Virus record (IMG/VR): IMGVR_UViG_2721755657_000001 | Coordinates: 1-34,071 of that record | DNA: 34,071 bases | DNA from: a virus | Taxonomy: Duplodnaviria; Heunggongvirae; Uroviricota; Caudoviricetes | Reading direction: 5' to 3' (one strand) | Part shown: in pieces, positions 1 through 34,071 of the stretch | Position numbering within the stretch: position 1 is the first letter of the stretch | Layout: each line of letters opens with the position of its first letter | The notes under the pieces: generated by a model | Databases searched by the model: none | Seen by the model: only the letters and a program-made list of their open reading frames with translations | What the model was told of the DNA's origin: nothing | Position numbers and translations under genes: made by a program

Positions 1-318
1 ATGAAAAAGATAGTTGCTATATCATTAATTAGTATTTTTATTGTGTCTGGTTGTGCTGTGCATAATGATGAGACAAGTATCGGTAAATTTGGTCTTGCAT
101 ATAAAAGTAATATTCAGCGTAAACTCGATAACCAATACTACACCGAAGCCGAAGCTTCTTTAGCCAGGGGCAGAATATCTGGTGCAGAAAATATAGTAAA
201 AAATGATGCAGCCCATTTCTGTGTTACTCAGGGCAAAAAAATGCAGATAGTTGACCTGAAGACAGAAGGTGCAGGATTACATGGCGTCGCTCGTCTGACA
301 TTCAAATGTGGAGAGTGA
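1..318 (+). CDS. yegR: Small lipoprotein, host chromosomal (YegR-like), left of prophage
   Basis: 105-aa ORF with signal peptide and lipobox (IVSGC at residues 14-18). Lies outside attL. Size and position next to the cyaR/yegQ locus match my recollection of E. coli yegR; symbol is recall-based. Confidence 0.5.
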   Translation: MKKIVAISLISIFIVSGCAVHNDETSIGKFGLAYKSNIQRKLDNQYYTEAEASLARGRISGAENIVKNDAAHFCVTQGKKMQIVDLKTEGAGLHGVARLTFKCGE

Positions 319-475
319 GAATATTTTTTGGTAAGCGTCAAACATGCGCGTTCTGGTTGTGCTTAGCCGGAACCTGTGCGAGCACGATGCCGTTACGTGA
401 AAGGCATCGTGCTATGAAGGGAGATTCTATCGATGTGGTCAATGGAAGACGGTGACCAGGGATAGGGCTTATGCA

Positions 476-503
476 TAAAAAATAAGCCCGTGTAAGGGAG
501 ATT
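476..503. repeat. attL core (direct repeat shared with attR)
   Basis: taaaaaataagcccgtgtaagggagatt is identical to 32538..32565. The 27-bp part matches the P2 att core as I recall it. Integrase gene immediately to the right. Confidence 0.9.
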
Positions 504-582
504 TAGGGTGTCACCAGTAGGGGCTTTCAACGGTACAATGCGGGTTTGAGCGGCATAAATTACCACTGAAAGCCCTTAAACG

Positions 583-1596
583 TTACTCTACTGTGGACAC
601 TGTGTGGACACTCTCGGCCTCAGTACCACCTCTTAGCGGATTAAGAGAAATGGCGTCCTGAAGGTACTCTGGCGCAAAATGAGCGTAAACCATAGTTTGC
701 TCAATCCGCGTGTGACCTAGTATCCGTTGTAGCGTGATAATACTTCCTCCATTAATCATGAAATGAGTGGCAAAGCTGTGCCTTAGTGCATGTGTGGCTT
801 GCCCCATTGGCAAATCCGGTTTTATTGCTTTCATTGTTCGTCTGAAGCGAGGGTAATCAGCATCAGGGAATAAAAAACCTCGTTTGTTATCCGCGATCAT
901 TTTGGCAACAGCCTCTGAGATCGGGACGGTGCGTGGTTTGTTTGTTTTCGTTTTAACAAACGTGACGCGGTTATGGATGATATTTTCTGCTTTCAAACGA
1001 GCTGCTTCTCCCCAACGTGCTCCTGTACTCAGGCAAAGAATCGCAATCTTTTTATTGTCGCCGTCAAGTGCTGCAAGCAGTAAGGCAATTTCTTCCTGTG
1101 TGAGATAGCCTGTTTCTGGTTTTTCCTCCTTAAGCCTCTTTGTCCCTCTGATAGGGTGCTCACCAAAGAATAACTCCGCTTCAATCAGGGCTGTAAACAT
1201 GCCGCTAATACATGTTAAATCACGATTGATACTCGAAGGTTTAATACCCTGACTTCTTCGGGTGGCGCAGTACTGGCTGATAAGGGATTTCGTGATTTGA
1301 AATGCGCATGGGTCATTCGTTATTTTTGTGAAGATTTCAATTTTTCCAAGATTAGATTTCCCATGCTCTTCGTGTTTACCCTTTAAATCCCACCAGATCT
1401 GTGTCAGTTCCGACAGACGTCGTTTGTCTGTTGGTTTTGATAGCCATTCTTTATTGTGGTGGTTGTACAACGTGTATTTTTCGAAAGCGACAGCTTCGCT
1501 TTTCTTATCAAACTTCCTACGGATGCGTTTTCCGTTACGTCCAGTAGGGCGGATGTCCACTTCATATCGACCATCATCGAGTTTTTTGATTGCCAT
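583..1596 (-). CDS. int: Tyrosine integrase (P2 Int-like)
   Basis: 337-aa ORF. C-terminus carries the tyrosine-recombinase catalytic signature (HALRHSF...LGHTRIEQTMVYAH). Adjacent to attL. Confidence 0.95.
   Translation of the reverse strand: MAIKKLDDGRYEVDIRPTGRNGKRIRRKFDKKSEAVAFEKYTLYNHHNKEWLSKPTDKRRLSELTQIWWDLKGKHEEHGKSNLGKIEIFTKITNDPCAFQITKSLISQYCATRRSQGIKPSSINRDLTCISGMFTALIEAELFFGEHPIRGTKRLKEEKPETGYLTQEEIALLLAALDGDNKKIAILCLSTGARWGEAARLKAENIIHNRVTFVKTKTNKPRTVPISEAVAKMIADNKRGFLFPDADYPRFRRTMKAIKPDLPMGQATHALRHSFATHFMINGGSIITLQRILGHTRIEQTMVYAHFAPEYLQDAISLNPLRGGTEAESVHTVSTVE
592..610. promoter_or_regulatory. Tandem Int arm-type binding sites (TGTGGACA x2) in the P' arm
   Basis: TGTGGACA at 592..599 and 603..610, directly repeated next to the att core and overlapping the int 3' end. 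Matches the recalled P2 Int arm-site motif. Confidence 0.6.
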
Positions 1597-1711
1597 CAGA
1601 AAACCCTCCGAGTGGTACTTTTTTTTGCTACTACTAATCGCTTTTTTCGTGGTGGCTGAAATTTAGCCACCAATAGTAGGCACTTGTGATGAATATATTC
1701 ACGATAAATTG

Positions 1712-2011
1712 TTAACCAGTCTTTTGACCGGAGTGGGGCGACGTTGTTTCGTTTTGCCCAAAGTGTGCGAGAGCGGGCGCAATTTGCCCGGCTTCTGGAG
1801 CTACCTGATCAGTCATGAACCACAAAGTATATTTAGTAAATCTAGGATGTTGTAAGACCTTCATTATGGCTTCAACTCCAGCGTTTTTTGACCGGCTCTC
1901 ATAGCTCGAAAGTGAGCTGTAGGCTACACCAGTTAATTCACTGAATTCTTTACGGTTTAACCTTTCAGATTCACGGATTAGCTTCAACTTCTCCGAAACG
2001 TCTATTGACAT
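1712..2011 (-). CDS. C: Immunity repressor C (P2 C-like)
   Basis: 99-aa product starting MSIDVSEKLK at the internal ATG (2011) of the 1712..2083 ORF. HTH-type sequence with the C-terminal ...FTKYTLWFMTDQVAPEAGQIAPALAHFGQNETTSPHSGQKTG recalled from P2 C. Divergent from cox. Confidence 0.85.
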   Translation of the reverse strand: MSIDVSEKLKLIRESERLNRKEFSELTGVAYSSLSSYESRSKNAGVEAIMKVLQHPRFTKYTLWFMTDQVAPEAGQIAPALAHFGQNETTSPHSGQKTG

Positions 2012-2088
2012 AATTACTCCGATTGCGTAATTTCTTGCTGATAGTGTGAAATGTTGTGCTTCTGGAGTTATCCTTTTAGGCAATAATT

Positions 2089-2107
2089 AGCCATTAGGAG
2101 CCATTAG
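2089..2107. promoter_or_regulatory. Candidate repressor operator: two direct AGCCATTAG repeats in the C/cox switch region
   Basis: AGCCATTAG at 2089..2097 and 2099..2107, about 26 bp upstream of the cox ATG, between the divergent C and cox genes. P2 C is known to bind direct repeats. Confidence 0.4.
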
Positions 2108-2132
2108 AAGCACTAAGGGAGAATCGTAGCAG

Positions 2133-2408
2133 ATGAATAGACAGCTTGTAAGCGTGACTGATGCCGTGCCTTATCAGGAGTTTGCAAAACTCATTGGTAA
2201 AACTCCAAGAGCTGTAAGGGGCATGATTGAGAAAGGGAAATTACCAGTTATTGAGATTACTGACCCTCAGTCAGTATCGGGGCGTGCTGGTGAATATTGG
2301 GTATACCTTCCGGCATGGAATAACGGACTAAAACTGGCTTATGAAAGCCGTCCTAAAGAGATTCGTGACGGCTGGTTGATGTGGTTAGGTCTCGGTGAAC
2401 CACGTTAA
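2133..2408 (+). CDS. cox: Cox (excisionase / Pc repressor)
   Basis: 91-aa ORF divergent from C, with SD AGGGAG upstream. Sequence ...GRAGEYWVYLPAWNNGLKLAYESRPKEIRDGWLMWLGLGEPR recalled as P2 Cox. Confidence 0.85.
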   Translation: MNRQLVSVTDAVPYQEFAKLIGKTPRAVRGMIEKGKLPVIEITDPQSVSGRAGEYWVYLPAWNNGLKLAYESRPKEIRDGWLMWLGLGEPR

Positions 2409-2418
2409 GGAGAACCGT

Positions 2419-2589
2419 ATGAATGAGCCTCGTTGTATTGCTCAGTTATTGCGTAACGAAAGCCCCAGGGCGATTGACTTCACCATCACCCACGGGAAGG
2501 GGCGTAAGGGAATCATTATCCGCACCAAAAAACAGAGTCCGTTAAAAAAGGCTCTGACCTTTCTGAAAAGCCGGAGGGTATGGAAATGA
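2419..2589 (+). CDS. Small early protein (P2 orf78 position)
   Basis: ATG at 2419 preceded by AAGGAG. 56 aa, basic. Sits between cox and B as in P2. Confidence 0.5.
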   Translation: MNEPRCIAQLLRNESPRAIDFTITHGKGRKGIIIRTKKQSPLKKALTFLKSRRVWK

Positions 2590-3086
2590 CAGTGATGACG
2601 CTCAATCTCGTTGAAAAACAGCCAGCAGCTATGCGCCGGATAATTGGTAAGCATCTTGCCGTTCCTCGCTGGCAGGATACATGTGATTATTATAATCAGA
2701 TGATGGAGCGCGAACGGTTAACGGTTTGCTTCCATGCTCAGTTAAAACAGCGTCACGCAACGATGTGTTTTGAAGAAATGAACGACGTCGAACGTGAACG
2801 ACTGGTATGTGCAATTGATGAATTGCGTGGTGCATTCTCAAAACGCCGTCAGGTTGGCGCAAGTGAGTATGCATATATTAGTTTTTTAACAGTCAGTCAG
2901 CGTCGTACTTTATTTATGCATGCCGGATTGACTGAAAAAGAATTCAACCAGCCATACTGGCGAATTAATGAAGAGTCATGTTACTGGCGTGATGCTTTAT
3001 TCCGTGCATTACGTGAATTATTCAGTCTGTTTGAGTATGCACCGACAATTCTGACGTCGGTAAAACCAGAGCAATATCTGCATTAA
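2586..3086 (+). CDS. B: Replication protein B (helicase-loader-like)
   Basis: 166-aa product from the ATG at 2586 (GGAGGG SD 7-8 nt upstream). Sequence MTVMTLNLVEKQPAAMRRIIGKHLAVPRWQDTCDYYNQ... recalled as P2 gpB. Confidence 0.85.
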   Translation: MTVMTLNLVEKQPAAMRRIIGKHLAVPRWQDTCDYYNQMMERERLTVCFHAQLKQRHATMCFEEMNDVERERLVCAIDELRGAFSKRRQVGASEYAYISFLTVSQRRTLFMHAGLTEKEFNQPYWRINEESCYWRDALFRALRELFSLFEYAPTILTSVKPEQYLH

Positions 3087-3149
3087 GTAATTAACCGGAG
3101 TTTTTAACGCACTTAATTGTGCGGGGCTTCTTTTTGCCTGGAGAAAGTC

Positions 3150-3374
3150 ATGCATACAGTTTCTGAAAATCAGTGCGGTAAATACGCATTACTGCTGCAA
3201 CAGGCCAGAACCGAAGCACAGGCCGACGCAGCGACGCGCTTTTCTTCTCATCTTGACGCCATGATTCGCCACATCACAAAGGCGGAGTTATCCCGCGTGG
3301 AGATAGTCGAGCTGCTCAGTCAGGAGTCGGAAAAATTTCACAATATCGGATTGTCTCGCGGGGAGGTGCTTTGA
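3150..3374 (+). CDS. Hypothetical early protein (orf80 position)
   Basis: ATG at 3150 with GGAGAAA SD, inside ORF 3117..3374. No recognisable motifs. Confidence 0.5.
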
Positions 3375-3676
3375 TGTCCTGTTCTCGTTCAGTTGTATTA
3401 CTGAATAACGCCTTAAAAATCGCCGTTATGAAAAATGGCGATTTATCTCTTATTCAACTTGGTCTTGATAAAGAAAAACGCGAAATAACTGAGTCTGTTA
3501 TCGCGATTTATCAGAACGAATTAAATCTCCTGTCTGATGTGGTCAATTTACTTGTTAAACGCGCTGTATTTCACAAGCAAATCTCCTCCGTGGATGAACT
3601 GACGAAATTAACGACAGAAATTGCCAGCTATTGCGCTGATGAATTTAAAAAACTTAACGACAAAAGGAGCTGGTAA
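3374..3676 (+). CDS. Hypothetical early protein (orf81 position)
   Basis: ATG at 3374 with GGAGG SD 7 nt upstream (the track start at 3371 is a TTG). 100 aa. Confidence 0.55.
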   Translation: MSCSRSVVLLNNALKIAVMKNGDLSLIQLGLDKEKREITESVIAIYQNELNLLSDVVNLLVKRAVFHKQISSVDELTKLTTEIASYCADEFKKLNDKRSW

Positions 3677-3900
3677 TGCCGGACAACGTAGATTTTATTC
3701 AGGAACAACAGGCTGAATTACTGGAGCGTCAGATTAACGCGGCAAGGGTAAAACATTGCGGTGCTTCTGCGCTGGTTTGCGAAGAGTGTGACGCGCCAAT
3801 ACCTGCTGCCCGTCGTGCGGCTTATCCGTCAGCCACGCGTTGTGTTTCCTGTCAGTCAGTCTTTGAAGCAAAAAACAAACATTACCGGAGAACGGCATGA
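3676..3900 (+). CDS. TraR/DksA-type C4 zinc-finger protein (orf82 position)
   Basis: 74 aa with CxxC...CxxC (CEECDAPIPAARRAAYPSATRCVSC). AAGGAG SD. TAATG overlap with upstream gene. Confidence 0.7.
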   Translation: MPDNVDFIQEQQAELLERQINAARVKHCGASALVCEECDAPIPAARRAAYPSATRCVSCQSVFEAKNKHYRRTA

Positions 3901-4172
3901 GTATTCGTATTGAAATTGGCGAACGTTATGTCGTTACCAGTGACAGCTTTCAGTTTATTCTCCACGAGAAAAAGAGAGCGGAAAGCGGTAAAAACGCCGG
4001 TCAGGAATGGCTGGCGGTGGTTGGTTATTACCCGAAATTAAGCCAGCTCGTTTCCGGCCTGATGCATCACGATATTCTGACCGGAAGCGCAAAATCTTTT
4101 GCTGATTTAAACGCGCAGGTTGAGCAACTCAGCAAGCGTTGTTCAGAGGCTTTTGGCTCATATGGCCGTTAA
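3897..4172 (+). CDS. Hypothetical early protein (orf83 position)
   Basis: 91-aa ORF, ATGA overlap with the upstream stop, GGAG SD. Its 3' end overlaps the A start. Confidence 0.55.
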   Translation: MSIRIEIGERYVVTSDSFQFILHEKKRAESGKNAGQEWLAVVGYYPKLSQLVSGLMHHDILTGSAKSFADLNAQVEQLSKRCSEAFGSYGR

Positions 4173-6447
4173 AGCCTCCGGGCGTTTTGTCCCTCCGGCA
4201 GCATTTGCCGCAGGCACCGGTAAGACGTTTACCGGTGCTTATGCATGGAACGCGCCACGCGAGGCTGTCGGGCGCGAAAGACCCCTTACACGTGACGAGA
4301 TGCGTCAGGTGCAAGGTGTTTTATCCACGATTAACCGCCTGCCTTACTTTTTGCGTTCGCTGTTTACTTCACGCTATGACTACATCCGGCGCAATAAAAG
4401 CCCGGTACACGGGTTTTATTTCCTCACATCCACTTTTCAGCGTCGTTTATGGCCGCGCATTGAGCGTGTGAATCAGCGCCATGAAATGAACACCGATGCG
4501 TCGTTGCTGTTTCTGGCAGAGCGCGACAAGTATGCGCGCCTGCCGGGAATGAATGACAGAGAGCTGAAAAAGTTTGCCGCCCGTATCTCATCGCTGCTTT
4601 TCATGATGTATGAGGAACTCTGCGATGCATGGGTTGATGCGCATGGCGAGAAAGAATCGCTGTTTACGGATGAGGCGCAGGCTCACCTCTATGGTCATGT
4701 TGCTGGTGCTGCTCGTGCTTTCAATATTTCCCCTCTCTACTGGAAAAAATACCGTAAAGGACAGATGACCACGAGGCAGGCATATTCTGCCATTGCCCGC
4801 CTGTTTAACGATGAGTGGTGGACTCATCAGCTTAAAGGCCAGCGTATGCGCTGGCATGAGGCGTTACTGATAGCTGTCGGGGAGGTTAATAAAGACCGTT
4901 CTCCTTATGCCAGTAAACATGCCATTCGTGATGTGCGTGCGCGCCGCCAGGCAAATCTGGAATTTCTTAAATCGTGTGACCTTGAAAACAGGGAAACCAG
5001 CGAGCGCATCGACCTTATCAGTAAGGTGATGGGCAGTATTTCTAATCCTGAAATTCGCCGGATGGAGCTGATGAACACCATTGCCGGTATTGAGCGTTAC
5101 GCCGCCGCAGAGGGTGATGTGGGGATGTTTATCACGCTGACCACGCCGTCAAAGTATCACCCGACACGTCAGGTCGGAAAAGGCGAAAGTAAAACCGTCC
5201 AGCTAAATCATGGCTGGAACGATGAGGCATTTAATCCAAAGGATGCGCAGCGTTATCTCTGCCGTATCTGGAGCCTGATGCGCACGGCATTCAAGGATAA
5301 TGATTTACAGGTCTACGGTTTGCGTGTCGTCGAGCCACACCACGACGGAACGCCGCACTGGCATATGATGCTTTTTTGTAATCCACGCCAGCGTAACCAG
5401 ATTATCGAAATCATGCGTCGCTATGCGCTCAAAGAGGATGGCGACGAAAGAGGAGCCGCGCGAAACCGTTTTCAGGCAAAACATCTTAACCGGGGCGGTG
5501 CTGCGGGGTATATCGCGAAATACATCTCAAAAAACATCGATGGCTATGCACTGGATGGTCAGCTCGATAACGATACCGGCAGGCCGCTGAAAGATACTGC
5601 TGCGGCTGTTACCGCATGGGCGTCAACGTGGCGCATTCCGCAATTTAAAACGGTTGGTCTGCCGACAATGGGGGCTTACCGTGAACTACGCAAATTGCCT
5701 CGCGGCGTCAGCATTGCTGATGAGTTTGACGAGCGCGTCGAGGCTGCACGCGCCGCTGCAGACAGTGGTGATTTTGCGTTGTATATCAGCGCGCAGGGCG
5801 GGGCAAATGTCCCGCGCGATTGTCAGACTGTCAGGGTCGCCCGTAGCCCGTCGGATGACGTTAACGAGTACGAGGAAGAAGTCGAGAGAGTGGTCGGCAT
5901 TTACGCGCCGCATCTCGGCGCGCGTCATATTCATATCACCAGAACGACGGACTGGCGCATTGTGCCGAAAGTGCCGGTCGTTGAGCCTTTGACGTTAAAA
6001 AGCGGCATCGCCGCGCCTCGGAGTCCTGTCAATAACTGTGGAAAGCTCTCCGGTGGTGATACTTCGTTACCGGTTCCCACACCTTCTGAACATGCCGCAG
6101 CCGTGCTTAATCTGGTTGATGACGGTGTTATCGAATGGAATGAGCCAGAGGTCGTGAGGGCGCTCAGAGGTGCATTAAAACACGGACTGAGAACACCAAA
6201 TCGTCAGCAGAGAAACAGAAGCCTGTTAAAACCACATGAAATAGCGCCATCGGCCAGACTGACCCGGTCGGAACGAACGCAAATTACCCGTATCCGCGTT
6301 GACCTTGCTCAGAACGGTATCAGGCCGCAGCGATGGGAGATTGAGGCGCTGGCGCGTGGGGCAACCGTAAATTATGACGGGAAAAAATTCACGTATCCGG
6401 TCGCTGATGAGTGGCCGGGATTCTCAACAGTAATGGAGTGGACATGA
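4162..6447 (+). CDS. A: Replication initiation protein A (rolling-circle nickase)
   Basis: 761-aa product from the ATG at 4162 (MAVKASGRFVPP...), within ORF 4120..6447. Sequence recalled as P2 gpA. Confidence 0.9.
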   Translation: MAVKASGRFVPPAAFAAGTGKTFTGAYAWNAPREAVGRERPLTRDEMRQVQGVLSTINRLPYFLRSLFTSRYDYIRRNKSPVHGFYFLTSTFQRRLWPRIERVNQRHEMNTDASLLFLAERDKYARLPGMNDRELKKFAARISSLLFMMYEELCDAWVDAHGEKESLFTDEAQAHLYGHVAGAARAFNISPLYWKKYRKGQMTTRQAYSAIARLFNDEWWTHQLKGQRMRWHEALLIAVGEVNKDRSPYASKHAIRDVRARRQANLEFLKSCDLENRETSERIDLISKVMGSISNPEIRRMELMNTIAGIERYAAAEGDVGMFITLTTPSKYHPTRQVGKGESKTVQLNHGWNDEAFNPKDAQRYLCRIWSLMRTAFKDNDLQVYGLRVVEPHHDGTPHWHMMLFCNPRQRNQIIEIMRRYALKEDGDERGAARNRFQAKHLNRGGAAGYIAKYISKNIDGYALDGQLDNDTGRPLKDTAAAVTAWASTWRIPQFKTVGLPTMGAYRELRKLPRGVSIADEFDERVEAARAAADSGDFALYISAQGGANVPRDCQTVRVARSPSDDVNEYEEEVERVVGIYAPHLGARHIHITRTTDWRIVPKVPVVEPLTLKSGIAAPRSPVNNCGKLSGGDTSLPVPTPSEHAAAVLNLVDDGVIEWNEPEVVRALRGALKHGLRTPNRQQRNRSLLKPHEIAPSARLTRSERTQITRIRVDLAQNGIRPQRWEIEALARGATVNYDGKKFTYPVADEWPGFSTVMEWT

Positions 6448-6899
6448 TGGCAAAAATTCACGAGGTAAAGCTGCACGCAAAATATTTCGACCTTGTGCTG
6501 GAAGGAAAGAAACGCGCAGAGTTTCGGAAAAATGACCGTAATTATGAGCGCGGGGACACGTTGATTTTGCATGAATGGGTGCAGGGTGTGTATACGGGGC
6601 GAAAGGTTGAAGCCCGGATAACAGATGTTACTGACCTGTCAGACTGGCTGGAAGATTATGTCTTGCTAAGTATTGAGCGGCTTAATACAGGCGCATATGA
6701 GATTGTGAACTGGAAAGAACTTAGTGAGCGTGGTCTGGTATTCAGAATTAATCATGAAATTATGCATCAGCTCGGCCTTGCTGTTATGTATGAATCAGAG
6801 ACGGGGATGTCTGGCGGGGCAATGGTAGCCACGGATGGAGCATGGAACTATTCAGATGAACAGATGGAGCGTGCAAAGCAAAACGGGTGGCTTGGATAA
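6444..6899 (+). CDS. ASCH/PUA-like (DUF3850-like) domain protein, translationally coupled to A
   Basis: ATG at 6444 overlaps the A stop (ATGA). The N-terminal ~80 aa (KIHEVKLHAKYFDLVLEGKKRAEFRKNDRNYERGDTLILHE) resemble the ASCH GxKxxExR-type fold. Domain call is from motif reading only. Confidence 0.5.
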   Translation: MMAKIHEVKLHAKYFDLVLEGKKRAEFRKNDRNYERGDTLILHEWVQGVYTGRKVEARITDVTDLSDWLEDYVLLSIERLNTGAYEIVNWKELSERGLVFRINHEIMHQLGLAVMYESETGMSGGAMVATDGAWNYSDEQMERAKQNGWLG

Positions 6900-7105
6900 T
6901 GCACAGAATACCAGGCGAGATACCGCACCATAAAACTAAAAATATCAAGCTGATGGCTATTGTTCAGCGTTTACAGCGGATTATGGTCAACGAAAATCTG
7001 ACGCCCGATGAGCTGGTCGGGTGTGCCGAAATAGTACGGGATAATTACGGGCGGCTTAACTATATCGGTCAGTCCAGAGTTGCGCCACCACCACGCAGAC
7101 GATAG
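6899..7105 (+). CDS. Small hypothetical protein (68 aa), coupled to upstream gene
   Basis: ATG at 6899 in a TAATG overlap with the upstream stop. Arg/Pro-rich C-terminus. Backbone-like base composition. Confidence 0.4.
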   Translation: MHRIPGEIPHHKTKNIKLMAIVQRLQRIMVNENLTPDELVGCAEIVRDNYGRLNYIGQSRVAPPPRRR

Positions 7106-7328
7106 AGAACGCCGCCAGTTGTGAAACTTGTTTTCAGGGCTGGCGGGGTTGAACAACGAGCGAAGCGAGACGTTAGTTGACAGACATATTTTTACTACGT
7201 TGGTGCTGGTTTTTGACGGTTGAAAGGAGTTAGGTTGGAGAGCTAACAACTTACAAATATTCAAAAGTAAGCATCCTGTTGCTAACATGAGGTTGATTTT
7301 TTATGTGGATGATGCAAAAAGGATAGCT

Positions 7329-8060
7329 ATGGATACTATAATCGCTTTTCTATCACTCGCTTTTTTCGTTGCTTTCTTCATCGGGCTAATCAAGCCATCA
7401 CTGGTGCGAATGCCAAACCGCAAACGTGCAAGTGCGGTTTATCTCGGAGGAGGTTTTGTATTGAGCATAATTGGTTCAATACTCTATCCAACAGAAAAAA
7501 GCCAGCCAGTTGCTAAAACTGAAACATCAACCGTTGCAGAACACAAAGTCCAAAAAACATTCGAATATGGTGAAAAAACACTCAAGGAATATCGGAACGA
7601 GTCAAAGAAAACACGACACGATATTGTGAATAGTTACATTGATTTTAAGGAAGTTCCAGCCACCGCGTCAGATGCGTTTTATGCCTGCATGAGTGAGTAT
7701 ACATTTACCAAAGATGATGAGTTGAAACTCGGTGATGTTCTTGGGTGGTGCTTTAATGATTATGAAAATGACCCGAGTTCACTAAACAATAAAATCAATC
7801 TTGATACATTTCAGAGTAATTTTAGTGGTTGGGATGGTTCTTATCGTCCATTGGAAAAACTAATTAAAGATAATATGAACGATGATTCATCTTATAAACA
7901 TGTGTCAACGGTATATCATCTGGTTTTGAATAAAGACCCGCATGCCATTGTGAAAACCACGTTTCGCGGAACTAATGCTTATGGCGGAGTAGTGAAACAG
8001 ACGATTGCTGCGCGTGTCAATGTAGAAACAGGTGAGGTTGTATCAATTATAAGTGAGTGA
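7329..8060 (+). CDS. Cargo gene 1 in the A-cos (tin/old) slot: membrane-anchored protein of unknown function
   Basis: ATG at 7329 with AAGGA SD 5 nt upstream (alternative ATG at 7287 has no SD). Two N-terminal hydrophobic segments (IIAFLSLAFFVAFFIGLI, VYLGGGFVLSIIGSILY) followed by a ~190-aa soluble domain. Visibly AT-rich relative to flanking phage genes. Confidence 0.65.
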   Translation: MDTIIAFLSLAFFVAFFIGLIKPSLVRMPNRKRASAVYLGGGFVLSIIGSILYPTEKSQPVAKTETSTVAEHKVQKTFEYGEKTLKEYRNESKKTRHDIVNSYIDFKEVPATASDAFYACMSEYTFTKDDELKLGDVLGWCFNDYENDPSSLNNKINLDTFQSNFSGWDGSYRPLEKLIKDNMNDDSSYKHVSTVYHLVLNKDPHAIVKTTFRGTNAYGGVVKQTIAARVNVETGEVVSIISE

Positions 8061-8158
8061 ACTGTGCCAGAATGATAAAGATGCCAGCATTTATGCTGGC
8101 AATCATAAAAATAGTGACTAGCAAAAATTGGTGTCTGGTTTTAATGTGAGATTAGAAA

Positions 8159-8857
8159 ATGAAGAGATGTAAATATATTTTAAGAGGTTTGTTGCTGAAG
8201 TTTAAAAGTATAAGTTCTATGCATTTGTTATTTGTTTTAATAACGGCTTGTCTATTCTTTTTTATAGGGTGTTACGTGGGTTATAGTGGTATTGGTTTGA
8301 ATGGTGACACTAAATACCAATTAATTACAATACCTTTTTTGACCATGTTGGGTACTTGGGTTTCTGGGGTGGGAGCATTTTCTGCTGTTGCGACATCATT
8401 GTTGTTGGCACACCGTTCGCTAAAGGAAAATTCAGAAGAAATTGCTATTCGATATAGCATGGTGTTAATACCATCAATGTACTTACCTAGCACTACAGAT
8501 ACAGCAATATCAATAACCATAACAAACAAAAGAAAAGTAAGGAGTAATATTCAATCGGTTGTTTTGCAATTTTCTAATAATAAAGCAATGAATATATGGG
8601 TAAACCCCGGGACGCTTATCTCTGGCAAGTTACCGCATGTTTTAGAAGACTATGGTGATATATTGACGCTTATAATTCCAGAGAGCATTACCGCATCAGT
8701 AACTGATGAGGGGTTCGTAAAAGAATGTCAGGGGAATACTCTTGGAGAAGGTAGCGTCGTAGTTCACACAACGACAAAAACATTTGTAAAAAAATTAACA
8801 TTACCTCAAATTAAGCCATTTAATGATAAATTTAAGTCTGTATTGACGAAGCCGTAA
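8159..8857 (+). CDS. Cargo gene 2 in the A-cos slot: membrane/lipoprotein-like protein of unknown function
   Basis: 232-aa ORF. Basic N-terminus, then hydrophobic stretches (LLFVLITACLFFFIGC, possible lipobox FIGC; second stretch AFSAVATSLLLA), then a ~140-aa soluble C-terminal region. AT-rich. 98 bp downstream of cargo gene 1 on the same strand. Confidence 0.6.
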   Translation: MKRCKYILRGLLLKFKSISSMHLLFVLITACLFFFIGCYVGYSGIGLNGDTKYQLITIPFLTMLGTWVSGVGAFSAVATSLLLAHRSLKENSEEIAIRYSMVLIPSMYLPSTTDTAISITITNKRKVRSNIQSVVLQFSNNKAMNIWVNPGTLISGKLPHVLEDYGDILTLIIPESITASVTDEGFVKECQGNTLGEGSVVVHTTTKTFVKKLTLPQIKPFNDKFKSVLTKP

Positions 8858-8981
8858 GAGGTGCGTTGCGTTGCATTTTTTTGCATCTTCAAGGATTAAT
8901 TTCTGCATCTTTATTTTGCCAGTACTGATGTGCTTTTAATGGACTCATGCAACTGCATTAAAATCGACCCATGAAGCGGGC

Positions 8982-9000
8982 GGGCGAGGCGGGGAAAGCA
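8982..9000. other. cos site (19-nt cohesive-end sequence)
   Basis: GGCGAGGCGGGGAAAGCAC matches the P2 19-nt cohesive end as I recall it. Lies between the accessory slot and Q, as in P2. Confidence 0.8.
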
Positions 9001-9141
9001 CTGCGCGCTGGCGGTGGTGCTGATTTTATTTTCCAGCGTCTCAGCGCGTCGTGAAGGCGCTTAGTCTGCCCGTTGGGGGTTGGTGTGTCTGCGGGGTGTT
9101 TTGTGCGGTGGTGAGCGAGTGAGGGCGTGATGACGGGGTAT

Positions 9142-9163
9142 AAAAAAGCCGCCCGCAGGCGGC
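9142..9163 (-). terminator. Intrinsic terminator downstream of Q (minus strand)
   Basis: Minus-strand GCCGCC-tgcg-GGCGGC followed by UUUUUU, immediately after the Q stop. Confidence 0.7.
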
Positions 9164-9168
9164 GATGT

Positions 9169-10203
9169 TCAGCCGTTGTCAGTGTCCAGTGAGTAGTTTT
9201 TAAAGCGGATGACCTCCTGACCGAGCCAGCCGTTTATCTCGCGGATCCTGTCCTGTAGCGGGATAAGCTCATTGCGGACAAAGACCTTTGCCACTTTCTC
9301 AATATCACCCAGCGACCCGACGTTCTCCGGCTTGCCGCCCATCAACTGAAAGGGGATGCGGTGCGCGTCCAGCAGGTCAGCGGCGCTGGCTTTTTTGATA
9401 TTAAAAAAATCGTCCTTCGTTGCCACTTCACTGAGCGGGATAATTTTGATGCCGTCGGCTTTCCCCTGTGGGGCATAGAGAAACAGATTTTTAAAGTTGT
9501 TGCGGCCTTTCGACTTCACCATGTTTTCGCGGAGCATTTCGATATCGTTGCGATCCTGCACGGCATCAGTGACGTACATGATGTATCCGGCATGAGCGCC
9601 GTTTTCGTAATACTTGCGGCGGAACAGTGTGGCTGATTCATTCAGCCAGGCAGAATTAAGGGCGCTGAGATATTCCGGCAGGCCGTACAGCTCCTGATTG
9701 ATATCCGGCTCCAGCAGGTGAAACACGGAGCCGGGCGTGAAGGCTGTCGGCTCGTTGAAGGACGGCACCCACCAGTAAACATCCTCCTCCACGCCACGGC
9801 GGGTATATTTTGCCGGTGAGGTTTCCAGTCTGATGACCTTACCGGTGGTGCTGTAACGCTTTTCCAGAAACGCATTACCGAACACCAGAAAATCCAGCAC
9901 AAAGCGGCTGAAATCCTGTTGCGAAAGCCACGGATGCGGGATAAATGTCGAGGCCAGAATATTGCGTTTAACGTAAATCGGTGAGCTGTGATGCACGGCA
10001 GCACGCAGGCTTTTCGCCAGACCGGTAAAGCTGACCGGCGGCTCATACCATCTGCCGTTACTGATGCACTCGACGTAATCCAGAATGTCACGGCGGTCGA
10101 GTACCGGCACCGGCTCACCAAAGGTGAAAGCCTCCATTTTCGGGGCGCTGGCGGTCATTTTTTTTGCCTCAGGTTGCGGTGTTTTCCCTTTTTTCTTGCT
10201 CAT
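9169..10203 (-). CDS. Q: Portal protein
   Basis: 344-aa ORF in the P2 Q position and orientation, divergent from O. Overlaps the start of terminase P. Confidence 0.9.
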   Translation of the reverse strand: MSKKKGKTPQPEAKKMTASAPKMEAFTFGEPVPVLDRRDILDYVECISNGRWYEPPVSFTGLAKSLRAAVHHSSPIYVKRNILASTFIPHPWLSQQDFSRFVLDFLVFGNAFLEKRYSTTGKVIRLETSPAKYTRRGVEEDVYWWVPSFNEPTAFTPGSVFHLLEPDINQELYGLPEYLSALNSAWLNESATLFRRKYYENGAHAGYIMYVTDAVQDRNDIEMLRENMVKSKGRNNFKNLFLYAPQGKADGIKIIPLSEVATKDDFFNIKKASAADLLDAHRIPFQLMGGKPENVGSLGDIEKVAKVFVRNELIPLQDRIREINGWLGQEVIRFKNYSLDTDNG

Positions 10204-11975
10204 CAGTAAAACTCCAGAATGGTGGATGTCAGTGGGGTGCTGATACCGGCGGTGAGTGGCTCATTTAACAGGGCGTGCATGGTCGCCCAGGCGAGGTCGG
10301 CGTGGCTGGCTTCCTCGCTGCGGCTGGCCTCATAGGTGGCGCTGCGTCCGCTGCTGGTCATGGTCTTGCGGATAGCCATAAACGAGCTGGTGATGTCGGT
10401 GGCGCTGACGTCATATTCCAGACAGCCACGGCGGATGACGTCTTTTGCCTTGAGCACCATTGCGGTTTTCATTTCCGGCGTGTAGCGGATATCGCGCGCG
10501 GCGGGATAGAACGAGCGAACGAGCTGGAACACGCCGACACCGAGGCCGGTGGCATCAATTCCGATGTATTCGACGTTGTATTTTTCGGTGAGTTTGCGGA
10601 TGGATTCAGCCTGGGTGGCAAAGTCCATGCCTTTCCACTGGTGACGCTCAAGTATTCTGAATTTGCCACCGGCCACCACCGGCGGTGCCAGTACCACGCA
10701 TCCGGCGCTGTCGCCACGGTGTGACGGGTCGTAACCAATCCATACCGGGCGGGATCCGAACGGATTGGCGGCAAACGGCGCATAGTCTTCCCATTCTTCC
10801 AGCGTGTCGACCATGCAGCGTTGCAGCTCCTCGAACGGGAACACCGACGCCTTGTCGTCAACAAATTCACACATGAACAGGTTTTTAAAATCGTCGGCGC
10901 TGTTTTCGCGTTTAAGCTGCTCAATGTCGAACAGCGTGCAGCCACCTTTCAGGGCGTCCTCAATGGTGACAATCTGCCGCCACTGGCCGTCCGCACAGAG
11001 AAGACCTCCGGCAAGGGCGTTATGACTGACGTCGATTTCCACGCGTTCGGTGGCGCTGGCGCGTCCCCGGTTGAACAGTTCACCCGACCAGAACGGGTAG
11101 GCGTCGTGCGCCAGCGTGGACGGGGTGGAGAAATAGGTCGACCGCAGGTGACTCTGTGAGGCCATACCTGATGCCACCTTACGCAGTACCTGAAAATTCG
11201 GGATCCAGAAAATCTCGTCGACGTACAGGTCGCCGTTATGGCTCTGCGCGGTGTTGGAGTTGGTGCCGAGAAAAATCAGTTTTGCGCCGTTATTGCCCAG
11301 GACAATCGGGTCACCGGTCAGGTCAACGTCAACCAGACGGGCAAAGGCGATGATGTATTCGCGGAACACATACGCCTGCGTTTTACTGGCCGACAGAAAA
11401 ATCTGGTTATGACCGGTTTTCAGGGCGCGCAGCAGCGCCTCGCGGGAAAAATAAAACGTCGCGCCAATCTGGCGGGATTTCAGGATATCGCGGATGCGGT
11501 GCTCAAGCCCGGCGCGATACCAGTGCAACTGATATTCGAAAGACTGCTCAAAGAAAATCTGCTCCAGCTTTTCGATAGCCTCGTCGCTGAAAAAATTCTT
11601 TTTCGGTTTGCGTCGCCCGCCTTTGTTGCGGTTAGCGATGTTCGGATTAAGGTCTGCCTCGTTGCCGGTCTGGTTGTAGCGGTTTACCCGTGCCAGTCGT
11701 TCAATCTGGCGTCCGAGCAGGTCAATTTCCTTGAAGTCACCGCCGGTTTTCTGCGGTTTGATAATGAGCTGGGTCAGCCGCGCTTCCAGACTCATTTCGA
11801 CACGGCTGATGGGGGCAACGCTGTCCCAGCCGTCGCGCTGTTTCCAGCTCTGCACCGTCGGGCGTTTCATCTGCAACATGGCGGCAATCTGCGGCACGGA
11901 AAACCCCTGCCAGTACAGCAGCGCCGCCTGACGACGCGGGTCGTGCAAAAGAGTGGTGTCTGTGGTGATGGTCAT
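10203..11975 (-). CDS. P: Terminase large (ATPase) subunit
   Basis: 590-aa product from the ATG at 11975 (MTITTDTTLLHD...), within ORF 10203..12005. P2 P position and orientation. Confidence 0.9.
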   Translation of the reverse strand: MTITTDTTLLHDPRRQAALLYWQGFSVPQIAAMLQMKRPTVQSWKQRDGWDSVAPISRVEMSLEARLTQLIIKPQKTGGDFKEIDLLGRQIERLARVNRYNQTGNEADLNPNIANRNKGGRRKPKKNFFSDEAIEKLEQIFFEQSFEYQLHWYRAGLEHRIRDILKSRQIGATFYFSREALLRALKTGHNQIFLSASKTQAYVFREYIIAFARLVDVDLTGDPIVLGNNGAKLIFLGTNSNTAQSHNGDLYVDEIFWIPNFQVLRKVASGMASQSHLRSTYFSTPSTLAHDAYPFWSGELFNRGRASATERVEIDVSHNALAGGLLCADGQWRQIVTIEDALKGGCTLFDIEQLKRENSADDFKNLFMCEFVDDKASVFPFEELQRCMVDTLEEWEDYAPFAANPFGSRPVWIGYDPSHRGDSAGCVVLAPPVVAGGKFRILERHQWKGMDFATQAESIRKLTEKYNVEYIGIDATGLGVGVFQLVRSFYPAARDIRYTPEMKTAMVLKAKDVIRRGCLEYDVSATDITSSFMAIRKTMTSSGRSATYEASRSEEASHADLAWATMHALLNEPLTAGISTPLTSTILEFY

Positions 11976-12148
11976 GAATACCTCGCCGTGATGAATACAC
12001 GGCAAGGCTACTGAGTCGCGCCCCGCGATTCGCTAAGGTGCTGTTGTGTCAGTGATAAGCCATCCGGGACTGATGGCGGAGGATGCGCATCGTCGGGAAA
12101 CTGATGCCGACATGTGACTCCTCTAATCACTATTCAGGGCTCCTGACA

Positions 12149-13003
12149 ATGGCAAAAAAAGTCTCAAAATTCTTTCGTATCGGCGTTGAGGGTGACACCT
12201 GTGACGGGCGTGTCATCAGTGCGCAGGATATTCAGGAAATGGCCGAAACCTTTGACCCGCGAGTCTATGGTTGCCGCATTAACATGGAACATCTGCGCGG
12301 CATCCTGCCTGACGGCATTTTTAAACGTTATGGCGATGTGGTCGAACTGAAGGCCGAAAAGATTGACGATGATTCGGCGCTGAAAGGCAAATGGGCGCTG
12401 TTTGCGAAAATCACCCCGACCGATGACCTTATCGCGATGAACAAGGCCGCGCAGAAGGTCTATACCTCAATGGAAATTCAGCCGAACTTTGCCAACACCG
12501 GCAAATGTTATCTGGTGGGGCTGGCCGTCACCGATGACCCGGCAAGCCTCGGCACGGAATACCTGGAATTCTGCCGCACGGCAAAACACAACCCCCTGAA
12601 CCGCTTCAAATTAAGCCCTGAAAACCTGATTTCAGTGGCAACGCCTGTTGAGCTGGAATTTGAAGACCTGCCTGAAACCGTGTTCACCGCCCTGACCGAA
12701 AAGGTGAAATCCATTTTTGGCCGCAAACAGGCCAGCGATGACGCCCGTCTGAATGATGTGCATGAAGCGGTGACCGCTGTTGCTGAACATGTGCAGGAAA
12801 AACTGAGTGCCACTGAGCAGCGCCTCGCTGAGATGGAAACCGCTTTTTCCGCACTTAAGCAGGATGTGACTGACAGGGCGGATGAAACCAGCCAGGCATT
12901 CACCCGCCTGAAAAACAGTCTCGACAGCACCGAAAGTCTGACCCAGCAGCGCCGCAGCAAGGCCACCGGCGGTGGCGGTGATGCCCTGATGACGAACTGC
13001 TGA
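12149..13003 (+). CDS. O: Capsid scaffolding protein
   Basis: ATG at 12149 (MAKKVSKFFRIGVEGD...), within ORF 12083..13003. Divergent from P as in P2. Confidence 0.9.
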   Translation: MAKKVSKFFRIGVEGDTCDGRVISAQDIQEMAETFDPRVYGCRINMEHLRGILPDGIFKRYGDVVELKAEKIDDDSALKGKWALFAKITPTDDLIAMNKAAQKVYTSMEIQPNFANTGKCYLVGLAVTDDPASLGTEYLEFCRTAKHNPLNRFKLSPENLISVATPVELEFEDLPETVFTALTEKVKSIFGRKQASDDARLNDVHEAVTAVAEHVQEKLSATEQRLAEMETAFSALKQDVTDRADETSQAFTRLKNSLDSTESLTQQRRSKATGGGGDALMTNC

Positions 13004-13061
13004 CCGGCGTCAGTCAGTCCGGGAAAACCTTCACGATTAACCCTTAATTTCAGGAAAAACT

Positions 13062-14135
13062 ATGCGCCAGGAAACCCGCTTTAAATTTAATGCCTACCTG
13101 TCCCGTGTTGCCGAACTGAACGGCATCGACGCCGGTGATGTGTCGAAAAAATTCACCGTTGAACCGTCGGTCACCCAGACCCTGATGAACACCATGCAGG
13201 AGTCCTCTGACTTTCTGACCCGCATCAATATTGTGCCGGTCAGCGAAATGAAAGGGGAAAAAATTGGTATTGGTGTCACCGGCTCCATCGCCAGCACCAC
13301 CGACACCGCCGGTGGCACCGAGCGTCAGCCGAAGGACTTCTCGAAGCTGGCGTCAAACAAGTACGAATGCGACCAGATTAACTTCGATTTTTATATCCGC
13401 TACAAAACGCTTGACCTGTGGGCGCGTTATCAGGATTTCCAGCTCCGTGTCCGTAACGCCATTATCAAACGCCAGTCCCTTGATTTAATCATGGCCGGTT
13501 TTAACGGCGTGAGGCGTGCCGAAACCTCTGACCGCAGCAGCAATCCGATGCTGCAGGATGTGGCGGTCGGCTGGCTGCAGAAATACCGCAATGAAGCCCC
13601 GGCGCGCGTGATGAGCAAGGTCACTGACGAGGAAGGTCACACGACCTCTGAGGTCATCCGCGTGGGTAAGGGCGGTGATTATGCCAGCCTCGATGCACTG
13701 GTGATGGATGCGACCAACAACCTGATTGAGCCGTGGTATCAGGAAGACCCTGACCTTGTGGTGATTGTGGGGCGTCAGCTACTGGCGGACAAGTATTTCC
13801 CCATCGTCAACAAGGAGCAGGACAACAGCGAAATGCTGGCCGCTGACGTTATCATCAGCCAGAAACGCATCGGCAACCTGCCGGCGGTACGCGTCCCGTA
13901 CTTCCCGGCGGATGCGATGCTCATCACGAAGCTGGAAAACCTGTCCATCTACTACATGGATGACAGCCATCGCCGCGTGATTGTGGAAAACCCGAAACTC
14001 GACCGCGTGGAGAACTACGAGTCAATGAACATTGATTACGTGGTGGAAGACTATGCCGCCGGTTGTCTGGTGGAAAAAATTAAGGTCGGTGACTTCTCCA
14101 CACCGGCTAAAGCGACCGCAGAGCCGGGAGCGTAA
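13062..14135 (+). CDS. N: Major capsid protein
   Basis: 357-aa ORF after O, AGGA SD. P2 gpN position. Confidence 0.92.
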   Translation: MRQETRFKFNAYLSRVAELNGIDAGDVSKKFTVEPSVTQTLMNTMQESSDFLTRINIVPVSEMKGEKIGIGVTGSIASTTDTAGGTERQPKDFSKLASNKYECDQINFDFYIRYKTLDLWARYQDFQLRVRNAIIKRQSLDLIMAGFNGVRRAETSDRSSNPMLQDVAVGWLQKYRNEAPARVMSKVTDEEGHTTSEVIRVGKGGDYASLDALVMDATNNLIEPWYQEDPDLVVIVGRQLLADKYFPIVNKEQDNSEMLAADVIISQKRIGNLPAVRVPYFPADAMLITKLENLSIYYMDDSHRRVIVENPKLDRVENYESMNIDYVVEDYAAGCLVEKIKVGDFSTPAKATAEPGA

Positions 14136-14138
14136 CCG

Positions 14139-14882
14139 ATGACGAGTCCCGCACAGCGCCACATGATGCGGGTCTCGGCAGCGATGACCGCGCAGCGGGA
14201 AGCCGCCCCGCTGCGACATGCAACTGTCTATGAGCAGATGCTGGTTAAGCTCGCCGCAGACCAGCGCACACTGAAAGCGATTTATTCAAAAGAGCTGAAG
14301 GCTGCGAAAAAACGCGAACTGCTGCCGTTCTGGTTGCCGTGGGTGAACGGCGTGCTGGAGCAGGGCAAAGGTGCACAGGATGACATTCTGATGACGGTCA
14401 TGCTGTGGCGTCTGGATACCGGCGATATTGCCGGTGCGCTGGAGATTGCCCGTTATGCCCTGAAGTACGGTCTGACCATGCCGGGTAAACACCGCCGTAC
14501 CCCGCCGTACATGTTCACCGAGGAGGTGGCGCTCGCGGCCATGCGCGCTCACGCTGCCGGTGAGTCTGTGGAACCCCGCCTGCTGACGGACACCCTTGAA
14601 CTGACCGCCACGGCTGACATGCCTGATGAAGTGCGCGCAAAGCTGCACAAAATCACCGGTCTGTTTCTGCGTGACGCTGGTGATGCCGCCGGTGCGCTGG
14701 CTCACCTGCAACGTGCGACACAGCTCGACTGTCAGGCAGGCGTCAAAAAAGAGATTGAACGACTGGAGCGGGAACTGAAACCGAAGCCGGAGCCGCAGCC
14801 AAAAGCGGCCACCCGCGCCCCGCGTAAGACCCGGAGTGCGACACCGGCAAAACGTGGACGCCCGAAAAAGAAAGCCAGTTAA
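14139..14882 (+). CDS. M: Terminase small/endonuclease subunit
   Basis: 247-aa ORF after N, with basic Lys/Arg/Pro-rich C-terminus. P2 gpM position. Confidence 0.88.
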   Translation: MTSPAQRHMMRVSAAMTAQREAAPLRHATVYEQMLVKLAADQRTLKAIYSKELKAAKKRELLPFWLPWVNGVLEQGKGAQDDILMTVMLWRLDTGDIAGALEIARYALKYGLTMPGKHRRTPPYMFTEEVALAAMRAHAAGESVEPRLLTDTLELTATADMPDEVRAKLHKITGLFLRDAGDAAGALAHLQRATQLDCQAGVKKEIERLERELKPKPEPQPKAATRAPRKTRSATPAKRGRPKKKAS

Positions 14883-14981
14883 CAACCGAATGCGCCCCGC
14901 GCCAGGGCGGCACGCCGGTCAGTGAGGGTGAATCACCTGACACTGCACCGGCGTCCACCGCCCGACTTTTCAGAGGTAGTC

Positions 14982-15491
14982 ATGATGACGCTGATTATTC
15001 CGCGAAAGGAGGCTCCCGTGTCCGGTGAGGGTACGGTGGTCATCCCGCAACCGGCAGGCGACGAGCCGGTGATTAAAAACACGTTCTTTTTTCCCGATAT
15101 CGACCCGAAGCGCGTCCGGGAACGTATGCGCCTTGAGCAGACCGTCGCCCCCGCCCGTCTGCGTGAGGCCATCAAGTCAGGCATGGCGGAGACGAATGCG
15201 GAGCTGTACGAGTACCGCGAACAGAAAATTGCCGCCGGTTTTACGTGTCTGGCGGACGTTCCGGCGGACGACATCGACGGTGAAAGCATCAAAGTTTTTT
15301 ACTACGAGCGCGCCGTGTGTGCGATGGCGACCGCGTCGCTTTATGAGCGTTATCGCGGCGTGGATGCCAGTGCGAAAGGCGACAAGAAGGCTGACAGCAT
15401 TGACAGCACCATTGATGAACTGTGGCGGGATATGCGCTGGGCGGTGGCGCGTATCCAGGACAAGCCGCGCTGCATCGTGAGTCAAATCTGA
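14982..15491 (+). CDS. L: Head completion/stabilisation protein
   Basis: ATG at 14982 (GAGG SD upstream), within ORF 14922..15491. P2 gpL position. Confidence 0.85.
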   Translation: MMTLIIPRKEAPVSGEGTVVIPQPAGDEPVIKNTFFFPDIDPKRVRERMRLEQTVAPARLREAIKSGMAETNAELYEYREQKIAAGFTCLADVPADDIDGESIKVFYYERAVCAMATASLYERYRGVDASAKGDKKADSIDSTIDELWRDMRWAVARIQDKPRCIVSQI

Positions 15492-15694
15492 TGAAGACCT
15501 TTGCGCTACAGGGCGACACGCTCGACGCCATCTGTGTCCGGTATTACGGGCGCACTGAGGGCGTGGTCGAAGCCGTGCTCGCCGCAAATCCGGGACTGGC
15601 TGAACTGGGCGCGGTGCTGCCGCACGGCACCGCCGTCGAACTGCCCGACGTTCAGACCGCGCCCGTGGCTGAAACTGTCAATCTGTGGGAGTAA
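15491..15694 (+). CDS. X: Tail protein X (LysM-like)
   Basis: 67-aa product from the ATG at 15491 (MKTFALQGDTLDAICVRYYGRTEGVVEAVLAANPGLAELG...), within ORF 15422..15694. Confidence 0.85.
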   Translation: MKTFALQGDTLDAICVRYYGRTEGVVEAVLAANPGLAELGAVLPHGTAVELPDVQTAPVAETVNLWE

Positions 15695-15697
15695 CGC

Positions 15698-15979
15698 ATG
15701 ACAGCAGAAGAAAAAAGCGTCCTGTCGCTTTTCATGATTGGAGTGCTGATTGTTGTCGGCAAGGTGCTTGCCGGTGGTGAACCCATCACCCCGCGTCTGT
15801 TTATCGGGCGCATGTTGCTCGGTGGTTTTGTCTCGATGGTTGCCGGTGTTGTTCTGGTGCAGTTTCCTGACCTGTCACTGCCTGCGGTGTGCGGTATCGG
15901 CTCCATGCTGGGTATCGCCGGTTATCAGGTGATTGAGATTGCCATTCAGCGCCGCTTTAAGGGCAGGGGGAAACAGTAA
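15698..15979 (+). CDS. Y: Holin
   Basis: 93 aa with hydrophobic helices and charged C-terminus (RRFKGRGKQ). Immediately upstream of the endolysin. Confidence 0.88.
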   Translation: MTAEEKSVLSLFMIGVLIVVGKVLAGGEPITPRLFIGRMLLGGFVSMVAGVVLVQFPDLSLPAVCGIGSMLGIAGYQVIEIAIQRRFKGRGKQ

Positions 15980-16476
15980 TGCCGGTAATTAACACGCATC
16001 AGAATATCGCGGCCTTTCTCGACATGCTGGCAGTGTCCGAAGGGACGGCGAATCATCCGCTGACGAAAAACCGGGGCTATGACGTGATAGTCACCGGACT
16101 GGACGGGAAGCCGGAAATTTTCACCGACTACAGTGACCACCCGTTCGCGCATGGCCGACCGGCGAAGGTGTTTAACTGTCGCGGTGAAAAATCCACGGCC
16201 TCCGGTCGCTATCAGCAGCTTTACCTGTTCTGGCCGCATTACCGCAAACAGCTTGCCCTGCCGGATTTCAGTCCGTTGTCACAGGACAGACTCGCCATTC
16301 AGTTGATCCGCGAACGCGGTGCGCTGGATGACATCCGGGCGGGACGCATTGAGCGCGCCATTTCACGCTGTCGCAATATCTGGGCGTCCCTGCCGGGTGC
16401 CGGTTACGGTCAGCGTGAGCATTCACTGGAAAAACTGGTCACCGTCTGGCGTACCGCTGGCGGCGTACCGGCTTAA
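15979..16476 (+). CDS. K: Endolysin (lysozyme)
   Basis: 165-aa ORF with TAATG overlap with the holin. P2 gpK position. Confidence 0.9.
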   Translation: MPVINTHQNIAAFLDMLAVSEGTANHPLTKNRGYDVIVTGLDGKPEIFTDYSDHPFAHGRPAKVFNCRGEKSTASGRYQQLYLFWPHYRKQLALPDFSPLSQDRLAIQLIRERGALDDIRAGRIERAISRCRNIWASLPGAGYGQREHSLEKLVTVWRTAGGVPA

Positions 16477-16490
16477 ACGGAGTAAACACC

Positions 16491-16916
16491 ATGAAGAAAT
16501 TATCCCTTTCACTGATGCTGAACGTGTCGCTGGCGCTGATGCTGGCACTGTCCCTGATTTACCCGCAGAGCGTGGCCGTCAGTTTTGTCGCCACCTGGGC
16601 GATTCTTGCGACGGTTATCTGTGTGGTTGCCGGTGGTGTCGGCGTGTATGCCACTGAGTATGTGCTGGAACGCTACGGGCGGGAGCTGCCGCCTGAATCG
16701 CTGGCCGTGAAGATTGTCACGTCGCTGTTTTTGCAGCCGGTGCCGTGGCGCAGACGGGCGGCGGCTCTGGTGGTGATGGTGGCGACGTTTATCTCGCTGG
16801 TCGCTGCCGGGTGGATTTTTACCGCGCTGATTTACCTCGTGGCGTCGGTGTTCTTCCGGCTGATACGTACGGCCTGTCGTCAGCGTTTTGAGGGGCGGGA
16901 ACCATGTCAAAGCTGA
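16491..16916 (+). CDS. lysA: LysA (membrane lysis-timing protein)
   Basis: 141 aa with multiple hydrophobic helices. Follows K as in P2. Confidence 0.85.
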   Translation: MKKLSLSLMLNVSLALMLALSLIYPQSVAVSFVATWAILATVICVVAGGVGVYATEYVLERYGRELPPESLAVKIVTSLFLQPVPWRRRAAALVVMVATFISLVAAGWIFTALIYLVASVFFRLIRTACRQRFEGREPCQS

Positions 16917-17329
16917 TGATTGTGATGGTTGTGTTGTTATCGCTGGCGGTGGCGGGGCTGTTTCTGGCGAAGCATGAAAACGCCAGCCTGCGCGCCTCGC
17001 TGGACAGGGTGAACAACGTCGCCAGTGAACAGCAGACGACCATCACCATGCTGAAAAATCAGCTTCATGTTGCCCTCACCAGGGCAGACAAAAACGAGCT
17101 GGCGCAGGTGGCACTGCGTCAGGAACTGGAGAACGCCGCGAAGCGTGAAGCACAGCGCGAGAAAACCATCACGAGGTTACTTAATGAAAACGAAGATTTT
17201 CGCCGCTGGTATGGTGCTGACCTGCCTGATGCTGTGCGCCGGTTGCACCAGCGCCCCGCCTGCACTGACGCCAGTGATTGTCCACAACGCCTGCCCGAAA
17301 GTGAGCCTTTGCCCGATGCCGGGCAGTGA
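16904..17329 (+). CDS. lysB: LysB (Rz-like inner-membrane spanin)
   Basis: 141 aa with N-terminal TM (IVMVVLLSLAVAGLFLA) and a coiled-coil-like periplasmic part. Its 3' half overlaps lysC in another frame. Confidence 0.85.
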   Translation: MSKLMIVMVVLLSLAVAGLFLAKHENASLRASLDRVNNVASEQQTTITMLKNQLHVALTRADKNELAQVALRQELENAAKREAQREKTITRLLNENEDFRRWYGADLPDAVRRLHQRPACTDASDCPQRLPESEPLPDAGQ

Positions 17330-17474
17330 CCCGCAGACGAACGGCGATTTAAGTGCTGATATCCGGCAGCTTGAGAACGCGCTGGCACGCTGTGCCAGCC
17401 AGGTAAAAATGATTAAACACTGTCAGGACGTAAACGATGCTCAAACCCGACAGCCTGCGCAGGGCGCTGACTGA
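17184..17474 (+). CDS. lysC: LysC (Rz1-like outer-membrane lipoprotein spanin)
   Basis: ATG at 17184 within ORF 17067..17474. Lipoprotein signal MKTKIFAAGMVLTCLMLCAGC (lipobox LCAGC), Pro-rich mature part. Starts inside lysB and extends past its stop. Confidence 0.8.
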   Translation: MKTKIFAAGMVLTCLMLCAGCTSAPPALTPVIVHNACPKVSLCPMPGSDPQTNGDLSADIRQLENALARCASQVKMIKHCQDVNDAQTRQPAQGAD

Positions 17475-17904
17475 TGCCGTCATGGTGCTGAAAACCAGTC
17501 CCGAGATGCTGCGGATATTCGTGGATAACGGGAGTATTGCCTCCACACTGGCGACGTCGCTGTCATTCGAAAAGCGTTACACGCTCAATGTGATTGTGAC
17601 CGACTTTACCGGTGATTTTGACCTGCTCATCGTGCCGGTGCTGGCGTGGCTGCGGGAAAATCAGCCCGACATCATGACCACTGACGAAGGTCAGAAAAAG
17701 GGCTTCACGTTTTATGCAGACATCAACAATGACAGCAGCTTTGATATCAGCATCAGCCTGATGCTGACCGAGCGCACGCTGGTCAGTGAGGTGGACGGCG
17801 CGCTGCATGTGAAGAATATCCCGGAACCCACGCCGCCGGAGCCGGCCACCCGCCCGATGGAGCTTTATATCAATGGCGAACTGGTGAGCAAGTGGGATGA
17901 ATGA
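17437..17904 (+). CDS. R: Tail completion protein R
   Basis: 155-aa ORF with AGGA SD, in the P2 gpR position. Confidence 0.85.
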   Translation: MLKPDSLRRALTDAVMVLKTSPEMLRIFVDNGSIASTLATSLSFEKRYTLNVIVTDFTGDFDLLIVPVLAWLRENQPDIMTTDEGQKKGFTFYADINNDSSFDISISLMLTERTLVSEVDGALHVKNIPEPTPPEPATRPMELYINGELVSKWDE

Positions 17905-18349
17905 GTTTAAGCGTTTTGAAGACCGGCTGGCGGGACTTATTGAATCGCTGTCACCGTCAGGGCGTCGGCGACTGAGCGCCGAACTGGCGAAACGTCTGCG
18001 TCAGAGTCAGCAGCGTCGGGTGATGGCACAGAAAGCCCCGGACGGCACACCCTACGCGCCACGCCAGCAGCAGAGCGCCAGAAAAAAGACCGGTCGTGTT
18101 AAGCGAAAAATGTTTGCGAAACTTATCACCAGTCGTTTTTTGCATATCCGCGCCAGCCCGGAACAGGCATCAATGGAATTTTACGGCGGGAAGTCGCCGA
18201 AAATCGCCAGTGTGCATCAGTTCGGTCTGTCGGAAGAAACCCGGAAAAACGGTAAGAAAATTGATTATCCGGCGCGTCCTCTGCTCGGCTTTACCGGTGA
18301 GGATGTGCAGATGATTGAAGAGATTATCCTGGCTCACCTTGAGCGTTAG
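17897..18349 (+). CDS. S: Tail completion protein S
   Basis: 150-aa ORF overlapping the R stop. P2 gpS position. Confidence 0.85.
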   Translation: MNEFKRFEDRLAGLIESLSPSGRRRLSAELAKRLRQSQQRRVMAQKAPDGTPYAPRQQQSARKKTGRVKRKMFAKLITSRFLHIRASPEQASMEFYGGKSPKIASVHQFGLSEETRKNGKKIDYPARPLLGFTGEDVQMIEEIILAHLER

Positions 18350-18378
18350 TTTTATCCAGGCAGAGGCTGATGCGCAAT

Positions 18379-18415
18379 TAAACATTGAGCGGCCATGCTG
18401 GTCGCTCAATGTTTA
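18379..18415. terminator. Perfect 13-bp stem-loop between S and the inverted cargo gene (candidate bidirectional terminator)
   Basis: taaacattgagcg (18379..18391) and cgctcaatgttta (18403..18415) are exact reverse complements with an 11-nt loop. Lies between the convergent stops of S (18349) and the cargo gene (18421). No strong U-tract on either side. Confidence 0.45.
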
Positions 18416-18420
18416 GAGGT

Positions 18421-19206
18421 TTATGAGTGATTTTTATTTGATGCTTTGTATTCTACAACCTTCTTATTGGCGTAAAGGAATTTTGTATATGACAGGAATA
18501 TAACCAGACCTGAAATGAAATAGATGAGGGATATTATTAATAATGCTTTTTTTTGGCTGTTATTATCTTTAATCTCCTGACTTAACCATTCGGAGTCCTC
18601 CTCGTTTAGCTGTAAGAGCTTATTGCAGGCGATCTCAGGAAGTGTGTCTTTTATAAATACGTTTCGTAGCCTCTTGCAATCGGCAAGGCTATAAGTTTTA
18701 TTGAATTCAACTGTTTTATTGTTGAAGGATAAAAGAACTTTGTCACTATAAACATAGTACATCATATTTTTATATGGTATGCCTATGGCATCTCTTACTA
18801 TAGCGGATTGTTTGTTGTGTATATAACATGCGAAGAGAATATAAATAACACTGGACAGAATTACAATTATTGTTTTAATTATGTGTGGTGGTTTTGTTAT
18901 GTCACCCCAGAAGCGAGTAAGAAAAAAATACGATGTTTTTAGTTTTCCATCAATCAGCCCCTGCTGTATCATTCTCACATCTTCGATGCCTGATACATTG
19001 ATTCCGTTAATTATTTTAAATAGTTGAATGTCGCGCCATTTTTTGTCGAGCATTTTTAACTTTCTGTCTGAATACTCAAAATTGAAATGATGTGCAATAA
19101 ACCTCATAAGATTACTTTTACCAAAGGTAATAAATGTTAATGCTATTAATAAAAATAGATACAAAGAGATAAACCACCACGCATTAGTCACATTATCACT
19201 GAACAT
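18421..19206 (-). CDS. Cargo gene in the S-V slot: membrane protein with three hydrophobic segments, unknown function
   Basis: 261-aa ORF on the strand opposite to the late operons, with GAGGAG SD 6-7 nt upstream of its ATG. Hydrophobic segments near residues 9-28, 110-128 and 222-240. Strongly AT-rich. Confidence 0.7.
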   Translation of the reverse strand: MFSDNVTNAWWFISLYLFLLIALTFITFGKSNLMRFIAHHFNFEYSDRKLKMLDKKWRDIQLFKIINGINVSGIEDVRMIQQGLIDGKLKTSYFFLTRFWGDITKPPHIIKTIIVILSSVIYILFACYIHNKQSAIVRDAIGIPYKNMMYYVYSDKVLLSFNNKTVEFNKTYSLADCKRLRNVFIKDTLPEIACNKLLQLNEEDSEWLSQEIKDNNSQKKALLIISLIYFISGLVIFLSYTKFLYANKKVVEYKASNKNHS

Positions 19207-19289
19207 TACGCTCTCCTCGAATGTTGTATGGTCGTTCTACAAATGAATCCAGATAGCATAACTTTTATATATTGTGCAATCTCACACGC

Positions 19290-19925
19290 ATGAACACTCT
19301 CGCAAATATTCAGGAACTCGCGCGCGCACTGCGCAACATGATTCGTACCGGCCTTGTCGTCGAAACCAACCTTAAAGCCGGTCGCTGCCGTGTGCAGACC
19401 GGTGGCATGTGCACTGACTGGCTTCAGTGGCTGACCCATCGTGCCGGACGTTCGCGCACATGGTGGGCACCTTCCGTGGGGGAACAGGTGCTGATTCTGG
19501 CTGTGGGCGGTGAACTCGACACGGCGTTCGTTCTGCCGGGGATTTATTCCGGCGATAACCCCGCGCCGTCTGCGTCGGCGGATGCCCTGCATATCCGTTT
19601 CCCTGACGGGGCGGTGATTGAGTATGAACCCGAAACCAGTGCACTCACGGTAAGCGGAATTAAAACGGTCAGCGTGACGGCTTCTGATTCTGTTACTGCC
19701 ACGGTGCCGGTGGTCATGGTGAAAGCATCAACCCGTGTCACCCTGGACACACCGGAGGTGGTCTGCACTAACAGACTGATTACCGGCACGCTGGAAGTGC
19801 AGAAGGGCGGGACGATGCGCGGCAACATTGAACACACCGGCGGTGAACTCTCATCAAACGGTAAGGTACTGCATACCCACAAACACCCAGGAGACAGCGG
19901 CGGCACAACCGGGAGTCCTCTATGA
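19290..19925 (+). CDS. V: Baseplate spike/assembly protein V
   Basis: 211-aa product from the ATG at 19290 (MNTLANIQELARALRNM...), within ORF 19272..19925. Confidence 0.9.
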   Translation: MNTLANIQELARALRNMIRTGLVVETNLKAGRCRVQTGGMCTDWLQWLTHRAGRSRTWWAPSVGEQVLILAVGGELDTAFVLPGIYSGDNPAPSASADALHIRFPDGAVIEYEPETSALTVSGIKTVSVTASDSVTATVPVVMVKASTRVTLDTPEVVCTNRLITGTLEVQKGGTMRGNIEHTGGELSSNGKVLHTHKHPGDSGGTTGSPL

Positions 19926-20269
19926 CAGCACGTTATCTCGGAATGAATCGCAGTGATGGCCTGACTGTCACTGACCTTGAGCATATCAGCCAGAGTATCG
20001 GCGATATCCTGCGCACACCGGTCGGCTCACGGGTGATGCGTCGTGATTACGGCTCGTTGCTGGCATCAATGATTGACCAGCCGCAGACCCCGGCGCTTGA
20101 GTTGCAGATTAAGGTCGCCTGTTACATGGCGGTGCTGAAATGGGAACCCCGCGTCACCCTGTCATCCGTCACCACTGAGCGCAGTTTTGACGGGCGAATG
20201 ACGGTCACGTTAACCGGCCAGCACAACGACACCGGCCAGCCACTTTCGTTAACCATCCCTGTGAGTTGA
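19922..20269 (+). CDS. W: Baseplate wedge protein W (gp25-like)
   Basis: 115-aa ORF overlapping the V stop. P2 gpW position. Confidence 0.88.
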   Translation: MTARYLGMNRSDGLTVTDLEHISQSIGDILRTPVGSRVMRRDYGSLLASMIDQPQTPALELQIKVACYMAVLKWEPRVTLSSVTTERSFDGRMTVTLTGQHNDTGQPLSLTIPVS

Positions 20270-20273
20270 AACC

Positions 20274-21182
20274 ATGCCGATTATCGACCTGAACCAGCTA
20301 CCCGCACCGGATGTGGTCGAGGAGCTGGACTTTGAAACCATTCTCGCTGAACGCAAGGCGACACTGATTTCTCTTTACCCGGAAGACCAGCAGGAGGCGG
20401 TCGCCCGTACCCTGACACTGGAATCCGAGCCTCTCGTCAAACTGCTGGAGGAAAATGCTTATCGTGAGCTTATCTGGCGTCAGCGTGTGAATGAGGCCGC
20501 ACGGGCGGTGATGCTGGCCTGTGCCGCCGGTAATGACCTTGATGTGATTGGTGCCAATTACAACACCACGCGCCTGATTATTACTCCGGCAGATGATTCG
20601 ACCATCCCGCCGACACCGGCAGTGATGGAATCTGACACGGATTATCGTCTGCGTATTCAGCAGGCGTTTGAAGGCTTAAGCGTCGCCGGGTCGGTGGGAG
20701 CCTATCAGTATCATGGTCGCAGTGCCGACGGGCGTGTCGCGGATATCTCTGTCACCAGTCCGTCTCCGGCCTGCGTCACCATCTCCGTGCTGTCACGTGA
20801 AAATAACGGTGTGGCATCCGAAGATCTGCTGGCGGCGGTGCGTAACGCCCTTAATGGCGAGGACGTCAGGCCGGTGGCCGACCGCGTGACCGTGCAGTCT
20901 GCCGCCATTGTTGAATACCAGATAAACGCCACGCTTTACCTTTACCCTGGTCCCGAAAGCGAACCCATCCGCGCTGCCGCCGTGAAAAAACTGGAAGCGT
21001 ATATCACGGCACAGCACCGGCTGGGGCGTGACATCCGTCTGTCTGCCATTTATGCCGCTTTGCATGTGGAAGGTGTGCAGCGTGTCGAACTGGCTGCACC
21101 ACTGGCCGACATCGTGCTCAACAGTACGCAGGCGTCTTTCTGTACTGAATACCGCGTCGTGACCGGAGGCTCGGATGAGTGA
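20274..21182 (+). CDS. J: Baseplate assembly protein J
   Basis: 302-aa ORF in the P2 gpJ position. Confidence 0.9.
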   Translation: MPIIDLNQLPAPDVVEELDFETILAERKATLISLYPEDQQEAVARTLTLESEPLVKLLEENAYRELIWRQRVNEAARAVMLACAAGNDLDVIGANYNTTRLIITPADDSTIPPTPAVMESDTDYRLRIQQAFEGLSVAGSVGAYQYHGRSADGRVADISVTSPSPACVTISVLSRENNGVASEDLLAAVRNALNGEDVRPVADRVTVQSAAIVEYQINATLYLYPGPESEPIRAAAVKKLEAYITAQHRLGRDIRLSAIYAALHVEGVQRVELAAPLADIVLNSTQASFCTEYRVVTGGSDE

Positions 21183-21705
21183 TTCGCGACTGCTGCCGAC
21201 CGGCTCATCACCGCTTGAGGTCGCCGCCGCAAAAGCCTGTGCGGAAATTGAAAAAACGCCGGTCAGTATTCGTGAGCTGTGGAACCCGGATACCTGTCCG
21301 GCAAATTTGCTGCCGTGGCTGGCGTGGGCGTTTTCGGTCGACAGGTGGGATGAGAAGTGGCCGGAAGCGACAAAACGCGCCGTTATCCGCGATGCGTATT
21401 TCATCCACTGTCATAAAGGCACTATAGGTGCAATCCGGCGTGTGGTGGAGCCGCTCGGCTATCTCATCAACGTGACGGAGTGGTGGGAAAACAGTGACCC
21501 GCCCGGCACCTTCCGGCTTGATATTGGTGTACTGGAAAGTGGCATCACAGAGGCAATGTATCAGGAAATGGAACGGCTGATTGCTGATGCCAAACCTGCA
21601 AGCCGTCACCTTATTGGCCTGAACATTACCCGGGACATTCCCGGCTACCTGTTCGCCGGTGGTGTGGCTTACGACGGCGATGTAATTACGGTTTACCCCG
21701 GATAA
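21175..21705 (+). CDS. I: Baseplate/tail protein I
   Basis: 176-aa ORF overlapping the J end. P2 gpI position. Confidence 0.88.
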   Translation: MSDSRLLPTGSSPLEVAAAKACAEIEKTPVSIRELWNPDTCPANLLPWLAWAFSVDRWDEKWPEATKRAVIRDAYFIHCHKGTIGAIRRVVEPLGYLINVTEWWENSDPPGTFRLDIGVLESGITEAMYQEMERLIADAKPASRHLIGLNITRDIPGYLFAGGVAYDGDVITVYPG

Positions 21706-21715
21706 GTGAGGAATA

Positions 21716-24034
21716 ATGAGCACAAAATTCAAAACCGTTATCACCACTGCCGGTGCAGCAAAGCTGGCAGCGGCAACCGCGCCGGGAGGGCGGAAGGTCA
21801 ACATTACCACGATGGCCGTCGGGGATGGCGGTGGTAAATTGCCTGTCCCGGATGCCGGACAGACCGGGCTTATCCATGAAGTCTGGCGACATGCGCTGAA
21901 CAAAATCAGCCAGGACAAACGAAACAGTAATTATATTATCGCAGAGCTGGTTATTCCGCCGGAGGTGGGCGGTTTCTGGATGCGTGAGCTTGGCCTGTAC
22001 GATGATGCGGGAACGTTAATTGCCGTGGCGAACATGGCCGAAAGTTATAAGCCAGCCCTTGCCGAAGGCTCAGGACGTTCGCAGACCTGCCGCATGGTCA
22101 TTATCGTCAGCAGTGTGGCCTCAGTGGATCTGACCATCGACACCACAACGGTGATGGCGACGCAGGATTACGTTGATGACAAAATTGCAGAGCACGAACA
22201 GTCACGACGTCACCCGGACGCCTCGCTGACCGCAAAAGGTTTTACTCAGTTAAGCAATGCGACCAACAGCACGTCTGAAACACTGGCCGCAACGCCGAAA
22301 GCGGTTAAGGCCGCATATGACCTTGCTAACGGGAAATATACCGCACAGGACGCTACCACAGCGCGAAAAGGTCTTGTCCAGCTAAGTAGTGCGACCAACA
22401 GCATGTCTGAAACGCTCGCCGCAACACCAAAAGCGGTTAAGGCAGCGTATGACCTTGCTAACGGGAAATACACTGCACAGGACGCCACCACAGCGCGAAA
22501 AGGTCTTGTCCAGCTCAGTAGCGTCACCAACAGCGATTCTGAAACGCTTGCGGCAACGCCAAAGGCGGTTAAGACAGCGTATGACCTTGCTAACGGGAAA
22601 TACACTGCACAGGATGCCACCACCGCGCGAAAAGGTCTTGTCCAGCTCAGTAGCGCCACCAACAGCGATTCTGAAACGCTGGCTGCAACATCAAAAGCGG
22701 TAAAGTCTGCCTATGACAATGCTGAAAAACGTCTTCAGAAAGATCAGAACGGTGCGGATATTCCGGGAAAGGATACCTTCACGAAAAATATCGGTGCCTG
22801 TCGTGCTTATAGCGGCGCTTTGAGCACTGAAGCCGGAAACTGGACAACCGCTCAGTTTATTGAATGGCTGGATTCCCGTGGTGCATTTAATCATCCGTAC
22901 TGGATGTGCAAAGGCTCCTGGTCATATGCAAATAACAAAATCATTACGGATACCGGATGTGGTGATATCCACCTGGCTGGTTGTGTCGTCGAGGTCATGG
23001 GAACTAAATCTGCAATCACTATCCGAGTGACCACGCCGACAACATCAAGCGGTGGCGGTACAACCAGCGCGCAATTCACTTACATAAATCATGGGGACGG
23101 CTACTCCCCCGGCTGGCGTCGTGACTGGAATCGTCAGGGCGACGCAATGACCGGAACGATTAATCAGGATGGCGGAAGCCAGAATGCCTATATGTCTACG
23201 GCCTTATGTTCAGGCACCAGAGGCGGCAAAAAATATCTCAGAAAGTTTCGTGGTGGAGAAGGAGACACTATCTGGCATGAAACAGTACAGGGCGGGGTAG
23301 TTCGCTGGGCGACTGGTAATACTGATGCTCAGGAAGAATTATCACTCAGCTCCGCTTATGGTCTCCGTTCAAGAGGTGAGATTACATCAAGCAGTGCTAA
23401 TGGTCTGCGCATTGCTTATGGCAATTATGGATTCTTTATCAGGAATGATGGCAGCAGCACTTATTTTATGTTGACTAAATCAGGTGACAGATTAGGCACT
23501 TATAATAATTTAAGACCACTGATTATAAATGATGCCACGGGTGCTGTATCAATGGGGCATGGCCTGAGTGTTACAGGTGATATTGTCTCAAGCACCAAAG
23601 TACGTGCCGGTAGCGGGAAAAAGTTCACGGTCAGCAGCAGCAATACATCCACGAAGGAAGCCGCATTCAATTTGTGGGGAAACTCAAGTCGTCCTGTGGT
23701 GGCTGAATTAGGTGATGATGCAGGCTGGCATTTTTACAGTCAGAGAAATACAGATAACAGCATCACTTTTGCTGTTAACGGGCAGGTATCACCATCTAAC
23801 TATGGAAACTTTGATTCACGCTATGTCCGGGATATCCGGCTTGGTGGTGCTGCCACATACAAACCTGCGAACAATGGTATGACATGGACACATCAGGCAC
23901 CGTCCGGGTGTGTATATTCCGGCATTATTGTTCAGGATACCGGCTCAAACTCTGCCGATAACATTGGTGGCGTATATTACAGACCGGTGCAGAAATACAT
24001 TAACGGGACTTGGTATAACGTGGCGCAGGTATAA
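21716..24034 (+). CDS. H: Tail fibre protein H
   Basis: 772-aa ORF with an internal 44-aa tandem-repeat region and a Gly/Ser/Thr-rich C-terminal region. Followed by the tail-fibre assembly gene. Confidence 0.9.
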   Translation: MSTKFKTVITTAGAAKLAAATAPGGRKVNITTMAVGDGGGKLPVPDAGQTGLIHEVWRHALNKISQDKRNSNYIIAELVIPPEVGGFWMRELGLYDDAGTLIAVANMAESYKPALAEGSGRSQTCRMVIIVSSVASVDLTIDTTTVMATQDYVDDKIAEHEQSRRHPDASLTAKGFTQLSNATNSTSETLAATPKAVKAAYDLANGKYTAQDATTARKGLVQLSSATNSMSETLAATPKAVKAAYDLANGKYTAQDATTARKGLVQLSSVTNSDSETLAATPKAVKTAYDLANGKYTAQDATTARKGLVQLSSATNSDSETLAATSKAVKSAYDNAEKRLQKDQNGADIPGKDTFTKNIGACRAYSGALSTEAGNWTTAQFIEWLDSRGAFNHPYWMCKGSWSYANNKIITDTGCGDIHLAGCVVEVMGTKSAITIRVTTPTTSSGGGTTSAQFTYINHGDGYSPGWRRDWNRQGDAMTGTINQDGGSQNAYMSTALCSGTRGGKKYLRKFRGGEGDTIWHETVQGGVVRWATGNTDAQEELSLSSAYGLRSRGEITSSSANGLRIAYGNYGFFIRNDGSSTYFMLTKSGDRLGTYNNLRPLIINDATGAVSMGHGLSVTGDIVSSTKVRAGSGKKFTVSSSNTSTKEAAFNLWGNSSRPVVAELGDDAGWHFYSQRNTDNSITFAVNGQVSPSNYGNFDSRYVRDIRLGGAATYKPANNGMTWTHQAPSGCVYSGIIVQDTGSNSADNIGGVYYRPVQKYINGTWYNVAQV
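22235..22735 (+). repeat. 132-bp tandem repeat (about 3.8 copies) inside H, encoding a 44-aa repeat
   Basis: Unit starts at about 22238, 22370, 22502 and 22634 (KG[FL][TV]QLS..TNS.SETLAATPKAVK.AYDLANGKYTAQDATTAR). Copies are near-identical at the DNA level. Confidence 0.85.
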
Positions 24035-24037
24035 TTT

Positions 24038-24565
24038 ATGCAGCATTTGATAAATATAACGGCAGGTAATCCAAAAACGGTTGAACAATATCAATTGACA
24101 AAAGACTTTGATGTTGTCTGGTTTTTTTCAGAAGATGGTAAGAACTGGTACGAAGAACAAAAGTATTTTGCTGATGACACGCTAAAAATAGCGTACGACA
24201 AAGATAATATCATCCGCTATGTGGAAAAGGATGTGACAGCTATCAGACCGGATGGATTAAGTGTGGTTGAAGTGGCGGATATTACTGCTAACCGACGGGC
24301 GGACATTTCAGGGGGCTGGATGTTTAAGGGCGGCAAAGTGATTAAACGCATTTATACGGCAGAGGAATTGCAGCAGCAGGCAGAAAACCGGAAAGCCAGA
24401 CTTCTTGCAGATGCTGAATCCGTGATTTTGCCGCTGGAGCGCGCTGTCAGGCTGAATATGGCTACAGAGGAGGAGCGCACACGACTGGAAGCATGGGAAC
24501 GCTACAGCGTTCTGGTCAGTCGTGTGGATCCTGCAAATCCTGAATGGCCGGAAATGCCGCAATAA
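24038..24565 (+). CDS. G: Tail fibre assembly chaperone G
   Basis: 175-aa ORF immediately downstream of H. P2 gpG position. Confidence 0.88.
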
Positions 24566-25000
24566 GTTGTATGAGCTCTGGTGTGAGCTTACATATCTAT
24601 GGCACAGAGTAAAGACTAATCTGACAGTCCGCTCTGTGCCAGGAGCAGCCATTGCTAAGTCCATCCTGTATTGTGCAGGTCAGCTCGTTTTTAAAGAGTC
24701 CGGCCATCATCTTACTGGTACAGACACCATATACTTTGTGACGGTCAGGCTACATATGCACAACTCAACTTATTCATCTATTTTTTGCTTTAGCATGTCA
24801 GTGTTGCTTTCTCGTCGGCGGGTGAGCGGTGACCTGACCTGTCGATAAAGGAACGTAGCACGTTTTATGCAACACCCGCATGCGGCAGAAAATTATTGCC
24901 GAACGTTTACCCCTGTCAACAAGCTTTACTTTCTGAGGCGCGCCAGCCCGCGAGGAAAACAATCTGAACATCAAACAATTAATGACACAAGAAATACGAT

Positions 25001-25027
25001 TAAAGATTTTTTTGTGCATGCCGATAG
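25001..25027 (+). promoter_or_regulatory. Near-consensus sigma-28 (FliA) promoter upstream of the FlxA-like gene
   Basis: TAAAGATT (25001..25008), 11-nt spacer, GCCGATAG (25020..25027), against consensus TAAAGTTT-N11-GCCGATAA (14/16). Followed by GGAG SD and the ATG at 25051. Confidence 0.7.
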
Positions 25028-25050
25028 TGCTTTTTTAAAAGGAGAAATCT

Positions 25051-25383
25051 ATGTCTGTCACAATTCAGGGAAATACCTCAACCGTTATTTCAAACAACTC
25101 CGCCCCAGAAGGAACATCAGAAATAGCCAAAATCACAAGACAAATTCAGGTGCTGACTGAAAAGCTTGGGAAAATCTCATCGGAAGAGGGGATGACGACA
25201 CAGCAGAAAAAAGAATTAGCTGCATTGGTACAGAAGCAAATTGAAAGCCTCAGGGCTCAACTGGAGCAGTTGTTAAGGCAGCAGGCAGAGAAAAAGAATA
25301 AAGACGCGACAGTTCAGCCTGATAAAAAAGAAGAGAAAAAAGACGATACAAATACCGCTGGCACCATTGATATTTACGTCTAA
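25051..25383 (+). CDS. flxA: FlxA-like small charged coiled-coil protein (cargo in the G-FI slot)
   Basis: 110-aa ORF with strong SD (AAGGAG), Gln/Lys/Glu-rich coiled-coil-like sequence, its own sigma-28-type promoter and terminator. Size, composition and FliA-type promoter match my recollection of E. coli FlxA; identity is recall-based. Confidence 0.6.
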   Translation: MSVTIQGNTSTVISNNSAPEGTSEIAKITRQIQVLTEKLGKISSEEGMTTQQKKELAALVQKQIESLRAQLEQLLRQQAEKKNKDATVQPDKKEEKKDDTNTAGTIDIYV

Positions 25384-25397
25384 GTGACAGCCGTATT

Positions 25398-25420
25398 GTG
25401 GCCCTCATCGGGCCACTTTT
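25398..25420 (+). terminator. Intrinsic terminator of the FlxA-like gene
   Basis: GTGGCCC-tcatc-GGGCCAC followed by TTTT, 15 nt after the stop codon. Confidence 0.75.
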
Positions 25421-25833
25421 CGCCATCAGCCTTTTCTTTAAAGACATATTATCTTTGTATCATTTCTGATAGTTAACATTACAAGATATAAGTAATGGAC
25501 GCACTCCCAATTAGTCTATTTAAATCGCCACGAGTTTAACTGACAACCCATGATCAATTATGAATTGCAACTATTTCTGTAGTCACTTTTGTGGGGACAG
25601 TCCACAAAACTGCCAACTTCCGCTTCTCGCTCAAAGCAGACTGTCAGATTTGATAGCGTTTGGGCTATGTAAATTGTCAGTTGGAAAATGAGTGAGTGCA
25701 AATCATGGCAGGCTGGCGGATTACCCGCCTTTTCTTTGTCTGTTGTTTCATCCCCTGACCAGCCAGGTCAAATAGCGTCTCATGCTCTGCACAACAGAAA
25801 ATAGTTGCACCCATTAACCACGGAGTTAAACGG

Positions 25834-27024
25834 ATGAGTGACTATCATCATGGCGTGCAGGTGCTGGAGATTAACGACGGCACCCGCGTCATTTCCACCG
25901 TATCCACTGCCATTGTCGGCATGGTCTGCACGGCCAGCGATGCGGATGCGGAAACCTTTCCCCTCAATAAACCTGTGCTGATTACCAATGTGCAGAGCGC
26001 AATTGCAAAGGCCGGTAAAAAAGGCACGCTGGCGGCGTCGCTGCAGGCCATCGCCGACCAGTCAAAACCGGTCACCGTTGTTGTGCGCGTGGAAGACGGC
26101 ACCGGCGACGACGAGGAAACGAAACTTGCGCAGACCGTTTCCAATATCATCGGCACCACCGACGAAAACGGTCAGTACACCGGACTGAAAGCCCTGCTGG
26201 CGGCGGAGTCAGTAACCGGTGTTAAACCGCGTATTCTCGGCGTGCCGGGACTGGACACCAAAGAGGTGGCTGTTGCACTGGCATCAGTCTGTCAGAAGCT
26301 GCGCGCTTTCGGGTATATCAGCGCATGGGGCTGTAAAACTATTTCCGAGGTGAAAGCCTACCGCCAGAATTTCAGCCAGCGTGAGCTGATGGTCATCTGG
26401 CCGGATTTCCTCGCATGGGATACGGTCAGCAGCACCACCGCCACCGCGTATGCCACCGCCCGTGCGCTGGGGCTGCGTGCTAAAATCGACCAGGAGCAGG
26501 GCTGGCATAAAACGTTGTCCAACGTCGGGGTAAATGGTGTTACCGGCATCAGCGCATCTGTATTCTGGGATTTGCAGGAGTCCGGCACCGATGCTGACCT
26601 GCTTAACGAGTCAGGCGTCACTACGCTGATTCGCCGCGACGGTTTCCGCTTCTGGGGTAACCGTACCTGCTCTGATGACCCGCTGTTCCTCTTTGAAAAC
26701 TATACCCGCACCGCGCAGGTGCTGGCCGACACGATGGCTGAGGCGCACATGTGGGCGGTGGACAAGCCCATCACCGCAACGCTGATTCGCGACATCGTTG
26801 ACGGCATCAATGCCAAATTTCGTGAGCTGAAAACAAACGGCTATATCGTGGATGCGACCTGCTGGTTCAGCGAAGAATCCAACGATGCGGAAACCCTCAA
26901 GGCCGGAAAACTGTATATCGACTATGACTATACCCCGGTGCCTCCTCTTGAAAACCTGACCCTGCGCCAGCGTATTACCGATAAATACCTGGCAAATCTG
27001 GTCACCTCGGTTAACAGCAATTAA
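25834..27024 (+). CDS. FI: Tail sheath protein FI
   Basis: 396-aa ORF with GGAG SD. P2 FI position. Confidence 0.92.
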   Translation: MSDYHHGVQVLEINDGTRVISTVSTAIVGMVCTASDADAETFPLNKPVLITNVQSAIAKAGKKGTLAASLQAIADQSKPVTVVVRVEDGTGDDEETKLAQTVSNIIGTTDENGQYTGLKALLAAESVTGVKPRILGVPGLDTKEVAVALASVCQKLRAFGYISAWGCKTISEVKAYRQNFSQRELMVIWPDFLAWDTVSSTTATAYATARALGLRAKIDQEQGWHKTLSNVGVNGVTGISASVFWDLQESGTDADLLNESGVTTLIRRDGFRFWGNRTCSDDPLFLFENYTRTAQVLADTMAEAHMWAVDKPITATLIRDIVDGINAKFRELKTNGYIVDATCWFSEESNDAETLKAGKLYIDYDYTPVPPLENLTLRQRITDKYLANLVTSVNSN

Positions 27025-27036
27025 GGAGCCTGACCG

Positions 27037-27555
27037 ATGGCAATGCCGCGCAAACTCAAGTTAATGAACGTCTTTCTGAACGGCTACAGCTATCAGGGCG
27101 TTGCAAAGTCCGTCACGCTGCCAAAACTGACCCGTAAGCTCGAAAACTATCGCGGTGCGGGGATGAACGGCAGCGCACCGGTAGACCTCGGCCTTGATGA
27201 CGATGCGCTGTCAATGGAGTGGTCGCTCGGGGGCTTCCCGGATTCGGTTATCTGGGAGCTTTACGCCTCAATCGGCGTGGATGCCGTCCCGATTCGTTTT
27301 GCAGGCTCTTACCAGCGTGACGATACCGGCGAAACGGTGGCCGTCGAGGTGGTCATGCGTGGACGTCAGAAAGAAATCGACACCGGCGAGGGGAAACAGG
27401 GAGAAGACACCGAGTCGAAAATCTCCGTGGTCTGCACCTATTTCCGGCTGACGATGGACGGTAAGGAGCTGGTCGAAATCGACACCATCAACATGATTGA
27501 GAAGGTGAACGGCGTCGACCGGCTGGAGCAACACCGCCGCAATATCGGCCTGTGA
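27037..27555 (+). CDS. FII: Tail tube protein FII
   Basis: 172-aa ORF directly after the sheath gene. Confidence 0.92.
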   Translation: MAMPRKLKLMNVFLNGYSYQGVAKSVTLPKLTRKLENYRGAGMNGSAPVDLGLDDDALSMEWSLGGFPDSVIWELYASIGVDAVPIRFAGSYQRDDTGETVAVEVVMRGRQKEIDTGEGKQGEDTESKISVVCTYFRLTMDGKELVEIDTINMIEKVNGVDRLEQHRRNIGL

Positions 27556-27611
27556 TTTTCATCCGGTCAGCCAGGCTGACCGGTTAACCCTGATTCAGAA
27601 GTGAGAAAACC

Positions 27612-27887
27612 ATGAACAAAGAAAATGTCATTACCCTGGACAATCCGGTCAAGCGTGGTGAGCAGGTCATCGAACAGGTCACGCTGATGAAACCTAACGC
27701 CGGGACGCTGCGCGGTGTCAGTCTGGCAGCGGTCGCGAACTCCGAAGTCGATGCACTGATTAAGGTGCTGCCGCGCATGACGGCACCGATGCTGACCGAG
27801 CAGGAAGTCGCCGCGCTGGAACTGCCTGACCTTGTGGCGCTGGCCGGTAAGGTGGTCGGTTTTTTGTCGCCGAACTCGGTGCAGTGA
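27612..27887 (+). CDS. E: Tail assembly chaperone E
   Basis: 91-aa ORF between tube and tape-measure genes, with a slippery heptamer near its 3' end. Confidence 0.88.
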   Translation: MNKENVITLDNPVKRGEQVIEQVTLMKPNAGTLRGVSLAAVANSEVDALIKVLPRMTAPMLTEQEVAALELPDLVALAGKVVGFLSPNSVQ

Positions 27888-28039
27888 CGTTTCCAAAAAA
27901 TCTCTCGGTCGATGACCTGATGGCGGATGTGGCAGTGATATTTCACTGGCCGCCATCAGAACTGTATCCCATGAGCCTGACCGAACTCATCACATGGCGC
28001 GAAAAGGCGCTCCGGCGAAGCGGAAACACGAATGAGTAA
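27612..28039 (+). CDS. E': Tail assembly chaperone E+E' (-1 programmed frameshift product)
   Basis: After a -1 slip at T_TTT_TTG (27860..27866) the -1 frame is open to TAA at 28037..28039 (extension VAELGAVTFPKNLSVDDLMADVAVIFHWPPSELYPMSLTELITWREKALRRSGNTNE), overlapping the T start. Confidence 0.8.
27860..27866 (+). promoter_or_regulatory. Slippery heptamer T_TTT_TTG for the E/E' -1 frameshift
   Basis: Zero-frame codons TTT(27861..27863) TTG(27864..27866) preceded by T(27860). Same heptamer and position as recalled for P2 E/E'. Confidence 0.8.
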
Positions 28040-30479
28040 CAATGTAAAATTACAGGTATTGCTCAGGGCTGTTGACCAGGCATCCCGCCCGTTTAAATCC
28101 ATCCGCACAGCGAGCAAATCGCTGTCGGGGGATATCCGGGAAACACAAAAATCACTGCGCGAGCTGAACGGTCAGGCGTCCCGTATTGAGGGATTTCGCA
28201 AGACCAGTGCACAGCTCGCCGTGACTGGTCATGCACTTGAAAAGGCTCGGCAGGAAGCCGAAGCCCTTGCCACACAGTTTAAAAACACCGAACGTCCGAC
28301 CCGTGCTCAGGCGAAAGTGCTGGAATCCGCAAAGCGTGCGTCGGAGGACTTACAGGCGAAATATAACCGCCTGACGGATTCCGTTAAACGCCAGCAGCGG
28401 GAACTGGCCGCTGTGGGAATTAATACCCGCAATCTTGCACATGATGAGCAGGGACTGAAAAACCGTATCAGTGAAACCACCGCACAGCTTAACCGTCAGC
28501 GCGACGCGCTGGCGCGTGTCAGTGCGCAACAGGCAAAACTTAACGCAGTAAAACAGCGTTATCAGTCCGGAAAGGAACTGGCCGGAAATATGGCCTCAGT
28601 GGGCGCTGCCGGTGTGGGGATTGCGGCGGCGGGAACGATGGCCGGTGTTAAGCTACTGATGCCCGGTTATGAGTTTGCGCAGAAAAACTCAGAATTGCAG
28701 GCCGTGCTAGGTGTGGCAAAAGACTCCGCCGAAATGGCCGCACTCCGCAAGCAGGCGCGCCAGCTCGGTGACAATACTGCCGCCTCGGCGGATGATGCAG
28801 CCGGTGCACAGATTATCATTGCGAAAGCCGGTGGGGATGTTGATGCCATTCAGGCGGCAACGCCGGTCACGCTGAATATGGCACTGGTGAACCGCCGCAC
28901 GATGGAAGAAAACGCCGCCCTGCTGATGGGGATGAAATCCGCCTTTCAGCTTTCAAACGATAAGGTCGCTCATATCGGGGATGTTCTCTCCATGACGATG
29001 AACAAAACCGCCGCCGATTTTGACGGCATGAGCGATGCGCTGACCTATGCCGCACCAGTGGCAAATAATGCCGGTGTCAGCATTGAAGAAACCGCCGCAA
29101 TGGTCGGGGCGCTGCATGATGCAAAAATCACAGGCTCAATGGCGGGGACGGGAAGCCGTGCCGTGTTAAGTCGCCTGCAGGCACCAACGGGAAAAGCATG
29201 GGATGCACTCAAAGAGCTTGGCGTGAAAACCTCAGACAGTAAAGGGAATACCCGACCAGTATTTACCATTCTGAAAGAAATGCAGGCCAGTTTTGAGAAA
29301 AACCGGCTCGGTACTGCCCAGCAGGCTGAATACATGAAAACCATTTTCGGGGAGGAGGCCAGCTCAGCCGCCGCCGTGCTGATGACTGCCGCCTCAACCG
29401 GAAAGCTGGACAAACTGACCGCGGCGTTTAAAGCCTCAGACGGGAAGACCGCAGAGCTGGTAAATATCATGCAGGACAATCTCGGCGGTGACTTTAAGGA
29501 GTTTCAGTCCGCTTATGAGGCGGTGGGGACTGACCTGTTTGACCAGCAGGAAGGCGCACTGCGTAAGCTCATGCAGACGGCCACAAAGTATGTGTTAAAA
29601 CTCGACGGCTGGATACAGAAAAACAAATCACTGGCGTCAACCATTGGTCTCATTGCCGGTGGCGCACTGGCGCTGACTGGCATCATCGGTGCAATTGGTC
29701 TTGTAGCCTGGCCGGTTATCACCGGCATCAATGCCATCATCGCGGCAGCAGGCGCAATGGGGGCAATCTTCACGACGGTTGGCAGTGCTGTTATGACGGC
29801 CATCGGGGCGATTAGCTGGCCGGTTGTGGCCGTGGTGGCTGCAATTGTCGCCGGGGCGTTGCTTATCCGTAAATACTGGGAGCCTGTCAGCGCATTCTTT
29901 GGCGGTGTGGTTGAAGGGCTGAAAGCAGCATTTGCGCCGGTGGGGGAACTGTTCACGCCACTTAAGCCGGTATTTGACTGGCTGGGTGAAAAGTTACAGG
30001 CTGCGTGGCAGTGGTTTAAAAACCTGATTGCACCGGTCAAAGCCACCCAGGACACCCTGAACCGTTGCCGTGACACGGGCGTCATGTTCGGGCAGGCACT
30101 GGCTGACGCGCTGATGCTGCCGCTTAATGCGTTCAACAAATTACGCAGCGGCATTGACTGGGTACTGGAAAAGCTCGGGGTCATCAACAAAGAGTCAGAC
30201 ACACTTGACCAGACCGCCGCCAGAACTCATGCCGCCACGTATGGCACCGGTGGTTATATTCCGGCGACCAGCTCTTATGCAGGCTATCAGGCTTATCAGC
30301 CGGTCACGGCACCGGCTGGCCGCTCTTATGTGGACCAGAGTAAAAACGAATATCACATCAGCCTGACGGGTGGTACTGCGCCGGGGACACAGCTTGACCG
30401 CCAGTTACAGGATGCACTCGAAAAATACGAGCGGGATAAACGTGCGCGCGCCCGTGCCAGCATGATGCATGACGGTTAA
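28032..30479 (+). CDS. T: Tail tape measure protein
   Basis: 815-aa ORF, Ala/Gly-rich with hydrophobic central segments. P2 T position. Confidence 0.92.
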   Translation: MSNNVKLQVLLRAVDQASRPFKSIRTASKSLSGDIRETQKSLRELNGQASRIEGFRKTSAQLAVTGHALEKARQEAEALATQFKNTERPTRAQAKVLESAKRASEDLQAKYNRLTDSVKRQQRELAAVGINTRNLAHDEQGLKNRISETTAQLNRQRDALARVSAQQAKLNAVKQRYQSGKELAGNMASVGAAGVGIAAAGTMAGVKLLMPGYEFAQKNSELQAVLGVAKDSAEMAALRKQARQLGDNTAASADDAAGAQIIIAKAGGDVDAIQAATPVTLNMALVNRRTMEENAALLMGMKSAFQLSNDKVAHIGDVLSMTMNKTAADFDGMSDALTYAAPVANNAGVSIEETAAMVGALHDAKITGSMAGTGSRAVLSRLQAPTGKAWDALKELGVKTSDSKGNTRPVFTILKEMQASFEKNRLGTAQQAEYMKTIFGEEASSAAAVLMTAASTGKLDKLTAAFKASDGKTAELVNIMQDNLGGDFKEFQSAYEAVGTDLFDQQEGALRKLMQTATKYVLKLDGWIQKNKSLASTIGLIAGGALALTGIIGAIGLVAWPVITGINAIIAAAGAMGAIFTTVGSAVMTAIGAISWPVVAVVAAIVAGALLIRKYWEPVSAFFGGVVEGLKAAFAPVGELFTPLKPVFDWLGEKLQAAWQWFKNLIAPVKATQDTLNRCRDTGVMFGQALADALMLPLNAFNKLRSGIDWVLEKLGVINKESDTLDQTAARTHAATYGTGGYIPATSSYAGYQAYQPVTAPAGRSYVDQSKNEYHISLTGGTAPGTQLDRQLQDALEKYERDKRARARASMMHDG

Positions 30480-30493
30480 GGAGGTGACGAAAA

Positions 30494-30973
30494 ATGATGC
30501 TCGCGTTAGGTATGTTTGTTTTTATGCGCCAGACGCTGCCACACCAGACCATGCAGCGTGAATCAGATTATCGCTGGCCGTCAAATTCCCGTATCGGTAA
30601 ACGGGACGCCTACCAGTTTCTCGGTGTTGGCGATGAAAACATCACGCTTGCCGGTGTGCTTTATCCTGAACTGACCGGCGGAAAGCTGACGATGACCACG
30701 CTCAGGCTGATGGCAGAGGAAGGCCGGGCGTGGCCGTTGCTGGATGGCACCGGCATGATTTACGGCATGTATGTCATCAGCAAGGTGAGTGAAACAGGGA
30801 GTATTTTCTTTGCAGACGGCACACCCCGAAAAATTGATTTTACGCTGTCGCTCACCCGTGTTGATGAATCACTGGCCGCGCTTTATGGCGATATCGGTAA
30901 ACAGGCGGAATCGCTCATCGGTAAGGCTGGCAGTATGGCGACCAGATTCACGGGTATGACGGGGGTGGGATAA
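30494..30973 (+). CDS. U: Tail protein U
   Basis: 159-aa ORF after T with GAGGTGA SD. Confidence 0.88.
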   Translation: MMLALGMFVFMRQTLPHQTMQRESDYRWPSNSRIGKRDAYQFLGVGDENITLAGVLYPELTGGKLTMTTLRLMAEEGRAWPLLDGTGMIYGMYVISKVSETGSIFFADGTPRKIDFTLSLTRVDESLAALYGDIGKQAESLIGKAGSMATRFTGMTGVG

Positions 30974-32136
30974 TGCTGGATGCACTGACATTTGATGCAG
31001 GCAGTACGCTGACGCCGGATTACATGCTGATGCTCGACAGCAGGGATATTACCAGCAATATCAGTGACCGTCTGATGAGCATGACCCTGACGGATAACCG
31101 GGGCTTTGAGGCTGACCAGCTTGATATTGAACTGAACGATGCCGACGGGCAGGTCGGGCTGCCGGTTCGTGGCGCTGTCCTGACGGTGTATATCGGCTGG
31201 AAAGGTTTTGCCCTGGTATGCAAAGGGAAATTTACCGTTGATGAGGTTGAACACCGGGGCGCACCGGATGTGGTCACCATCCGCGCCCGGAGTGCAGATT
31301 TCCGCGGGACGCTCAATTCCCGCCGTGAAGGCTCCTGGCATGACACCACGCTCGGTGCGATTGTTGAGGCGATAGCCTCCCGTAACAGGCTGGAAGCCAG
31401 TGTCGCTCCGTCACTGGCCGGAATTAAAATCCCGCACATCGACCAGTCGCAGGAGTCTGATGCGAAATTCCTGACCCGTCTTGCAGAACGCAACGGCGGT
31501 GAGGTGTCGGTAAAAATGGGAAAACTGCTGTTTCTCAAAGCGGGGCAGGGGGTGACTGCCAGCGGTAAAAAAATCCCGCAGATTACCATCACCCGCAGCG
31601 ACGGTGACCGTCATCATTTTGCGATTGCTGACCGTGGAGCCTATACCGGCGTAACGGCAAAGTGGTTACACACCAAAGACCCGAAACCACAAAAGCAGAA
31701 GGTAAAACTGAAACGCAAAAAGAAAGAAAAACACCTGCGCGCACTGGAGCACCCGAAAGCGAAACCGGTCACGCAGAAGAAAGCGCCAAAAGTACCGGAA
31801 GCGCGCGAAGGTGAATACATGGCCGGTGAGGCTGACAACGTTTTTGCCCTGACTACGGTATATGCCACGAAAGCGCAGGCCATGCGCGCCGCTCAGGCGA
31901 AGTGGGATAAACTGCAACGGGGTGTGGCGGAGTTCTCCATCAGCCTGGCTACCGGTCGGGCAGATATTTACACGGAAACACCGGTTAAAGTGTCAGGCTT
32001 TAAGCGCGTCATAGACGAGCAGGACTGGACAATCACTAAGGTGACACATTTTCTGAATAATAGCGGCTTCACGACGTCCCTGGAGCTTGAGGTCAGGCTT
32101 TCTGATGTGGAGTACGAAACAGAAGATGATGAGTAA
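30973..32136 (+). CDS. D: Tail protein D (late control gene D)
   Basis: 387-aa ORF with TAATG overlap with U. Last gene of the tail operon, before ogr. Confidence 0.9.
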   Translation: MLDALTFDAGSTLTPDYMLMLDSRDITSNISDRLMSMTLTDNRGFEADQLDIELNDADGQVGLPVRGAVLTVYIGWKGFALVCKGKFTVDEVEHRGAPDVVTIRARSADFRGTLNSRREGSWHDTTLGAIVEAIASRNRLEASVAPSLAGIKIPHIDQSQESDAKFLTRLAERNGGEVSVKMGKLLFLKAGQGVTASGKKIPQITITRSDGDRHHFAIADRGAYTGVTAKWLHTKDPKPQKQKVKLKRKKKEKHLRALEHPKAKPVTQKKAPKVPEAREGEYMAGEADNVFALTTVYATKAQAMRAAQAKWDKLQRGVAEFSISLATGRADIYTETPVKVSGFKRVIDEQDWTITKVTHFLNNSGFTTSLELEVRLSDVEYETEDDE

Positions 32137-32217
32137 TGTTTTTGTTTTATCTGTTTGTTTTATAAGGATAAATTAACTAAAATGACACCATCAACAAAAC
32201 CGGAAGAGGTGCTCGCG

Positions 32218-32436
32218 ATGTTTCATTGTCCTTTATGCCAGCATGCCGCACATGCGCGTACAAGTCGCTATATCACTGACACGACAAAAGAGCGTTATCA
32301 CCAGTGTCAGAACGTGAATTGCAGCGCCACGTTCATCACTTATGAGTCGGTACAGCGATACATCGTGAAGCCGGGAGAAGTCCACGCCGTAAGGCCGCAC
32401 CCGTTGCCGTCAGGGCAGCAAATTATGTGGATGTAA
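32218..32436 (+). CDS. ogr: Ogr, zinc-finger late transcription activator
   Basis: 72-aa product from the internal ATG at 32218 (MFHCPLCQHAAHARTSRYITDTTKERYHQCQNVNCSATFITYESVQRYIV...), with Cys4 motif CxxC...CxxxxC. Last phage gene before attR. Confidence 0.9.
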   Translation: MFHCPLCQHAAHARTSRYITDTTKERYHQCQNVNCSATFITYESVQRYIVKPGEVHAVRPHPLPSGQQIMWM

Positions 32437-32448
32437 TTAGAAACAGGA

Positions 32449-32474
32449 AGCCCCTCAGTCGAGGGGCTTTTTTT
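32449..32474 (+). terminator. Intrinsic terminator after ogr
   Basis: AGCCCCTC-agtc-GAGGGGCT followed by a T-run, 13 nt after the ogr stop. Confidence 0.85.
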
Positions 32475-32537
32475 GTCGATGTGGTCAATGTGTGGACGTG
32501 ACCAGAAATAAATCCTTTTATTTCAATTTGTTGTTCG

Positions 32538-32565
32538 TAAAAAATAAGCCCGTGTAAGGGAGATT
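32538..32565. repeat. attR core (direct repeat of attL), overlapping the 3' end/terminator of cyaR
   Basis: Identical 28 bp to 476..503. Forms the 3' terminus of the cyaR transcript on the minus strand. Confidence 0.9.
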
Positions 32566-32625
32566 ACACAGGCTAAGGAGGTGGTTCCTGGTACAGCTAG
32601 CATTTTATGGGTTATGTTTTTCAGC
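32539..32625 (-). ncRNA. cyaR: CyaR (RyeE) Hfq-dependent sRNA
   Basis: Minus-strand sequence GCUGAAAAACAUAACCCAUAAAAUGCUAGCUGUACCAGGAACCACCUCCUUAGCCUGUGUAAUCUCCCUUACACGGGCUUAUUUUUU (87 nt) matches CyaR as I recall it. Located between yegQ and the prophage; its 3' end is supplied by the att core. Confidence 0.85.
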
Positions 32626-32709
32626 GAAACGGATGATAACCTTAATAAATGCAGCTGTATGTGATCGGTTTCTAAGAATTTTCCATCCGGGAAAAATAAT
32701 CGAAATTAA

Positions 32710-34071
32710 TCACTTACCGTGGGGATTACGCGTGGTTTCCCCGGAGAAATTACGCATCAGCAGCGCGTAATTGAGCTCAAGATCCTGCGGGACCGGGAGC
32801 CACACAGTATAACCATCGCCTGGTGCTATCGGCATAGCTTCGCCTTTGGCGTTTTCCATGTGCTCAAGGGTAAAATTAATGTTGCCTTGCGGCGTCATCA
32901 GCTCAAGGCTGTCGCCAACGGAGAATTTATTTTTCACCGCTACCGCCGCGAGGTCCCCCTTGCGCTCACCGGTAAACTCACCAACAAACTGCTGGCGGTC
33001 AGAAACTGAATAACCGTATTCGTAGTTCTGATAATCGTCGTGAGTATGACGACGCAGGAAACCTTCGGTATAGCCACGATGCGCTAGACCTTCCAGAGTT
33101 TCCAGCAGGCTGGTATCGAACGGTTTTCCCGCAGCGGCGTCATCGATAGCTTTGCGGTAAACCTGTGCGGTGCGTGCACAATAGTAGAAAGATTTGGTAC
33201 GACCTTCGATTTTCAGCGAATGCACGCCCATTTTGGTCAGGCGTTCTACATGGGCGATGGCGCGCAGATCTTTCGAGTTCATGATGTAAGTGCCGTGCTC
33301 ATCTTCAAACGCGGTCATATACTCGCCCGGACGCTGGGCCTCTTCGATCATAAACACTTTGTCGGTTGGTGCGCCGATACCCAGCGTCGGCTCAACATTT
33401 TGCACCGGAATCGGCTCGTACTTGTGTACGATGTTGCCAACATCATCTTCTTTCCCTTCCTGGACGTTGTACTCCCAGCGGCAGGCGTTGGTGCAGGTGC
33501 CCTGGTTCGGGTCGCGCTTGTTGATATAGCCAGAGAGCAGGCAGCGACCGGAGTAGGCCATGCACAGCGCGCCGTGAACGAAGATCTCGATCTCCATATC
33601 CGGCACCTGATTGCGGATCTCTTCAATCTCTTCCAGCGACAGCTCGCGAGAGAGGATCACGCGGGTCAGGCCCATTTGCTGCCAGAATTTCACCGTCGCC
33701 CAGTTCACGGCGTTAGCCTGCACCGAAAGGTGGATCGGCATTTCAGGGAAGTGCTCACGCACCAGCATAATCAGCCCTGGATCGGACATAATCAGCGCAT
33801 CCGGCCCCATTTCCACCACCGGTTTCAGGTCACGGATAAAGGTTTTCAGCTTGGCGTTGTGCGGTGCAATGTTGACCACGACATAAAACTTTTTCCCCAG
33901 CGCGTGGGCTTCATTGATGCCGAGCTGAAGATTTTCGTGGTTGAATTCGTTGTTGCGCACACGCAGGGAATAACGCGGCTGGCCCGCATAAACAGCATCT
34001 GCGCCATAAGCGAAAGCGTAACGCATATTTTTCAGCGTTCCCGCCGGGGAAAGGAGTTCCGGTTTAAACAT
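32710..34071 (-). CDS. yegQ: Peptidase U32-family protein YegQ (host chromosomal)
   Basis: 453-aa ORF starting exactly at the window edge (MFKPELLSPAGTLKNMRYAFAYGADAVYAGQPRYSLRVRNNEF...), with the Cys-rich motif of U32 proteins. Sequence recalled as E. coli YegQ. Confidence 0.85.
   Translation of the reverse strand: MFKPELLSPAGTLKNMRYAFAYGADAVYAGQPRYSLRVRNNEFNHENLQLGINEAHALGKKFYVVVNIAPHNAKLKTFIRDLKPVVEMGPDALIMSDPGLIMLVREHFPEMPIHLSVQANAVNWATVKFWQQMGLTRVILSRELSLEEIEEIRNQVPDMEIEIFVHGALCMAYSGRCLLSGYINKRDPNQGTCTNACRWEYNVQEGKEDDVGNIVHKYEPIPVQNVEPTLGIGAPTDKVFMIEEAQRPGEYMTAFEDEHGTYIMNSKDLRAIAHVERLTKMGVHSLKIEGRTKSFYYCARTAQVYRKAIDDAAAGKPFDTSLLETLEGLAHRGYTEGFLRRHTHDDYQNYEYGYSVSDRQQFVGEFTGERKGDLAAVAVKNKFSVGDSLELMTPQGNINFTLEHMENAKGEAMPIAPGDGYTVWLPVPQDLELNYALLMRNFSGETTRNPHGK

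What the first reader, a model, noticed from the sequence alone, without database searches (positions are those of the whole stretch)
430..459. Degenerate copy of the P-arm block to the left of attL, where only bacterial sequence is expected
About 45 bp left of the attL core there is a 30-bp block (tcgatgtggtcaatg-gaagacg-gtgaccag) that matches at 24 of 30 positions the block left of attR (32476..32505, tcgatgtggtcaatg-tgtggacg-gtgaccag). The attR copy lies in the phage P arm and contains TGTGG-type repeats resembling Int arm sites. A P-arm-like sequence on the bacterial side of attL suggests a vestige of an earlier P2-like occupant at this site, or an unusual attB.
Basis: seen in the sequence. 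Interest (0 to 1): 0.45.

Follow-up and report, generated by a model that had tools for sequence, protein, structure and literature searches.

The report
Fossil P2 prophage arm beside attB
The 30-bp block is real and is the decayed integrase-binding arm of an ancient P2-like prophage, a roughly 0.8-kb fossil that also holds yegR, is present in almost every E. coli, and is the spot where new P2 phages still integrate, so it is an ordinary prophage relic.

Summary
Observation confirmed. Window 430-459 matches 32476-32505 at 24/30, with a 15-mer and a 7-mer exact, far beyond chance. The attR copy is exactly the site annotated 'Int, P arm' in phage P2.

The vestige reading is right, but the vestige is ancient and species-wide, not a recent occupant of this strain:
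- The block lies in the yegR-cyaR interval of 5375/5426 complete E. coli genomes.
- 4203 of these have an empty site.
- Lineages with a longer flank (Escherichia sp. MOD1-EC7003, E. coli 7/2) keep a recognisable full P arm, with the block plus the IHF spacer.
- E. ruysiae and Kluyvera have yegS directly next to the core, with no yegR and no block.
- At that synteny break E. coli carries a decayed attL: core 18-21/27, P' about 25/40.
- The DNA just after yegR (323-371) is homologous to the cos-proximal right end of 186/P2-type genomes.

Best model: a fossil running attL*, yegR at the cos-side cargo hotspot, a right-end fragment, a degenerate P arm, then a live core kept as the cyaR terminator. 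The resident prophage integrated into the fossil's attR core. K-12's ogrK/yegZ remnant equals this window minus 495-31921.

The block is probably non-functional. Interest is modest.

The parts
1..318 (+). yegR, a 105-aa orphan lipoprotein-like gene. Inferred cargo gene of the fossil prophage.
   Evidence: Annotated yegR in E. coli records. It lies between the decayed attL and the cos-proximal fragment, which is the gpA-gpQ/cos cargo hotspot position of P2-like phages (PMC9122126; PMC13586616). GC is 38% against 50-54% for yegS and yegQ. It is absent at this locus in E. ruysiae and Kluyvera. Homologs are almost only in E. coli. A phage origin is inferred from position only; no homolog was found inside an intact phage.
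323..383 (+). Fragment homologous to the right, cos-proximal end of 186/P2-type phage genomes.
   Evidence: 323-371 matches phage 186 30517-30565 at 38/49, 59-107 nt from the right cos end. Score 43 against shuffles 15.4 +/- 2.2, 0/2000. It is collinear with 186, with the window's own right end and with the longer L021 version that runs through a decayed cos. A phage-database search with the L021 piece hit only 25 P2/186-type records, at the right genome terminus wherever the record ends there.
381..413 (.). Perfect hairpin with an 11-bp stem and 11-nt loop, of unknown origin, between the cos-proximal fragment and the block.
   Evidence: Free energy -21.1/-19.3 kcal/mol, z -3.8/-4.6. No T-run and no terminator call. 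No Rfam match. Single copy per genome. It is possibly the decayed terminator that preceded the old P arm; that is not shown.
417..426 (+). AAGGGAGATT, an exact copy of the last 10 nt of the att core, lying 3 nt left of the block. Unexplained.
   Evidence: Read in the sequence. Variants in K-12 and MOD1-EC7003. The sequence to its left does not resemble the rest of the core.
430..459 (+). The finding: the degenerate P-arm Int arm-site block of the fossil. The first TGTGG repeat is intact and the second is lost.
460..476 (+). Shortened relic of the P-arm spacer. The IHF-site part is deleted. It creates the inverted repeat 465-472/482-489.
   Evidence: P2 has 33 nt here carrying the annotated IHF site. 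MOD1-EC7003 keeps 33 nt, of which I count 23 identical to the E. ruysiae prophage spacer in the alignments. E. coli 7/2 and 88 other lysogens keep about 30 nt. Most E. coli have 17 nt.
477..503 (+). attL core of the resident prophage. Before integration it was the attR core of the fossil and the 3' end of cyaR.
   Evidence: 27/27 identical to 32539-32565 and to the P2 attP core.
504..612 (+). P' arm of the resident prophage, with the Cox region and two TGTGGACA Int arm repeats at 592-599 and 603-610.
   Evidence: Near-identical to the P2 region annotated as Cox and Int P' arm sites.
583..1596 (-). int, the P2-type tyrosine integrase of the resident prophage.
   Evidence: Pfam Int_N 1.3e-24 and Phage_integrase 8.7e-22.
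8982..9000 (+). cos of the resident prophage (GGCGAGGCGGGGAAAGCAC). Reference point for the fossil's cos-proximal fragment.
   Evidence: and alignment A1. That this 19-mer is the P2 cohesive end is from my memory.
32218..32436 (+). ogr of the resident prophage.
   Evidence: Matches ogr of P2 and ogrK of K-12.
32449..32475 (+). ogr rho-independent terminator, directly before the P arm.
   Evidence: Annotated as a terminator in P2; sequence.
32476..32505 (+). Functional-type P-arm Int arm-binding block, with two direct TGTGG repeats.
   Evidence: P2 protein_bind 'Int, P arm'. The design is conserved in Wphi and Klebsiella P2-like phages that have other cores.
32506..32538 (+). P-arm spacer carrying the IHF site.
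   Evidence: P2 protein_bind IHF 24324-24357.
32539..32565 (+). attR core.
32542..32627 (-). cyaR sRNA. Its terminator loop, 3' stem half and U-tract are the att core.
   Evidence: Rfam RF00112, 100.7 bits, E 3.4e-21.

Best explanation
The block is the decayed P arm (Int arm-type binding site) of an ancient P2-like prophage that integrated at the 3' end of cyaR and was reduced by internal deletions to a fossil of about 0.8 kb.

In prophage order, the fossil consists of:
- a decayed attL (core plus the start of the P' arm) next to yegS, just outside the window;
- yegR, at the cos-side cargo hotspot;
- about 60 bp of the cos-proximal right end of the phage genome (323-383);
- a hairpin of unknown origin (381-413);
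- the degenerate P arm (430-476);
- an intact core (477-503 here).

The core has stayed perfect because it is the terminator of cyaR. The standard E. coli P2 attachment site is therefore the attR of this fossil.

The resident prophage in the window recombined its attP with that core. This is why a P-arm-like sequence now lies on the 'bacterial' side of attL.

The relic has one intact repeat out of two and, in most E. coli, has lost the IHF part of the spacer. It is most likely inert.

Shown: the homologies, their collinearity, their distribution, and the ancestral yegS-core arrangement.

Inferred: that all pieces come from one element rather than several rounds of lysogeny and deletion, that yegR was phage cargo, and that the block no longer binds Int.
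For: 1. The block is homologous to the P arm beyond chance, and the attR copy is the annotated P2 Int P-arm site.

2. The homology covers the whole arm where the flank is longer. MOD1-EC7003 has block, 33-nt spacer and core at an empty site. E. coli 7/2 and 88 other lysogens align with P2 attP from the first base of the block through the core at about 90%.

3. The flank is species-wide: 5375/5426 genomes carry it and 4203 have empty sites.

4. The ancestral arrangement lacks it. In E. ruysiae (attL, L019) and three Kluyvera genomes (L010, L014, L015) the yegS start lies about 105 bp from the core, with no yegR and no block.

5. At exactly that break E. coli continues with a decayed core and P' arm.
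- Core matches are 18/27 in E. coli, 21/27 in MOD1-EC7003 and 18/27 in L021, with binomial P of 9e-5 and 4e-7 at a fixed register. By my own position-by-position count, not a tool output, 23/27 positions match P2 in at least one of E. coli and L021.
- The P' arm matches at 23-25/40 in E. coli and MOD1-EC7003 and only 13/40 in L021.

6. 323-371 matches the right end of phage 186 with a z-score of about 12.5. L021 keeps the homolog through a decayed cos (E 1.4e-14 to 186; E 1e-7 to the window's own 8918-9002). Only P2/186-type phages hit this piece. All pieces are in prophage order and orientation.

7. The direction is phage to host. The same arm design (terminator, two TGTGG repeats, ATAAATCC spacer) occurs in P2-like phages with different cores and integration sites. 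The host copy is the degenerate one.

8. The fossil interior is AT-rich, at 37-38% GC against 50-54% in the neighbouring genes.

9. Decay at this site is visibly ongoing. K-12's ogrK/yegZ remnant equals this window minus 495-31921. E308 has another deletion. In MOD1-EC7003, yegR is broken.
Against: - No recognisable phage protein gene survives in the fossil (tblastn of all prophage ORFs).
- YegR has no homolog inside any intact phage that I could find.
- 48 bp (381-429) have no identified phage counterpart.
- Decay is uneven. 22 of the 22 outer block positions equal P2, whereas the fossil attL core is only 67-78% identical. This fits a composite origin or some constraint better than a single neutral relic, although by my rough run-length estimate this is not significant (P about 0.14).
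- Distribution within Escherichia is patchy. The fossil is present in the most divergent genome sampled (L021, yegQ 92%) but absent from E. ruysiae (94%). So either E. ruysiae lost it or the segment moved by recombination.
- E. albertii, E. fergusonii and E. marmotae were not examined.
Confidence: 0.85

Rival explanations
1. Recent vestige. The block is left over from a P2-like prophage that occupied the site shortly before the present one, in this strain or clone only.
For: K-12 shows that such recent remnants do arise at this locus.
Against: The same flank at 94-100% identity is in 5375/5426 E. coli genomes, and 4203 of these have an uninterrupted block-core-cyaR junction. It is also in a separate Escherichia species.
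Confidence: 0.02
2. Host to phage. The block is ordinary E. coli sequence downstream of cyaR, and an ancestor of P2 picked it up together with the core (for example by imprecise excision) and turned it into its P arm.
For: Phage attP sites do carry host-derived sequence, since the core is the cyaR 3' end. The first 15 nt are identical in host and phage.
Against: - P2-like phages that integrate elsewhere, with unrelated cores, have the same arm design.
- The TGTGG motif is also repeated in the P' arm.
- The host copy has lost a repeat.
- E. ruysiae and Kluyvera lack the block at the homologous place.
- The block is accompanied by two other phage-derived pieces in prophage order.
Confidence: 0.04
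3. Functional arm site in attB. The retained repeat (ATGTGGTCA, identical to the first P-arm repeat of P2) is still bound by the N-terminal domain of Int and is kept by selection, on host or phage, because it helps capture, orientation or excision at this preferred site.
For: The first 21 nt of the block are invariant among E. coli, K-12 and MOD1-EC7003, while neighbouring flank positions differ by about 15-20% by my count. The outer 22 positions equal P2 exactly.
Against: - A P2-like prophage integrated at the same core in E. ruysiae without any block.
- The second repeat is destroyed.
- The distance to the core varies between lineages (17, about 30 and 33 nt), and the IHF part is deleted in most.
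- By my rough run-length estimate, an invariant stretch of this length is not unusual (P about 0.3).
- No binding data exist.
Confidence: 0.07
4. Chance resemblance.
For: None beyond the short length.
Against: A 15-mer plus a 7-mer in register, next to the same core. 0/2000 shuffles reach the score. The homology extends in other lineages.
Confidence: 0.01

Closest known systems
P2 remnant of E. coli K-12 at the primary P2 site (yegZ = D', ogrK, attR). Described by Barreiro and Haggard-Ljungquist, J Bacteriol 1992 (PMC206120), which is cited from memory because the paper is not held.
   Same: Same locus and same kind of object: a P2-like prophage reduced by deletion that keeps an attR whose core is the cyaR terminator. 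It lies immediately to the right of the block in K-12.
   Different: The K-12 remnant is young (97% identical to this window's prophage), still has ogr and part of D, and is restricted to some strains. It equals this window minus 495-31921. The fossil described here is older, lies to its left, has no phage gene left, is nearly universal in E. coli, and has a decayed attL of its own.
P arm of P2 attP, consisting of the Int arm-type sites and the IHF site. See the P2 RefSeq annotation and the consensus tgTGGaCa in PMC3448106.
   Same: Sequence homology of 24/30 for the block, or over the full arm in the long variants. It has the same position and orientation relative to the core.
   Different: Only one of the two repeats survives. 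The IHF spacer is truncated in most E. coli. There is no ogr or terminator upstream. It sits on the chromosome side of attL.
cos-adjacent cargo or defence hotspot of P2-like phages, between gpA and gpQ, which holds old and tin in P2 (Rousset et al. 2022, PMC9122126; PMC13586616).
   Same: yegR lies directly upstream of the homolog of the cos-proximal right end, in the orientation of the hotspot genes of the resident prophage (7287-8857, + strand).
   Different: gpA and gpQ no longer flank it. YegR has no known defence function and no homolog in PADLOC-type systems or in intact phages that I could find.
Tandem or serial prophage relics at tRNA, tmRNA and sRNA integration sites, in which the 3' gene end is regenerated by the element. 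This is general knowledge. A parallel sRNA case is the sdsR locus, described as a recurrent attachment site in PMC3333887.
   Same: A small-RNA 3' end serves as the core. Each integration regenerates it. Older elements are pushed away from the gene and decay.
   Different: Here the older element has shrunk to sub-kilobase size and has been annotated as plain chromosome (yegR plus intergenic DNA).

Membership tests
P2-type attP P arm (functional Int arm site) | Two direct repeats fitting tgTGGaCa | tested here: not met
   The left copy has ATGTGGTCA followed by GGAAGACG, so only the first repeat fits. The attR copy has both.
P2-type attP P arm (functional Int arm site) | IHF site in a spacer of about 33 nt between the arm site and the core | tested here: not met
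   The window has a 17-nt spacer that lacks the ATAAATCC...TTTCA part. Decayed long forms exist in MOD1-EC7003 and E. coli 7/2.
P2-type attP P arm (functional Int arm site) | Sequence homology and the same orientation and side relative to the core | tested here: met
   24/30 for the block, with 0/2000 shuffles reaching the score. Arm-long alignment in the long variants.
P2-type attP P arm (functional Int arm site) | Binding by the N-terminal domain of Int | not testable with these tools
   Needs EMSA or footprinting.
Prophage remnant (cryptic prophage fossil) | Bounded by att-derived direct repeats | tested here: met
   A decayed core (18-21/27) with the start of P' lies next to yegS, and an intact core lies at cyaR.
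Prophage remnant (cryptic prophage fossil) | Internal segments homologous to phage DNA, in prophage order | tested here: met
   P' start, cos-proximal right end and P arm are all collinear.
Prophage remnant (cryptic prophage fossil) | Absent from the same locus in related genomes (insertion polarity) | tested here: met
   E. ruysiae and Kluyvera have yegS, about 105 bp, then the core. E. albertii, E. fergusonii and E. marmotae were not sampled.
Prophage remnant (cryptic prophage fossil) | Recognisable phage genes or pseudogenes | tested here: not met
   tblastn of all ORFs of the resident prophage against the fossil gave no significant hit. YegR has no phage homolog.
Primary P2 attB (core at the cyaR 3' end) | 27-bp core identical to attP and overlapping the cyaR terminator | tested here: met
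   Core is 27/27. cyaR scores 100.7 bits at 32542-32627. The empty site is seen in E2855. That this is the site called locI in E. coli C is from memory and was not checked here.

The most novel reading that the evidence does not exclude
The surviving half arm-site (ATGTGGTCA, identical to P2's first P-arm repeat and invariant in every E. coli flank examined) is still bound by P2 Int. If so, the preferred chromosomal site would not be a simple core-only attB but an attB with an arm-type contact inherited from a fossil attR. That contact would influence site preference, synapsis or the directionality of excision.
Probability: 0.07. Interest if true: 0.65.

Novelty: new member of a known kind. 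Interest (0 to 1): 0.33.

Why it matters
- It re-reads a stretch annotated as plain chromosome (yegR and the yegR-cyaR spacer) as the last 0.8 kb of a P2-like prophage.
- It gives a concrete origin for the orphan gene yegR.
- It shows that the standard E. coli P2 integration site is itself the attR of an older relative, with at least two further rounds of lysogeny and decay visible in different strains.
- It warns that prophage-boundary calls at this locus, and 'bacterial' attB arms used in recombination assays, contain phage-derived Int-site sequence.
- It does not reveal a new mechanism.

Tried and rejected
- I looked for a P2-like phage whose P arm equals the left copy. None was found: the phage hits to 320-475 are two records that include host flank, plus phage 186 for 323-371.
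- I scanned IMG/VR for the hairpin. All 91 hits are host flanks of prophage contigs, typically about 410 nt from a contig end.
- I tested whether yegR is phage cargo through homologs. The 51% homolog in Enterobacter sits in an IS-rich region. The 43% homolog sits next to a UDG gene. No viral contig encodes one. The supplements of Rousset et al. do not mention it.
- I searched for int or other pseudogenes in the fossil and found none.
- Rfam finds nothing in 300-700, and there is no terminator there.
- I considered that AAGGGAGATT (417-426) marks a second, older core. The sequence to its left does not match the core, so I rejected this as unsupported.
- I considered that the hairpin plus AAGGGAGATT is the decayed ogr terminator. 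By my count of the alignment, only about 12/29 positions match, which is not significant.
- I considered that a shortened spacer is required for the site to be reusable. This is weakened by the 89 lysogens with a long-spacer flank.
- No genome has an attP-like junction of terminator, P arm, core and P'. So no tandem integration next to an intact P arm was seen, but the sample cannot show that this is impossible.
- The 1992 paper on P2 attachment sites could not be read, so I cannot exclude that the flank homology was noted there.

Full report
**Layout of the window.** From left to right the window holds:
- yegR at 1-318 (+);
- a 158-bp flank;
- the 27-bp P2 att core at 477-503;
- a complete P2-like prophage, with int at 583-1596 on the minus strand, cos at 8982-9000 and ogr at 32218-36;
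- the ogr terminator;
- the P arm;
- a second copy of the core at 32539-32565;
- cyaR at 32542-32627 on the minus strand (Rfam, 100.7 bits);
- yegQ.

The core is the loop, the 3' stem half and the U-tract of the cyaR terminator.

**The observation.** Window 430-459 and 32476-32505 agree at 24 of 30 positions, with the first 15 and the last 7 identical. A local alignment of the whole left flank against the whole P arm scores 38. Shuffles give 14.8 +/- 2.2 with a maximum of 25, and 0 of 2000 reach 38. The attR copy is exactly what the P2 RefSeq record annotates as the Int binding site of the P arm. It is followed there by the IHF site and the core. Its two TGTGG repeats fit the published P2-type arm consensus tgTGGaCa (PMC3448106). 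The left copy keeps the first repeat and has lost the second.

**The flank is not strain-specific.**
- Window 300-520 is found in 5417 of 5426 complete E. coli genomes, and in 5375 of them over at least 80% of its length.
- A junction query from an empty site (block, core, cyaR) is uninterrupted in 4203 genomes. Strain E2855 is an example.
- K-12 has the same flank to the left of its D'-ogrK remnant.

So the block is the normal left flank of the E. coli attachment site.

**The homology is arm-long where the flank is longer.**
- In Escherichia sp. MOD1-EC7003 (yegQ 95% identical to the window) an empty site reads block, a 33-nt spacer, then core. By my count of the alignments, 23 of those 33 positions equal the spacer of the E. 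ruysiae prophage.
- In 89 E. coli lysogens, for example strain 7/2, the flank aligns with P2 attP from the first base of the block through a spacer of about 30 nt into the core, at about 90%.
- Most E. coli have a 17-nt spacer that lacks the IHF part.

**The ancestral arrangement lacks the whole segment.** A scan of one genome per species for the core found 22 loci. In E. ruysiae (attL of a P2-like prophage, L019) and in three Kluyvera genomes the start of yegS lies about 105 bp from the core, with no yegR and no block. E. coli is collinear with E. ruysiae up to GAAAGTCG. It then continues with a sequence that aligns with the P2 core and the start of the P' arm. The matches are:

| Lineage | Core | First 40 nt of P' |
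|---|---|---|
| E. coli | 18/27 | 23-25/40 |
| MOD1-EC7003 | 21/27 | 25/40 |
| L021 (divergent genome) | 18/27 | 13/40 |

The binomial P at a fixed register is 9e-5 for 18/27 and 4e-7 for 21/27. The local score is 26 against 15.2 +/- 2.2. This is a decayed attL.

**A phage right end follows yegR.**
- Window 323-371 matches phage 186 at 30517-30565, which is 59-107 nt from its right cohesive end. The match is 38/49, with a score of 43 against 15.4 +/- 2.2.
- L021 keeps more. Its homolog runs to a decayed cos and aligns with 186 (E 1.4e-14) and with the window's own 8918-9002 (E 1e-7). It then joins the distal P arm.
- A phage-database search with that piece returned only 25 P2/186-type records, at the right terminus wherever the record ends there.
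- Alignment A1 shows the collinearity.

yegR therefore occupies the cos-side cargo hotspot between gpA and gpQ (PMC9122126; PMC13586616). It has the orientation of the resident prophage's own hotspot genes. The fossil interior has 37-38% GC, against 50-54% for yegS and yegQ.

**Direction of transfer.** P2-like phages with other cores (Wphi, L-413C, fiAA91-ss and Klebsiella phages) share the design of terminator, two TGTGG repeats and ATAAATCC spacer. They diverge only near the core. The arm is therefore ancestral in the phages, and the host copy is the degenerate derivative.

**Model.**
1. A P2-like phage integrated at cyaR.
2. Deletions removed int through A, and cos through ogr.
3. The left core decayed, while the right core was preserved as the cyaR terminator.
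4. Later P2-like phages used that core, which gives the arrangement in this window.

A single deletion of 495-31921 from such a lysogen gives the K-12 remnant. Other strains show further deletions. The pieces could also stem from more than one round. The uneven decay of the block and the different architecture in L021 point that way.

**Function.** Nothing indicates that the block still works. One repeat is gone. The spacing to the core varies among lineages. In addition, integration in E. ruysiae occurred without the block. A residual Int contact cannot be excluded without binding experiments.

**What is known.** The K-12 remnant at this site is long known (Barreiro and Haggard-Ljungquist 1992, from memory; the paper is not held). 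I found no description of the older, species-wide fossil or of a phage origin of yegR in the searchable library. I file it as a new member of a known kind, namely a prophage relic at a small-RNA integration site.

**Limits.**
- No phage gene survives in the fossil.
- The cargo origin of yegR rests on position only.
- 381-429 is unexplained.
- Only some Escherichia species were sampled.
- Several of the species-representative assemblies retrieved look error-rich and were not relied on.

Noticed in passing
window 417-426: AAGGGAGATT repeats the last 10 nt of the att core, 3 nt to the left of the block. It is conserved with small changes in K-12 and MOD1-EC7003. No model accounts for it.
   Followed up: partly
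window 381-413: Strong perfect hairpin (11-bp stem, -21 kcal/mol, z about -4). It has no T-run, is single copy per genome and has no Rfam hit. It sits at the junction between the cos-proximal fragment and the P-arm relic.
   Followed up: partly
window 465-472 and 482-489: The E. coli-specific short spacer creates an inverted repeat, GGGCTTAT / ATAAGCCC, that spans the cyaR U-tract. On the cyaR strand this is a second hairpin that overlaps the terminator's 3' half. Its z-score is only about -1.6.
   Followed up: partly
window 495-31921 compared with L001 (K-12) 2692: The K-12 yegZ-ogrK remnant is this window's arrangement with one deletion of about 31.4 kb, running from inside the attL core to inside gene D. 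The remaining DNA is 97% identical.
   Followed up: yes
window 7287-8060 and 8159-8857 (+): Two ORFs of 257 aa and 232 aa lie in the gpA-cos cargo hotspot of the resident prophage. Neither has a Pfam or PADLOC match. They are candidates for an undescribed anti-phage system.
   Followed up: partly
window 18421-19206 and 19206-19592 (-): Two opposite-strand ORFs of 261 aa and 128 aa are inserted among the late genes. They have no significant Pfam or PADLOC match and look like a second cargo site.
   Followed up: partly
window 6411-6899 (+): An ASCH/DUF3850 plus DUF7415 protein is encoded just after the replication gene.
   Followed up: no
L005 2333-2500; L027 370-485: An AT-rich segment of about 170 bp lies between the yegR stop and the cos-proximal fragment in E. 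coli AR_0058 and MOD1-EC7003. It is missing from most E. coli, including the window. In MOD1-EC7003, yegR itself is reduced to an inverted 5' fragment (L027 302-368).
   Followed up: partly
L005 2666 and L021 core, compared with window 488: The core is polymorphic: GCCCG in most genomes and in P2, GCCTG in AR_0058 and L021. The T variant turns a G.U pair of the cyaR terminator stem into A-U, and it would be a core mismatch for P2.
   Followed up: no
L006, L008, L009, L013, L016-L018, L020, L025 (left of the core): In Kluyvera, and in two records labelled Enterobacter hormaechei whose yegQ is 98% E. coli-like, other sequences abut the same core. These include antitoxin-like genes and unrelated islands. 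The cyaR 3' end appears to be a general integration hotspot.
   Followed up: no
L007, L011, L012, L023, L024: Several species-representative genomes from two deposit series (CP1783xx, CP1825xx) show many small indels. One of them (L007) combines a K-12-like yegR flank with a Kluyvera-like yegQ. They are probably error-rich or chimeric assemblies.
   Followed up: no
E. coli genome search: None of 5426 genomes has an attP-like junction of ogr terminator, P arm, core and P'. So no tandem lysogen, and no prophage next to an intact K-12-type attR, was seen.
   Followed up: partly

Follow-up and report, generated by a model that had tools for sequence, protein, structure and literature searches.

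An apparently intact P2-like prophage at the 3' end of cyaR, a gene for a small RNA

P2-family phages at cyaR

CyaR is a small RNA (sRNA) whose family is expressed in a CRP-dependent manner and regulates ompX and other targets with the help of Hfq; it was characterised in E. coli K-12. We take the 3' end of its gene to be locI, the established preferred site of phage P2. That cyaR/ryeE is a P2 target is already known, and the arrangement is an ordinary, textbook-type one: PMC3603311 describes ryeE as "previously known to be targeted by phages", and Table 2 of PMC3032704 places the insertions of Wphi2, ogr-D' and P2*B at "cyaR RNA". Phages that integrate at the 3' end of RNA genes (tRNA, tmRNA and sRNAs such as ryeB/SdsR in Salmonella) carry a core that duplicates the 3' part of the RNA and leaves the gene intact, a principle cited in PMC3603311; here the target is the terminator of an Hfq-dependent sRNA, whereas at tRNA-type sites it is an arm of the tRNA.

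Almost certainly, the 34,071-nt stretch of DNA analysed here (the window) carries a temperate phage of the P2 type (Peduovirus) that entered the 3' end of cyaR through site-specific recombination mediated by Int and that seems fully functional. It shares with P2 at locI an identical 27-bp core, an identical Int and the prophage order attL-int-C-cox-B-A-cos-Q...D-ogr-attR, and it differs from P2 in the usual mosaic modules: the cargo found at two hotspots, old/tin and fun(Z), the C/cox region and the tip of the tail fibre. The cryptic K-12 remnant ogrK-D' (yegZ) lies beside cyaR at the same site and has an attR that is nearly the same, from the ogr terminator through P arm, IHF site and core to cyaR, but only about 0.6 kb of it is left (a D' fragment and ogrK, with a truncated left core), in contrast to the whole 32-kb prophage found here. 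Wphi2 of E. coli W and P2*B of E. coli B, likened to this prophage by their listing in PMC3032704, are P2-family prophages in the same sRNA gene that differ from it in strain and cargo.

Attachment cores and the unoccupied site

The junctions and host flanks comprise the following features.

1-318, + strand: yegR, host gene of the left flank, annotated as such in matching E. coli genomes
425-464, + strand: degenerate P2-type P arm in the host flank, TCGATGTGGTCAATG...GTGACCAG (repeat D7), from alignments including a multi-genus arm alignment
476-503, + strand: attL core, 28-bp exact repeat
504-617, + strand: predicted P' arm of attL (Cox-binding and Int arm-type sites), placed by position relative to P2
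32446-32537, + strand: attR arm with the ogr/F-operon terminator hairpin (32448-32469), Int P-arm sites and IHF site, aligning with annotated P2 24265-24357
32538-32565, + strand: attR core, 28-bp exact repeat
32539-32627, - strand: cyaR (CyaR/RyeE sRNA), from Rfam RF00112, a terminator scan, folding and mapping of the 87-nt transcript
32710-34071, - strand: yegQ, host gene of the right flank, annotated as such in matching genomes

An earlier note, made from the sequence alone, had described 28-bp direct repeats at the ends of the element, and these can be read directly: TAAAAAATAAGCCCGTGTAAGGGAGATT occurs in the window as two exact copies only, separated by 32,062 bp that are collinear with phage P2. 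Both copies contain, at 477-503 and at 32539-32565, the 27-bp core that is annotated for attP in P2 (NC_001895, 24356-24382; AAAAAATAAGCCCGTGTAAGGGAGATT), and the 28th base of the repeat, a T, is a chance identity between host flank and phage flank. The surrounding layout is that of a P2-type attP, adjacent to int, with a core, a P arm bearing the IHF site and a P' arm bearing Cox sites. On the left, 476-1841 and P2 24355-25720 share 98.2% identity, and the P2 segment holds the annotated Cox sites (24399-24472) and P' arm sites (24470-24496).

Comparison with naturally unoccupied loci, the check that the earlier note had proposed, places the junctions exactly. When 504-32565 was deleted in silico, the remaining sequence matched the unoccupied yegR-cyaR-yegQ locus of E. 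coli AMSHJX01 at 99.85% over 2,009 bp with 0 gaps, and among 5,426 complete E. coli genomes the homology with unoccupied strains breaks off exactly at 503 and resumes exactly at 32538, the edges of the repeats. The same attL junction is present in 811 of these genomes (about 15%) and the same attR junction in 1,128 (21%), and P2-like elements with host-matched core variants occupy the site in Citrobacter and in an unclassified Enterobacteriaceae isolate. That the repeats arose by chance or as an assembly artefact, and mark no recombination junctions, has a negligible probability: 100 shuffles that preserved the dinucleotide composition gave no match, even at a tolerance of 3 mismatches, both copies equal the annotated P2 attP core, and the break in homology falls at their edges in thousands of genomes. 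Together with the reconstructed empty site, these results rule that reading out.

Given the identity of Int and the att sites with those of P2, the phage would have integrated between yegR and yegQ, its 27-bp attP core recombining with the same sequence where this forms the 3' end of cyaR in the chromosome. Such an exchange would duplicate the CyaR terminator loop, the 3' half of its stem and the U-tract; the core copy at attR would then complete cyaR, and that at attL would persist as an orphan half-terminator beside int.

The degenerate P arm in the left host flank matches at 75% over 40 nt, including a 15-nt exact block, and is also found in unoccupied sites (empty-site loci L003 and L074). 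It is a sign that the "empty" E. coli site may itself be the scar of an older P2-like integration. A search for phages with a P arm closer to host flank 319-475 than the P arm of P2 gave only two matching records, one of which is a prophage record that demonstrably includes host flank.

Gene content, viability and cargo of the prophage

The phage genes and sites between the cores are as follows.

583-1596, - strand: int, tyrosine integrase, 337/337 aa identical to P2 Int, with matches to tyrosine recombinase families
1712-2408: immunity switch, a heteroimmune variant, with the C repressor (1712-2011, - strand) and cox (2133-2408, + strand)
2419-6447, + strand: early/replication operon orf78, B, orf80-83 and A, 96-100% aa identity to P2, full length and ungapped
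6441-8857, + strand: cargo at the old/tin hotspot, four ORFs
6441-6899, + strand: orf91-like ORF of this cargo (DUF3850+DUF7415)
6887-7105, + strand: 72-aa ORF of this cargo
7329-8060, + strand: 243-aa protein of this cargo with two TM segments
8159-8857, + strand: 232-aa membrane protein of this cargo
8983-9001, + strand: cos, 19 nt, GGCGAGGCGGGGAAAGCAC, an exact match to P2 cosL/cosR
9169-18349, mixed strands: head, packaging and lysis, then tail completion genes (Q and P on the minus strand; O, N, M, L, X, Y, K, lysA, lysB, lysC, R and S on the plus strand), 94-100% aa identity to P2, all full length
18421-19206, - strand: homologue of orf30, a non-essential P2 gene, 84% identical to P2 Orf30 (phrog_2407)
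19290-24565, + strand: baseplate and tail fibre genes V, W, J, I, H and G, with V to I 96-100% identical to P2
24627-25641, + strand: fun(Z) replacement, Qin-type lambdoid DNA with a truncated ydfV and flxA, 98.9% identical to phage PhiR42_1
25051-25383, + strand: flxA (FlxA, PF14282, E 3.5e-14)
25834-32436, + strand: tail operon FI, FII, E/E', T, U and D with late activator ogr, 97-100% aa identity, full length
32218-32436, + strand: ogr, late activator

The earlier note had credited the element with a full P2 gene set, and this stands. When all 42 P2 proteins were searched by tblastn, 39 aligned end to end, ungapped and in P2 order, and the only ones missing were the non-essential old, tin and fun(Z). 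The same search revealed no inactivating lesion in int or the structural genes. In collinear blocks the DNA is 96-98% identical to P2, and the best database matches of the prophage are Peduovirus records. Cos lies between the A-side hotspot and Q, as in P2-like phages, and the E/E' slippery site GGTTTTTTG is conserved with respect to P2. Differences are seen at the C-terminus of orf91 and in the tail fibre: H (772 aa) is longer than its P2 counterpart, has a different tip and extra fibre repeats, and matches P2 in its N- and C-terminal parts only, and G is 73% identical to P2. Three 132-nt repeats lie in this region at 22234-22723, and Phage_fiber_2 repeats were matched. The orf30 homologue has three hydrophobic segments in a hydropathy plot.

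In the immunity switch, C and Cox are full length and 65% and 84% identical to their P2 counterparts; positions 1842-2154 have no DNA match to P2 and are matched in phage vB_EcoM-720R8. C is a short P2-type protein with HTH_3 as its sole domain match, and no peptidase domain was matched at E<=0.01. Since repressors of the P2 type escape SOS cleavage and classical P2 is non-inducible, mitomycin C would be a poor test for induction of this prophage.

The perfect attL and attR, an int equal to that of P2, and intact cox, C, replication, head, lysis and tail genes, ogr and cos all point to a prophage that is probably viable. No feature of the sequence speaks against this, although the C/cox immunity module and the tip of the tail fibre are not those of P2. 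Could it nevertheless be defective, yielding neither excision nor particles despite its intact reading frames? P2-derived remnants such as ogrK-D' of K-12 are common at the cyaR site, and the excess of attR over attL junctions among the complete genomes would fit such decay; yet the 39 conserved P2 proteins are free of frameshifts, the att cores, cos and the E/E' site are all preserved, and the 32,062-bp length fits the range of packaged P2-like genomes (29-34 kb). We consider a cryptic element quite improbable, and favour a functional prophage.

At the P2 defence hotspot, old and tin are replaced by two uncharacterised membrane proteins. The 243-aa protein is widespread and has an HdeA/B-like helical domain; the 232-aa protein is rare and confined to E. 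coli, with just 14 near-identical homologue clusters. PADLOC gave no match at E<=0.01 for six cargo proteins, and for the 243-aa and 232-aa proteins there were no NCBIfam matches and no Pfam matches above threshold, so that no known anti-phage defence system was recognised among the hotspot cargo. The cassette (6668-8953) is present at 99.3% identity in Peduovirus P22H4 (LR595869) and Escherichia phage 9W (OM475431), which differ from this prophage at the fun(Z) locus (17% of 24566-25833 matched); in the complete RefSeq E. coli genomes searched its best identity was 95.3%. At the fun(Z) position, the ydfV-flxA pair adjoins relBE in PhiR42_1. One could speculate, quite tentatively, that the 243-aa protein, alone or with the 232-aa protein, has an undescribed function in anti-phage defence or superinfection exclusion; a weaker option is that leaky termination of cyaR might send CRP-dependent antisense transcripts into the prophage ogr gene.

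CyaR with and without the prophage

The cyaR gene lies downstream of yegQ and has an intrinsic terminator; the yegQ-cyaR synteny is kept in nearly all of 120 Enterobacterales loci scanned. The Rfam CyaR_RyeE model matches from 32627 to 32542 on the minus strand over its full length (positions 1-85 of 85) with E 3.3e-19 and 100.7 bits, the gathering score being 47, and the 87-nt CyaR sequence of K-12 maps from 32625 to 32539. The gene thus shares 24 nt with the right repeat if the Rfam model sets its end, or 27 nt if the transcript does, and the latter agrees with the 27 nt, U-tract included, claimed in the earlier note. The terminator scan and fold place the stem-loop at 32547-32574 and the U-tract at 32539-32546, so that the right repeat contains the terminator loop, the 3' half of the stem and the U-tract. 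The sequence of CyaR is unchanged because the phage core duplicates its 3' segment and the attR copy completes the gene; in this sense the phage does restore the 3' end of the sRNA, as had been suggested.

The further proposal, that expression and termination of cyaR would interact with phage integration or excision, found no support. The promoter region of cyaR is not part of the prophage and is the same as in the empty site, and the entire transcribed sequence is the same with and without the phage, the difference being limited to DNA 3' of the U-tract. It may still be imagined that integration alters CyaR output, either through termination efficiency or through read-through antisense into ogr/D that would couple cAMP-CRP signalling to the prophage. 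Termination of CyaR is leaky: a double-terminator plasmid assay carried out in a delta-hfq strain gave 41% read-through (PMC9765468). Past the U-tract, the lysogen has CGAACAAC and the empty site has UGCAUAAG; in the empty site an additional GGGCUUAU/AUAAGCCC hairpin spans the core edge, and cyaR and ogr are convergent and about 100 bp apart. Against this, the fold of the terminator is unchanged along with the promoter and mature RNA, the attR context is that of K-12, in which CyaR is expressed and functional, and the ogr terminator hairpin provides a second terminator-like block for the minus strand 70 nt downstream. An effect on CyaR output thus appears unlikely, and we retain the view that cyaR is left whole. 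Nor was there a sign of 3' halves donated by phages, in the form of more wobble pairs or mismatches, in CyaR terminators beside P2-like arms: the stem was perfect in 4/10 terminators beside such arms and in 59/110 elsewhere.

Roughly 15-21% of complete E. coli genomes have P2-type DNA at the cyaR site. The uncharacterised cargo of this prophage, at a hotspot already known for anti-phage systems, provides a useful lead. The integration itself matters little beyond annotation, but it is a clean case of phage integration aimed at a regulatory sRNA terminator, in which the host retains CyaR because the phage brings a replacement copy of the terminator segment.

Att cores and host junctions

The direct repeats reported in the earlier note are exact: the 28-mer TAAAAAATAAGCCCGTGTAAGGGAGATT has exactly two copies in the window (476-503 and 32538-32565) and had no match in 100 dinucleotide-preserving shuffles with up to 3 mismatches permitted. 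The 27-bp attP core annotated in phage P2 (NC_001895, 24356-24382) corresponds to window positions 477-503 and 32539-32565, the 28th repeat base (T) being a coincidental identity of the flanks. As for an empty cyaR locus, the comparison that had been proposed for the junctions, in-silico excision (window 1-503 joined to 32566-34071) gave 2,009 bp that aligned gap-free, at 99.85% identity, with the yegR-cyaR-yegQ locus of E. coli AMSHJX01, which is unoccupied. In a set of 5,426 complete E. coli genomes, a left-flank query matched nearly all, the match ending exactly at 503 in unoccupied strains, and the right-junction match began exactly at 32538; both junctions are observed directly. The yegR-core-int junction is present in 811 of these genomes (15%) and the ogr-core-cyaR junction in 1,128 (21%). 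This surplus of attR over attL includes remnants, e.g. ogrK-D' of K-12, whose attR region matches the present one at almost every base.

A P2-like prophage at cyaR is thereby confirmed as an observation, and the structural reading is supported. Bobay et al. describe ryeE in E. coli as [quoted passage not shown] (PMC3603311), and Archer et al. list Wphi2 (E. coli W), ogr-D' (K-12) and P2*B (E. coli B) as inserted at "cyaR RNA" (PMC3032704), so P2-type integration at cyaR is already known. From the identity with P2 Int and the annotated P2 attP architecture (in order, ogr terminator, Int P-arm sites, IHF site, core, Cox sites, P' arm, int), we infer canonical, Int/IHF-mediated recombination into the 3' end of cyaR. 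Since the 3' end of the RNA is duplicated in the phage core, cyaR is rebuilt at attR and a half-terminator is left orphaned at attL.

Gene content and mosaic modules

The prophage has a unique span of 32,062 bp, and its closest records are Peduovirus genomes and prophages. The "full P2 gene set" of the earlier note holds for 39 of the 42 annotated P2 proteins, which have full-length, ungapped matches in P2 prophage order; the exceptions are old, tin and fun(Z), for which tblastn with all 42 proteins found no counterpart.

P2 proteins matched in the prophage (tblastn)
Int and replication side, full length: int (337/337 identical), C (65%), cox (84%), orf78, B, orf80-83, A
Head, packaging, lysis and tail completion, full length: Q, P, O, N, M, L, X, Y, K, lysA/B/C, R, S
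orf30, tail and late genes, full length: orf30 (84%), V, W, J, I, G (73%), FI, FII, E, T, U, D, ogr (100%)

In these alignments neither int nor the structural genes showed an inactivating lesion, Int being wholly identical. The genes are intact by direct observation, and the prophage is probably viable. The prophage shares 96-98% identity with P2 across collinear DNA blocks, has the same 19-nt cos sequence (8983-9001) and keeps the E/E' slippery site. The prophage orf91 differs from that of P2 at the C-terminus, and H (21716-24034) has 772 aa compared with 669 aa in P2, only its N- and C-terminal parts matching. The non-P2 DNA falls in the usual mosaic modules.

Segments without a DNA match to P2
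1842-2154: C/cox immunity region
6668-8953: old/tin locus
22442-23980: tail-fibre tip
24642-25613: fun(Z) locus

The immunity module (1712-2408) is heteroimmune relative to P2 (amino acid identity 65% for C and 84% for Cox) and is common to prophage vB_EcoM-720R8, itself at the same yegR-side junction. In H, three tandem 132-nt repeats (22234-22723) encode extra Phage_fiber_2 units; H also has a trimerisation domain like that of T4 gp34, and its receptor-binding tip has diverged. In place of fun(Z) lies ~1 kb of Qin-type lambdoid DNA (24627-25641; 98.9% identical to PhiR42_1) in which ydfV is truncated and flxA (25051-25383) intact, a lambdoid-to-P2 mosaic transfer.

The old/tin hotspot (6887-8857) has three ORFs, of 72, 243 and 232 aa. 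The 243-aa product is a two-TM protein in which a helical domain weakly resembles HdeA/B, and the 232-aa product is a membrane protein; none of the three had a PADLOC, NCBIfam or above-threshold Pfam match or fell in a known family. The 243-aa family is widespread: in Serratia and Klebsiella P2/186-like prophages it directly follows gpA, its downstream partners varying, and a P2-like locus of Photorhabdus has it beside ogr. The 232-aa protein occurs only in E. coli. Phages P22H4 and 9W carry the cassette at 99.3% identity, but just 5 of the 5,426 complete E. coli genomes contain at least 80% of it. Anti-phage systems are documented at the P2 old/tin hotspot, which serves as a reservoir of them, and in 19% of P2 elements all the genes at this site are unknown (PMC9122126, PMC13586616).

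CyaR in the lysogen and at the empty site

The Rfam CyaR_RyeE model matches full length on the minus strand, 32627->32542 (100.7 bits against a gathering threshold of 47; E 3.3e-19), and the 87-nt K-12 CyaR sequence maps to 32625->32539. The 3' end lies inside the right repeat, by 27 nt for this transcript, the overlap claimed previously, and by 24 nt for the Rfam model end.

CyaR terminator
Minus strand: 5'-GCCUGUGU-AAUCUCCCUU-ACACGGGC-UUAUUUUUU

The 5' stem half (32566-32573) is host-only DNA; the att core contains the loop, the 3' stem half and the U-tract. Lysogen and empty site do not differ in the cyaR promoter or anywhere in the transcribed sequence. The predicted terminator fold is also the same in both states, and the difference is confined to DNA past the U-tract. 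CyaR was characterised in K-12, where cyaR already has the attR context. The proposal that integration or excision interacts with cyaR expression and termination is therefore unsupported, and its functional implication for CyaR unproven.

In a delta-hfq strain, a double-terminator plasmid assay was reported to give 41% read-through at the CyaR terminator (PMC9765468), so the fates of read-through RNA would differ between lysogen and empty site. Speculatively, such RNA in the lysogen would run antisense toward ogr, reaching the ogr terminator hairpin ~70 nt on. At the unoccupied site, an inverted repeat, GGGCTTAT/ATAAGCCC, straddles the left core edge (window 464-489, with the same bases in the unoccupied E. 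coli locus L003), so that RNA past the U-tract could form an extra 8-bp hairpin, which is missing in the attR context.

Repressor C (99 aa, P2-type) matches HTH_3 only, the hotspot ORFs had no match to a DinI/Tum-type family, and classical P2 is non-inducible. For these reasons mitomycin C induction is an unsuitable check for excision of this prophage.

P2-type P arms at cyaR

A scan of Enterobacterales genomes with a CyaR pattern gave 120 loci in many genera; the terminator loop was fixed in that pattern, so its conservation follows from the design of the search. Nearly all keep yegQ-cyaR synteny, and the terminator stems covary. Several have a P2-type P arm immediately downstream of cyaR, in which the IHF site is TGAAATAAAAGGATTTATTTCT and the Int arm sites are GTCCACACATTGACCACATCGA.

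Scanned loci with a P2-type P arm
Citrobacter youngae L103 and L128, Enterobacteriaceae bacterium G50 L116: ogr and D present
L116 and L128: U and T also present
E. albertii L119, Buttiauxella L084, Enterobacter L093: ogr/D not detected

At the loci with ogr and D, the core position carries the CyaR terminator variant of the host itself; among the scanned loci, imperfect stems were not enriched beside P2-type arms. To the left of attL, host positions 425-464 are themselves a degenerate P2-type P arm, which keeps TCGATGTGGTCAATG (15 nt) and GTGACCAG and has lost the IHF site. Because this arm also occurs in "empty" E. coli sites (L003 and L074, both unoccupied), the sequence suggests that the standard "empty" attB is the scar, an old attR, of an earlier P2-like integration. 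The K-12 ogrK-D' remnant looks like an addition on top of that older scar.

Follow-up and report, generated by a model that had tools for sequence, protein, structure and literature searches.

What lies directly downstream of the replication gene in P2-like prophages, and does it belong to the phage backbone or to the variable cargo beyond? P2 is a classic model phage, and the stretch between its gpA and gpQ genes is now recognised as a major hotspot for anti-phage systems. The question is raised here by a 34,071-nucleotide stretch of Caudoviricetes DNA (IMG/VR record IMGVR_UViG_2721755657_000001, hereafter the window), in which gene A, encoding the rolling-circle replication nickase, is followed by two short open reading frames, ORF1 and ORF2. 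A sequence-only reading had described these as an ASCH-like protein and a 68-aa product coupled to gene A, an observation that is correct and mostly ordinary, the first gene being the catalogued Orf91/DUF3850 protein. The best explanation of the interval 6444-7177 is that the early (replication) transcription unit of a P2-like prophage comes to its end here. The fuller account, in which this end of the early unit holds a two-domain ORF1, a constrained ORF2 and a conserved nucleic acid element and acts as an accessory replication or nucleotide module, we hold tentatively, at slightly less than an even chance. Current understanding would be unchanged unless its functional part gained experimental confirmation.

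The stop codon of gene A (TGA, 6445-6447) lies within ATGATG (6444-6449), which offers ORF1 two candidate starts: ATG 6444, giving 151 aa and the 4-nt ATGA overlap noticed from the sequence alone, and ATG 6447, giving 150 aa and a 1-nt overlap. Both ATGs are preceded by a GGAG, at a distance of 5 or 8 nt. The universal ORF1 start is more likely 6447, because in phage 12474III the first of the two codons is ATT and the RefSeq start is the second ATG, and because distant homologues open with M-[STA]-K-I-H. ORF1 stops at TAA 6897-6899 and ORF2 begins at ATG 6899, which places the second junction in the TAATG overlap (6897-6901) that had also been proposed. Gene A itself likely starts at ATG 4162, giving 761 aa as in its RefSeq relatives, in place of the TTG 4120 at which the mechanically called reading frame opens; in those relatives gene A is 2286 nt long and its end shows the same ATGA overlap.

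Both junctions carry the stop/start overlap of translationally coupled pairs, and no promoter-like or terminator-like site was found at the junction of A and ORF1. The tight arrangement extends to distant relatives, the spacing from A to ORF1 being -4 to +11 nt, on the same strand, in prophages of E. coli, Citrobacter, Enterobacter and K. aerogenes. By coupling we mean this arrangement, and we infer the mechanism from the overlaps only: ribosomes on the Pe early mRNA probably re-initiate at the stops of A and ORF1 to make ORF1 and ORF2, which would then appear alongside the replication proteins. Coordinates are collected in Table 1.

Table 1. Features from gene A to the conserved element downstream of ORF2 (window coordinates).
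Feature	Position	Strand	Support
Gene A, rolling-circle replication nickase (context)	4162..6447	+	Pfam Phage_GPA, 4.1e-123
ORF1, Orf91-family two-domain protein, 151 or 150 aa	6444..6899	+	phrog_1812, full length, 2.2e-82
DUF3850/ASCH (PUA-like) domain, ORF1 residues 5-77	6456..6674	+	PF12961, PF04266, 3IUW
DUF7415 domain, ORF1 residues 87-150	6702..6893	+	PF24187, 1.1e-13
ORF2, 68-aa protein	6899..7105	+	phrog_11386, 3.3e-39
Conserved 19-bp hairpin directly 3' of ORF2 stop	7108..7150	+	RNAfold, covariation
Conserved sequence block after hairpin	7150..7177	+	Alignment A7, 20 copies

ORF1 represents P2 Orf91 at full length: a DUF3850/ASCH PUA-like beta-barrel makes up its N-terminal part and a DUF7415 mini-domain its C-terminal part. 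The ASCH-like character proposed for its first ~80 aa is borne out by profile, sequence and fold searches alike. In Pfam, where the earlier reading had suggested looking, PF12961 (DUF3850) scores 65.1 bits against a gathering cut-off of 22.9 (E = 6.6e-18, residues 5-77, profile positions 1-77 of 77) and PF04266 (ASCH) scores 44.2 bits against 21.2 (E = 3.5e-11). The sequence also matches PDB entry 3IUW (E = 3.8e-13, 40% identity over 75-80 residues), the sole solved DUF3850 structure, an 83-aa Enterococcus faecalis 'activating signal cointegrator' from structural genomics. An AlphaFold model of ORF1 (mean pLDDT 88.6, ~90 over residues 1-80) matches its fold closely (Foldseek E = 4.3e-10, TM 0.94, rmsd 1.2 A). 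Both have the short PUA-like barrel and a GxKxxExR-type motif, whereas 3IUW is a single domain, without DUF7415 and with no phage replication context. The DUF3850 subfamily as a whole has a shortened barrel of ~75 aa. GxKxxExR is reportedly the N-terminal motif of ASCH domains, as Iyer and colleagues are said to have described in 2006. It is fitted by ORF1 residues G21-K22-K23-R24-A25-E26-F27-R28, among which K23 and R28 are invariant in alignment A3 and E26 is replaced by Leu in proteins P0025, P0026 and P0169. The ASCH assignment is already known: the RefSeq label 'DUF3850 domain-containing protein' is present in 402 of 5426 complete E. coli genomes, and Rousset et al. (2022) list the gene as DUF3850/ASCH.

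In reference P2, Orf91 (NP_046796) has the same ATGA overlap with the A stop (A 28034-30319, Orf91 30316-30645) and the same DUF3850/ASCH domain, with 97% identity to ORF1 over aa 1-75, shared up to window position 6667. Past residue 75, at the start of the tin-old insertion, it diverges and lacks DUF7415. For annotation, the gain is that the natural Orf91 is an ASCH-DUF7415 two-domain protein, shortened in reference P2. The Wphi record divides the ORF1 homologue into 'gp91' and 'gp92', of which 'gp92' is the C-terminal half of ORF1 and not the 68-aa ORF2. We rejected pseudogenisation in Wphi, whose frameshifts look like sequencing errors because the 2003 record has seven single-base insertions and the other relatives are all intact.

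Where stand-alone ASCH proteins of bacteria have been characterised, they proved to be ac4C amidohydrolases or an ssRNA ribonuclease, and ORF1 could be a small enzyme of this sort, a YqfB/EOLA1-like deacylase or ZmASCH-like ssRNA nuclease tending the nucleotide pool during replication. YqfB and ZmASCH are among the further Foldseek matches of the model (E = 2e-3 to 4e-2), as are the ASCH proteins PH0355, TTHA0113 and TRIP4 along with YTH, EVE and TRIP4-DNA complexes, and DUF7415 is fused elsewhere to dNTP-pool enzymes. The likeness to the YqfB/EOLA1-type N4-acetylcytidine amidohydrolases and the ZmASCH ribonuclease is confined, however, to the ASCH superfamily fold (Foldseek probability ~1, TM 0.35-0.5, 10-13% identity), and the shortening of the DUF3850 barrel also argues against an enzyme. 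The catalytic triad of the YqfB ac4C amidohydrolase is K21/T24/E74, plus Arg26 (PMC9599836). ORF1 keeps the Lys and the Arg, but the position of the Thr24 nucleophile is Glu26, which several orthologues replace with Leu and which therefore does not qualify as a conserved catalytic residue. Membership in the YqfB type was rejected on these grounds, and we regard an enzymatic ORF1 of any of these kinds as very unlikely. The same substitutions favour binding over YqfB-type catalysis, so the ASCH domain probably serves to bind nucleic acid or (modified) nucleotides.

The DUF7415 domain, overlooked in the earlier reading, is the better conserved half of ORF1 (dN/dS ~0.12-0.18). PF24187 scores 51.5 bits against a gathering cut-off of 27 over residues 87-129, and the domain runs helix-helix-strand-strand-helix with the core GLVFRIN-E-LH-LGLA...S-GA-VA-DG-W-YS. 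A model of DUF7415 alone has a predicted confidence of pLDDT 93.7. Searched by fold against the PDB, the domain found no match (best E = 2), and in BFVD its Foldseek matches are only other DUF7415 phage proteins (TM 0.74-0.84), from phages of Proteus, Salmonella, Morganella, Vibrio and Escherichia. Among 1.84 billion proteins DUF7415 forms only 178 clusters at 50% identity, and IMG/VR gave 222 hits to it. ORF1 contains H104-E105-I-M-H108, yet no zincin was among the fold matches, and distant members have Y, N, T, K or R in place of the first His; an HExxH zincin metallopeptidase was rejected.

The gene neighbourhoods of DUF7415 give a testable lead on this uncharacterised phage domain, as do its fusions. 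A DUF7415 gene directly follows gpA in loci L015, L105 and L108, and follows a Toprim primase with an ATGA overlap in L013, L107 and L112. Reverse orders also occur, with DUF7415 before gpA in L111 and before Dam and then gpA in L034. A partner domain was recognisable in 6 of 30 long DUF7415 proteins: PF04447 (dATP/dGTP pyrophosphohydrolase) in three, thymidylate kinase in two and an Rv2179c-like (DEDD) exonuclease in one. DUF7415 is found away from replication genes in L115, where it comes after gpL in the late region, and in L031, a T4-like jumbo phage, where a stand-alone copy lies in an early accessory region among NUDIX, Acb1 and GmrSD_N-type genes. Because the gene adjoins two unrelated initiators (the gpA nickase and the Toprim primase) and is fused to dNTP enzymes, DUF7415 is probably an adaptor or interaction module through which the part N-terminal to it is tied to the replication of phage DNA or the supply of dNTPs, a role to which only the neighbourhoods and a handful of fusions point.

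DUF7415 genes also adjoin DNA methyltransferases (Dam or C5) in L013, L034 and L036, with which a methylation-related or anti-defence role of the domain fits equally well. Modified bases are what PUA-superfamily domains (EVE, YTH, SRA, ASCH) typically sense, and YTH, EVE and TRIP4-DNA complexes are in the Foldseek list above. ORF1, and perhaps ORF2, might on this evidence be early inhibitors or decoys that shield phage DNA, on entry or during replication, against host defences or manage its methylation; a C5 methylase is the first cargo gene past ORF2 in Wphi, P37 and 12474III, and the jumbo-phage DUF7415 gene keeps the early company just described. Phage ParB-CTPase-DUF3850 fusions, for which a survey (PNAS 2025, PMC12704722) suggested anti-defence roles, have the DUF3850 part in common with ORF1 (phrog_986 matches its N-domain over that part, 8.7e-43), as well as enrichment in prophages. 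These fusions differ in that they carry an N-terminal ParB CTP-binding fold and adjoin parA, whereas ORF1 has neither and has DUF7415 instead. Against a counter-defence role, ORF1 and ORF2 showed no likeness to characterised anti-defence proteins and no PADLOC or PHROG functional match, no methyltransferase lies at this region of the window, and the strongest positional signal is adjacency to initiators, not to defence genes. We consider such a role unlikely, if still worth weighing.

The accessory replication reading has to accommodate an uneven distribution. Both frames are kept open far beyond chance: an unbroken ORF1 was present in 49 of 50 close IMG/VR relatives and in each of 19 relatives at 53-57% identity, with ORF2 behind it in 50/50 and 15/19 of these sets, respectively, and intact ORF1 is 92-97% identical in P22H4, S164, P37, 12474III and L-413C. 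The expectation of conserved genes thus stands in that both are kept across P2-like phages, but not as a universal rule: 186, PSP3, pro147 and 720R8 have no ORF1, and reference P2 keeps the ASCH part (aa 1-75) and lacks DUF7415, ORF2 and the hairpin element described below. Reference P2 replicates normally. Any replication role must therefore be dispensable, and the ORF1/ORF2 module as a whole would be accessory, not essential; our best guess is that the two genes may assist phage replication or the handling of nucleotides in an accessory, dispensable way. According to one preprint (PMC12407873), which gives no data for it, orf91 is 'an essential protein'.

ORF2 is an independent module under strong purifying selection at the protein level, so that annotation of this region gains a strongly constrained 68-aa protein directly after Orf91. 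In alignment A1 its basic N-terminus (residues 1-18) is semi-conserved, the core (19-50; MAIV.RLQ.IMVNENLTP.ELVGCAEIVRDNY) is near-invariant and the Pro/Arg-rich tail is variable. The family has 179 clusters at 90% identity across Enterobacteriaceae. Its core has dN of ~0.04-0.1 with saturated dS, which is protein-level selection, and a non-coding or DNA-level element was rejected on this ground. Between the window and Salmonella the first 18 codons differ by 8 synonymous and 3 non-synonymous changes, and this constraint supports the start at 6899; a start at Met19, as in the 50-aa NCBI models ('meiotically up-regulated 80 protein'), was judged unlikely because codons 2-18 are constrained and M1 is conserved. 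Searches of Pfam, NCBIfam, PADLOC and the PDB found no relative of ORF2. Weak talin/VBS matches (E = 0.011-0.2) were taken as noise, and a likeness to the portal C-terminus in Enterobacter loci (tblastn E ~3e-4) was taken as chance, the window's own portal being unalignable.

Directly after ORF2 lies an element of ~70 nt, also overlooked before, that is a conserved, strand-specific hairpin element. The hairpin folds with -34.1 kcal/mol in RNAfold (z = -3.05), and the top of its stem, CUGAAAC...UUUCAG, is nearly invariant. Of the hairpin cells 92% are paired, against 33-52% in slid controls, and five pairs have changed on both sides. Frequent G.U pairs indicate that the hairpin functions on the + strand, as RNA or ssDNA. 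The block that follows reads GUUGAACAACGAGC-N3/4-GCGAGGCGUUAG in alignment A7, whose 20 copies come from Peduovirus, Eganvirus (186, PSP3, EtG), Vimunumvirus and prophages. By blastn the element is present in 65 phage records; an Rfam search with it gave no match at E <= 1.

Two familiar identities for the hairpin were rejected. The integron attC core consensus (R''/R') is RYYYAAC ... GTTRRRY, and the flanks of the hairpin, compared by eye, are unlike it. As an intrinsic terminator the hairpin fails because the stem is followed by GGGGUUGAACAACG with no U-tract, a terminator scan made no call, and the terminator in 186 is separate. Phage 186 carries the element at nt 30344-30412 with 85% identity, where its final rightward gene ahead of cos has its 3' end; the element there comes after orf97, a gene of the SOS (p95) operon, and 24 nt further downstream a second hairpin forms the canonical terminator t95b. 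The window differs from 186 in having no U-tract terminator after the element, and 1.9 kb of cargo between it and the cos/Q region.

A bolder interpretation would make DUF7415 a replisome- or initiator-docking domain, and ORF2 plus the element a regulatory module at the 3' end. If docking were true, temperate (P2-like) and lytic (T4-like) phages would use the domain to recruit enzymes of the nucleotide pool and PUA-like readers of nucleic acid to where phage DNA is made. If ORF2 and the element (7108-7177) were regulatory, they might be an RNase III/retroregulation or protein-binding site controlling the early transcript, and could mark out where cargo enters the P2 defence hotspot. We think this combination doubtful, indeed improbable.

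The element closes the conserved early region, and the low-GC cargo of the gpA-gpQ defence hotspot begins beyond it; the end of the unit is placed at the element because the conserved hairpin is followed, just after 7180, by a drop in GC from ~0.5 to ~0.38. For delimiting the hotspot, the gain is a conserved RNA hairpin as the true boundary between backbone and cargo. The backbone-like composition suggested for both genes is only partly right, their GC (0.43-0.49) falling between that of gene A (0.52-0.60) and that of the cargo (0.29-0.43).

The boundary also bears on whether ORF1 and ORF2 are instead the first cargo genes of the hotspot, expressed from the prophage for defence against, or exclusion of, other phages together with the downstream genes (7287-8857). 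Rousset et al. (2022) treat everything between gpA and gpQ as a defence hotspot, report arrangements of 'DUF3850/ASCH + hypothetical + hypothetical + hypothetical', and had orf91 as gene 3 of their old-tin construct. Mosaic breakpoints fall in or right after ORF1/ORF2, at 6667 in P2, ~6940 in L-413C and ~7070 in 12474III. In PADLOC-DB, however, ORF1 reaches only 12.7 bits (E = 0.023), and ORF2 and two downstream ORFs have no match. ORF1 and ORF2, moreover, are tied to gene A by overlap, have a GC content unlike that of the cargo, and are separated from it by the conserved element. A defence role of this kind is therefore highly improbable: ORF1 and ORF2 stay constant while the genes downstream vary, among them a methylase, an Orf97-like gene, a retron-type RT and others.

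The window is a P2-like (Peduovirus) prophage with the rightward order int, C, cox, B, genes of the orf80-83 type and gene A (Phage_GPA in Pfam, E = 4.1e-123), and with the portal and terminase genes after gene A on the opposite strand. The two ORFs directly after gene A, ORF1 and ORF2, are almost beyond doubt real, co-oriented genes of the early operon belonging to the Orf91/DUF3850 family. The sequence-only reading had described them as a gene with an ASCH-like N-terminus in an ATGA overlap with the stop of A, followed in a TAATG overlap by a 68-aa ORF. This finding is correct as stated and was already known, and what we add is incremental: the two-domain architecture of ORF1, the context of its DUF7415 domain, the constraint on ORF2 and a boundary RNA element. 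Two ORF1 starts are possible, 6444 (ATGA overlap, 151 aa) or 6447 (1-nt overlap, 150 aa), with GGAG 5 or 8 nt upstream. Because phage 12474III has ATT in place of the first of these codons and distant homologues begin M-[STA]-K-I-H, the general start is probably 6447.

Features of the region after gene A (window coordinates, or residues of ORF1)
Feature	Position	Strand	Evidence or remark
Gene A stop (TGA, 6445-6447) inside ATGATG	6444-6449	+	sequence
DUF3850/ASCH domain of ORF1	residues 5-77		PF12961 E = 6.6e-18; PF04266 E = 3.5e-11
DUF7415 domain of ORF1	residues 87-150		Pfam E = 1.1e-13
ORF1 stop (TAA)	6897-6899	+	sequence
ORF2, from ATG in TAATG, 68 aa	6899-7105	+	sequence
Hairpin element, ~70 nt	7108-7177	+	directly 3' of ORF2
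Cargo ORF, 257 aa	7287-8060	+	phrog_3403 (1e-145)
Cargo ORF, 232 aa	8159-8857	+	phrog_23429 (5e-81)
Breakpoint, ASCH/DUF7415 domain boundary	6667/6668		P2
Breakpoint, just within ORF2	~6940		L-413C
Breakpoint, close to ORF2 tail	~7070		12474 phages
Breakpoint, past hairpin element	~7178		Wphi, 720R8, YpM phages

The 662-bp stretch is present in 402 of 5426 complete E. coli genomes, where it is annotated as "DUF3850 domain-containing protein" followed by "hypothetical protein", and in 81 phage records; ORF1 is intact at 92-97% identity in P2_2H4, S164, P37, 12474III and L-413C. Among 80 IMG/VR loci surveyed, ORF1 is uninterrupted in 49/50 close relatives and in every one of the 19 that are 53-57% identical, and ORF2 lies downstream of it in 50/50 and 15/19, respectively, in keeping with the conservation that had been proposed. 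By Nei-Gojobori counts both genes are under purifying selection, in the DUF7415 half of ORF1 (dN/dS 0.12-0.18 in comparisons with dS still measurable) and in the ORF2 core (codons 19-52; synonymous sites are saturated and dN is 0.04-0.1); the same counts gave no constraint for the ORF2 tail, codons 53-63. Codons 2-18 of ORF2 differ between the window and a Salmonella copy by 8 synonymous and 3 non-synonymous changes, which supports the start at 6899 against the internal Met19, from which some NCBI models of 50 aa begin. The database proteins P0129 and P0136 (homologues of window 6953-7105) are 50-51-aa models of ORF2 truncated at the N-terminus, and their NCBI name, 'meiotically up-regulated 80 protein', a fission-yeast name, has almost certainly been transferred to them in error.

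Among the relatives, notable frameshifts are seen only in the Wphi record of 2003 (NC_005056, locus L001 2945-3690). It has seven single-base insertions, which are probably sequencing errors, since every other genome compared is without them. They split the Orf91-family gene, so that "gp91" and "gp92" of Wphi each correspond to one half of ORF1 and gp92 is not the 68-aa ORF. The insertions also mask the 68-aa ORF, and the error has probably been carried into UniProt (Q7Y4B6).

Both the DUF3850 and the ASCH scores of ORF1 are far over the Pfam gathering scores. Its sole sequence relative in the PDB is 3IUW, an 83-aa DUF3850 protein (E = 3.8e-13), which the AlphaFold model of ORF1 (59 input sequences, mean pLDDT 88.6) matches with TM 0.94 and rmsd 1.2 Å; the next fold matches, PH0355, TTHA0113, YqfB, ZmASCH and TRIP4, are all ASCH. 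ORF1 carries the motif G21-x-K23-x-x-E26-x-R28. The ac4C amidohydrolase YqfB uses Lys21/Thr24/Glu74 (PMC9599836), and an enzyme of this type was rejected for ORF1, in which the Thr position is Glu (Leu in several orthologues). ORF1 is orthologous to P2 Orf91, sharing the ATGA overlap with A and 97% identity over residues 1-75, but reference P2 departs from the window at 6667, the ASCH domain end and the tin-old start, which makes P2 Orf91 a truncated version ending in 34 unrelated residues.

RefSeq names ORF1-family proteins DUF3850 domain-containing. Rousset et al. 2022 (PMC9122126) described gpA-gpQ as a defence hotspot, gave arrangements "DUF3850/ASCH + hypothetical ..." and matched P2 orf91 to DUF3850 by HHpred at 99.5%. 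The literature searched assigns no function to DUF3850, Orf91 or DUF7415. A preprint (PMC12407873) terms orf91 "essential", data not given, a label hard to reconcile with the natural absence of orf91 from 186, PSP3, pro147 and 720R8.

The second domain of ORF1, DUF7415, was overlooked in the sequence-only reading. Alignments A2 and A3 show it to be the better conserved of the two halves, and modelled alone it gives a helix-helix-strand-strand-helix arrangement (pLDDT 93.7) with no Foldseek match among solved structures (best E-value 2). Its BFVD matches are only other uncharacterised DUF7415 phage proteins, including those of Morganella phage MP1, Escherichia phage mar003J3 and Vibrio phage nt-1, which we take to be T4-like myoviruses. 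Exhaustive HMMER searching of 1.84 billion representative proteins gave only 178 DUF7415 clusters at E <= 1e-3, the majority being proteins of 60-170 aa. A zincin reading of HEIMH in the window was rejected, because distant members have Y, N, T, K or R in place of the first His.

The fusion partners that could be recognised in 30 longer DUF7415 proteins were dATP/dGTP pyrophosphohydrolase PF04447 (3 proteins), thymidylate kinase (2), an Rv2179c-like 3'-5' exonuclease (1) and DUF3850 (1). In the database proteins P0016, P0018, P0032, P0038, P0013, P0035 and P0040, unrelated phage segments (Cox-like, RepB-like or tail/gpD-like) are attached to either the DUF7415 or the ASCH half; these look like recombinant or mis-assembled prophage junctions, not true domain fusions. 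As to neighbourhoods, which come from independent lineages, gpA is followed by ASCH-DUF7415 in E. coli, Citrobacter and Enterobacter, and by DUF7415 with another N-terminal part in K. aerogenes (L015, L105, L108). In L013, L107 and L112 a ~900-aa Toprim primase-type replication protein precedes DUF7415 (ATGA overlap) and a Dam methylase. Other orders are DksA-type zinc finger, DUF7415, Dam and gpA (L034), DUF7415 and gpA (L111), gpL and DUF7415 in the late region (L115), and C5 methylase and DUF7415 (L036); in L031, a 176-kb phage, DUF7415 lies by NUDIX, dNMP kinase and Acb1 in an early accessory region.

Because DUF7415 adjoins two unrelated replication initiators and is fused to dNTP-pool enzymes, we infer from neighbourhoods and fusions that it could be an adaptor through which the module N-terminal to it is linked to phage DNA replication or to the supply of nucleotides. 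An accessory role in replication or nucleotide handling is our tentative proposal, at somewhat below even chances. The main rival is a methylation or counter-defence role: DUF7415 genes repeatedly adjoin DNA methyltransferase genes, which may point to a methylation-related function of the ASCH-DUF7415 protein, and ASCH is PUA-like, of "modified-base reader" nature. The adjoining Dam-type or C5 genes lie at L013 4481-5257, L034 4405-5286 and L036 1887-2810. A C5 methylase is also the first cargo gene past ORF2 and the element in Wphi, P37 and the 12474III entry (L001 3856-4794, L006 2892-3920 and L007 2885-3823).

The ORF2 family (phrog_11386, 179 clusters at 90% identity) occurs in E. coli, Salmonella, Citrobacter, Klebsiella, Enterobacter and Buttiauxella, with a core, M19-Y50, near-invariant between genera and a variable, Pro/Arg-rich tail. 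No relative was found in Pfam, NCBIfam, PADLOC or PDB, and talin/VBS matches (E = 0.01-0.2) were taken as noise. ORF2 is separable from ORF1: it lies downstream of a DUF7415-only protein in K. aerogenes and occurs on its own, behind tumA/tumB (DinI), in Salmonella prophages of the PSP3 type, as PSP3 gp37, and some Enterobacter prophages keep ORF1 and are missing ORF2.

The element after ORF2 consists of a 19-bp hairpin (-34.1 kcal/mol, z = -3.05) with a near-invariant top, CUGAAAC...UUUCAG, and then GUUGAACAACGAGC-N3/4-GCGAGGCGUUAG. It is found in 65 phage records (Peduovirus, Eganvirus including 186, PSP3 and EtG, and Vimunumvirus) and in most loci examined, many prophages among them, and in every locus inspected it shares the orientation of the rightward genes and lies at the 3' end of whichever conserved gene comes last. 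An alignment of 20 copies has 92% of cells paired, versus 33-52% in slid controls, and shows covariation, with five pairs altered on both sides. Since G.U pairs are frequent, the structure makes sense as RNA or ssDNA of the + strand and not as a palindrome in DNA. A U-tract is lacking and Rfam gave no match; in phage 186 the element lies between orf97 and a separately annotated terminator, t95b. GC falls from ~0.5 to ~0.38 immediately past the element, and an Enterobacter prophage has ORF2 deleted, yet keeps its last ~20 nt and the element. In our reading the element is where the conserved early region really ends on the right, and it marks the backbone/cargo limit of the hotspot; it could, for example, stabilise the 3' end of the RNA, be cut by RNase III, bind a protein or mark a limit of recombination. 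Some loci (S164, Salmonella, L056, L063, L075, L077) have two copies that flank the first cargo gene, and such pairs around one gene suggest cassette gain or loss by recombination at the element. Copies lie at L005 3581-3650 and at L021 3307-3377 and 3712-3782, and the second copies in L056, L063, L075 and L077 are ~970 nt downstream; what lies between the two copies is a cargo gene or, in Salmonella, ORF2 itself.

Mosaic breakpoints of P2-like phages cluster at the positions listed in the table. Past the element, the two cargo ORFs (GC 0.29-0.43) have hydrophobic N-terminal segments, with no Pfam match at gathering score and none in NCBIfam or PADLOC. The pair, common to phage P2_2H4, where part is annotated 'Orf97', sits in the known P2 defence hotspot and is a candidate uncharacterised exclusion or defence pair.

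Follow-up and report, generated by a model that had tools for sequence, protein, structure and literature searches.

The window analysed here is the whole 34,071-nt stretch of IMG/VR record IMGVR_UViG_2721755657_000001 (Caudoviricetes), in which the segment between gpA and cos carries two genes, hereafter g1 and g2 (Table 1). This slot is a recognised P2 defence hotspot (the gpA-Q hotspot, PMC9122126), as had been proposed from the letters alone. That sequence-only reading had also described two AT-rich genes on one strand, each with N-terminal TM-like segments followed by a soluble domain, and a palindrome between them, all of which was confirmed. The variable DNA, spanning ~7179 to 8945, has 36.8% GC against 52.4% in the rest of the window, with values of 0.335-0.40 in every 400-nt interval between 7201 and 8800 and of 0.50-0.58 in the flanks on either side. 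The g1 ORF is 7287..8060, and the start codon retained in Table 1 is annotated and family-supported.

Table 1. Coordinates of the features in and around the gpA-to-cos slot (positions in the window)
Feature	Positions	Strand	Remarks
gpA	4120..6447		
Double-hairpin element	7108..7177	+	~70 nt; conserved backbone; left edge of the hotspot
g1 leader	7179..7328	+	AT-rich; without tum, LexA box or strong sigma-70 consensus
g1	7329..8060	+	243 aa; homologue of coliphage 186 orf97
g1 TM1	7335..7391	+	residues 3-21
g1 TM2	7428..7484	+	residues 34-52
g1 C-terminal domain	7560..8057	+	residues ~78-243, ~165 residues
g1 C120	7686..7688	+	invariant
g1 C141	7749..7751	+	invariant
g1 motif	7818..7868	+	NFSGWDGSYRPLEKLIK
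Hairpin between g1 and g2	8082..8101	+	perfect 8-bp stem, TGCCAGCA-TTTA-TGCTGGCA, loop TTTA; 21 nt 3' of the g1 stop codon
g2	8159..8857	+	232 aa
g2 TM1	8225..8281	+	residues 23-41
g2 TM2 helix	~8336..8413	+	TM2 within helix 54-90
g2 Ig-like beta-sandwich	8441..8794	+	residues 95-212, then C-terminal helix
Right backbone	8945..9001		backbone again from ~8945; includes the cos core
cos core	8983..9001		ggcgaggcggggaaagcac
Portal	9169..10203	-	

The cargo had been taken to extend over 7106..8980. The interval ~7179 to 8945 is indeed variable, whereas 7106..7178 (73 nt) is conserved backbone common to P2 and Wphi, and is the only part of the region that aligns to the DNA of these two phages. Homology to 186-type orf97 loci starts at 7279, and from ~8945 the window is again homologous to all P2/186-like loci compared, in a segment that includes the 19-mer ggcgaggcggggaaagcac, which we take to be the P2 cohesive end. 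The conserved ~70 nt on the left form two hairpins (MFE -33.3 kcal/mol, z = -4.9), share 92-96% identity with their counterparts in P2, Wphi and the P2-like phages of Yersinia, and are kept across seven genera; no Rfam match was obtained for this element, nor for the interval 6800..9300 as a whole. In 186-type phages the element lies directly 3' of the orf97 stop codon. Its identification with terminator t95b of 186 was considered and rejected, the element being upstream of, and distinct from, t95b.

Among complete E. coli genomes, g1 was found at 85 places against 1,939 for the portal gene, that is in ~4% of E. coli P2 slots, and the g2 allele of this window in 5 genomes; the slot is thus variable and the pair does not belong to the backbone, as had been anticipated. 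P2 Tin and Old occupy the same slot without homology to g1 or g2, so that the statement that the genes were neither of these also held: tblastn searches of both proteins in 50,697 phage records brought up neither P2 nor Wphi, and no match to Tin, Old or PADLOC models was found. Old combines an ABC-type ATPase and a TOPRIM nuclease in ~590 aa, whereas neither g1 nor g2 contains an ATPase or nuclease domain, both are far shorter, and scans with Pfam, NCBIfam and PADLOC gave nothing significant. PADLOC-DB v2 run on 30 members of the g1 family and 26 of the g2 family yielded scattered chance-level matches only, and profile searches against PDB sequences no match at E up to 1.

The genes had been called undescribed, which is wrong for g1, and genes of both types stand in a published catalogue, g2 being an uncharacterised cargo gene. 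In the available part of Table S5B of Rousset et al. 2022, g1 corresponds to entry #12 ('2 TM', 210 occurrences), a g2-family lineage to entry #30 ('2 TM', 119 occurrences) and an alternative g1 partner to entry #68 ('1 TM'), each standing there only as a separate single hypothetical gene. Among the entries listed in the same part of the table, no peptide match was found for the g2 lineage of the window itself. Within the accessible supplements, peptide searches gave matches in Table S5 only and none among the tested systems of Table S2, and the searchable literature offered nothing on tests of the g1 or g2 proteins besides these catalogue entries.

At the level of sequence, g1 is shown to be the orthologue of coliphage 186 Orf97, a protein of equal length, with 78% identity over 241/243 aa without gaps (77.6% by tblastn) and a match to phrog_3403 (E = 8e-146 over residues 1-242). 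The 186 SOS operon p95-tum-orf97 was reportedly described by Brumby, Lamont, Dodd and Egan in 1996 (Virology 219:105), the year in which orf97 was defined. The 186 record (NC_001317) gives p95 with its LexA site, tum, the partial terminator t95a, orf97 and the terminator t95b, and bears on orf97 the one-line annotation "expression from plasmid blocks 186 infection". Entry #12, among the 30 most abundant 'hypothetical' entries of the P2 hotspot in the available portion of the Rousset et al. table, is therefore 186 orf97, a gene already carrying an infection-blocking note; no paper tying the two together was found in the searchable literature. An exclusion role of g1 is supported by this homology, although the plasmid phenotype can be an overexpression artefact.

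Like 186 orf97, g1 occupies the interval from gene A to cos at the right end of a genome of the P2/186 kind, with the conserved 70-nt element nearby and a hairpin 3' of the gene. The arrangements differ in that g1 lies to the right of the element and 186-type orf97 to its left, and in that g1 has a P2-type (non-inducible) backbone around it and an additional cargo gene downstream. Furthermore, 186 orf97 is the second gene of a LexA-controlled operon, after tum, whereas g1 is accompanied by neither tum, p95 nor a LexA box, and the t95a hairpin is degenerate at its locus. No LexA box (CTGT-N8-ACAG, at most 1 mismatch) was present from 6864 to 9985, which covers ~460 nt upstream of g1, and no DinI/Tum ORF between gpA and g1; a promoter scan of the + strand over 7179..7328 returned nothing, and sigma-70 scanning no convincing promoter for either gene. 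The SOS-operon placement is a property of the 186 operon and not of the Orf97 protein family, and the g1 locus can be described as a 186-type SOS-operon gene transplanted without its regulation into a P2-type cargo slot. In 186 the SOS response turns on orf97 together with tum. The relocated g1, lacking tum and a LexA box, would have to rely either on early-operon transcripts that read through or on its own weak promoter; its expression in the lysogen is putative. H-NS is able to silence AT-rich P2 cargo.

AlphaFold2 (AF2) models and hydropathy profiles give g1 and g2 each a pair of N-terminal hydrophobic helices ahead of a folded domain. In g1 the helices flank a basic loop, and a disordered linker (residues 57-74) leads to a C-terminal domain to which the invariant cysteines C120 and C141 are confined and which also carries the motif NFSGWDGSYRPLEKLIK. 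Over the g1 family the loop has a mean of 4.7 K/R and 0 D/E and the N-terminus has none, and distant relatives bear lipoprotein signals (LAGC, LVGC) in place of the membrane anchor. A periplasmic location of the C-terminal domain is predicted from this charge bias, from the two cysteines, from the relatives with lipoprotein anchors and from a putative HdeA-like fold; the loop would be cytoplasmic, and the domain is probably disulfide-bonded. HdeA/HdeB, YmgD, Rap1a and Tai4 are small periplasmic helical disulfide-bonded proteins, with 5-16% identity to g1, which differs from them by an extra helix and four-strand sheet module and by its membrane anchor; searches found no relationship to them at the sequence level. 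Foldseek of g1 against viral structures returned only uncharacterised proteins and weak lipoprotein matches. The dN/dS of g1 (0.08-0.17 among E. coli alleles, 0.03-0.05 between genera) shows it to be a real coding gene under strong purifying selection.

The most likely role of g1 would be superinfection exclusion at the cell envelope. Its two helices and basic cytoplasmic loop would present the C-terminal domain to the periplasm, where it could block a P2/186-like phage arriving at the cell, either during adsorption or later and probably at the entry of the genome, the step to which the modelled architecture of Orf97 (two-helix anchor, basic cytoplasmic loop, disulfide-bonded periplasmic domain) points; both phage exclusion by g1 in this context and the step blocked are what we infer. 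Anchored in the membrane or located in the periplasm, the phage proteins T4 Sp and Imm, P1 Sim and HK97 gp15 halt a superinfecting phage after adsorption, and their likeness to g1 is one of functional analogy only. The earlier suggestion of exclusion or abortive infection is supported for g1 in its first half, by homology to 186 Orf97, and nothing specific to abortive infection was found.

It is unlikely, though several observations point that way, that g1 is an envelope factor of lysogenic conversion or phage development without antiphage function, the block of 186 being a side effect of overexpression. Such a protein might be a tethered periplasmic chaperone- or inhibitor-like protein that protects the envelope of the induced cell or confers immunity to a peptidoglycan hydrolase: the helical half of g1 resembles both the HdeA/HdeB acid-stress chaperones and Tai4 and Rap1a, which confer immunity to T6SS amidases, and 186 orf97 is SOS-induced with the antirepressor, at prophage induction and not in the stable lysogen. 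In addition, the superfamily that includes the C-terminal domain counts 2,830 representative clusters and has no Pfam model, the few distant members looked at have no obvious phage context, and intact orphan copies of g1 sit among chromosomal genes.

The second gene has a basic N-terminus, a short acidic loop between its membrane helices and, in the AF2 model, an Ig-like beta-sandwich followed by a C-terminal helix. The topology signal is modest (1.6 K/R at the N-terminus, a loop of net negative charge), and the Ig-like domain is probably cytoplasmic. Invariant residues of the family cluster in TM2, where the small residues G65, S69, A76 and S80 occur at helix-packing spacing, and in the soluble domain the lineages share 17-30% identity; with a dN/dS of 0.33, g2 is shown to be a real coding gene under purifying selection that encodes a rapidly diverging inner-membrane protein. 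Searches of defence, Pfam and PDB collections gave no match to g2. Our best guess is that g2 would serve, as a single gene, in exclusion or defence at the membrane, its variable domain recognising a phage component, and g2 is in this respect a reasonable candidate antiphage factor.

CBASS effectors of the Cap15 type share with g2 two N-terminal membrane helices and a C-terminal beta domain, here a beta-sandwich, and g2 could by analogy be an abortive-infection effector that disrupts the membrane when a phage product binds to the variable domain in the cytoplasm. The conserved membrane core with a hypervariable soluble domain, the location in a defence hotspot and a match of 1/26 family members to the PADLOC '2TM Effector' model (E = 0.035, the best value obtained) are consistent with this proposal, which is nevertheless doubtful. 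The neighbours of g2 are orf97 and cos, with no adjacent cyclase.

The sequence-only reading had joined the two genes into one module, and this part of it did not survive comparison of the loci. An obligate pair should co-occur consistently, with neither gene alone; in Kluyvera and Erwinia g1 is the only gene of the slot, in Yersinia and Enterobacter it is found outside prophages, and at two loci (L039 and L035) the slot holds a g2-family gene and no g1. At least six different partners were recorded 3' of g1, including unrelated proteins of 260, 224 and 429 aa. The two are thereby shown to be independent cargo genes and not one obligate system. A g2-family gene does follow g1 directly in E. 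coli (where the g2 genes fall into three lineages of deep divergence), Klebsiella, Citrobacter, Serratia and Salmonella phage PHB48, a degraded Serratia prophage has retained both, and 6/8 sampled g2 lineages adjoin g1 despite the ~4% occupancy of the slot by g1, so that some functional coupling is possible. A two-component membrane system, with g1 as periplasmic sensor or block and g2 as inner-membrane partner or effector, is nevertheless quite improbable: beyond the solitary and differently partnered copies already mentioned, the 20 species-representative g1 loci all lack a g2-family gene, 186 carries orf97 without g2 and its recorded phenotype comes from orf97 alone, and a hairpin or terminator separates the two genes. 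The adjacency is also explicable by position, orf97 occupying the left edge of the slot.

We therefore consider the locus to hold two independent cargo genes, g1 acting as an Orf97 envelope exclusion protein and g2 as a separate membrane exclusion or defence factor, with a probability of roughly 0.55 for this reading as a whole. The locus is a known exclusion-type gene next to an uncharacterised cargo gene; both the hotspot and its main gene (orf97) being already known, it holds little surprise for specialists. Two bolder readings appear rather unlikely: g2 would be a new single-gene antiphage factor (a conserved TM core as effector and the hypervariable cytoplasmic Ig-like domain as sensor), or the periplasmic Orf97 domain would define an unnamed extracytoplasmic superfamily, TM- or lipoprotein-anchored, that widely blocks genome entry.

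Concerning the palindrome between g1 and g2, shuffling the 98 nt of intergenic DNA gave a perfect hairpin of at least 8 bp in only 190/20,000 cases, and shuffling the whole 1.9 kb did so in ~20%. A plain intrinsic terminator was considered and rejected, as there is no U-tract on the coding (+) strand. In another copy of the locus (L047) the palindrome is exactly kept although g2 differs by 6.8%. Strong hairpins were found in the 3' flanks of orf97 in 9/10 cases (z between -3.3 and -6.0) with differing stem sequences, and in IHE3034 eight T residues (T8) follow the orf97 hairpin. The hairpin of this window is the local version of the one that lies 3' of orf97 in nearly all variants.

The first gene of the gpA-to-cos slot (g1) is identified by protein comparison as orf97 of coliphage 186. 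Scans of g1 against Pfam, NCBIfam and PADLOC gave no match and PHROGs assigned it to phrog_3403 (function unknown); searched at the protein level, sequenced phages gave homologues in 33 records, coliphage 186 among them, and aligned directly, g1 and 186 Orf97 are 78% identical without gaps (over 241 of the 243 residues). In the 186 record the order is p95 with a LexA site, tum (antirepressor), the partial terminator t95a, orf97, the terminator t95b and cos, and for orf97 the depositors' annotation, from which the phenotype is taken here, is "expression from plasmid blocks 186 infection". The citing literature credits Brumby, Lamont, Dodd and Egan 1996 with the p95 operon. orf97 is also present in about 22 of the 28 phage records with a close Tum, so that in the 186-type lineage the SOS operon usually, but not always, includes it. 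Whereas orf97 of 186 lies under p95/LexA after tum, neither a tum gene nor a LexA box was found near g1 in the window, where the t95a hairpin is degenerate: in moving to the cargo slot of a P2-type backbone, this orf97 has left its regulation behind.

Both g1 and the downstream membrane-protein gene (g2) are real genes under purifying selection, with dN/dS of 0.08-0.17 between E. coli alleles of g1 and 0.03-0.05 between genera, and of 0.33 for g2. An alternative in-frame ATG at 7287 is unsupported by the g1 family alignment; the M1 start of g2 is supported by a full-length homologue (50% identical) in Salmonella phage PHB48. The window represents a P2-type phage or prophage; Peduovirus P22H4 and Escherichia phage 9W match positions 7106..8980 at 99.4% identity. 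The sequence-only reading had described two same-strand AT-rich genes here, as was found (36.8% GC in 7179..8945 vs 52.4% in the remainder of the window; 0.335-0.40 across the cargo region vs 0.50-0.58 on either flank). Its interval was 7106-8980; pairwise comparison with loci bearing other cargo puts the variable DNA from about 7179 to 8945, and the first 73 nt (7106..7178) are conserved backbone. The phrog_11386 ORF before the slot has no annotation in several records. In the phage 9W annotation, a 48-aa "hypothetical protein" at window 8971-9117 spans the cos core; it is probably not a real gene.

Features of the window, of compared loci (L numbers) and of compared proteins (P numbers)
Feature	Locus or protein	Position	Remark
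Replication gene A	window	4120..6447	
ASCH/DUF3850 plus DUF7415 protein, orf91-like	window	6411..6899	directly after gpA
Small conserved ORF, phrog_11386	window	6887..7105	68-72 aa; dN/dS about 0.2
70-nt element	window	7108..7177	
70-nt element	L049 (phage 186)	5241-5309	
70-nt element	L011	5741-5809	
70-nt element	L005	4893-4962	
70-nt element	L031	3892-3961	
70-nt element	L035	3548-3603	
g1	window	7329..8060	+ strand; 243 aa
g1 membrane helices	g1 protein	residues 2-21 and 31-52	AlphaFold2 model
g1 disordered linker	g1 protein	residues 57-74	AlphaFold2 model
g1 helical subdomain	g1 protein	residues 85-181	AlphaFold2 model
g1 four-stranded antiparallel sheet	g1 protein	residues 190-242	AlphaFold2 model
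Post-orf97 hairpin	window	8061-8120	
Post-orf97 hairpin	L002	5956-6015	
Post-orf97 hairpin	L003	4962-5021	
Post-orf97 hairpin	L004	4960-5019	
Post-orf97 hairpin	L041	3333-3392	
Palindrome TGCCAGCA-TTTA-TGCTGGCA	window	8082..8101	between g1 and g2
g2	window	8159..8857	+ strand; 232 aa
cos core ggcgaggcggggaaagcac	window	8983..9001	read in sequence; presumably the P2 cohesive end
Portal Q	window	9169..10203	minus strand
429-aa protein 3' of orf97	L044 (E. coli 38M23CPO005)	3445-4734	
224-aa soluble protein 3' of orf97	L041	3492-4166	
575-aa protein plus 185-aa membrane protein 3' of orf97	L022 (Rahnella)	5801-7528	
orf97 homologue outside P2-like prophages	L021 (Enterobacter asburiae)	5001-5732	
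orf97 homologue outside P2-like prophages	L019 (Yersinia rohdei)	5001-5729	
orf97 homologue outside P2-like prophages	L018, L024	5001-5730	
Orf97 domain, varied anchors	P0179 (L027, Oxalobacter)	4938-5522	
Orf97 domain, varied anchors	P0174, P0266, P0277, P0287		
Degraded P2-like prophage	L008-L010 (Serratia marcescens)	2959-10135	

The g1 structure was modelled with AlphaFold2 on a 30-sequence alignment (pLDDT 82 overall, >90 in the C-terminal domain). The C-terminal domain is predicted to lie in the periplasm, on the evidence of a basic inter-helix loop (mean 4.7 K/R and 0 D/E, against none in the N-terminus, over 25 family members), of C120 and C141, invariant in 30/30 g1-family sequences and the only conserved cysteines, and of the lipoprotein signals (LAGC, LVGC) that substitute for the membrane anchor in distant relatives. 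An exhaustive g1 profile search returned 2,830 representative clusters (E <=0.001). The final ~85 residues (WDGS[YH]RxLE...RGKNAFGG), for which no Pfam model was found, recur in many architectures; the anchors ahead of them or of the whole periplasmic domain are a lipoprotein signal, a single membrane helix, or an N-terminal zinc ribbon plus membrane helix. Protein clusters with this domain or its end number in the thousands and come from distant bacteria.

The best-supported reading of g1 is envelope-level superinfection exclusion, since its periplasmic domain appears membrane-tethered and the nearest characterised relative is annotated as blocking infection by the phage that encodes it. The block would act at or shortly after adsorption of the incoming phage, probably on genome entry; T4 Sp/Imm and P1 Sim are analogues for a block at or after adsorption. 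SOS control in 186 suggests that orf97 originally shielded the induced cell from reinfection. With this control gone in the window, g1 may be expressed through early-operon read-through or from a weak promoter, possibly under H-NS silencing, which has been demonstrated for other AT-rich P2 cargo.

For g2, no match was obtained in Pfam, NCBIfam, PADLOC or PDB sequences. Profile search placed its family in Escherichia, Salmonella, Klebsiella, Citrobacter, Serratia and Enterobacter, at 17-30% identity to the window protein. The invariant residues are mostly in TM2 (M63, G65, W67, S69, A76, S80), where small residues are spaced for helix packing; variation is high in the soluble domain. Charge bias (on average 1.6 K/R in the N-terminus, a net negative inter-helix loop) suggests that both termini are cytoplasmic. 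Of the sequence-only reading, the slot and the exclusion function are upheld for g1, the latter through the annotation in the 186 record; for g2 there is a low-confidence guess, namely a single-gene membrane factor in which the conserved TM2 would serve oligomerisation or membrane action and the variable domain would recognise a phage product.

Nor do the genes form the two-gene module once proposed: each occurs without the other, g1 also has unrelated partners, and they are no obligate pair. Among 5,426 complete E. coli genomes, the portal gene was found at 1,939 places (1,665 genomes), g1 at 85 (83 genomes) and the window's g2 allele at 5 (5 genomes). In E. coli, what follows g1 is one of three deeply diverged g2-family lineages or an unrelated protein (260 aa and tail-anchored, 224 aa, or 429 aa). 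The slot holds g1 alone in Kluyvera and Erwinia; in Serratia proteamaculans (L039) and Enterobacter asburiae (L035) it is filled by a g2-family gene, with no g1; a g2-family gene beside a g1 homologue was found in 0 of 20 species-representative loci. In Rousset et al. 2022, g1 is entry #12 (210 occurrences), a g2-family lineage #30 (119) and the 260-aa partner #68 (62), each a separate single gene; peptide searches of the supplements matched these in Table S5 only, with none among the tested systems of Table S2. "Undescribed" does not hold for g1, which is orf97 of 186, and the g2 family, though uncharacterised, is already catalogued; the regulatory and genomic setting of orf97 is new in the window.

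Some functional coupling may exist, as g1 adjoins a g2-family gene in 6 of 8 sampled g2-family lineages, but the position of orf97, at the left end of the slot, explains much of this adjacency. The recombination junction lies inside the g1 coding sequence: homology among g1 alleles with unlike partners stops at 8036..8051, within the last ~8 codons, so that the C-terminal tail differs by downstream cassette (…VETGEVVSIISE, …IKTGKVISIIDN, …VRTGEIDSILDN).

The palindrome reported between the genes is present; when the 98-nt intergenic region was shuffled, <1% of the sequences gave a perfect hairpin of its size. It is the window's form of a post-orf97 hairpin and a boundary mark between the g1 and g2 cassettes. 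A strong hairpin was found in 9 of 10 orf97 3' flanks (z -3.3 to -6.0) with differing stem sequences, a pattern that suggests selection on structure, not sequence. In IHE3034 a T8 lies directly 3' of the hairpin; the window's palindrome has no U-tract and is therefore at most a weak terminator or RNA 3'-end structure.

At the left edge of the hotspot, a 70-nt backbone element forms two hairpins, one of 18 bp and the other smaller (MFE -33.3 kcal/mol, z = -4.9). Its copies in P2, Wphi and Yersinia phages show 92-96% identity to it. The element is kept in seven genera of P2/186-like phages better than g1 or neighbouring coding DNA and had no match in an Rfam search. In 186-type genomes it lies 9 nt past the orf97 stop codon; in E. 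coli P2-type genomes it precedes the cargo. Identity with terminator t95b of 186 was rejected, the element being positioned upstream of t95b; candidate roles are those of an operon-end RNA structure or a cassette-exchange anchor. Several post-orf97 hairpins resemble a diverged first stem of this element, with both arms altered.

Finally, orf97 persists as an orphan or moves on other elements. Intact homologues (51-55% identity) were found at four loci outside P2-like prophages, the copies in Yersinia rohdei and Enterobacter asburiae amid chromosomal genes. The neighbours are dps, rhtA and ompX for one copy and an integrase fragment for another; two copies lie directly upstream of an integrase gene. 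In Serratia marcescens, a degraded P2-like prophage between chromosomal genes is reduced to fragments of gpA and the portal gene, together with an orf97 homologue, a g2-family gene and a 1,022-aa SIR2_2 protein; here the phage decayed and the cargo survived.

Follow-up and report, generated by a model that had tools for sequence, protein, structure and literature searches.

The window, by which we mean the whole stretch of 34,071 nucleotides that was analysed, is a P2-like Escherichia coli prophage. It carries an integrase gene followed by P2-type replication, head, lysis, baseplate, tail and late-control genes, together with the host gene yegQ. The tail-fibre gene H lies in the gene order PF04865 (J) - PF09684 (I) - H - PF02413 (G), which is likewise found in P2 and in fiAA91-ss. 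The H-G stretch was found in two independent complete genomes, with 100% identity in strain LR-51 and 99.9% identity in an O177:H21 strain, and the RefSeq labels for the two genes of the LR-51 stretch are 'tail fiber protein' and 'tail fiber assembly protein'. The annotated prophage of LR-51 is P2-like throughout and is 98.8% identical overall to that of the window, from which its cargo differs at one variable spot. A PADLOC scan of the neighbouring cargo genes for defence genes found none. The features used below are as follows.

583-1596: integrase gene
21716..24034, + strand: tail-fibre gene H of the P2 gpH type, 772 aa (ORF list, translation, PF12571, four PF03406 stretches, PF21446 and gene order)
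21716..22168, + strand: N-terminal tail-collar/baseplate-attachment domain of H, aa 1-151 (PF12571 Phage_tail_fib, E 1.9e-58)
22235-22366, + strand: repeat unit 1, aa 174-217 (H frame, unit profile)
22367-22498, + strand: repeat unit 2, aa 218-261 (H frame, unit profile)
22499-22630, + strand: repeat unit 3, aa 262-305 (H frame, unit profile)
22631-22723, + strand: truncated terminal unit 4, aa 306-336, 31 of 44 residues (unit profile positions 1-31 only)
22700..23173, + strand: middle domain of H, aa 329-486, with similarity to the variable region of the Mu G(-) fibre S' (PDB 8ju3, best-stretch E 1.9e-69)
22715..22771, + strand: linker DNAEKRLQKDQNGADIPGK, aa 334-352, common to Mu S (alignment to Mu S residues 98-174)
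23270..24025, + strand: distal tip of H, aa 519-770, with similarity to Mu S (PDB 5yvq, best-stretch E 1.3e-44; PF21446)
Within 23270..24025, + strand: Gp34_trimer (Gp34-type trimerisation) domain, aa 541-604 of H (PF21446, 1.2e-24)
24038..24565, + strand: gene G, tail-fibre assembly protein of the Mu U type (PF02413 Caudo_TAP, 9.3e-34)
32710-34071: host gene yegQ

The PF12571 match in H spans the entire profile (positions 1-150 of 150), which identifies a P2-type N-terminal domain, and across the 80 retrieved IMG/VR loci its identity never falls below 98%. The repeat family PF03406 (Phage_fiber_2) matches H in four stretches and scores 248.8 bits for the whole protein, where the curated gathering threshold is 22 (E 1.7e-75), and the best of these, at aa 170-210, covers profile positions 1-41 of 42. 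The initial annotation had placed the repeats in a tail-fibre gene, and this proved correct: the gene is of the P2 H type, and the array is located between the baseplate-attachment domain and the distal receptor-binding half of the protein. The GC content drops along H from 55% to 45%. Isolated phages with H DNA that is 87.9-97.4% identical over the shared part form plaques, and H is predicted to form a trimeric virion fibre that would bind the host receptor.

Tandem Repeats Finder reported the array at 22262-22717 with a period of 132, 3.5 copies, 88% matches and a score of 686 (threshold 50); the one other tandem repeat that it found in the whole 34-kb window is a trivial 2-copy 16-mer. A second, independent repeat search returned a 3-member family with 132-nt spacing and a start at 22234. 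Read in the frame of H, the array amounts to 3.7 copies of a 44-aa unit, and past unit 4 the sequence of H continues like the last stretch of the constant region of Mu S. The tandem array described earlier for 22235-22735, with a 132-bp period, a 44-aa unit and about 3.8 copies, was thus recovered both by Tandem Repeats Finder and in the H frame. The copies had also been described as near-identical in DNA, and in this respect the description has to be corrected, since their DNA identity is 74-89%: 87% between units 1 and 2, 80% between units 1 and 3, 89% between units 2 and 3, and 74-87% against the partial unit 4. The longest in-register exact runs over the six unit pairs are 23, 23, 40, 25, 17 and 9 nt, with 40 nt shared by units 2 and 3, 25 nt by units 3 and 4, and 23 nt by units 1 and 2. 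At the protein level the full units are 86-93% identical, and synonymous codon differences among the units exceed non-synonymous ones by about 3 to 1 (11:4, 13:6 and 8:3).

When aa 155-360 were modelled as a monomer with AlphaFold2 from an 18-sequence alignment, the pLDDT was 52 and the pTM 0.29, and the model was unusable. In a PDB sequence search with two units the motif was matched in Mu fibre chains only, and in a Mu cryo-EM study the fibre model covers the N-terminus only (PMC11915804). A full-text literature search on the copy number or fibre length of this repeat returned the listing of the PF03406 family and a discussion of mosaicism, and nothing on unit number.

Beyond the array, H is related to the tail fibres of phage Mu. 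Two solved Mu structures align with H, the G(-) fibre S' (8ju3) over residues 334-487 and the G(+) fibre S (5yvq chain A) over residues 544-771, and a comparison with the Mu genome gave 67.5% identity of residues 329-486 to Mup52 (Sv') and 41% identity of residues 519-770 to the Mu S tip. The G protein matches Mu U (PDB 5yvq chain B) over its full length with an E value of 6.4e-81, and is 71% identical to U and 55% identical to U'. The distal half of H and G therefore represent a Mu S/U-type module, that is, a tip and a downstream chaperone homologous to the solved S-U complex. The initial annotation had assigned receptor specificity to the C-terminal part of H together with G, and such a role would fit the homology of the two proteins to the Mu S/S' fibre and the U chaperone. 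The Mu gix sequence, read from the Mu record, has no match in the window with up to 3 mismatches allowed, and no invertase gene is present in the related annotated prophage of LR-51, so the distal module is fixed rather than invertible. A remnant of a Mu-type invertible segment was considered and rejected, as there is no gix-like site and the region 3' of G holds a small ORF and a gene for a FlxA-like protein, with no U', S' or invertase gene.

Copy number was compared among relatives of the window in three sets of sequences. An IMG/VR scan with the N-terminal domain was used to retain the best 80 of 423 relatives, which are not phylogenetically independent, and units were counted in complete ORFs only, using a profile derived from the three full units of the window. 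There are 5 arrays with 1 unit, 24 with 2 units, 2 with 3 units and 10 with 5 units, while 4 units occur at 35 loci (36 arrays with that of the window); the terminal unit is truncated in every array counted. Among the best 120 matches in the protein collection, the number of units is 3-6, and the six-unit proteins (P0007-P0010) have window-like units and distal sequence despite belonging to another N-terminal lineage (66% identity). Alleles in complete genomes were probed with synthetic versions of the window array in which unit 2 was either deleted or duplicated. The resulting 3-unit query was found colinear in one piece in at least 11 complete E. coli genomes at 96.4-98.0% identity, and the 5-unit query in 1 complete E. 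coli genome at 96.2% identity. With the native sequence as the query, the 40 best complete-genome matches were colinear and had no indel. Among the finished genomes of isolated plaque-forming phages, P2 and Wphi have 2 units, fiAA91-ss and Yersinia phage P37 have 3, and vB_YpM_115 and vB_EcoM-12474III have 4, so fibres of differing unit number work. Copy number is thus far from the invariance across all relatives that had been named as evidence against a length-variable array: it ranges from 1 to 6 units, with 1-5 in the 80 contigs, up to 6 in the proteins, and 3, 4 and 5 in complete E. coli genomes, where the sequences flanking the array are ≥96% identical.

From the 4-unit arrays we derived a consensus for each position (p1-p4), and every unit was assigned to one of these. 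The 5-unit arrays are arranged as p1-p2-p2'-p3-p4 or p1-p2-p3-p3'-p4, and the 3-unit arrays as p1-p2-p4 or p1-p3-p4. One relative with 5 units (L012) corresponds to the H gene of the window with one exact 132-nt in-frame insertion, is elsewhere 95-100% identical to it until the last 300 nt, and has a unit 3 that is a mosaic of two positions. In two further relatives (L013 and L042) the extra unit is a nearly exact copy of its neighbour. To judge from these alignments, the hybrid and freshly duplicated units are probably the trace of unequal homologous recombination or slippage between units, which has taken place several independent times.

The same assignment bears on the rate of change. Across 37 four-unit arrays (36 contigs and the window), position-matched units of different phages are 92-95% identical, while units at different positions are 76-88% identical, alike within one array and between arrays. 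The units are therefore position-specific across phages, and neither homogenisation of units within an array nor concerted evolution is seen in these 37 arrays. The units predate the divergence of these prophages. Such a slow tempo speaks for changes in number that are rare and subsequently inherited, and against a fast-switching contingency locus. The array had been annotated as prone to expansion and contraction, which is upheld as far as the locus is polymorphic and bears recombination traces; marked instability is at odds with the position-specific units and with the 4 units present in 14 of 15 window-type fibres.

The sequence that follows the array was grouped into 12 distal types, 10 of which represent full-length fibres. 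Unit number is constant in 8 of the 10 full-length types, with 2 units throughout the P2 distal type, always 4 in types C4, C5 and C6, and always 5 in type C7. The distal type of the window (C2) has 4 units in 14 of 15 arrays and 5 in one, and type C1 has 1 or 2. The sequences diverge at two points, which are located inside the terminal unit, after AVK, in the P2 type and 15-20 residues past the terminal unit in the Mu-linker types; the linker is present in 7 of the 12 types, which split right after it, following 'GADIP.K'. Searched against 5426 complete E. coli genomes, DNA of the array has matches in 1694, at a median of 2 and a maximum of 11 places per genome; among these are lambdoid-type fibre genes, plasmid copies and genes for a 'prophage tail fiber N-terminal domain-containing protein'. 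The two shared divergence points and the wide distribution of array DNA in fibre genes indicate that the repeat is, in addition, the border at which distal modules are swapped. This agrees with the mosaic origin of P2-like H genes that is mentioned, with reference to Garcia 2008, in PMC7460101. Copy number and distal type vary largely together, so some of the variation in copy number may stem from module exchange and not from changes within the array.

Unit number was also related to the length of the distal part. Over the 10 distal types, the Spearman correlation between the two is -0.60 (p = 0.065, uncorrected for shared ancestry), which is a weak hint of length compensation, and total protein length has no relation to unit number. 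The array might be an adjustable spacer whose unit number is tuned to the distal module, as a selected trait rather than by neutral drift, although we regard this as unlikely. If it were true, unit number would be raised for short distal modules and lowered for long ones; alternatively, the reach needed would depend on the receptor (rough versus O-antigen-covered LPS).

In our assessment the array, with high probability, makes up the proximal shaft of a trimeric fibre of the P2 type, made of the known PF03406 repeat and subject to slow length polymorphism by in-frame recombination. According to this model, the shaft repeats lie between the baseplate-docking domain and the Mu-related receptor-binding half, and whole units would be gained or lost when units misalign in homologous recombination or slip during replication, with the frame kept because the 132-bp unit is a multiple of three. 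Over evolutionary time this would give rise to functional fibres with one to six units, while the units have drifted apart at synonymous sites and retain their position-specific identity across phages. Much of the variation in unit number would ride along with the distal module in phage-to-phage exchange. Each unit is expected to lengthen the shaft, and shaft length may matter for adsorption.

A second account overlaps with this explanation instead of excluding it, and we consider it possible, if somewhat doubtful: the repeat would be mainly a conserved recombination linker for swaps of distal modules, with unit number as a by-product of the crossover sites. The motif is recognisable in the DNA of unrelated fibre genes (Mu S, lambdoid side fibres and other prophages of the cell), in keeping with the occurrence of array DNA in 1694 of the 5426 complete genomes, and Mu S bears one unit just before its constant/variable boundary. 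In addition, the point of divergence of all distal types is either inside the terminal unit or 15-20 residues beyond it, unit number goes with distal type, and the six-unit proteins P0007-P0010 share their units and distal part with the window despite their different N-terminal lineage. A mosaic origin of P2-like H genes is also reported in the literature (PMC7460101, citing Garcia 2008). A linker role, however, leaves the changes within a distal type unexplained, namely the insertion in L012, the occurrence of type C1 with 1 versus 2 units, and the alleles of 3 and 5 units between identical types of flanking sequence; moreover, one unit would be enough for it, yet several are retained under purifying selection. 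Returning to the slow polymorphism of the shaft, its opposite would be a contingency locus, the idea of the initial annotation in its strong form, in which high-frequency switching of copy number within a phage or lysogen population produces mixed fibre lengths. The units are indeed tandem and in-frame, relatives differ in copy number, and freshly duplicated units occur in L013 and L042. We nevertheless find such switching improbable, because the units are just 74-89% identical with in-register exact runs of at most 40 nt, are position-specific without homogenisation, number 4 in 14 of 15 window-type arrays, and show no indel in the 40 best genome matches.

Copy-number differences could, in principle, be artefacts of the collapse or expansion of repeats in short-read assemblies, given that the IMG/VR contigs come from draft assemblies and that many database proteins of the family are 'partial', meaning that contigs break in the gene. 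This would be very surprising, as alleles with 3, 4 and 5 units are present in RefSeq 'complete genome' assemblies, unit numbers also vary in the finished genomes of isolated phages, units at 74-89% identity are divergent enough for unambiguous assembly, and the H-G stretch of the window recurs at 100% and 99.9% identity in two independent complete genomes. There is hardly any likelihood that a second gene is hidden in the repeat region, for which the mechanical ORF list offers an antisense ORF (22246-22662, 138 aa) and an alternative-frame ORF (22389-22703, 104 aa). Both were rejected as genes: internal stops break the former in 30 of 38 and the latter in 32 of 38 four-unit arrays of relatives, and long open frames are expected from the repetition of a stop-free unit.

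Three known systems come closest to the array and its gene. One is gpH of P2 (NC_001895, 669 aa) with gpG, which has the same J-I-H-G position and a nearly identical N-terminal domain. As in the window, a PF03406 unit directly follows this domain, and unit 1 is 97-99% identical in DNA. P2 gpH differs in having 1 full and 1 truncated unit, compared to 3 + 1 in the window, and its terminal unit is followed by another distal sequence (AVKTVMDETNKK...) in place of the Mu-like half found in the window. Of the Mu fibre proteins S (G+) and S' (G-), with U and U' (PDB 5YVQ, 8JU3, 9KI1), S has one such repeat unit followed by the same linker (…DNA..RL.KD.NGADIP.K…) as the window. In contrast to the window, the unit in Mu is single and forms no array, the N-terminal attachment domains differ, and distal parts are swapped by inversion of the G segment, for which the window lacks a gix site. 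The family PF03406, 'Phage tail fibre repeat', also occurs in lambdoid side tail fibres and, as domain 'Pf2', in the collagen-like prophage fibre proteins of EHEC. In the latter (PMC3368898), as here, homologues differ in length by a whole number of periods of their repetitive domains. The EHEC proteins have a single Pf2 unit between two collagen domains, whereas the window has a head-to-tail array and no collagen. The repeat family PF03406, the P2-type H gene and the mosaic build of P2-like fibres with a Mu-like half are already known, and the array is ordinary for the P2-like phage group and is not a fast-switching locus.

The natural alleles with 1 to 6 units show that changes in shaft length are tolerated, and that the junction of repeat and linker offers a natural site for fusions. 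Either property can be of use when P2-type fibres or tailocin-like particles are engineered for new host ranges. The repeat array also has a practical consequence for sequencing, in that it often causes short-read assemblies to break inside H.

The distal half of H, the P2-type tail-fibre gene, together with the assembly gene G (22700-24565), was compared with the tail-fibre region of phage Mu. H residues 329-486 share 67.5% identity with the variable part of S', the Mu G(-) fibre, and residues 519-770 share 41% with the tip of S, the Mu G(+) fibre. Judged by sequence comparison, the distal half of H is itself a chimera of Mu S'-like and Mu S-like parts. Of the two Mu fibre chaperones, G is nearer to U (71%) than to U' (55%). 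No gix site, at which Mu inversion crosses over, is left in the window.

Four of the best 120 protein-database matches to H (P0007-P0010) carry an N-terminal domain of a different lineage, 66% identical to that of the window's H, followed by six units of the same 44-aa repeat and then by the Mu S'-like sequence that also follows the array in the window's H. Together with the distal module, the array can therefore be carried onto a different attachment domain. Many H-family proteins among the matches listed are tagged 'partial' and end within or shortly past the array; fibre genes of the H type are evidently a common place for draft assemblies to break.

Outside the fibre genes, the following features were recorded in the window.

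6971-8857: low-GC island flanked by the genes for the replication endonuclease and the portal protein, with ORFs of 105 aa (-), 257 aa (+) and 232 aa (+)
13609-13640: two copies of a 16-nt tandem repeat, TGACGAGCAAGGTCAC, inside the major capsid gene
18421-19206 (-): 261-aa ORF with the tail-completion genes on one side and baseplate gene V on the other
24567-25383: small ORF and FlxA-like gene between G and the sheath gene
25051-25383: the FlxA-like gene itself (PF14282, 3.5e-14)

The island at 6971-8857 has a GC content of 36-39%, compared with about 55% for the prophage. Among 5,426 complete E. coli genomes, only five contain the whole island; at the same site the prophage of strain LR-51, which is otherwise 98.8% identical, has a HEPN-domain gene. 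For the ORFs of the island the only matches were to PHROG families of unknown function; no Pfam family passed its curated cut-off, and PADLOC gave no match. The position is that of the old/tin variable locus of P2, a common site of anti-phage cargo, and for this reason we regard the island as a candidate uncharacterised defence cassette.

The ORF at 18421-19206 (33% GC), which lies on the opposite strand, matches phrog_2407, a family of unknown function, gave no significant match in Pfam or PADLOC, and occurs in 21 records of P2-like phages. It has the look of an accessory gene ('moron') inserted midway through the late operon. The segment downstream of G has a GC content of 42-44%; at this position P2 carries the lysogenic-conversion gene fun(Z). 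The repeat in the capsid gene, with 87% matches and a score at the reporting threshold, is probably due to chance.

Follow-up and report, generated by a model that had tools for sequence, protein, structure and literature searches.

The locus and its flanks

The window (the whole stretch of DNA analysed, 34,071 nt of a Caudoviricetes virus, IMG/VR record IMGVR_UViG_2721755657_000001) carries a gene of the flagellar regulon between tail genes of a P2-like prophage, which raises the questions of where this gene comes from, how it entered the phage and which programme, that of the host flagella or that of the phage, governs its expression. In P2, the Z slot separates two late operons, V-G and F, and is not part of a single operon. 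ORF calls and Pfam searches place G (tail fibre assembly, PF02413) at 24038-24565 and FI (sheath, PF04984/PF17482) at 25834-27024. Two GenBank 'proviral Z-region' entries, AJ512680 and AJ512676, match the final 30 nt of G at one end and the initial 30 nt of FI at the other, confirming the position of the slot. In this P2-like prophage, the spacer between G and FI represents the variable 'Z' hotspot and is low in GC (0.39-0.47, against 0.58 in FI). The following features were located in it:

24566..24626, plus strand: backbone, outer portion of the P2 Z-region left inverted repeat, with its TCTGACA end at 24620-24626; 95% identity to the 'left inverted repeat' annotated in P2-EC46 and P2-EC30
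24567..24848, plus strand: 'ydfV-like' ORF, 93 aa, TTG start; annotated as hypothetical in LR-51
24600..24641, plus strand: strong hairpin just 3' of G (inverted repeat I10), 11-bp stem TGGCACAGAG / CTCTGTGCCA, the 3' arm overlapping the L core
24627..24650, plus strand: L core, 24-bp imperfect palindrome; outer arm GTCCGCTC, spacer TGTGCCAG, degenerate inner arm GAGCAGCC
24642..25626, plus strand: imported cassette, about 985 bp, 99% identity to the K-12 Qin ydfV-flxA region (alignments, haplotypes)
25001..25027, plus strand: sigma-28 (FliA) class-3 promoter; -35 TAAAGATT, 11-nt spacer, -10 GCCGATAG
25040..25044, plus strand: Shine-Dalgarno sequence AGGAG, 6 nt 5' of the ATG at 25051 (read from the sequence)
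25051..25383, plus strand: flxA coding sequence, 110 aa (Pfam PF14282, K-12 FlxA alignment, AlphaFold2 model, family alignment)
25398..25420, plus strand: flxA intrinsic terminator GTGGCCC-TCATC-GGGCCAC followed by TTTT, 7-bp GC-rich stem and 5-nt loop (fold)
25618..25641, minus strand: R core, 24-bp palindrome; outer arm GTCTGCTT, spacer TGAGCGAG, inner arm AAGCGGAA
25642..25833, plus strand: P2 backbone right of the cassette; outer right inverted repeat with TGTCAGA at 25642-25648, then the conserved FI-upstream region
25715-25739, plus strand: terminator-like GGCGG-ATTAC-CCGCC followed by TTTTCTTTGT (terminator scan)

The Z-region inverted repeats are present on both sides of the cargo (I1, 24618-24646 / 25622-25650) and align to those annotated in P2-EC46 and P2-EC30, the comparison being based on the GenBank annotations (AJ512676, AJ512680). 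The outer left repeat shows no differences from that of the sister prophage in strain O177:H21, and on the right, identity over 25642..25833 is 91-98% to P2, Wphi and further Peduovirus genomes as well as to hundreds of prophages of E. coli. The repeats of the Z region were reportedly first described by Nilsson et al. in 2004. The hairpin behind G is strong (dG -26.2 kcal/mol, z -4.09; none of 200 shuffles folds as well) and is not followed by a U tract. An Rfam scan of 24000-26300 returned nothing relevant.

flxA and its sigma-28 promoter

The preliminary description of this DNA had read the spacer as a self-contained cassette with a promoter (25001-25027), a Shine-Dalgarno sequence, a 110-aa ORF resembling FlxA and a terminator (25398-25420), and each of these elements was recovered at those positions. 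As judged from its sequence, the ORF is FlxA itself, an ortholog of K-12 FlxA and not merely a FlxA-like protein. It matches the Pfam FlxA family PF14282 with 53.2 bits (cut-off 26.3; residues 7-101 covered), and 107 of its 110 residues are identical, without gaps, to those of K-12 FlxA. The three differences are M56L, W68R and E84K; R68 and K84 represent the state found in diverged homologues.

A scan of the 34-kb window for the FliA consensus, allowing up to three mismatches, returned 25001-25027 as its sole match (two mismatches; 0.22 matches expected by chance), bearing out the earlier reading of a near-consensus FliA promoter. The promoter 28-mer is the same as the K-12 flxA promoter at every base. 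In K-12, this promoter is marked by a FliA ChIP peak, and mutation of fliA lowers flxA expression from 280 to 2 units (PMC4183435); in another study, deleting fliA changed flxA -28.4-fold (PMC1935009). The terminator at 25398-25420 (dG -17.3 kcal/mol, z -2.55) moves with the cassette, being 99% identical in K-12. Judged by sequence and fold, the cassette holds its own promoter and its own terminator.

The gene has been known as FliA-dependent since 1997, without a function, and is still on the list of uncharacterised K-12 genes. Its sole PHROG match, phrog_11044, covers the full length of the protein and is a family without known function. The AlphaFold2 model and the family alignment give a disordered N-terminal tail, a helical hairpin (24-42, 50-86) and a disordered C-terminal tail with a conserved terminal IDIYV. 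Foldseek comparison of the model with the PDB yielded nothing below E = 0.5, a sequence profile search of the PDB gave coiled-coil noise only and a PADLOC scan found no family match. The predicted fold is a generic helical hairpin without an informative structural neighbour and gives no functional lead.

Probable host origin of flxA

A FliA-type promoter lies 22-32 nt 5' of the ATG in all homologue lineages examined, at 26-87% identity. In the diverged homologues, the promoter elements are kept while the spacer has changed, and shuffled 160-nt regions equal the homologue promoter scores at a frequency of 0.0004-0.024. The four most distant homologues (26-37%; P0143, P0144, P0151 and P0155) are all located between gltX and yfeR-yfeH-ypeB-ligA. 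Since the distant relatives in other Enterobacterales are chromosomal and carry a promoter of this type, the preferred reading of flxA is that of a captured host flagellar-regulon gene, promoter included. The sigma-28 promoter in every lineage down to 26% identity and the core-chromosome gltX-yfeR locus place FlxA in the flagellar regulon proper; in E. coli, it is prophages that supply it.

Distribution of the cassette

Alignment to the flxA region of the Qin prophage, proposed earlier as a check, showed 99% identity to K-12 Qin DNA over roughly 1 kb (24627-25641), with three differing sites between the cassette interior and the nearest Qin haplotype. The gene was found in 1168 of 5426 complete E. 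coli genomes, nearly always in lambdoid prophages, and the P2-type FI-upstream region in 1684 genomes. Both P2::flxA junctions occur in a single one of the 5426, LR-51, and further junctions numbered zero in IMG/VR and zero in JGI metagenomes, with none in GenBank phages. Among the latter, flxA is cargo in one of 50,697 records, a lambdoid. A peptide-pattern scan of genome contigs gave five loci, a number with little bearing on distribution as exact patterns were required. The sister prophage of O177:H21 shares its tail fibre with the window and holds a different Z cargo. By these comparisons, the cassette is foreign cargo and not P2 backbone; presence throughout the P2-like phages, which would have refuted the original proposal, was not seen. 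An 'empty' Qin site, with the relB flank joined to the ydfW flank, was found in none of the 5426 genomes.

An 8.4-kb block (18249-26702) differs from LR-51 by one mismatch, and the flanks of the block are about 2% diverged. On this sequence evidence, the flxA block has already been transferred between two diverged P2-like backbones. A prophage-borne, FliA-controlled flxA is known from Qin in K-12 and the concept is not new; the location in P2 is very rare.

The 'ydfV-like' ORF starts in the backbone, outside the cassette, its 5' end differing in every context. It has no Pfam, PHROG or PADLOC match, and the ydfV segment is missing from an flxA variant of 87% identity. We consider 'ydfV' unlikely to be a real gene, given its start beyond the cassette, its dependence on context and the lack of a family match; the 'ydfV' pseudo-ORF and the 3' tail are probably non-coding remnants within the cassette.

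Palindromic cores and proposed cassette exchange

A core consensus was derived from 97 IMG/VR copies; its 24 bp consist of two 8-bp arms and an 8-bp centre. In the sequences compared, two inverted cores of this kind flank the Z slot whatever cargo it holds, paired cores in IMG/VR lying 1.0-5.9 kb apart. L-type cores adjoin G in 45 of 46 cases, the remaining one having neither G nor FI nearby. R-type cores adjoin FI in 35 of 51, never G, and the other 16 have neither gene nearby. No side swaps between the two types were seen. The inner arms (RAGCGGAC) lie on the side of the cargo and are nonetheless conserved with many cargos that are unrelated to one another.

Alignments to O177:H21 and K-12, together with haplotypes, place the left crossover at 24634-24642 and the right one at 25626-25628, both within the 8-bp core centres; as mapping is confined to the few nucleotides that donor and recipient have in common, this position in the spacers is partly forced, with one or two informative bases per side. 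The same pattern, a crossover in the centre, is found at the yfdR-int slot. The 1015-bp module is present in at least five prophage flank contexts, its end points agreeing within 4 nt. Its terminal ten or so nucleotides vary by context and are those of the resident cores of that slot when it holds other cargo. Crossovers in the 8-bp centres suggest an exchange resembling site-specific recombination, and the donor was probably of the Qin type. A point against this reading is the degenerate left inner arm (GAGCAGCC) of the flxA cassette.

Two other explanations of the cores were rejected. A transposon or MITE was dismissed as there are no direct repeats or target-site duplications in the five contexts and no transposase. 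For most of the cores, a role as intrinsic terminators was also discarded: at least five T in the next 9 nt follow only 10 of the 97, and the L core of the window lacks such a tract. We know of no sequence resemblance between the cores and dif, attC or hix/gix sites. ORF calls and Pfam searches found no recombinase or transposase gene within the cassette. P2 int (583-1596) is a recombinase candidate by proximity only.

We propose that cassette entry would be a double exchange, with one crossover per 8-bp core centre, L with L and R with R, the likeliest donor being a Qin-type prophage in a co-lysogen. The proposed direction, from Qin to P2, is based on abundance and the three interior differences. 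After entry, the cassette would have spread among P2-like phages together with the tail-fibre block, via ordinary homologous recombination. In a lysogen, FliA-RNA polymerase would transcribe flxA only while the host is building flagella, without the phage late activator Ogr. The product would be a 12-kDa helical-hairpin protein with disordered tails, acting by protein-protein contact somewhere in the flagellar or motility programme.

Discussion

The locus as a whole is, with good probability, best explained as a Z hotspot holding an imported flxA cassette that is controlled by FliA, was swapped via the cores and is of host-gene origin. More general is the notion that the cores are sites of a putative site-specific exchange system which shuttles promoter-bearing cassettes between unrelated prophage hotspots (P2-like Z, lambdoid Qin, yfdR-int and others). 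The flxA cassette would then have been caught in the act of importing a flagellar-regulon gene that gives a phenotype coupled to flagellation. This extension we put forward tentatively, as possible rather than likely.

Movement at the palindromes might have required no recombinase at all, the joints arising by microhomology-mediated joining or by template switching at a stalled hairpin. Identity at each joint extends over merely 7-15 nt, the cores are able to form hairpins, and the cassette brings no candidate recombinase gene and leaves no target duplication, all of which would fit. Such a mechanism is, however, at odds with inner arms conserved next to many unrelated cargos, with cores that keep to their side, with end points within 4 nt in five contexts and with crossovers inside the 8-bp centre at either end, a pattern repeated in at least one further slot; we regard it as a genuine possibility, if not the expected one. 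Whatever moved it, the cassette could also be a passenger, neutral or short-lived, that arrived through an accidental exchange at a hotspot prone to recombination and serves no selected role in the P2-like phage. The arrangement was seen only in the window and LR-51, which have it in common through one recent 8.4-kb recombination block, the searches of IMG/VR, JGI metagenomes and GenBank phages brought no more matches, and part of the cassette is non-coding debris. Yet gene, promoter and terminator are intact, only three amino acids differ from K-12, two of them (R68, K84) as in diverged homologues, and the block has already passed between two diverged P2-like backbones, so that a mere passenger appears possible but doubtful to us.

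The preliminary description had tied expression of flxA to the flagellated state and not to the phage late programme. The identity of the promoter with that of K-12 supports the first part. The second part stands less firmly: terminator prediction on the plus strand found no intrinsic terminator from the G stop (24565) to flxA, the first being 25398-25420 and the next 25715-25739, so late read-through from P_V into flxA is possible and expression is perhaps not wholly uncoupled from the late programme. In the extreme case, flxA would be expressed mainly by extension of the late V-W-J-I-H-G transcript in lytic growth. The scarcity of T-rich tails behind the cores agrees with this. On the other hand, transcripts may be halted or processed at the strong hairpin (24600-24641), and the FliA promoter, intact here, suffices in K-12; we find such a predominance of the late transcript rather unlikely. 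FliA-driven expression and late read-through are not mutually exclusive. The position of the gene at a known exclusion locus also invites the reading that FlxA may replace fun(Z) as a flagellation-gated factor of superinfection exclusion or defence, for example acting against flagellotropic phages only when their receptor is present. The Z slot and similar slots mostly hold such genes, the alternative or neighbouring cargo in other flxA-cassette slots includes DUF6602 and DUF262 proteins, P2 hotspots are documented as defence reservoirs (PMC9122126, PMC13586616) and the promoter would tie expression to FliA. Against this stand the lack of a PADLOC match, of an informative PDB hit in the sequence and structure searches and of a known function for phrog_11044, as well as the extreme rarity of the arrangement among P2-like phages; flxA and flagella are absent from both hotspot papers (PMC9122126, PMC13586616). 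The suggestion is further weakened by the distant homologues, which reside at the fixed housekeeping locus gltX-yfeR and not in islands, and a role in defence seems to us very improbable.

The cassette resembles its counterpart in the cryptic Qin prophage of K-12 (flxA, b1566) in the gene, the 28-nt FliA promoter, the terminator and the cassette of about 1 kb with its 'ydfV' segment. The Qin copy, however, lies in a lambdoid prophage between relBE and ydfW, whereas that of the window lies in the G-FI Z slot of a P2-like myovirus, with the terminal ten or so nucleotides at each end of P2 type. With fun(Z) and other cargo of the P2 Z region (AJ512676, AJ512680) it shares the G-FI slot, the same annotated flanking inverted repeats, the possession of its own promoter and the variability of cargo among otherwise near-identical phages. 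The cargo there is an exclusion or conversion gene with sigma-70 signals, whereas here a host-regulon gene with a sigma-28 promoter is found, 99% identical to lambdoid-prophage copies. Like phage morons and the cargo of P2/P4 defence hotspots, the cassette is an autonomous transcription unit of low GC between late operons, subject to rapid swapping; unlike them, it appears to be under an alternative host sigma factor and shows no defence signature in PADLOC.

How P2 hotspots swap their cargo is, according to a 2026 survey, still to be elucidated. flxA travels in a self-contained 1-kb cassette that occurs in at least five prophage settings. Its junctions illustrate cassette swapping between unrelated prophages, and their location in the centres of conserved 24-bp palindromes offers a concrete, testable handle on this process. 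The arrangement recalls recombinase-mediated cassette exchange (RMCE) of the lox/FRT type and integron cassettes: two inverted palindromic sites with 8-bp arms, differing 8-bp centres and a fixed orientation. In those systems a recombinase is known, whereas for the P2/Qin cores the mechanism is proposed from the junctions. As in RMCE and integrons, the backbone retains the outer arms and the cargo carries the inner ones.

The G-FI spacer and its flxA gene

The window holds a P2-like (Peduovirus) prophage together with the adjoining host gene yegQ. Besides the genes listed below, the prophage carries replication gene A and portal, terminase, capsid, lysis and baseplate genes. The 1268 bp between tail fibre assembly gene G and sheath gene FI form the Z slot, the variable position of P2 fun/Z, and have a GC content of 39-47%, compared with 58% in FI. 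All elements that a preliminary description had placed in this spacer (promoter, Shine-Dalgarno sequence, 110-aa ORF and terminator) are present:

583-1596, integrase
21716-24034, tail fibre gene H
24038-24565, tail fibre assembly gene G (PF02413)
24600-24641, hairpin with an 11-bp stem right after gene G (dG -26 kcal/mol, z -4.1)
24627-24650, L core, 24-bp imperfect palindrome on the G side
24892-24919, minus strand, near-consensus sigma-70-like promoter inside the imported cassette (TTGACA-16-AATAAT, 11/12)
25001-25027, sigma-28 (FliA) promoter, TAAAGATT-N11-GCCGATAG
25040-25044, Shine-Dalgarno sequence AGGAG
25051-25383, flxA ORF, 110 aa, ATG at 25051
25398-25420, flxA terminator, 7-bp GC-rich hairpin followed by TTTT (dG -17.3 kcal/mol, z -2.55)
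25618-25641, R core, 24-bp imperfect palindrome on the FI side
25834-27024, sheath gene FI

The proposed near-consensus FliA promoter differs from the consensus at two positions; no other site in the window has three mismatches or fewer, 0.22 such sites being expected by chance. The proposed likeness of the ORF to FlxA was likewise borne out: it matches Pfam FlxA with 53.2 bits (cut-off 26.3) and shares 107 of 110 residues with K-12 FlxA, the differences being M56L, W68R and E84K. When the flanking DNA was aligned to the Qin prophage of K-12, 24627-25641 proved 99% identical to the segment annotated ydfV-flxA. The 28-mer TAAAGATTTTTTTGTGCATGCCGATAGT is, base for base, the K-12 flxA promoter of a genome-wide FliA study, which mapped a ChIP peak of FliA to it and measured a drop in flxA RNA from 280 to 2 when fliA was mutated (PMC4183435). 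An earlier array study found flxA changed -28.4-fold upon fliA deletion and +8.2-fold upon FliA over-production (PMC1935009), and flxA co-varies with flagellar genes in unrelated transcriptomes. Owing to this sequence identity, FliA control is experimentally established, in K-12, for the exact promoter found here, and by extension flxA of the window prophage is expected to obey FliA as well. The main interpretation, a prophage flxA under a FliA promoter, is supported by the match to the K-12 gene and promoter.

The minus-strand sigma-70-like promoter points leftward, antisense to the 'ydfV' ORF. Since a flxA variant of 87% identity has a 10-bp insertion between its two hexamers, this promoter is probably not essential.

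The slot had been described as lying inside the tail operon. In P2, G is part of one late operon and FI of another, so the slot lies between two operons, not inside one. Terminator prediction on the plus strand gave nothing between the G stop codon and flxA; the 24600-24641 hairpin and the L core lack a U tract, and the first terminator-like sites past G are that of flxA itself and a backbone site at 25715-25739. During lytic growth, late V-G transcripts could therefore read on into flxA, besides FliA-driven expression in the lysogen. Of the suggestion that expression follows the flagellated state rather than the late programme, the first half is favoured by the promoter identical to that of K-12, and the second is weakened by this possible read-through.

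Conservation of the sigma-28 promoter in the FlxA family

Twenty FlxA homologues were aligned, 17 of which were used for structure modelling. A short conserved N terminus is followed by a low-complexity stretch, two helices with a GMTxxQKKE turn between them, and a low-complexity tail that closes with a conserved motif, IDIYV. AlphaFold2 models residues 24-42 and 50-86 as a helical hairpin (pLDDT 80-90) and both ends as disordered. Neither fold nor sequence searches returned an informative relative, PADLOC returned nothing for FlxA, and in 2024 flxA was still counted among uncharacterised K-12 genes (PMC11551758).

In every homologue lineage examined, a sigma-28-type promoter lies 22-32 nt upstream of the ATG, with changes falling in the spacer rather than in the -35 or -10 elements (for example TAAAGATA-N11-GCCGATAG, TAAATTTC-N11-GCCGATAT, TCAAGTCG-N11-GCCGATAA and TAAAGATT-N11-GACGATAA); shuffled upstream regions reach such scores at a frequency of 0.0004-0.024. 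The four most distant homologues (26-37% identity) occupy one chromosomal locus, yfeCD-gltX-[flxA-like]-yfeR-yfeH-ypeB-ligA-zipA, which in these four cases is neither phage nor island. These genes, on metagenome or genome contigs L223, L224, L228 and L230, each have a sigma-28-type promoter. No gene is known at the gltX-yfeR site of E. coli K-12.

Promoter conservation across the family, including at a core chromosomal locus, is a new finding. Together with the fixed locus, it marks FlxA as an old class-3 member of the flagellar regulon in Enterobacterales, supplied to E. coli by prophage cassettes. Such membership speaks for FlxA as an accessory factor of the flagellar or motility programme, and it makes the role in exclusion or defence that the slot would suggest less likely.

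Rarity of flxA at the Z slot

The flxA gene, its regulation and its association with prophages are known from K-12, and the Z slot with its repeats from P2 work; flxA as Z-slot cargo is new. The flxA unit (24990-25430) occurs in 1168 of 5426 complete E. coli genomes, and the P2-type region upstream of FI in 1684 genomes at 1944 places. Both the G-cassette and the cassette-FI junction were found in a single genome, that of strain LR-51, which bears out the cassette as cargo. A pattern specific to the right junction gave zero matches in IMG/VR and JGI metagenome contigs, none of 80 FlxA-encoding IMG/VR stretches examined (85 found) had P2 context, and a search of 50,697 GenBank phage records found the cargo in a single one, the lambdoid PhiR42_1 from ECOR13, even at low stringency. 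The arrangement is thus very rare at this slot, and it is real, because it was seen independently twice, in the window and in LR-51.

The window and LR-51 prophages differ in their cargo between A and portal and are 96-99% identical elsewhere. An 8.4-kb block (18249-26702), comprising a reverse-strand ORF, V-W-J-I-H-G, the flxA slot and most of FI, has one mismatch between them, as against about 2% in its flanks. This difference points to a recent transfer of the tail fibre module with the flxA slot between two P2-like backbones by homologous recombination. In strain O177:H21, a sister prophage combines the same tail fibre protein with another Z cargo, a 251-aa ORF on the opposite strand.

Palindromic cores at the slot borders

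GenBank 'proviral Z-region' records P2-EC46 and P2-EC30 have left and right inverted repeats annotated around the cargo, and the window carries both. Right after TCTGACA comes their conserved heart, a 24-bp imperfect palindrome of outer arm GTCYGCTY, centre TGWGCNAR and, on the cargo side, inner arm RAGCGGAC. Using a pattern that left the inner arm free, we collected 97 copies from IMG/VR; the inner arm is conserved across them despite its cargo-side location, and in 77 of them the two arms can pair at no fewer than 6 of 8 positions. L-type cores (centre TGTGCCAG) adjoin G in 45 of 46 cases, the remaining one having neither G nor FI nearby. R-type cores, inverted and with centre TGAGCGAG, adjoin FI in 35 of 51 cases, have neither gene nearby in 16 and never adjoin G (0/51). 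A T-rich tail follows only 10 of the 97, which sets the cores apart from ordinary terminators.

The 3' arm of the 24600-24641 hairpin is part of the L core. Altogether 17 of the 97 cores have neither G nor FI nearby. An isolated perfect TCTGACA plus core lies outside any P2-like prophage in E. coli Z0117EC0032 (locus L006, 4005-4035), next to a LysR gene and a GTPase/Ag43 island.

Possible exchange of the cassette at core centres

The 1015-bp module, 99% identical, was found in at least five flank contexts: between relBE and ydfW in Qin-type lambdoids, in the P2 Z slot, in the yfdR-int slot of a yjjG-located lambdoid prophage, in a context with a tyrosine recombinase and capsid gene beside it, and in another with a DUF262 protein beside it. 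Its first bases are GTCYGC and its last GCRGAC or ACAGAC in four of these contexts; the match in the fifth begins 4 nt farther inside. None of the contexts shows a target duplication. At yjjG (loci L088, L089 and L090), the cargo of the yfdR-int slot varies by strain and is either the flxA cassette, a DUF6602 protein or a pair of unknown ORFs. Cores like those of the Z slot border it: the flxA cassette and the DUF6602 cargo lie between an L-type and an R-type core, and only a degenerate L-type core was detected at the third cargo. This slot looks like a second hotspot with the border elements of the Z slot. In this slot, which is unrelated to that of P2, copies of GGCACAGA also lie upstream of the L core (L088).

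Among 66 full-length copies, variation is concentrated in the outermost ~10 nt of each end, and these terminal variants track the context, not the cassette, being equal to the resident cores of the slot with other cargo. Comparison of the window with the sister P2 prophage and Qin copies places the left crossover between 24634 and 24642 and the right one between 25626 and 25628, both within the 8-bp core centres, each position resting on very few informative bases. Only three interior sites separate the cassette from the nearest Qin haplotype, which makes a Qin-type prophage the likeliest donor.

At these borders, outer arms remain in place and inner arms move with the cargo; the centres differ by side, and orientation is fixed. 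Cassette exchange at heterotypic recombination sites would leave such a trace, and it is from the borders that we infer exchange of this kind. No recombinase acting on the cores was identified, and template switching or microhomology joining at the hairpins is a live alternative. A single cassette circulates among P2-like and lambdoid hotspots, with crossovers placed in the centres of conserved 24-bp palindromes, which is new. Recent P2 hotspot surveys (PMC9122126, PMC13586616) mention neither Z-region repeats nor flxA or flagella, and one of them regards the hotspot recombination process as still to be elucidated.

Other features of the prophage

The other hotspot of P2, which separates replication gene A from the portal gene (6411-8857), encodes a DUF3850/ASCH plus DUF7415 protein at 6411-6899; its two further ORFs, at 7287-8060 and 8159-8857, matched nothing in Pfam or PADLOC. 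In LR-51 this hotspot encodes a HEPN-domain protein instead. A 261-aa minus-strand ORF without family (18421-19206), between the lysis/tail-completion genes and baseplate gene V, falls within the 8.4-kb block near-identical to LR-51. Tail fibre gene H contains, at 22231-22717, tandem repeats of about 131 nt (44 aa; motif TAQDATTARKGLVQLSSATNS.SETLAATPKAVK.AYDLANGKY).
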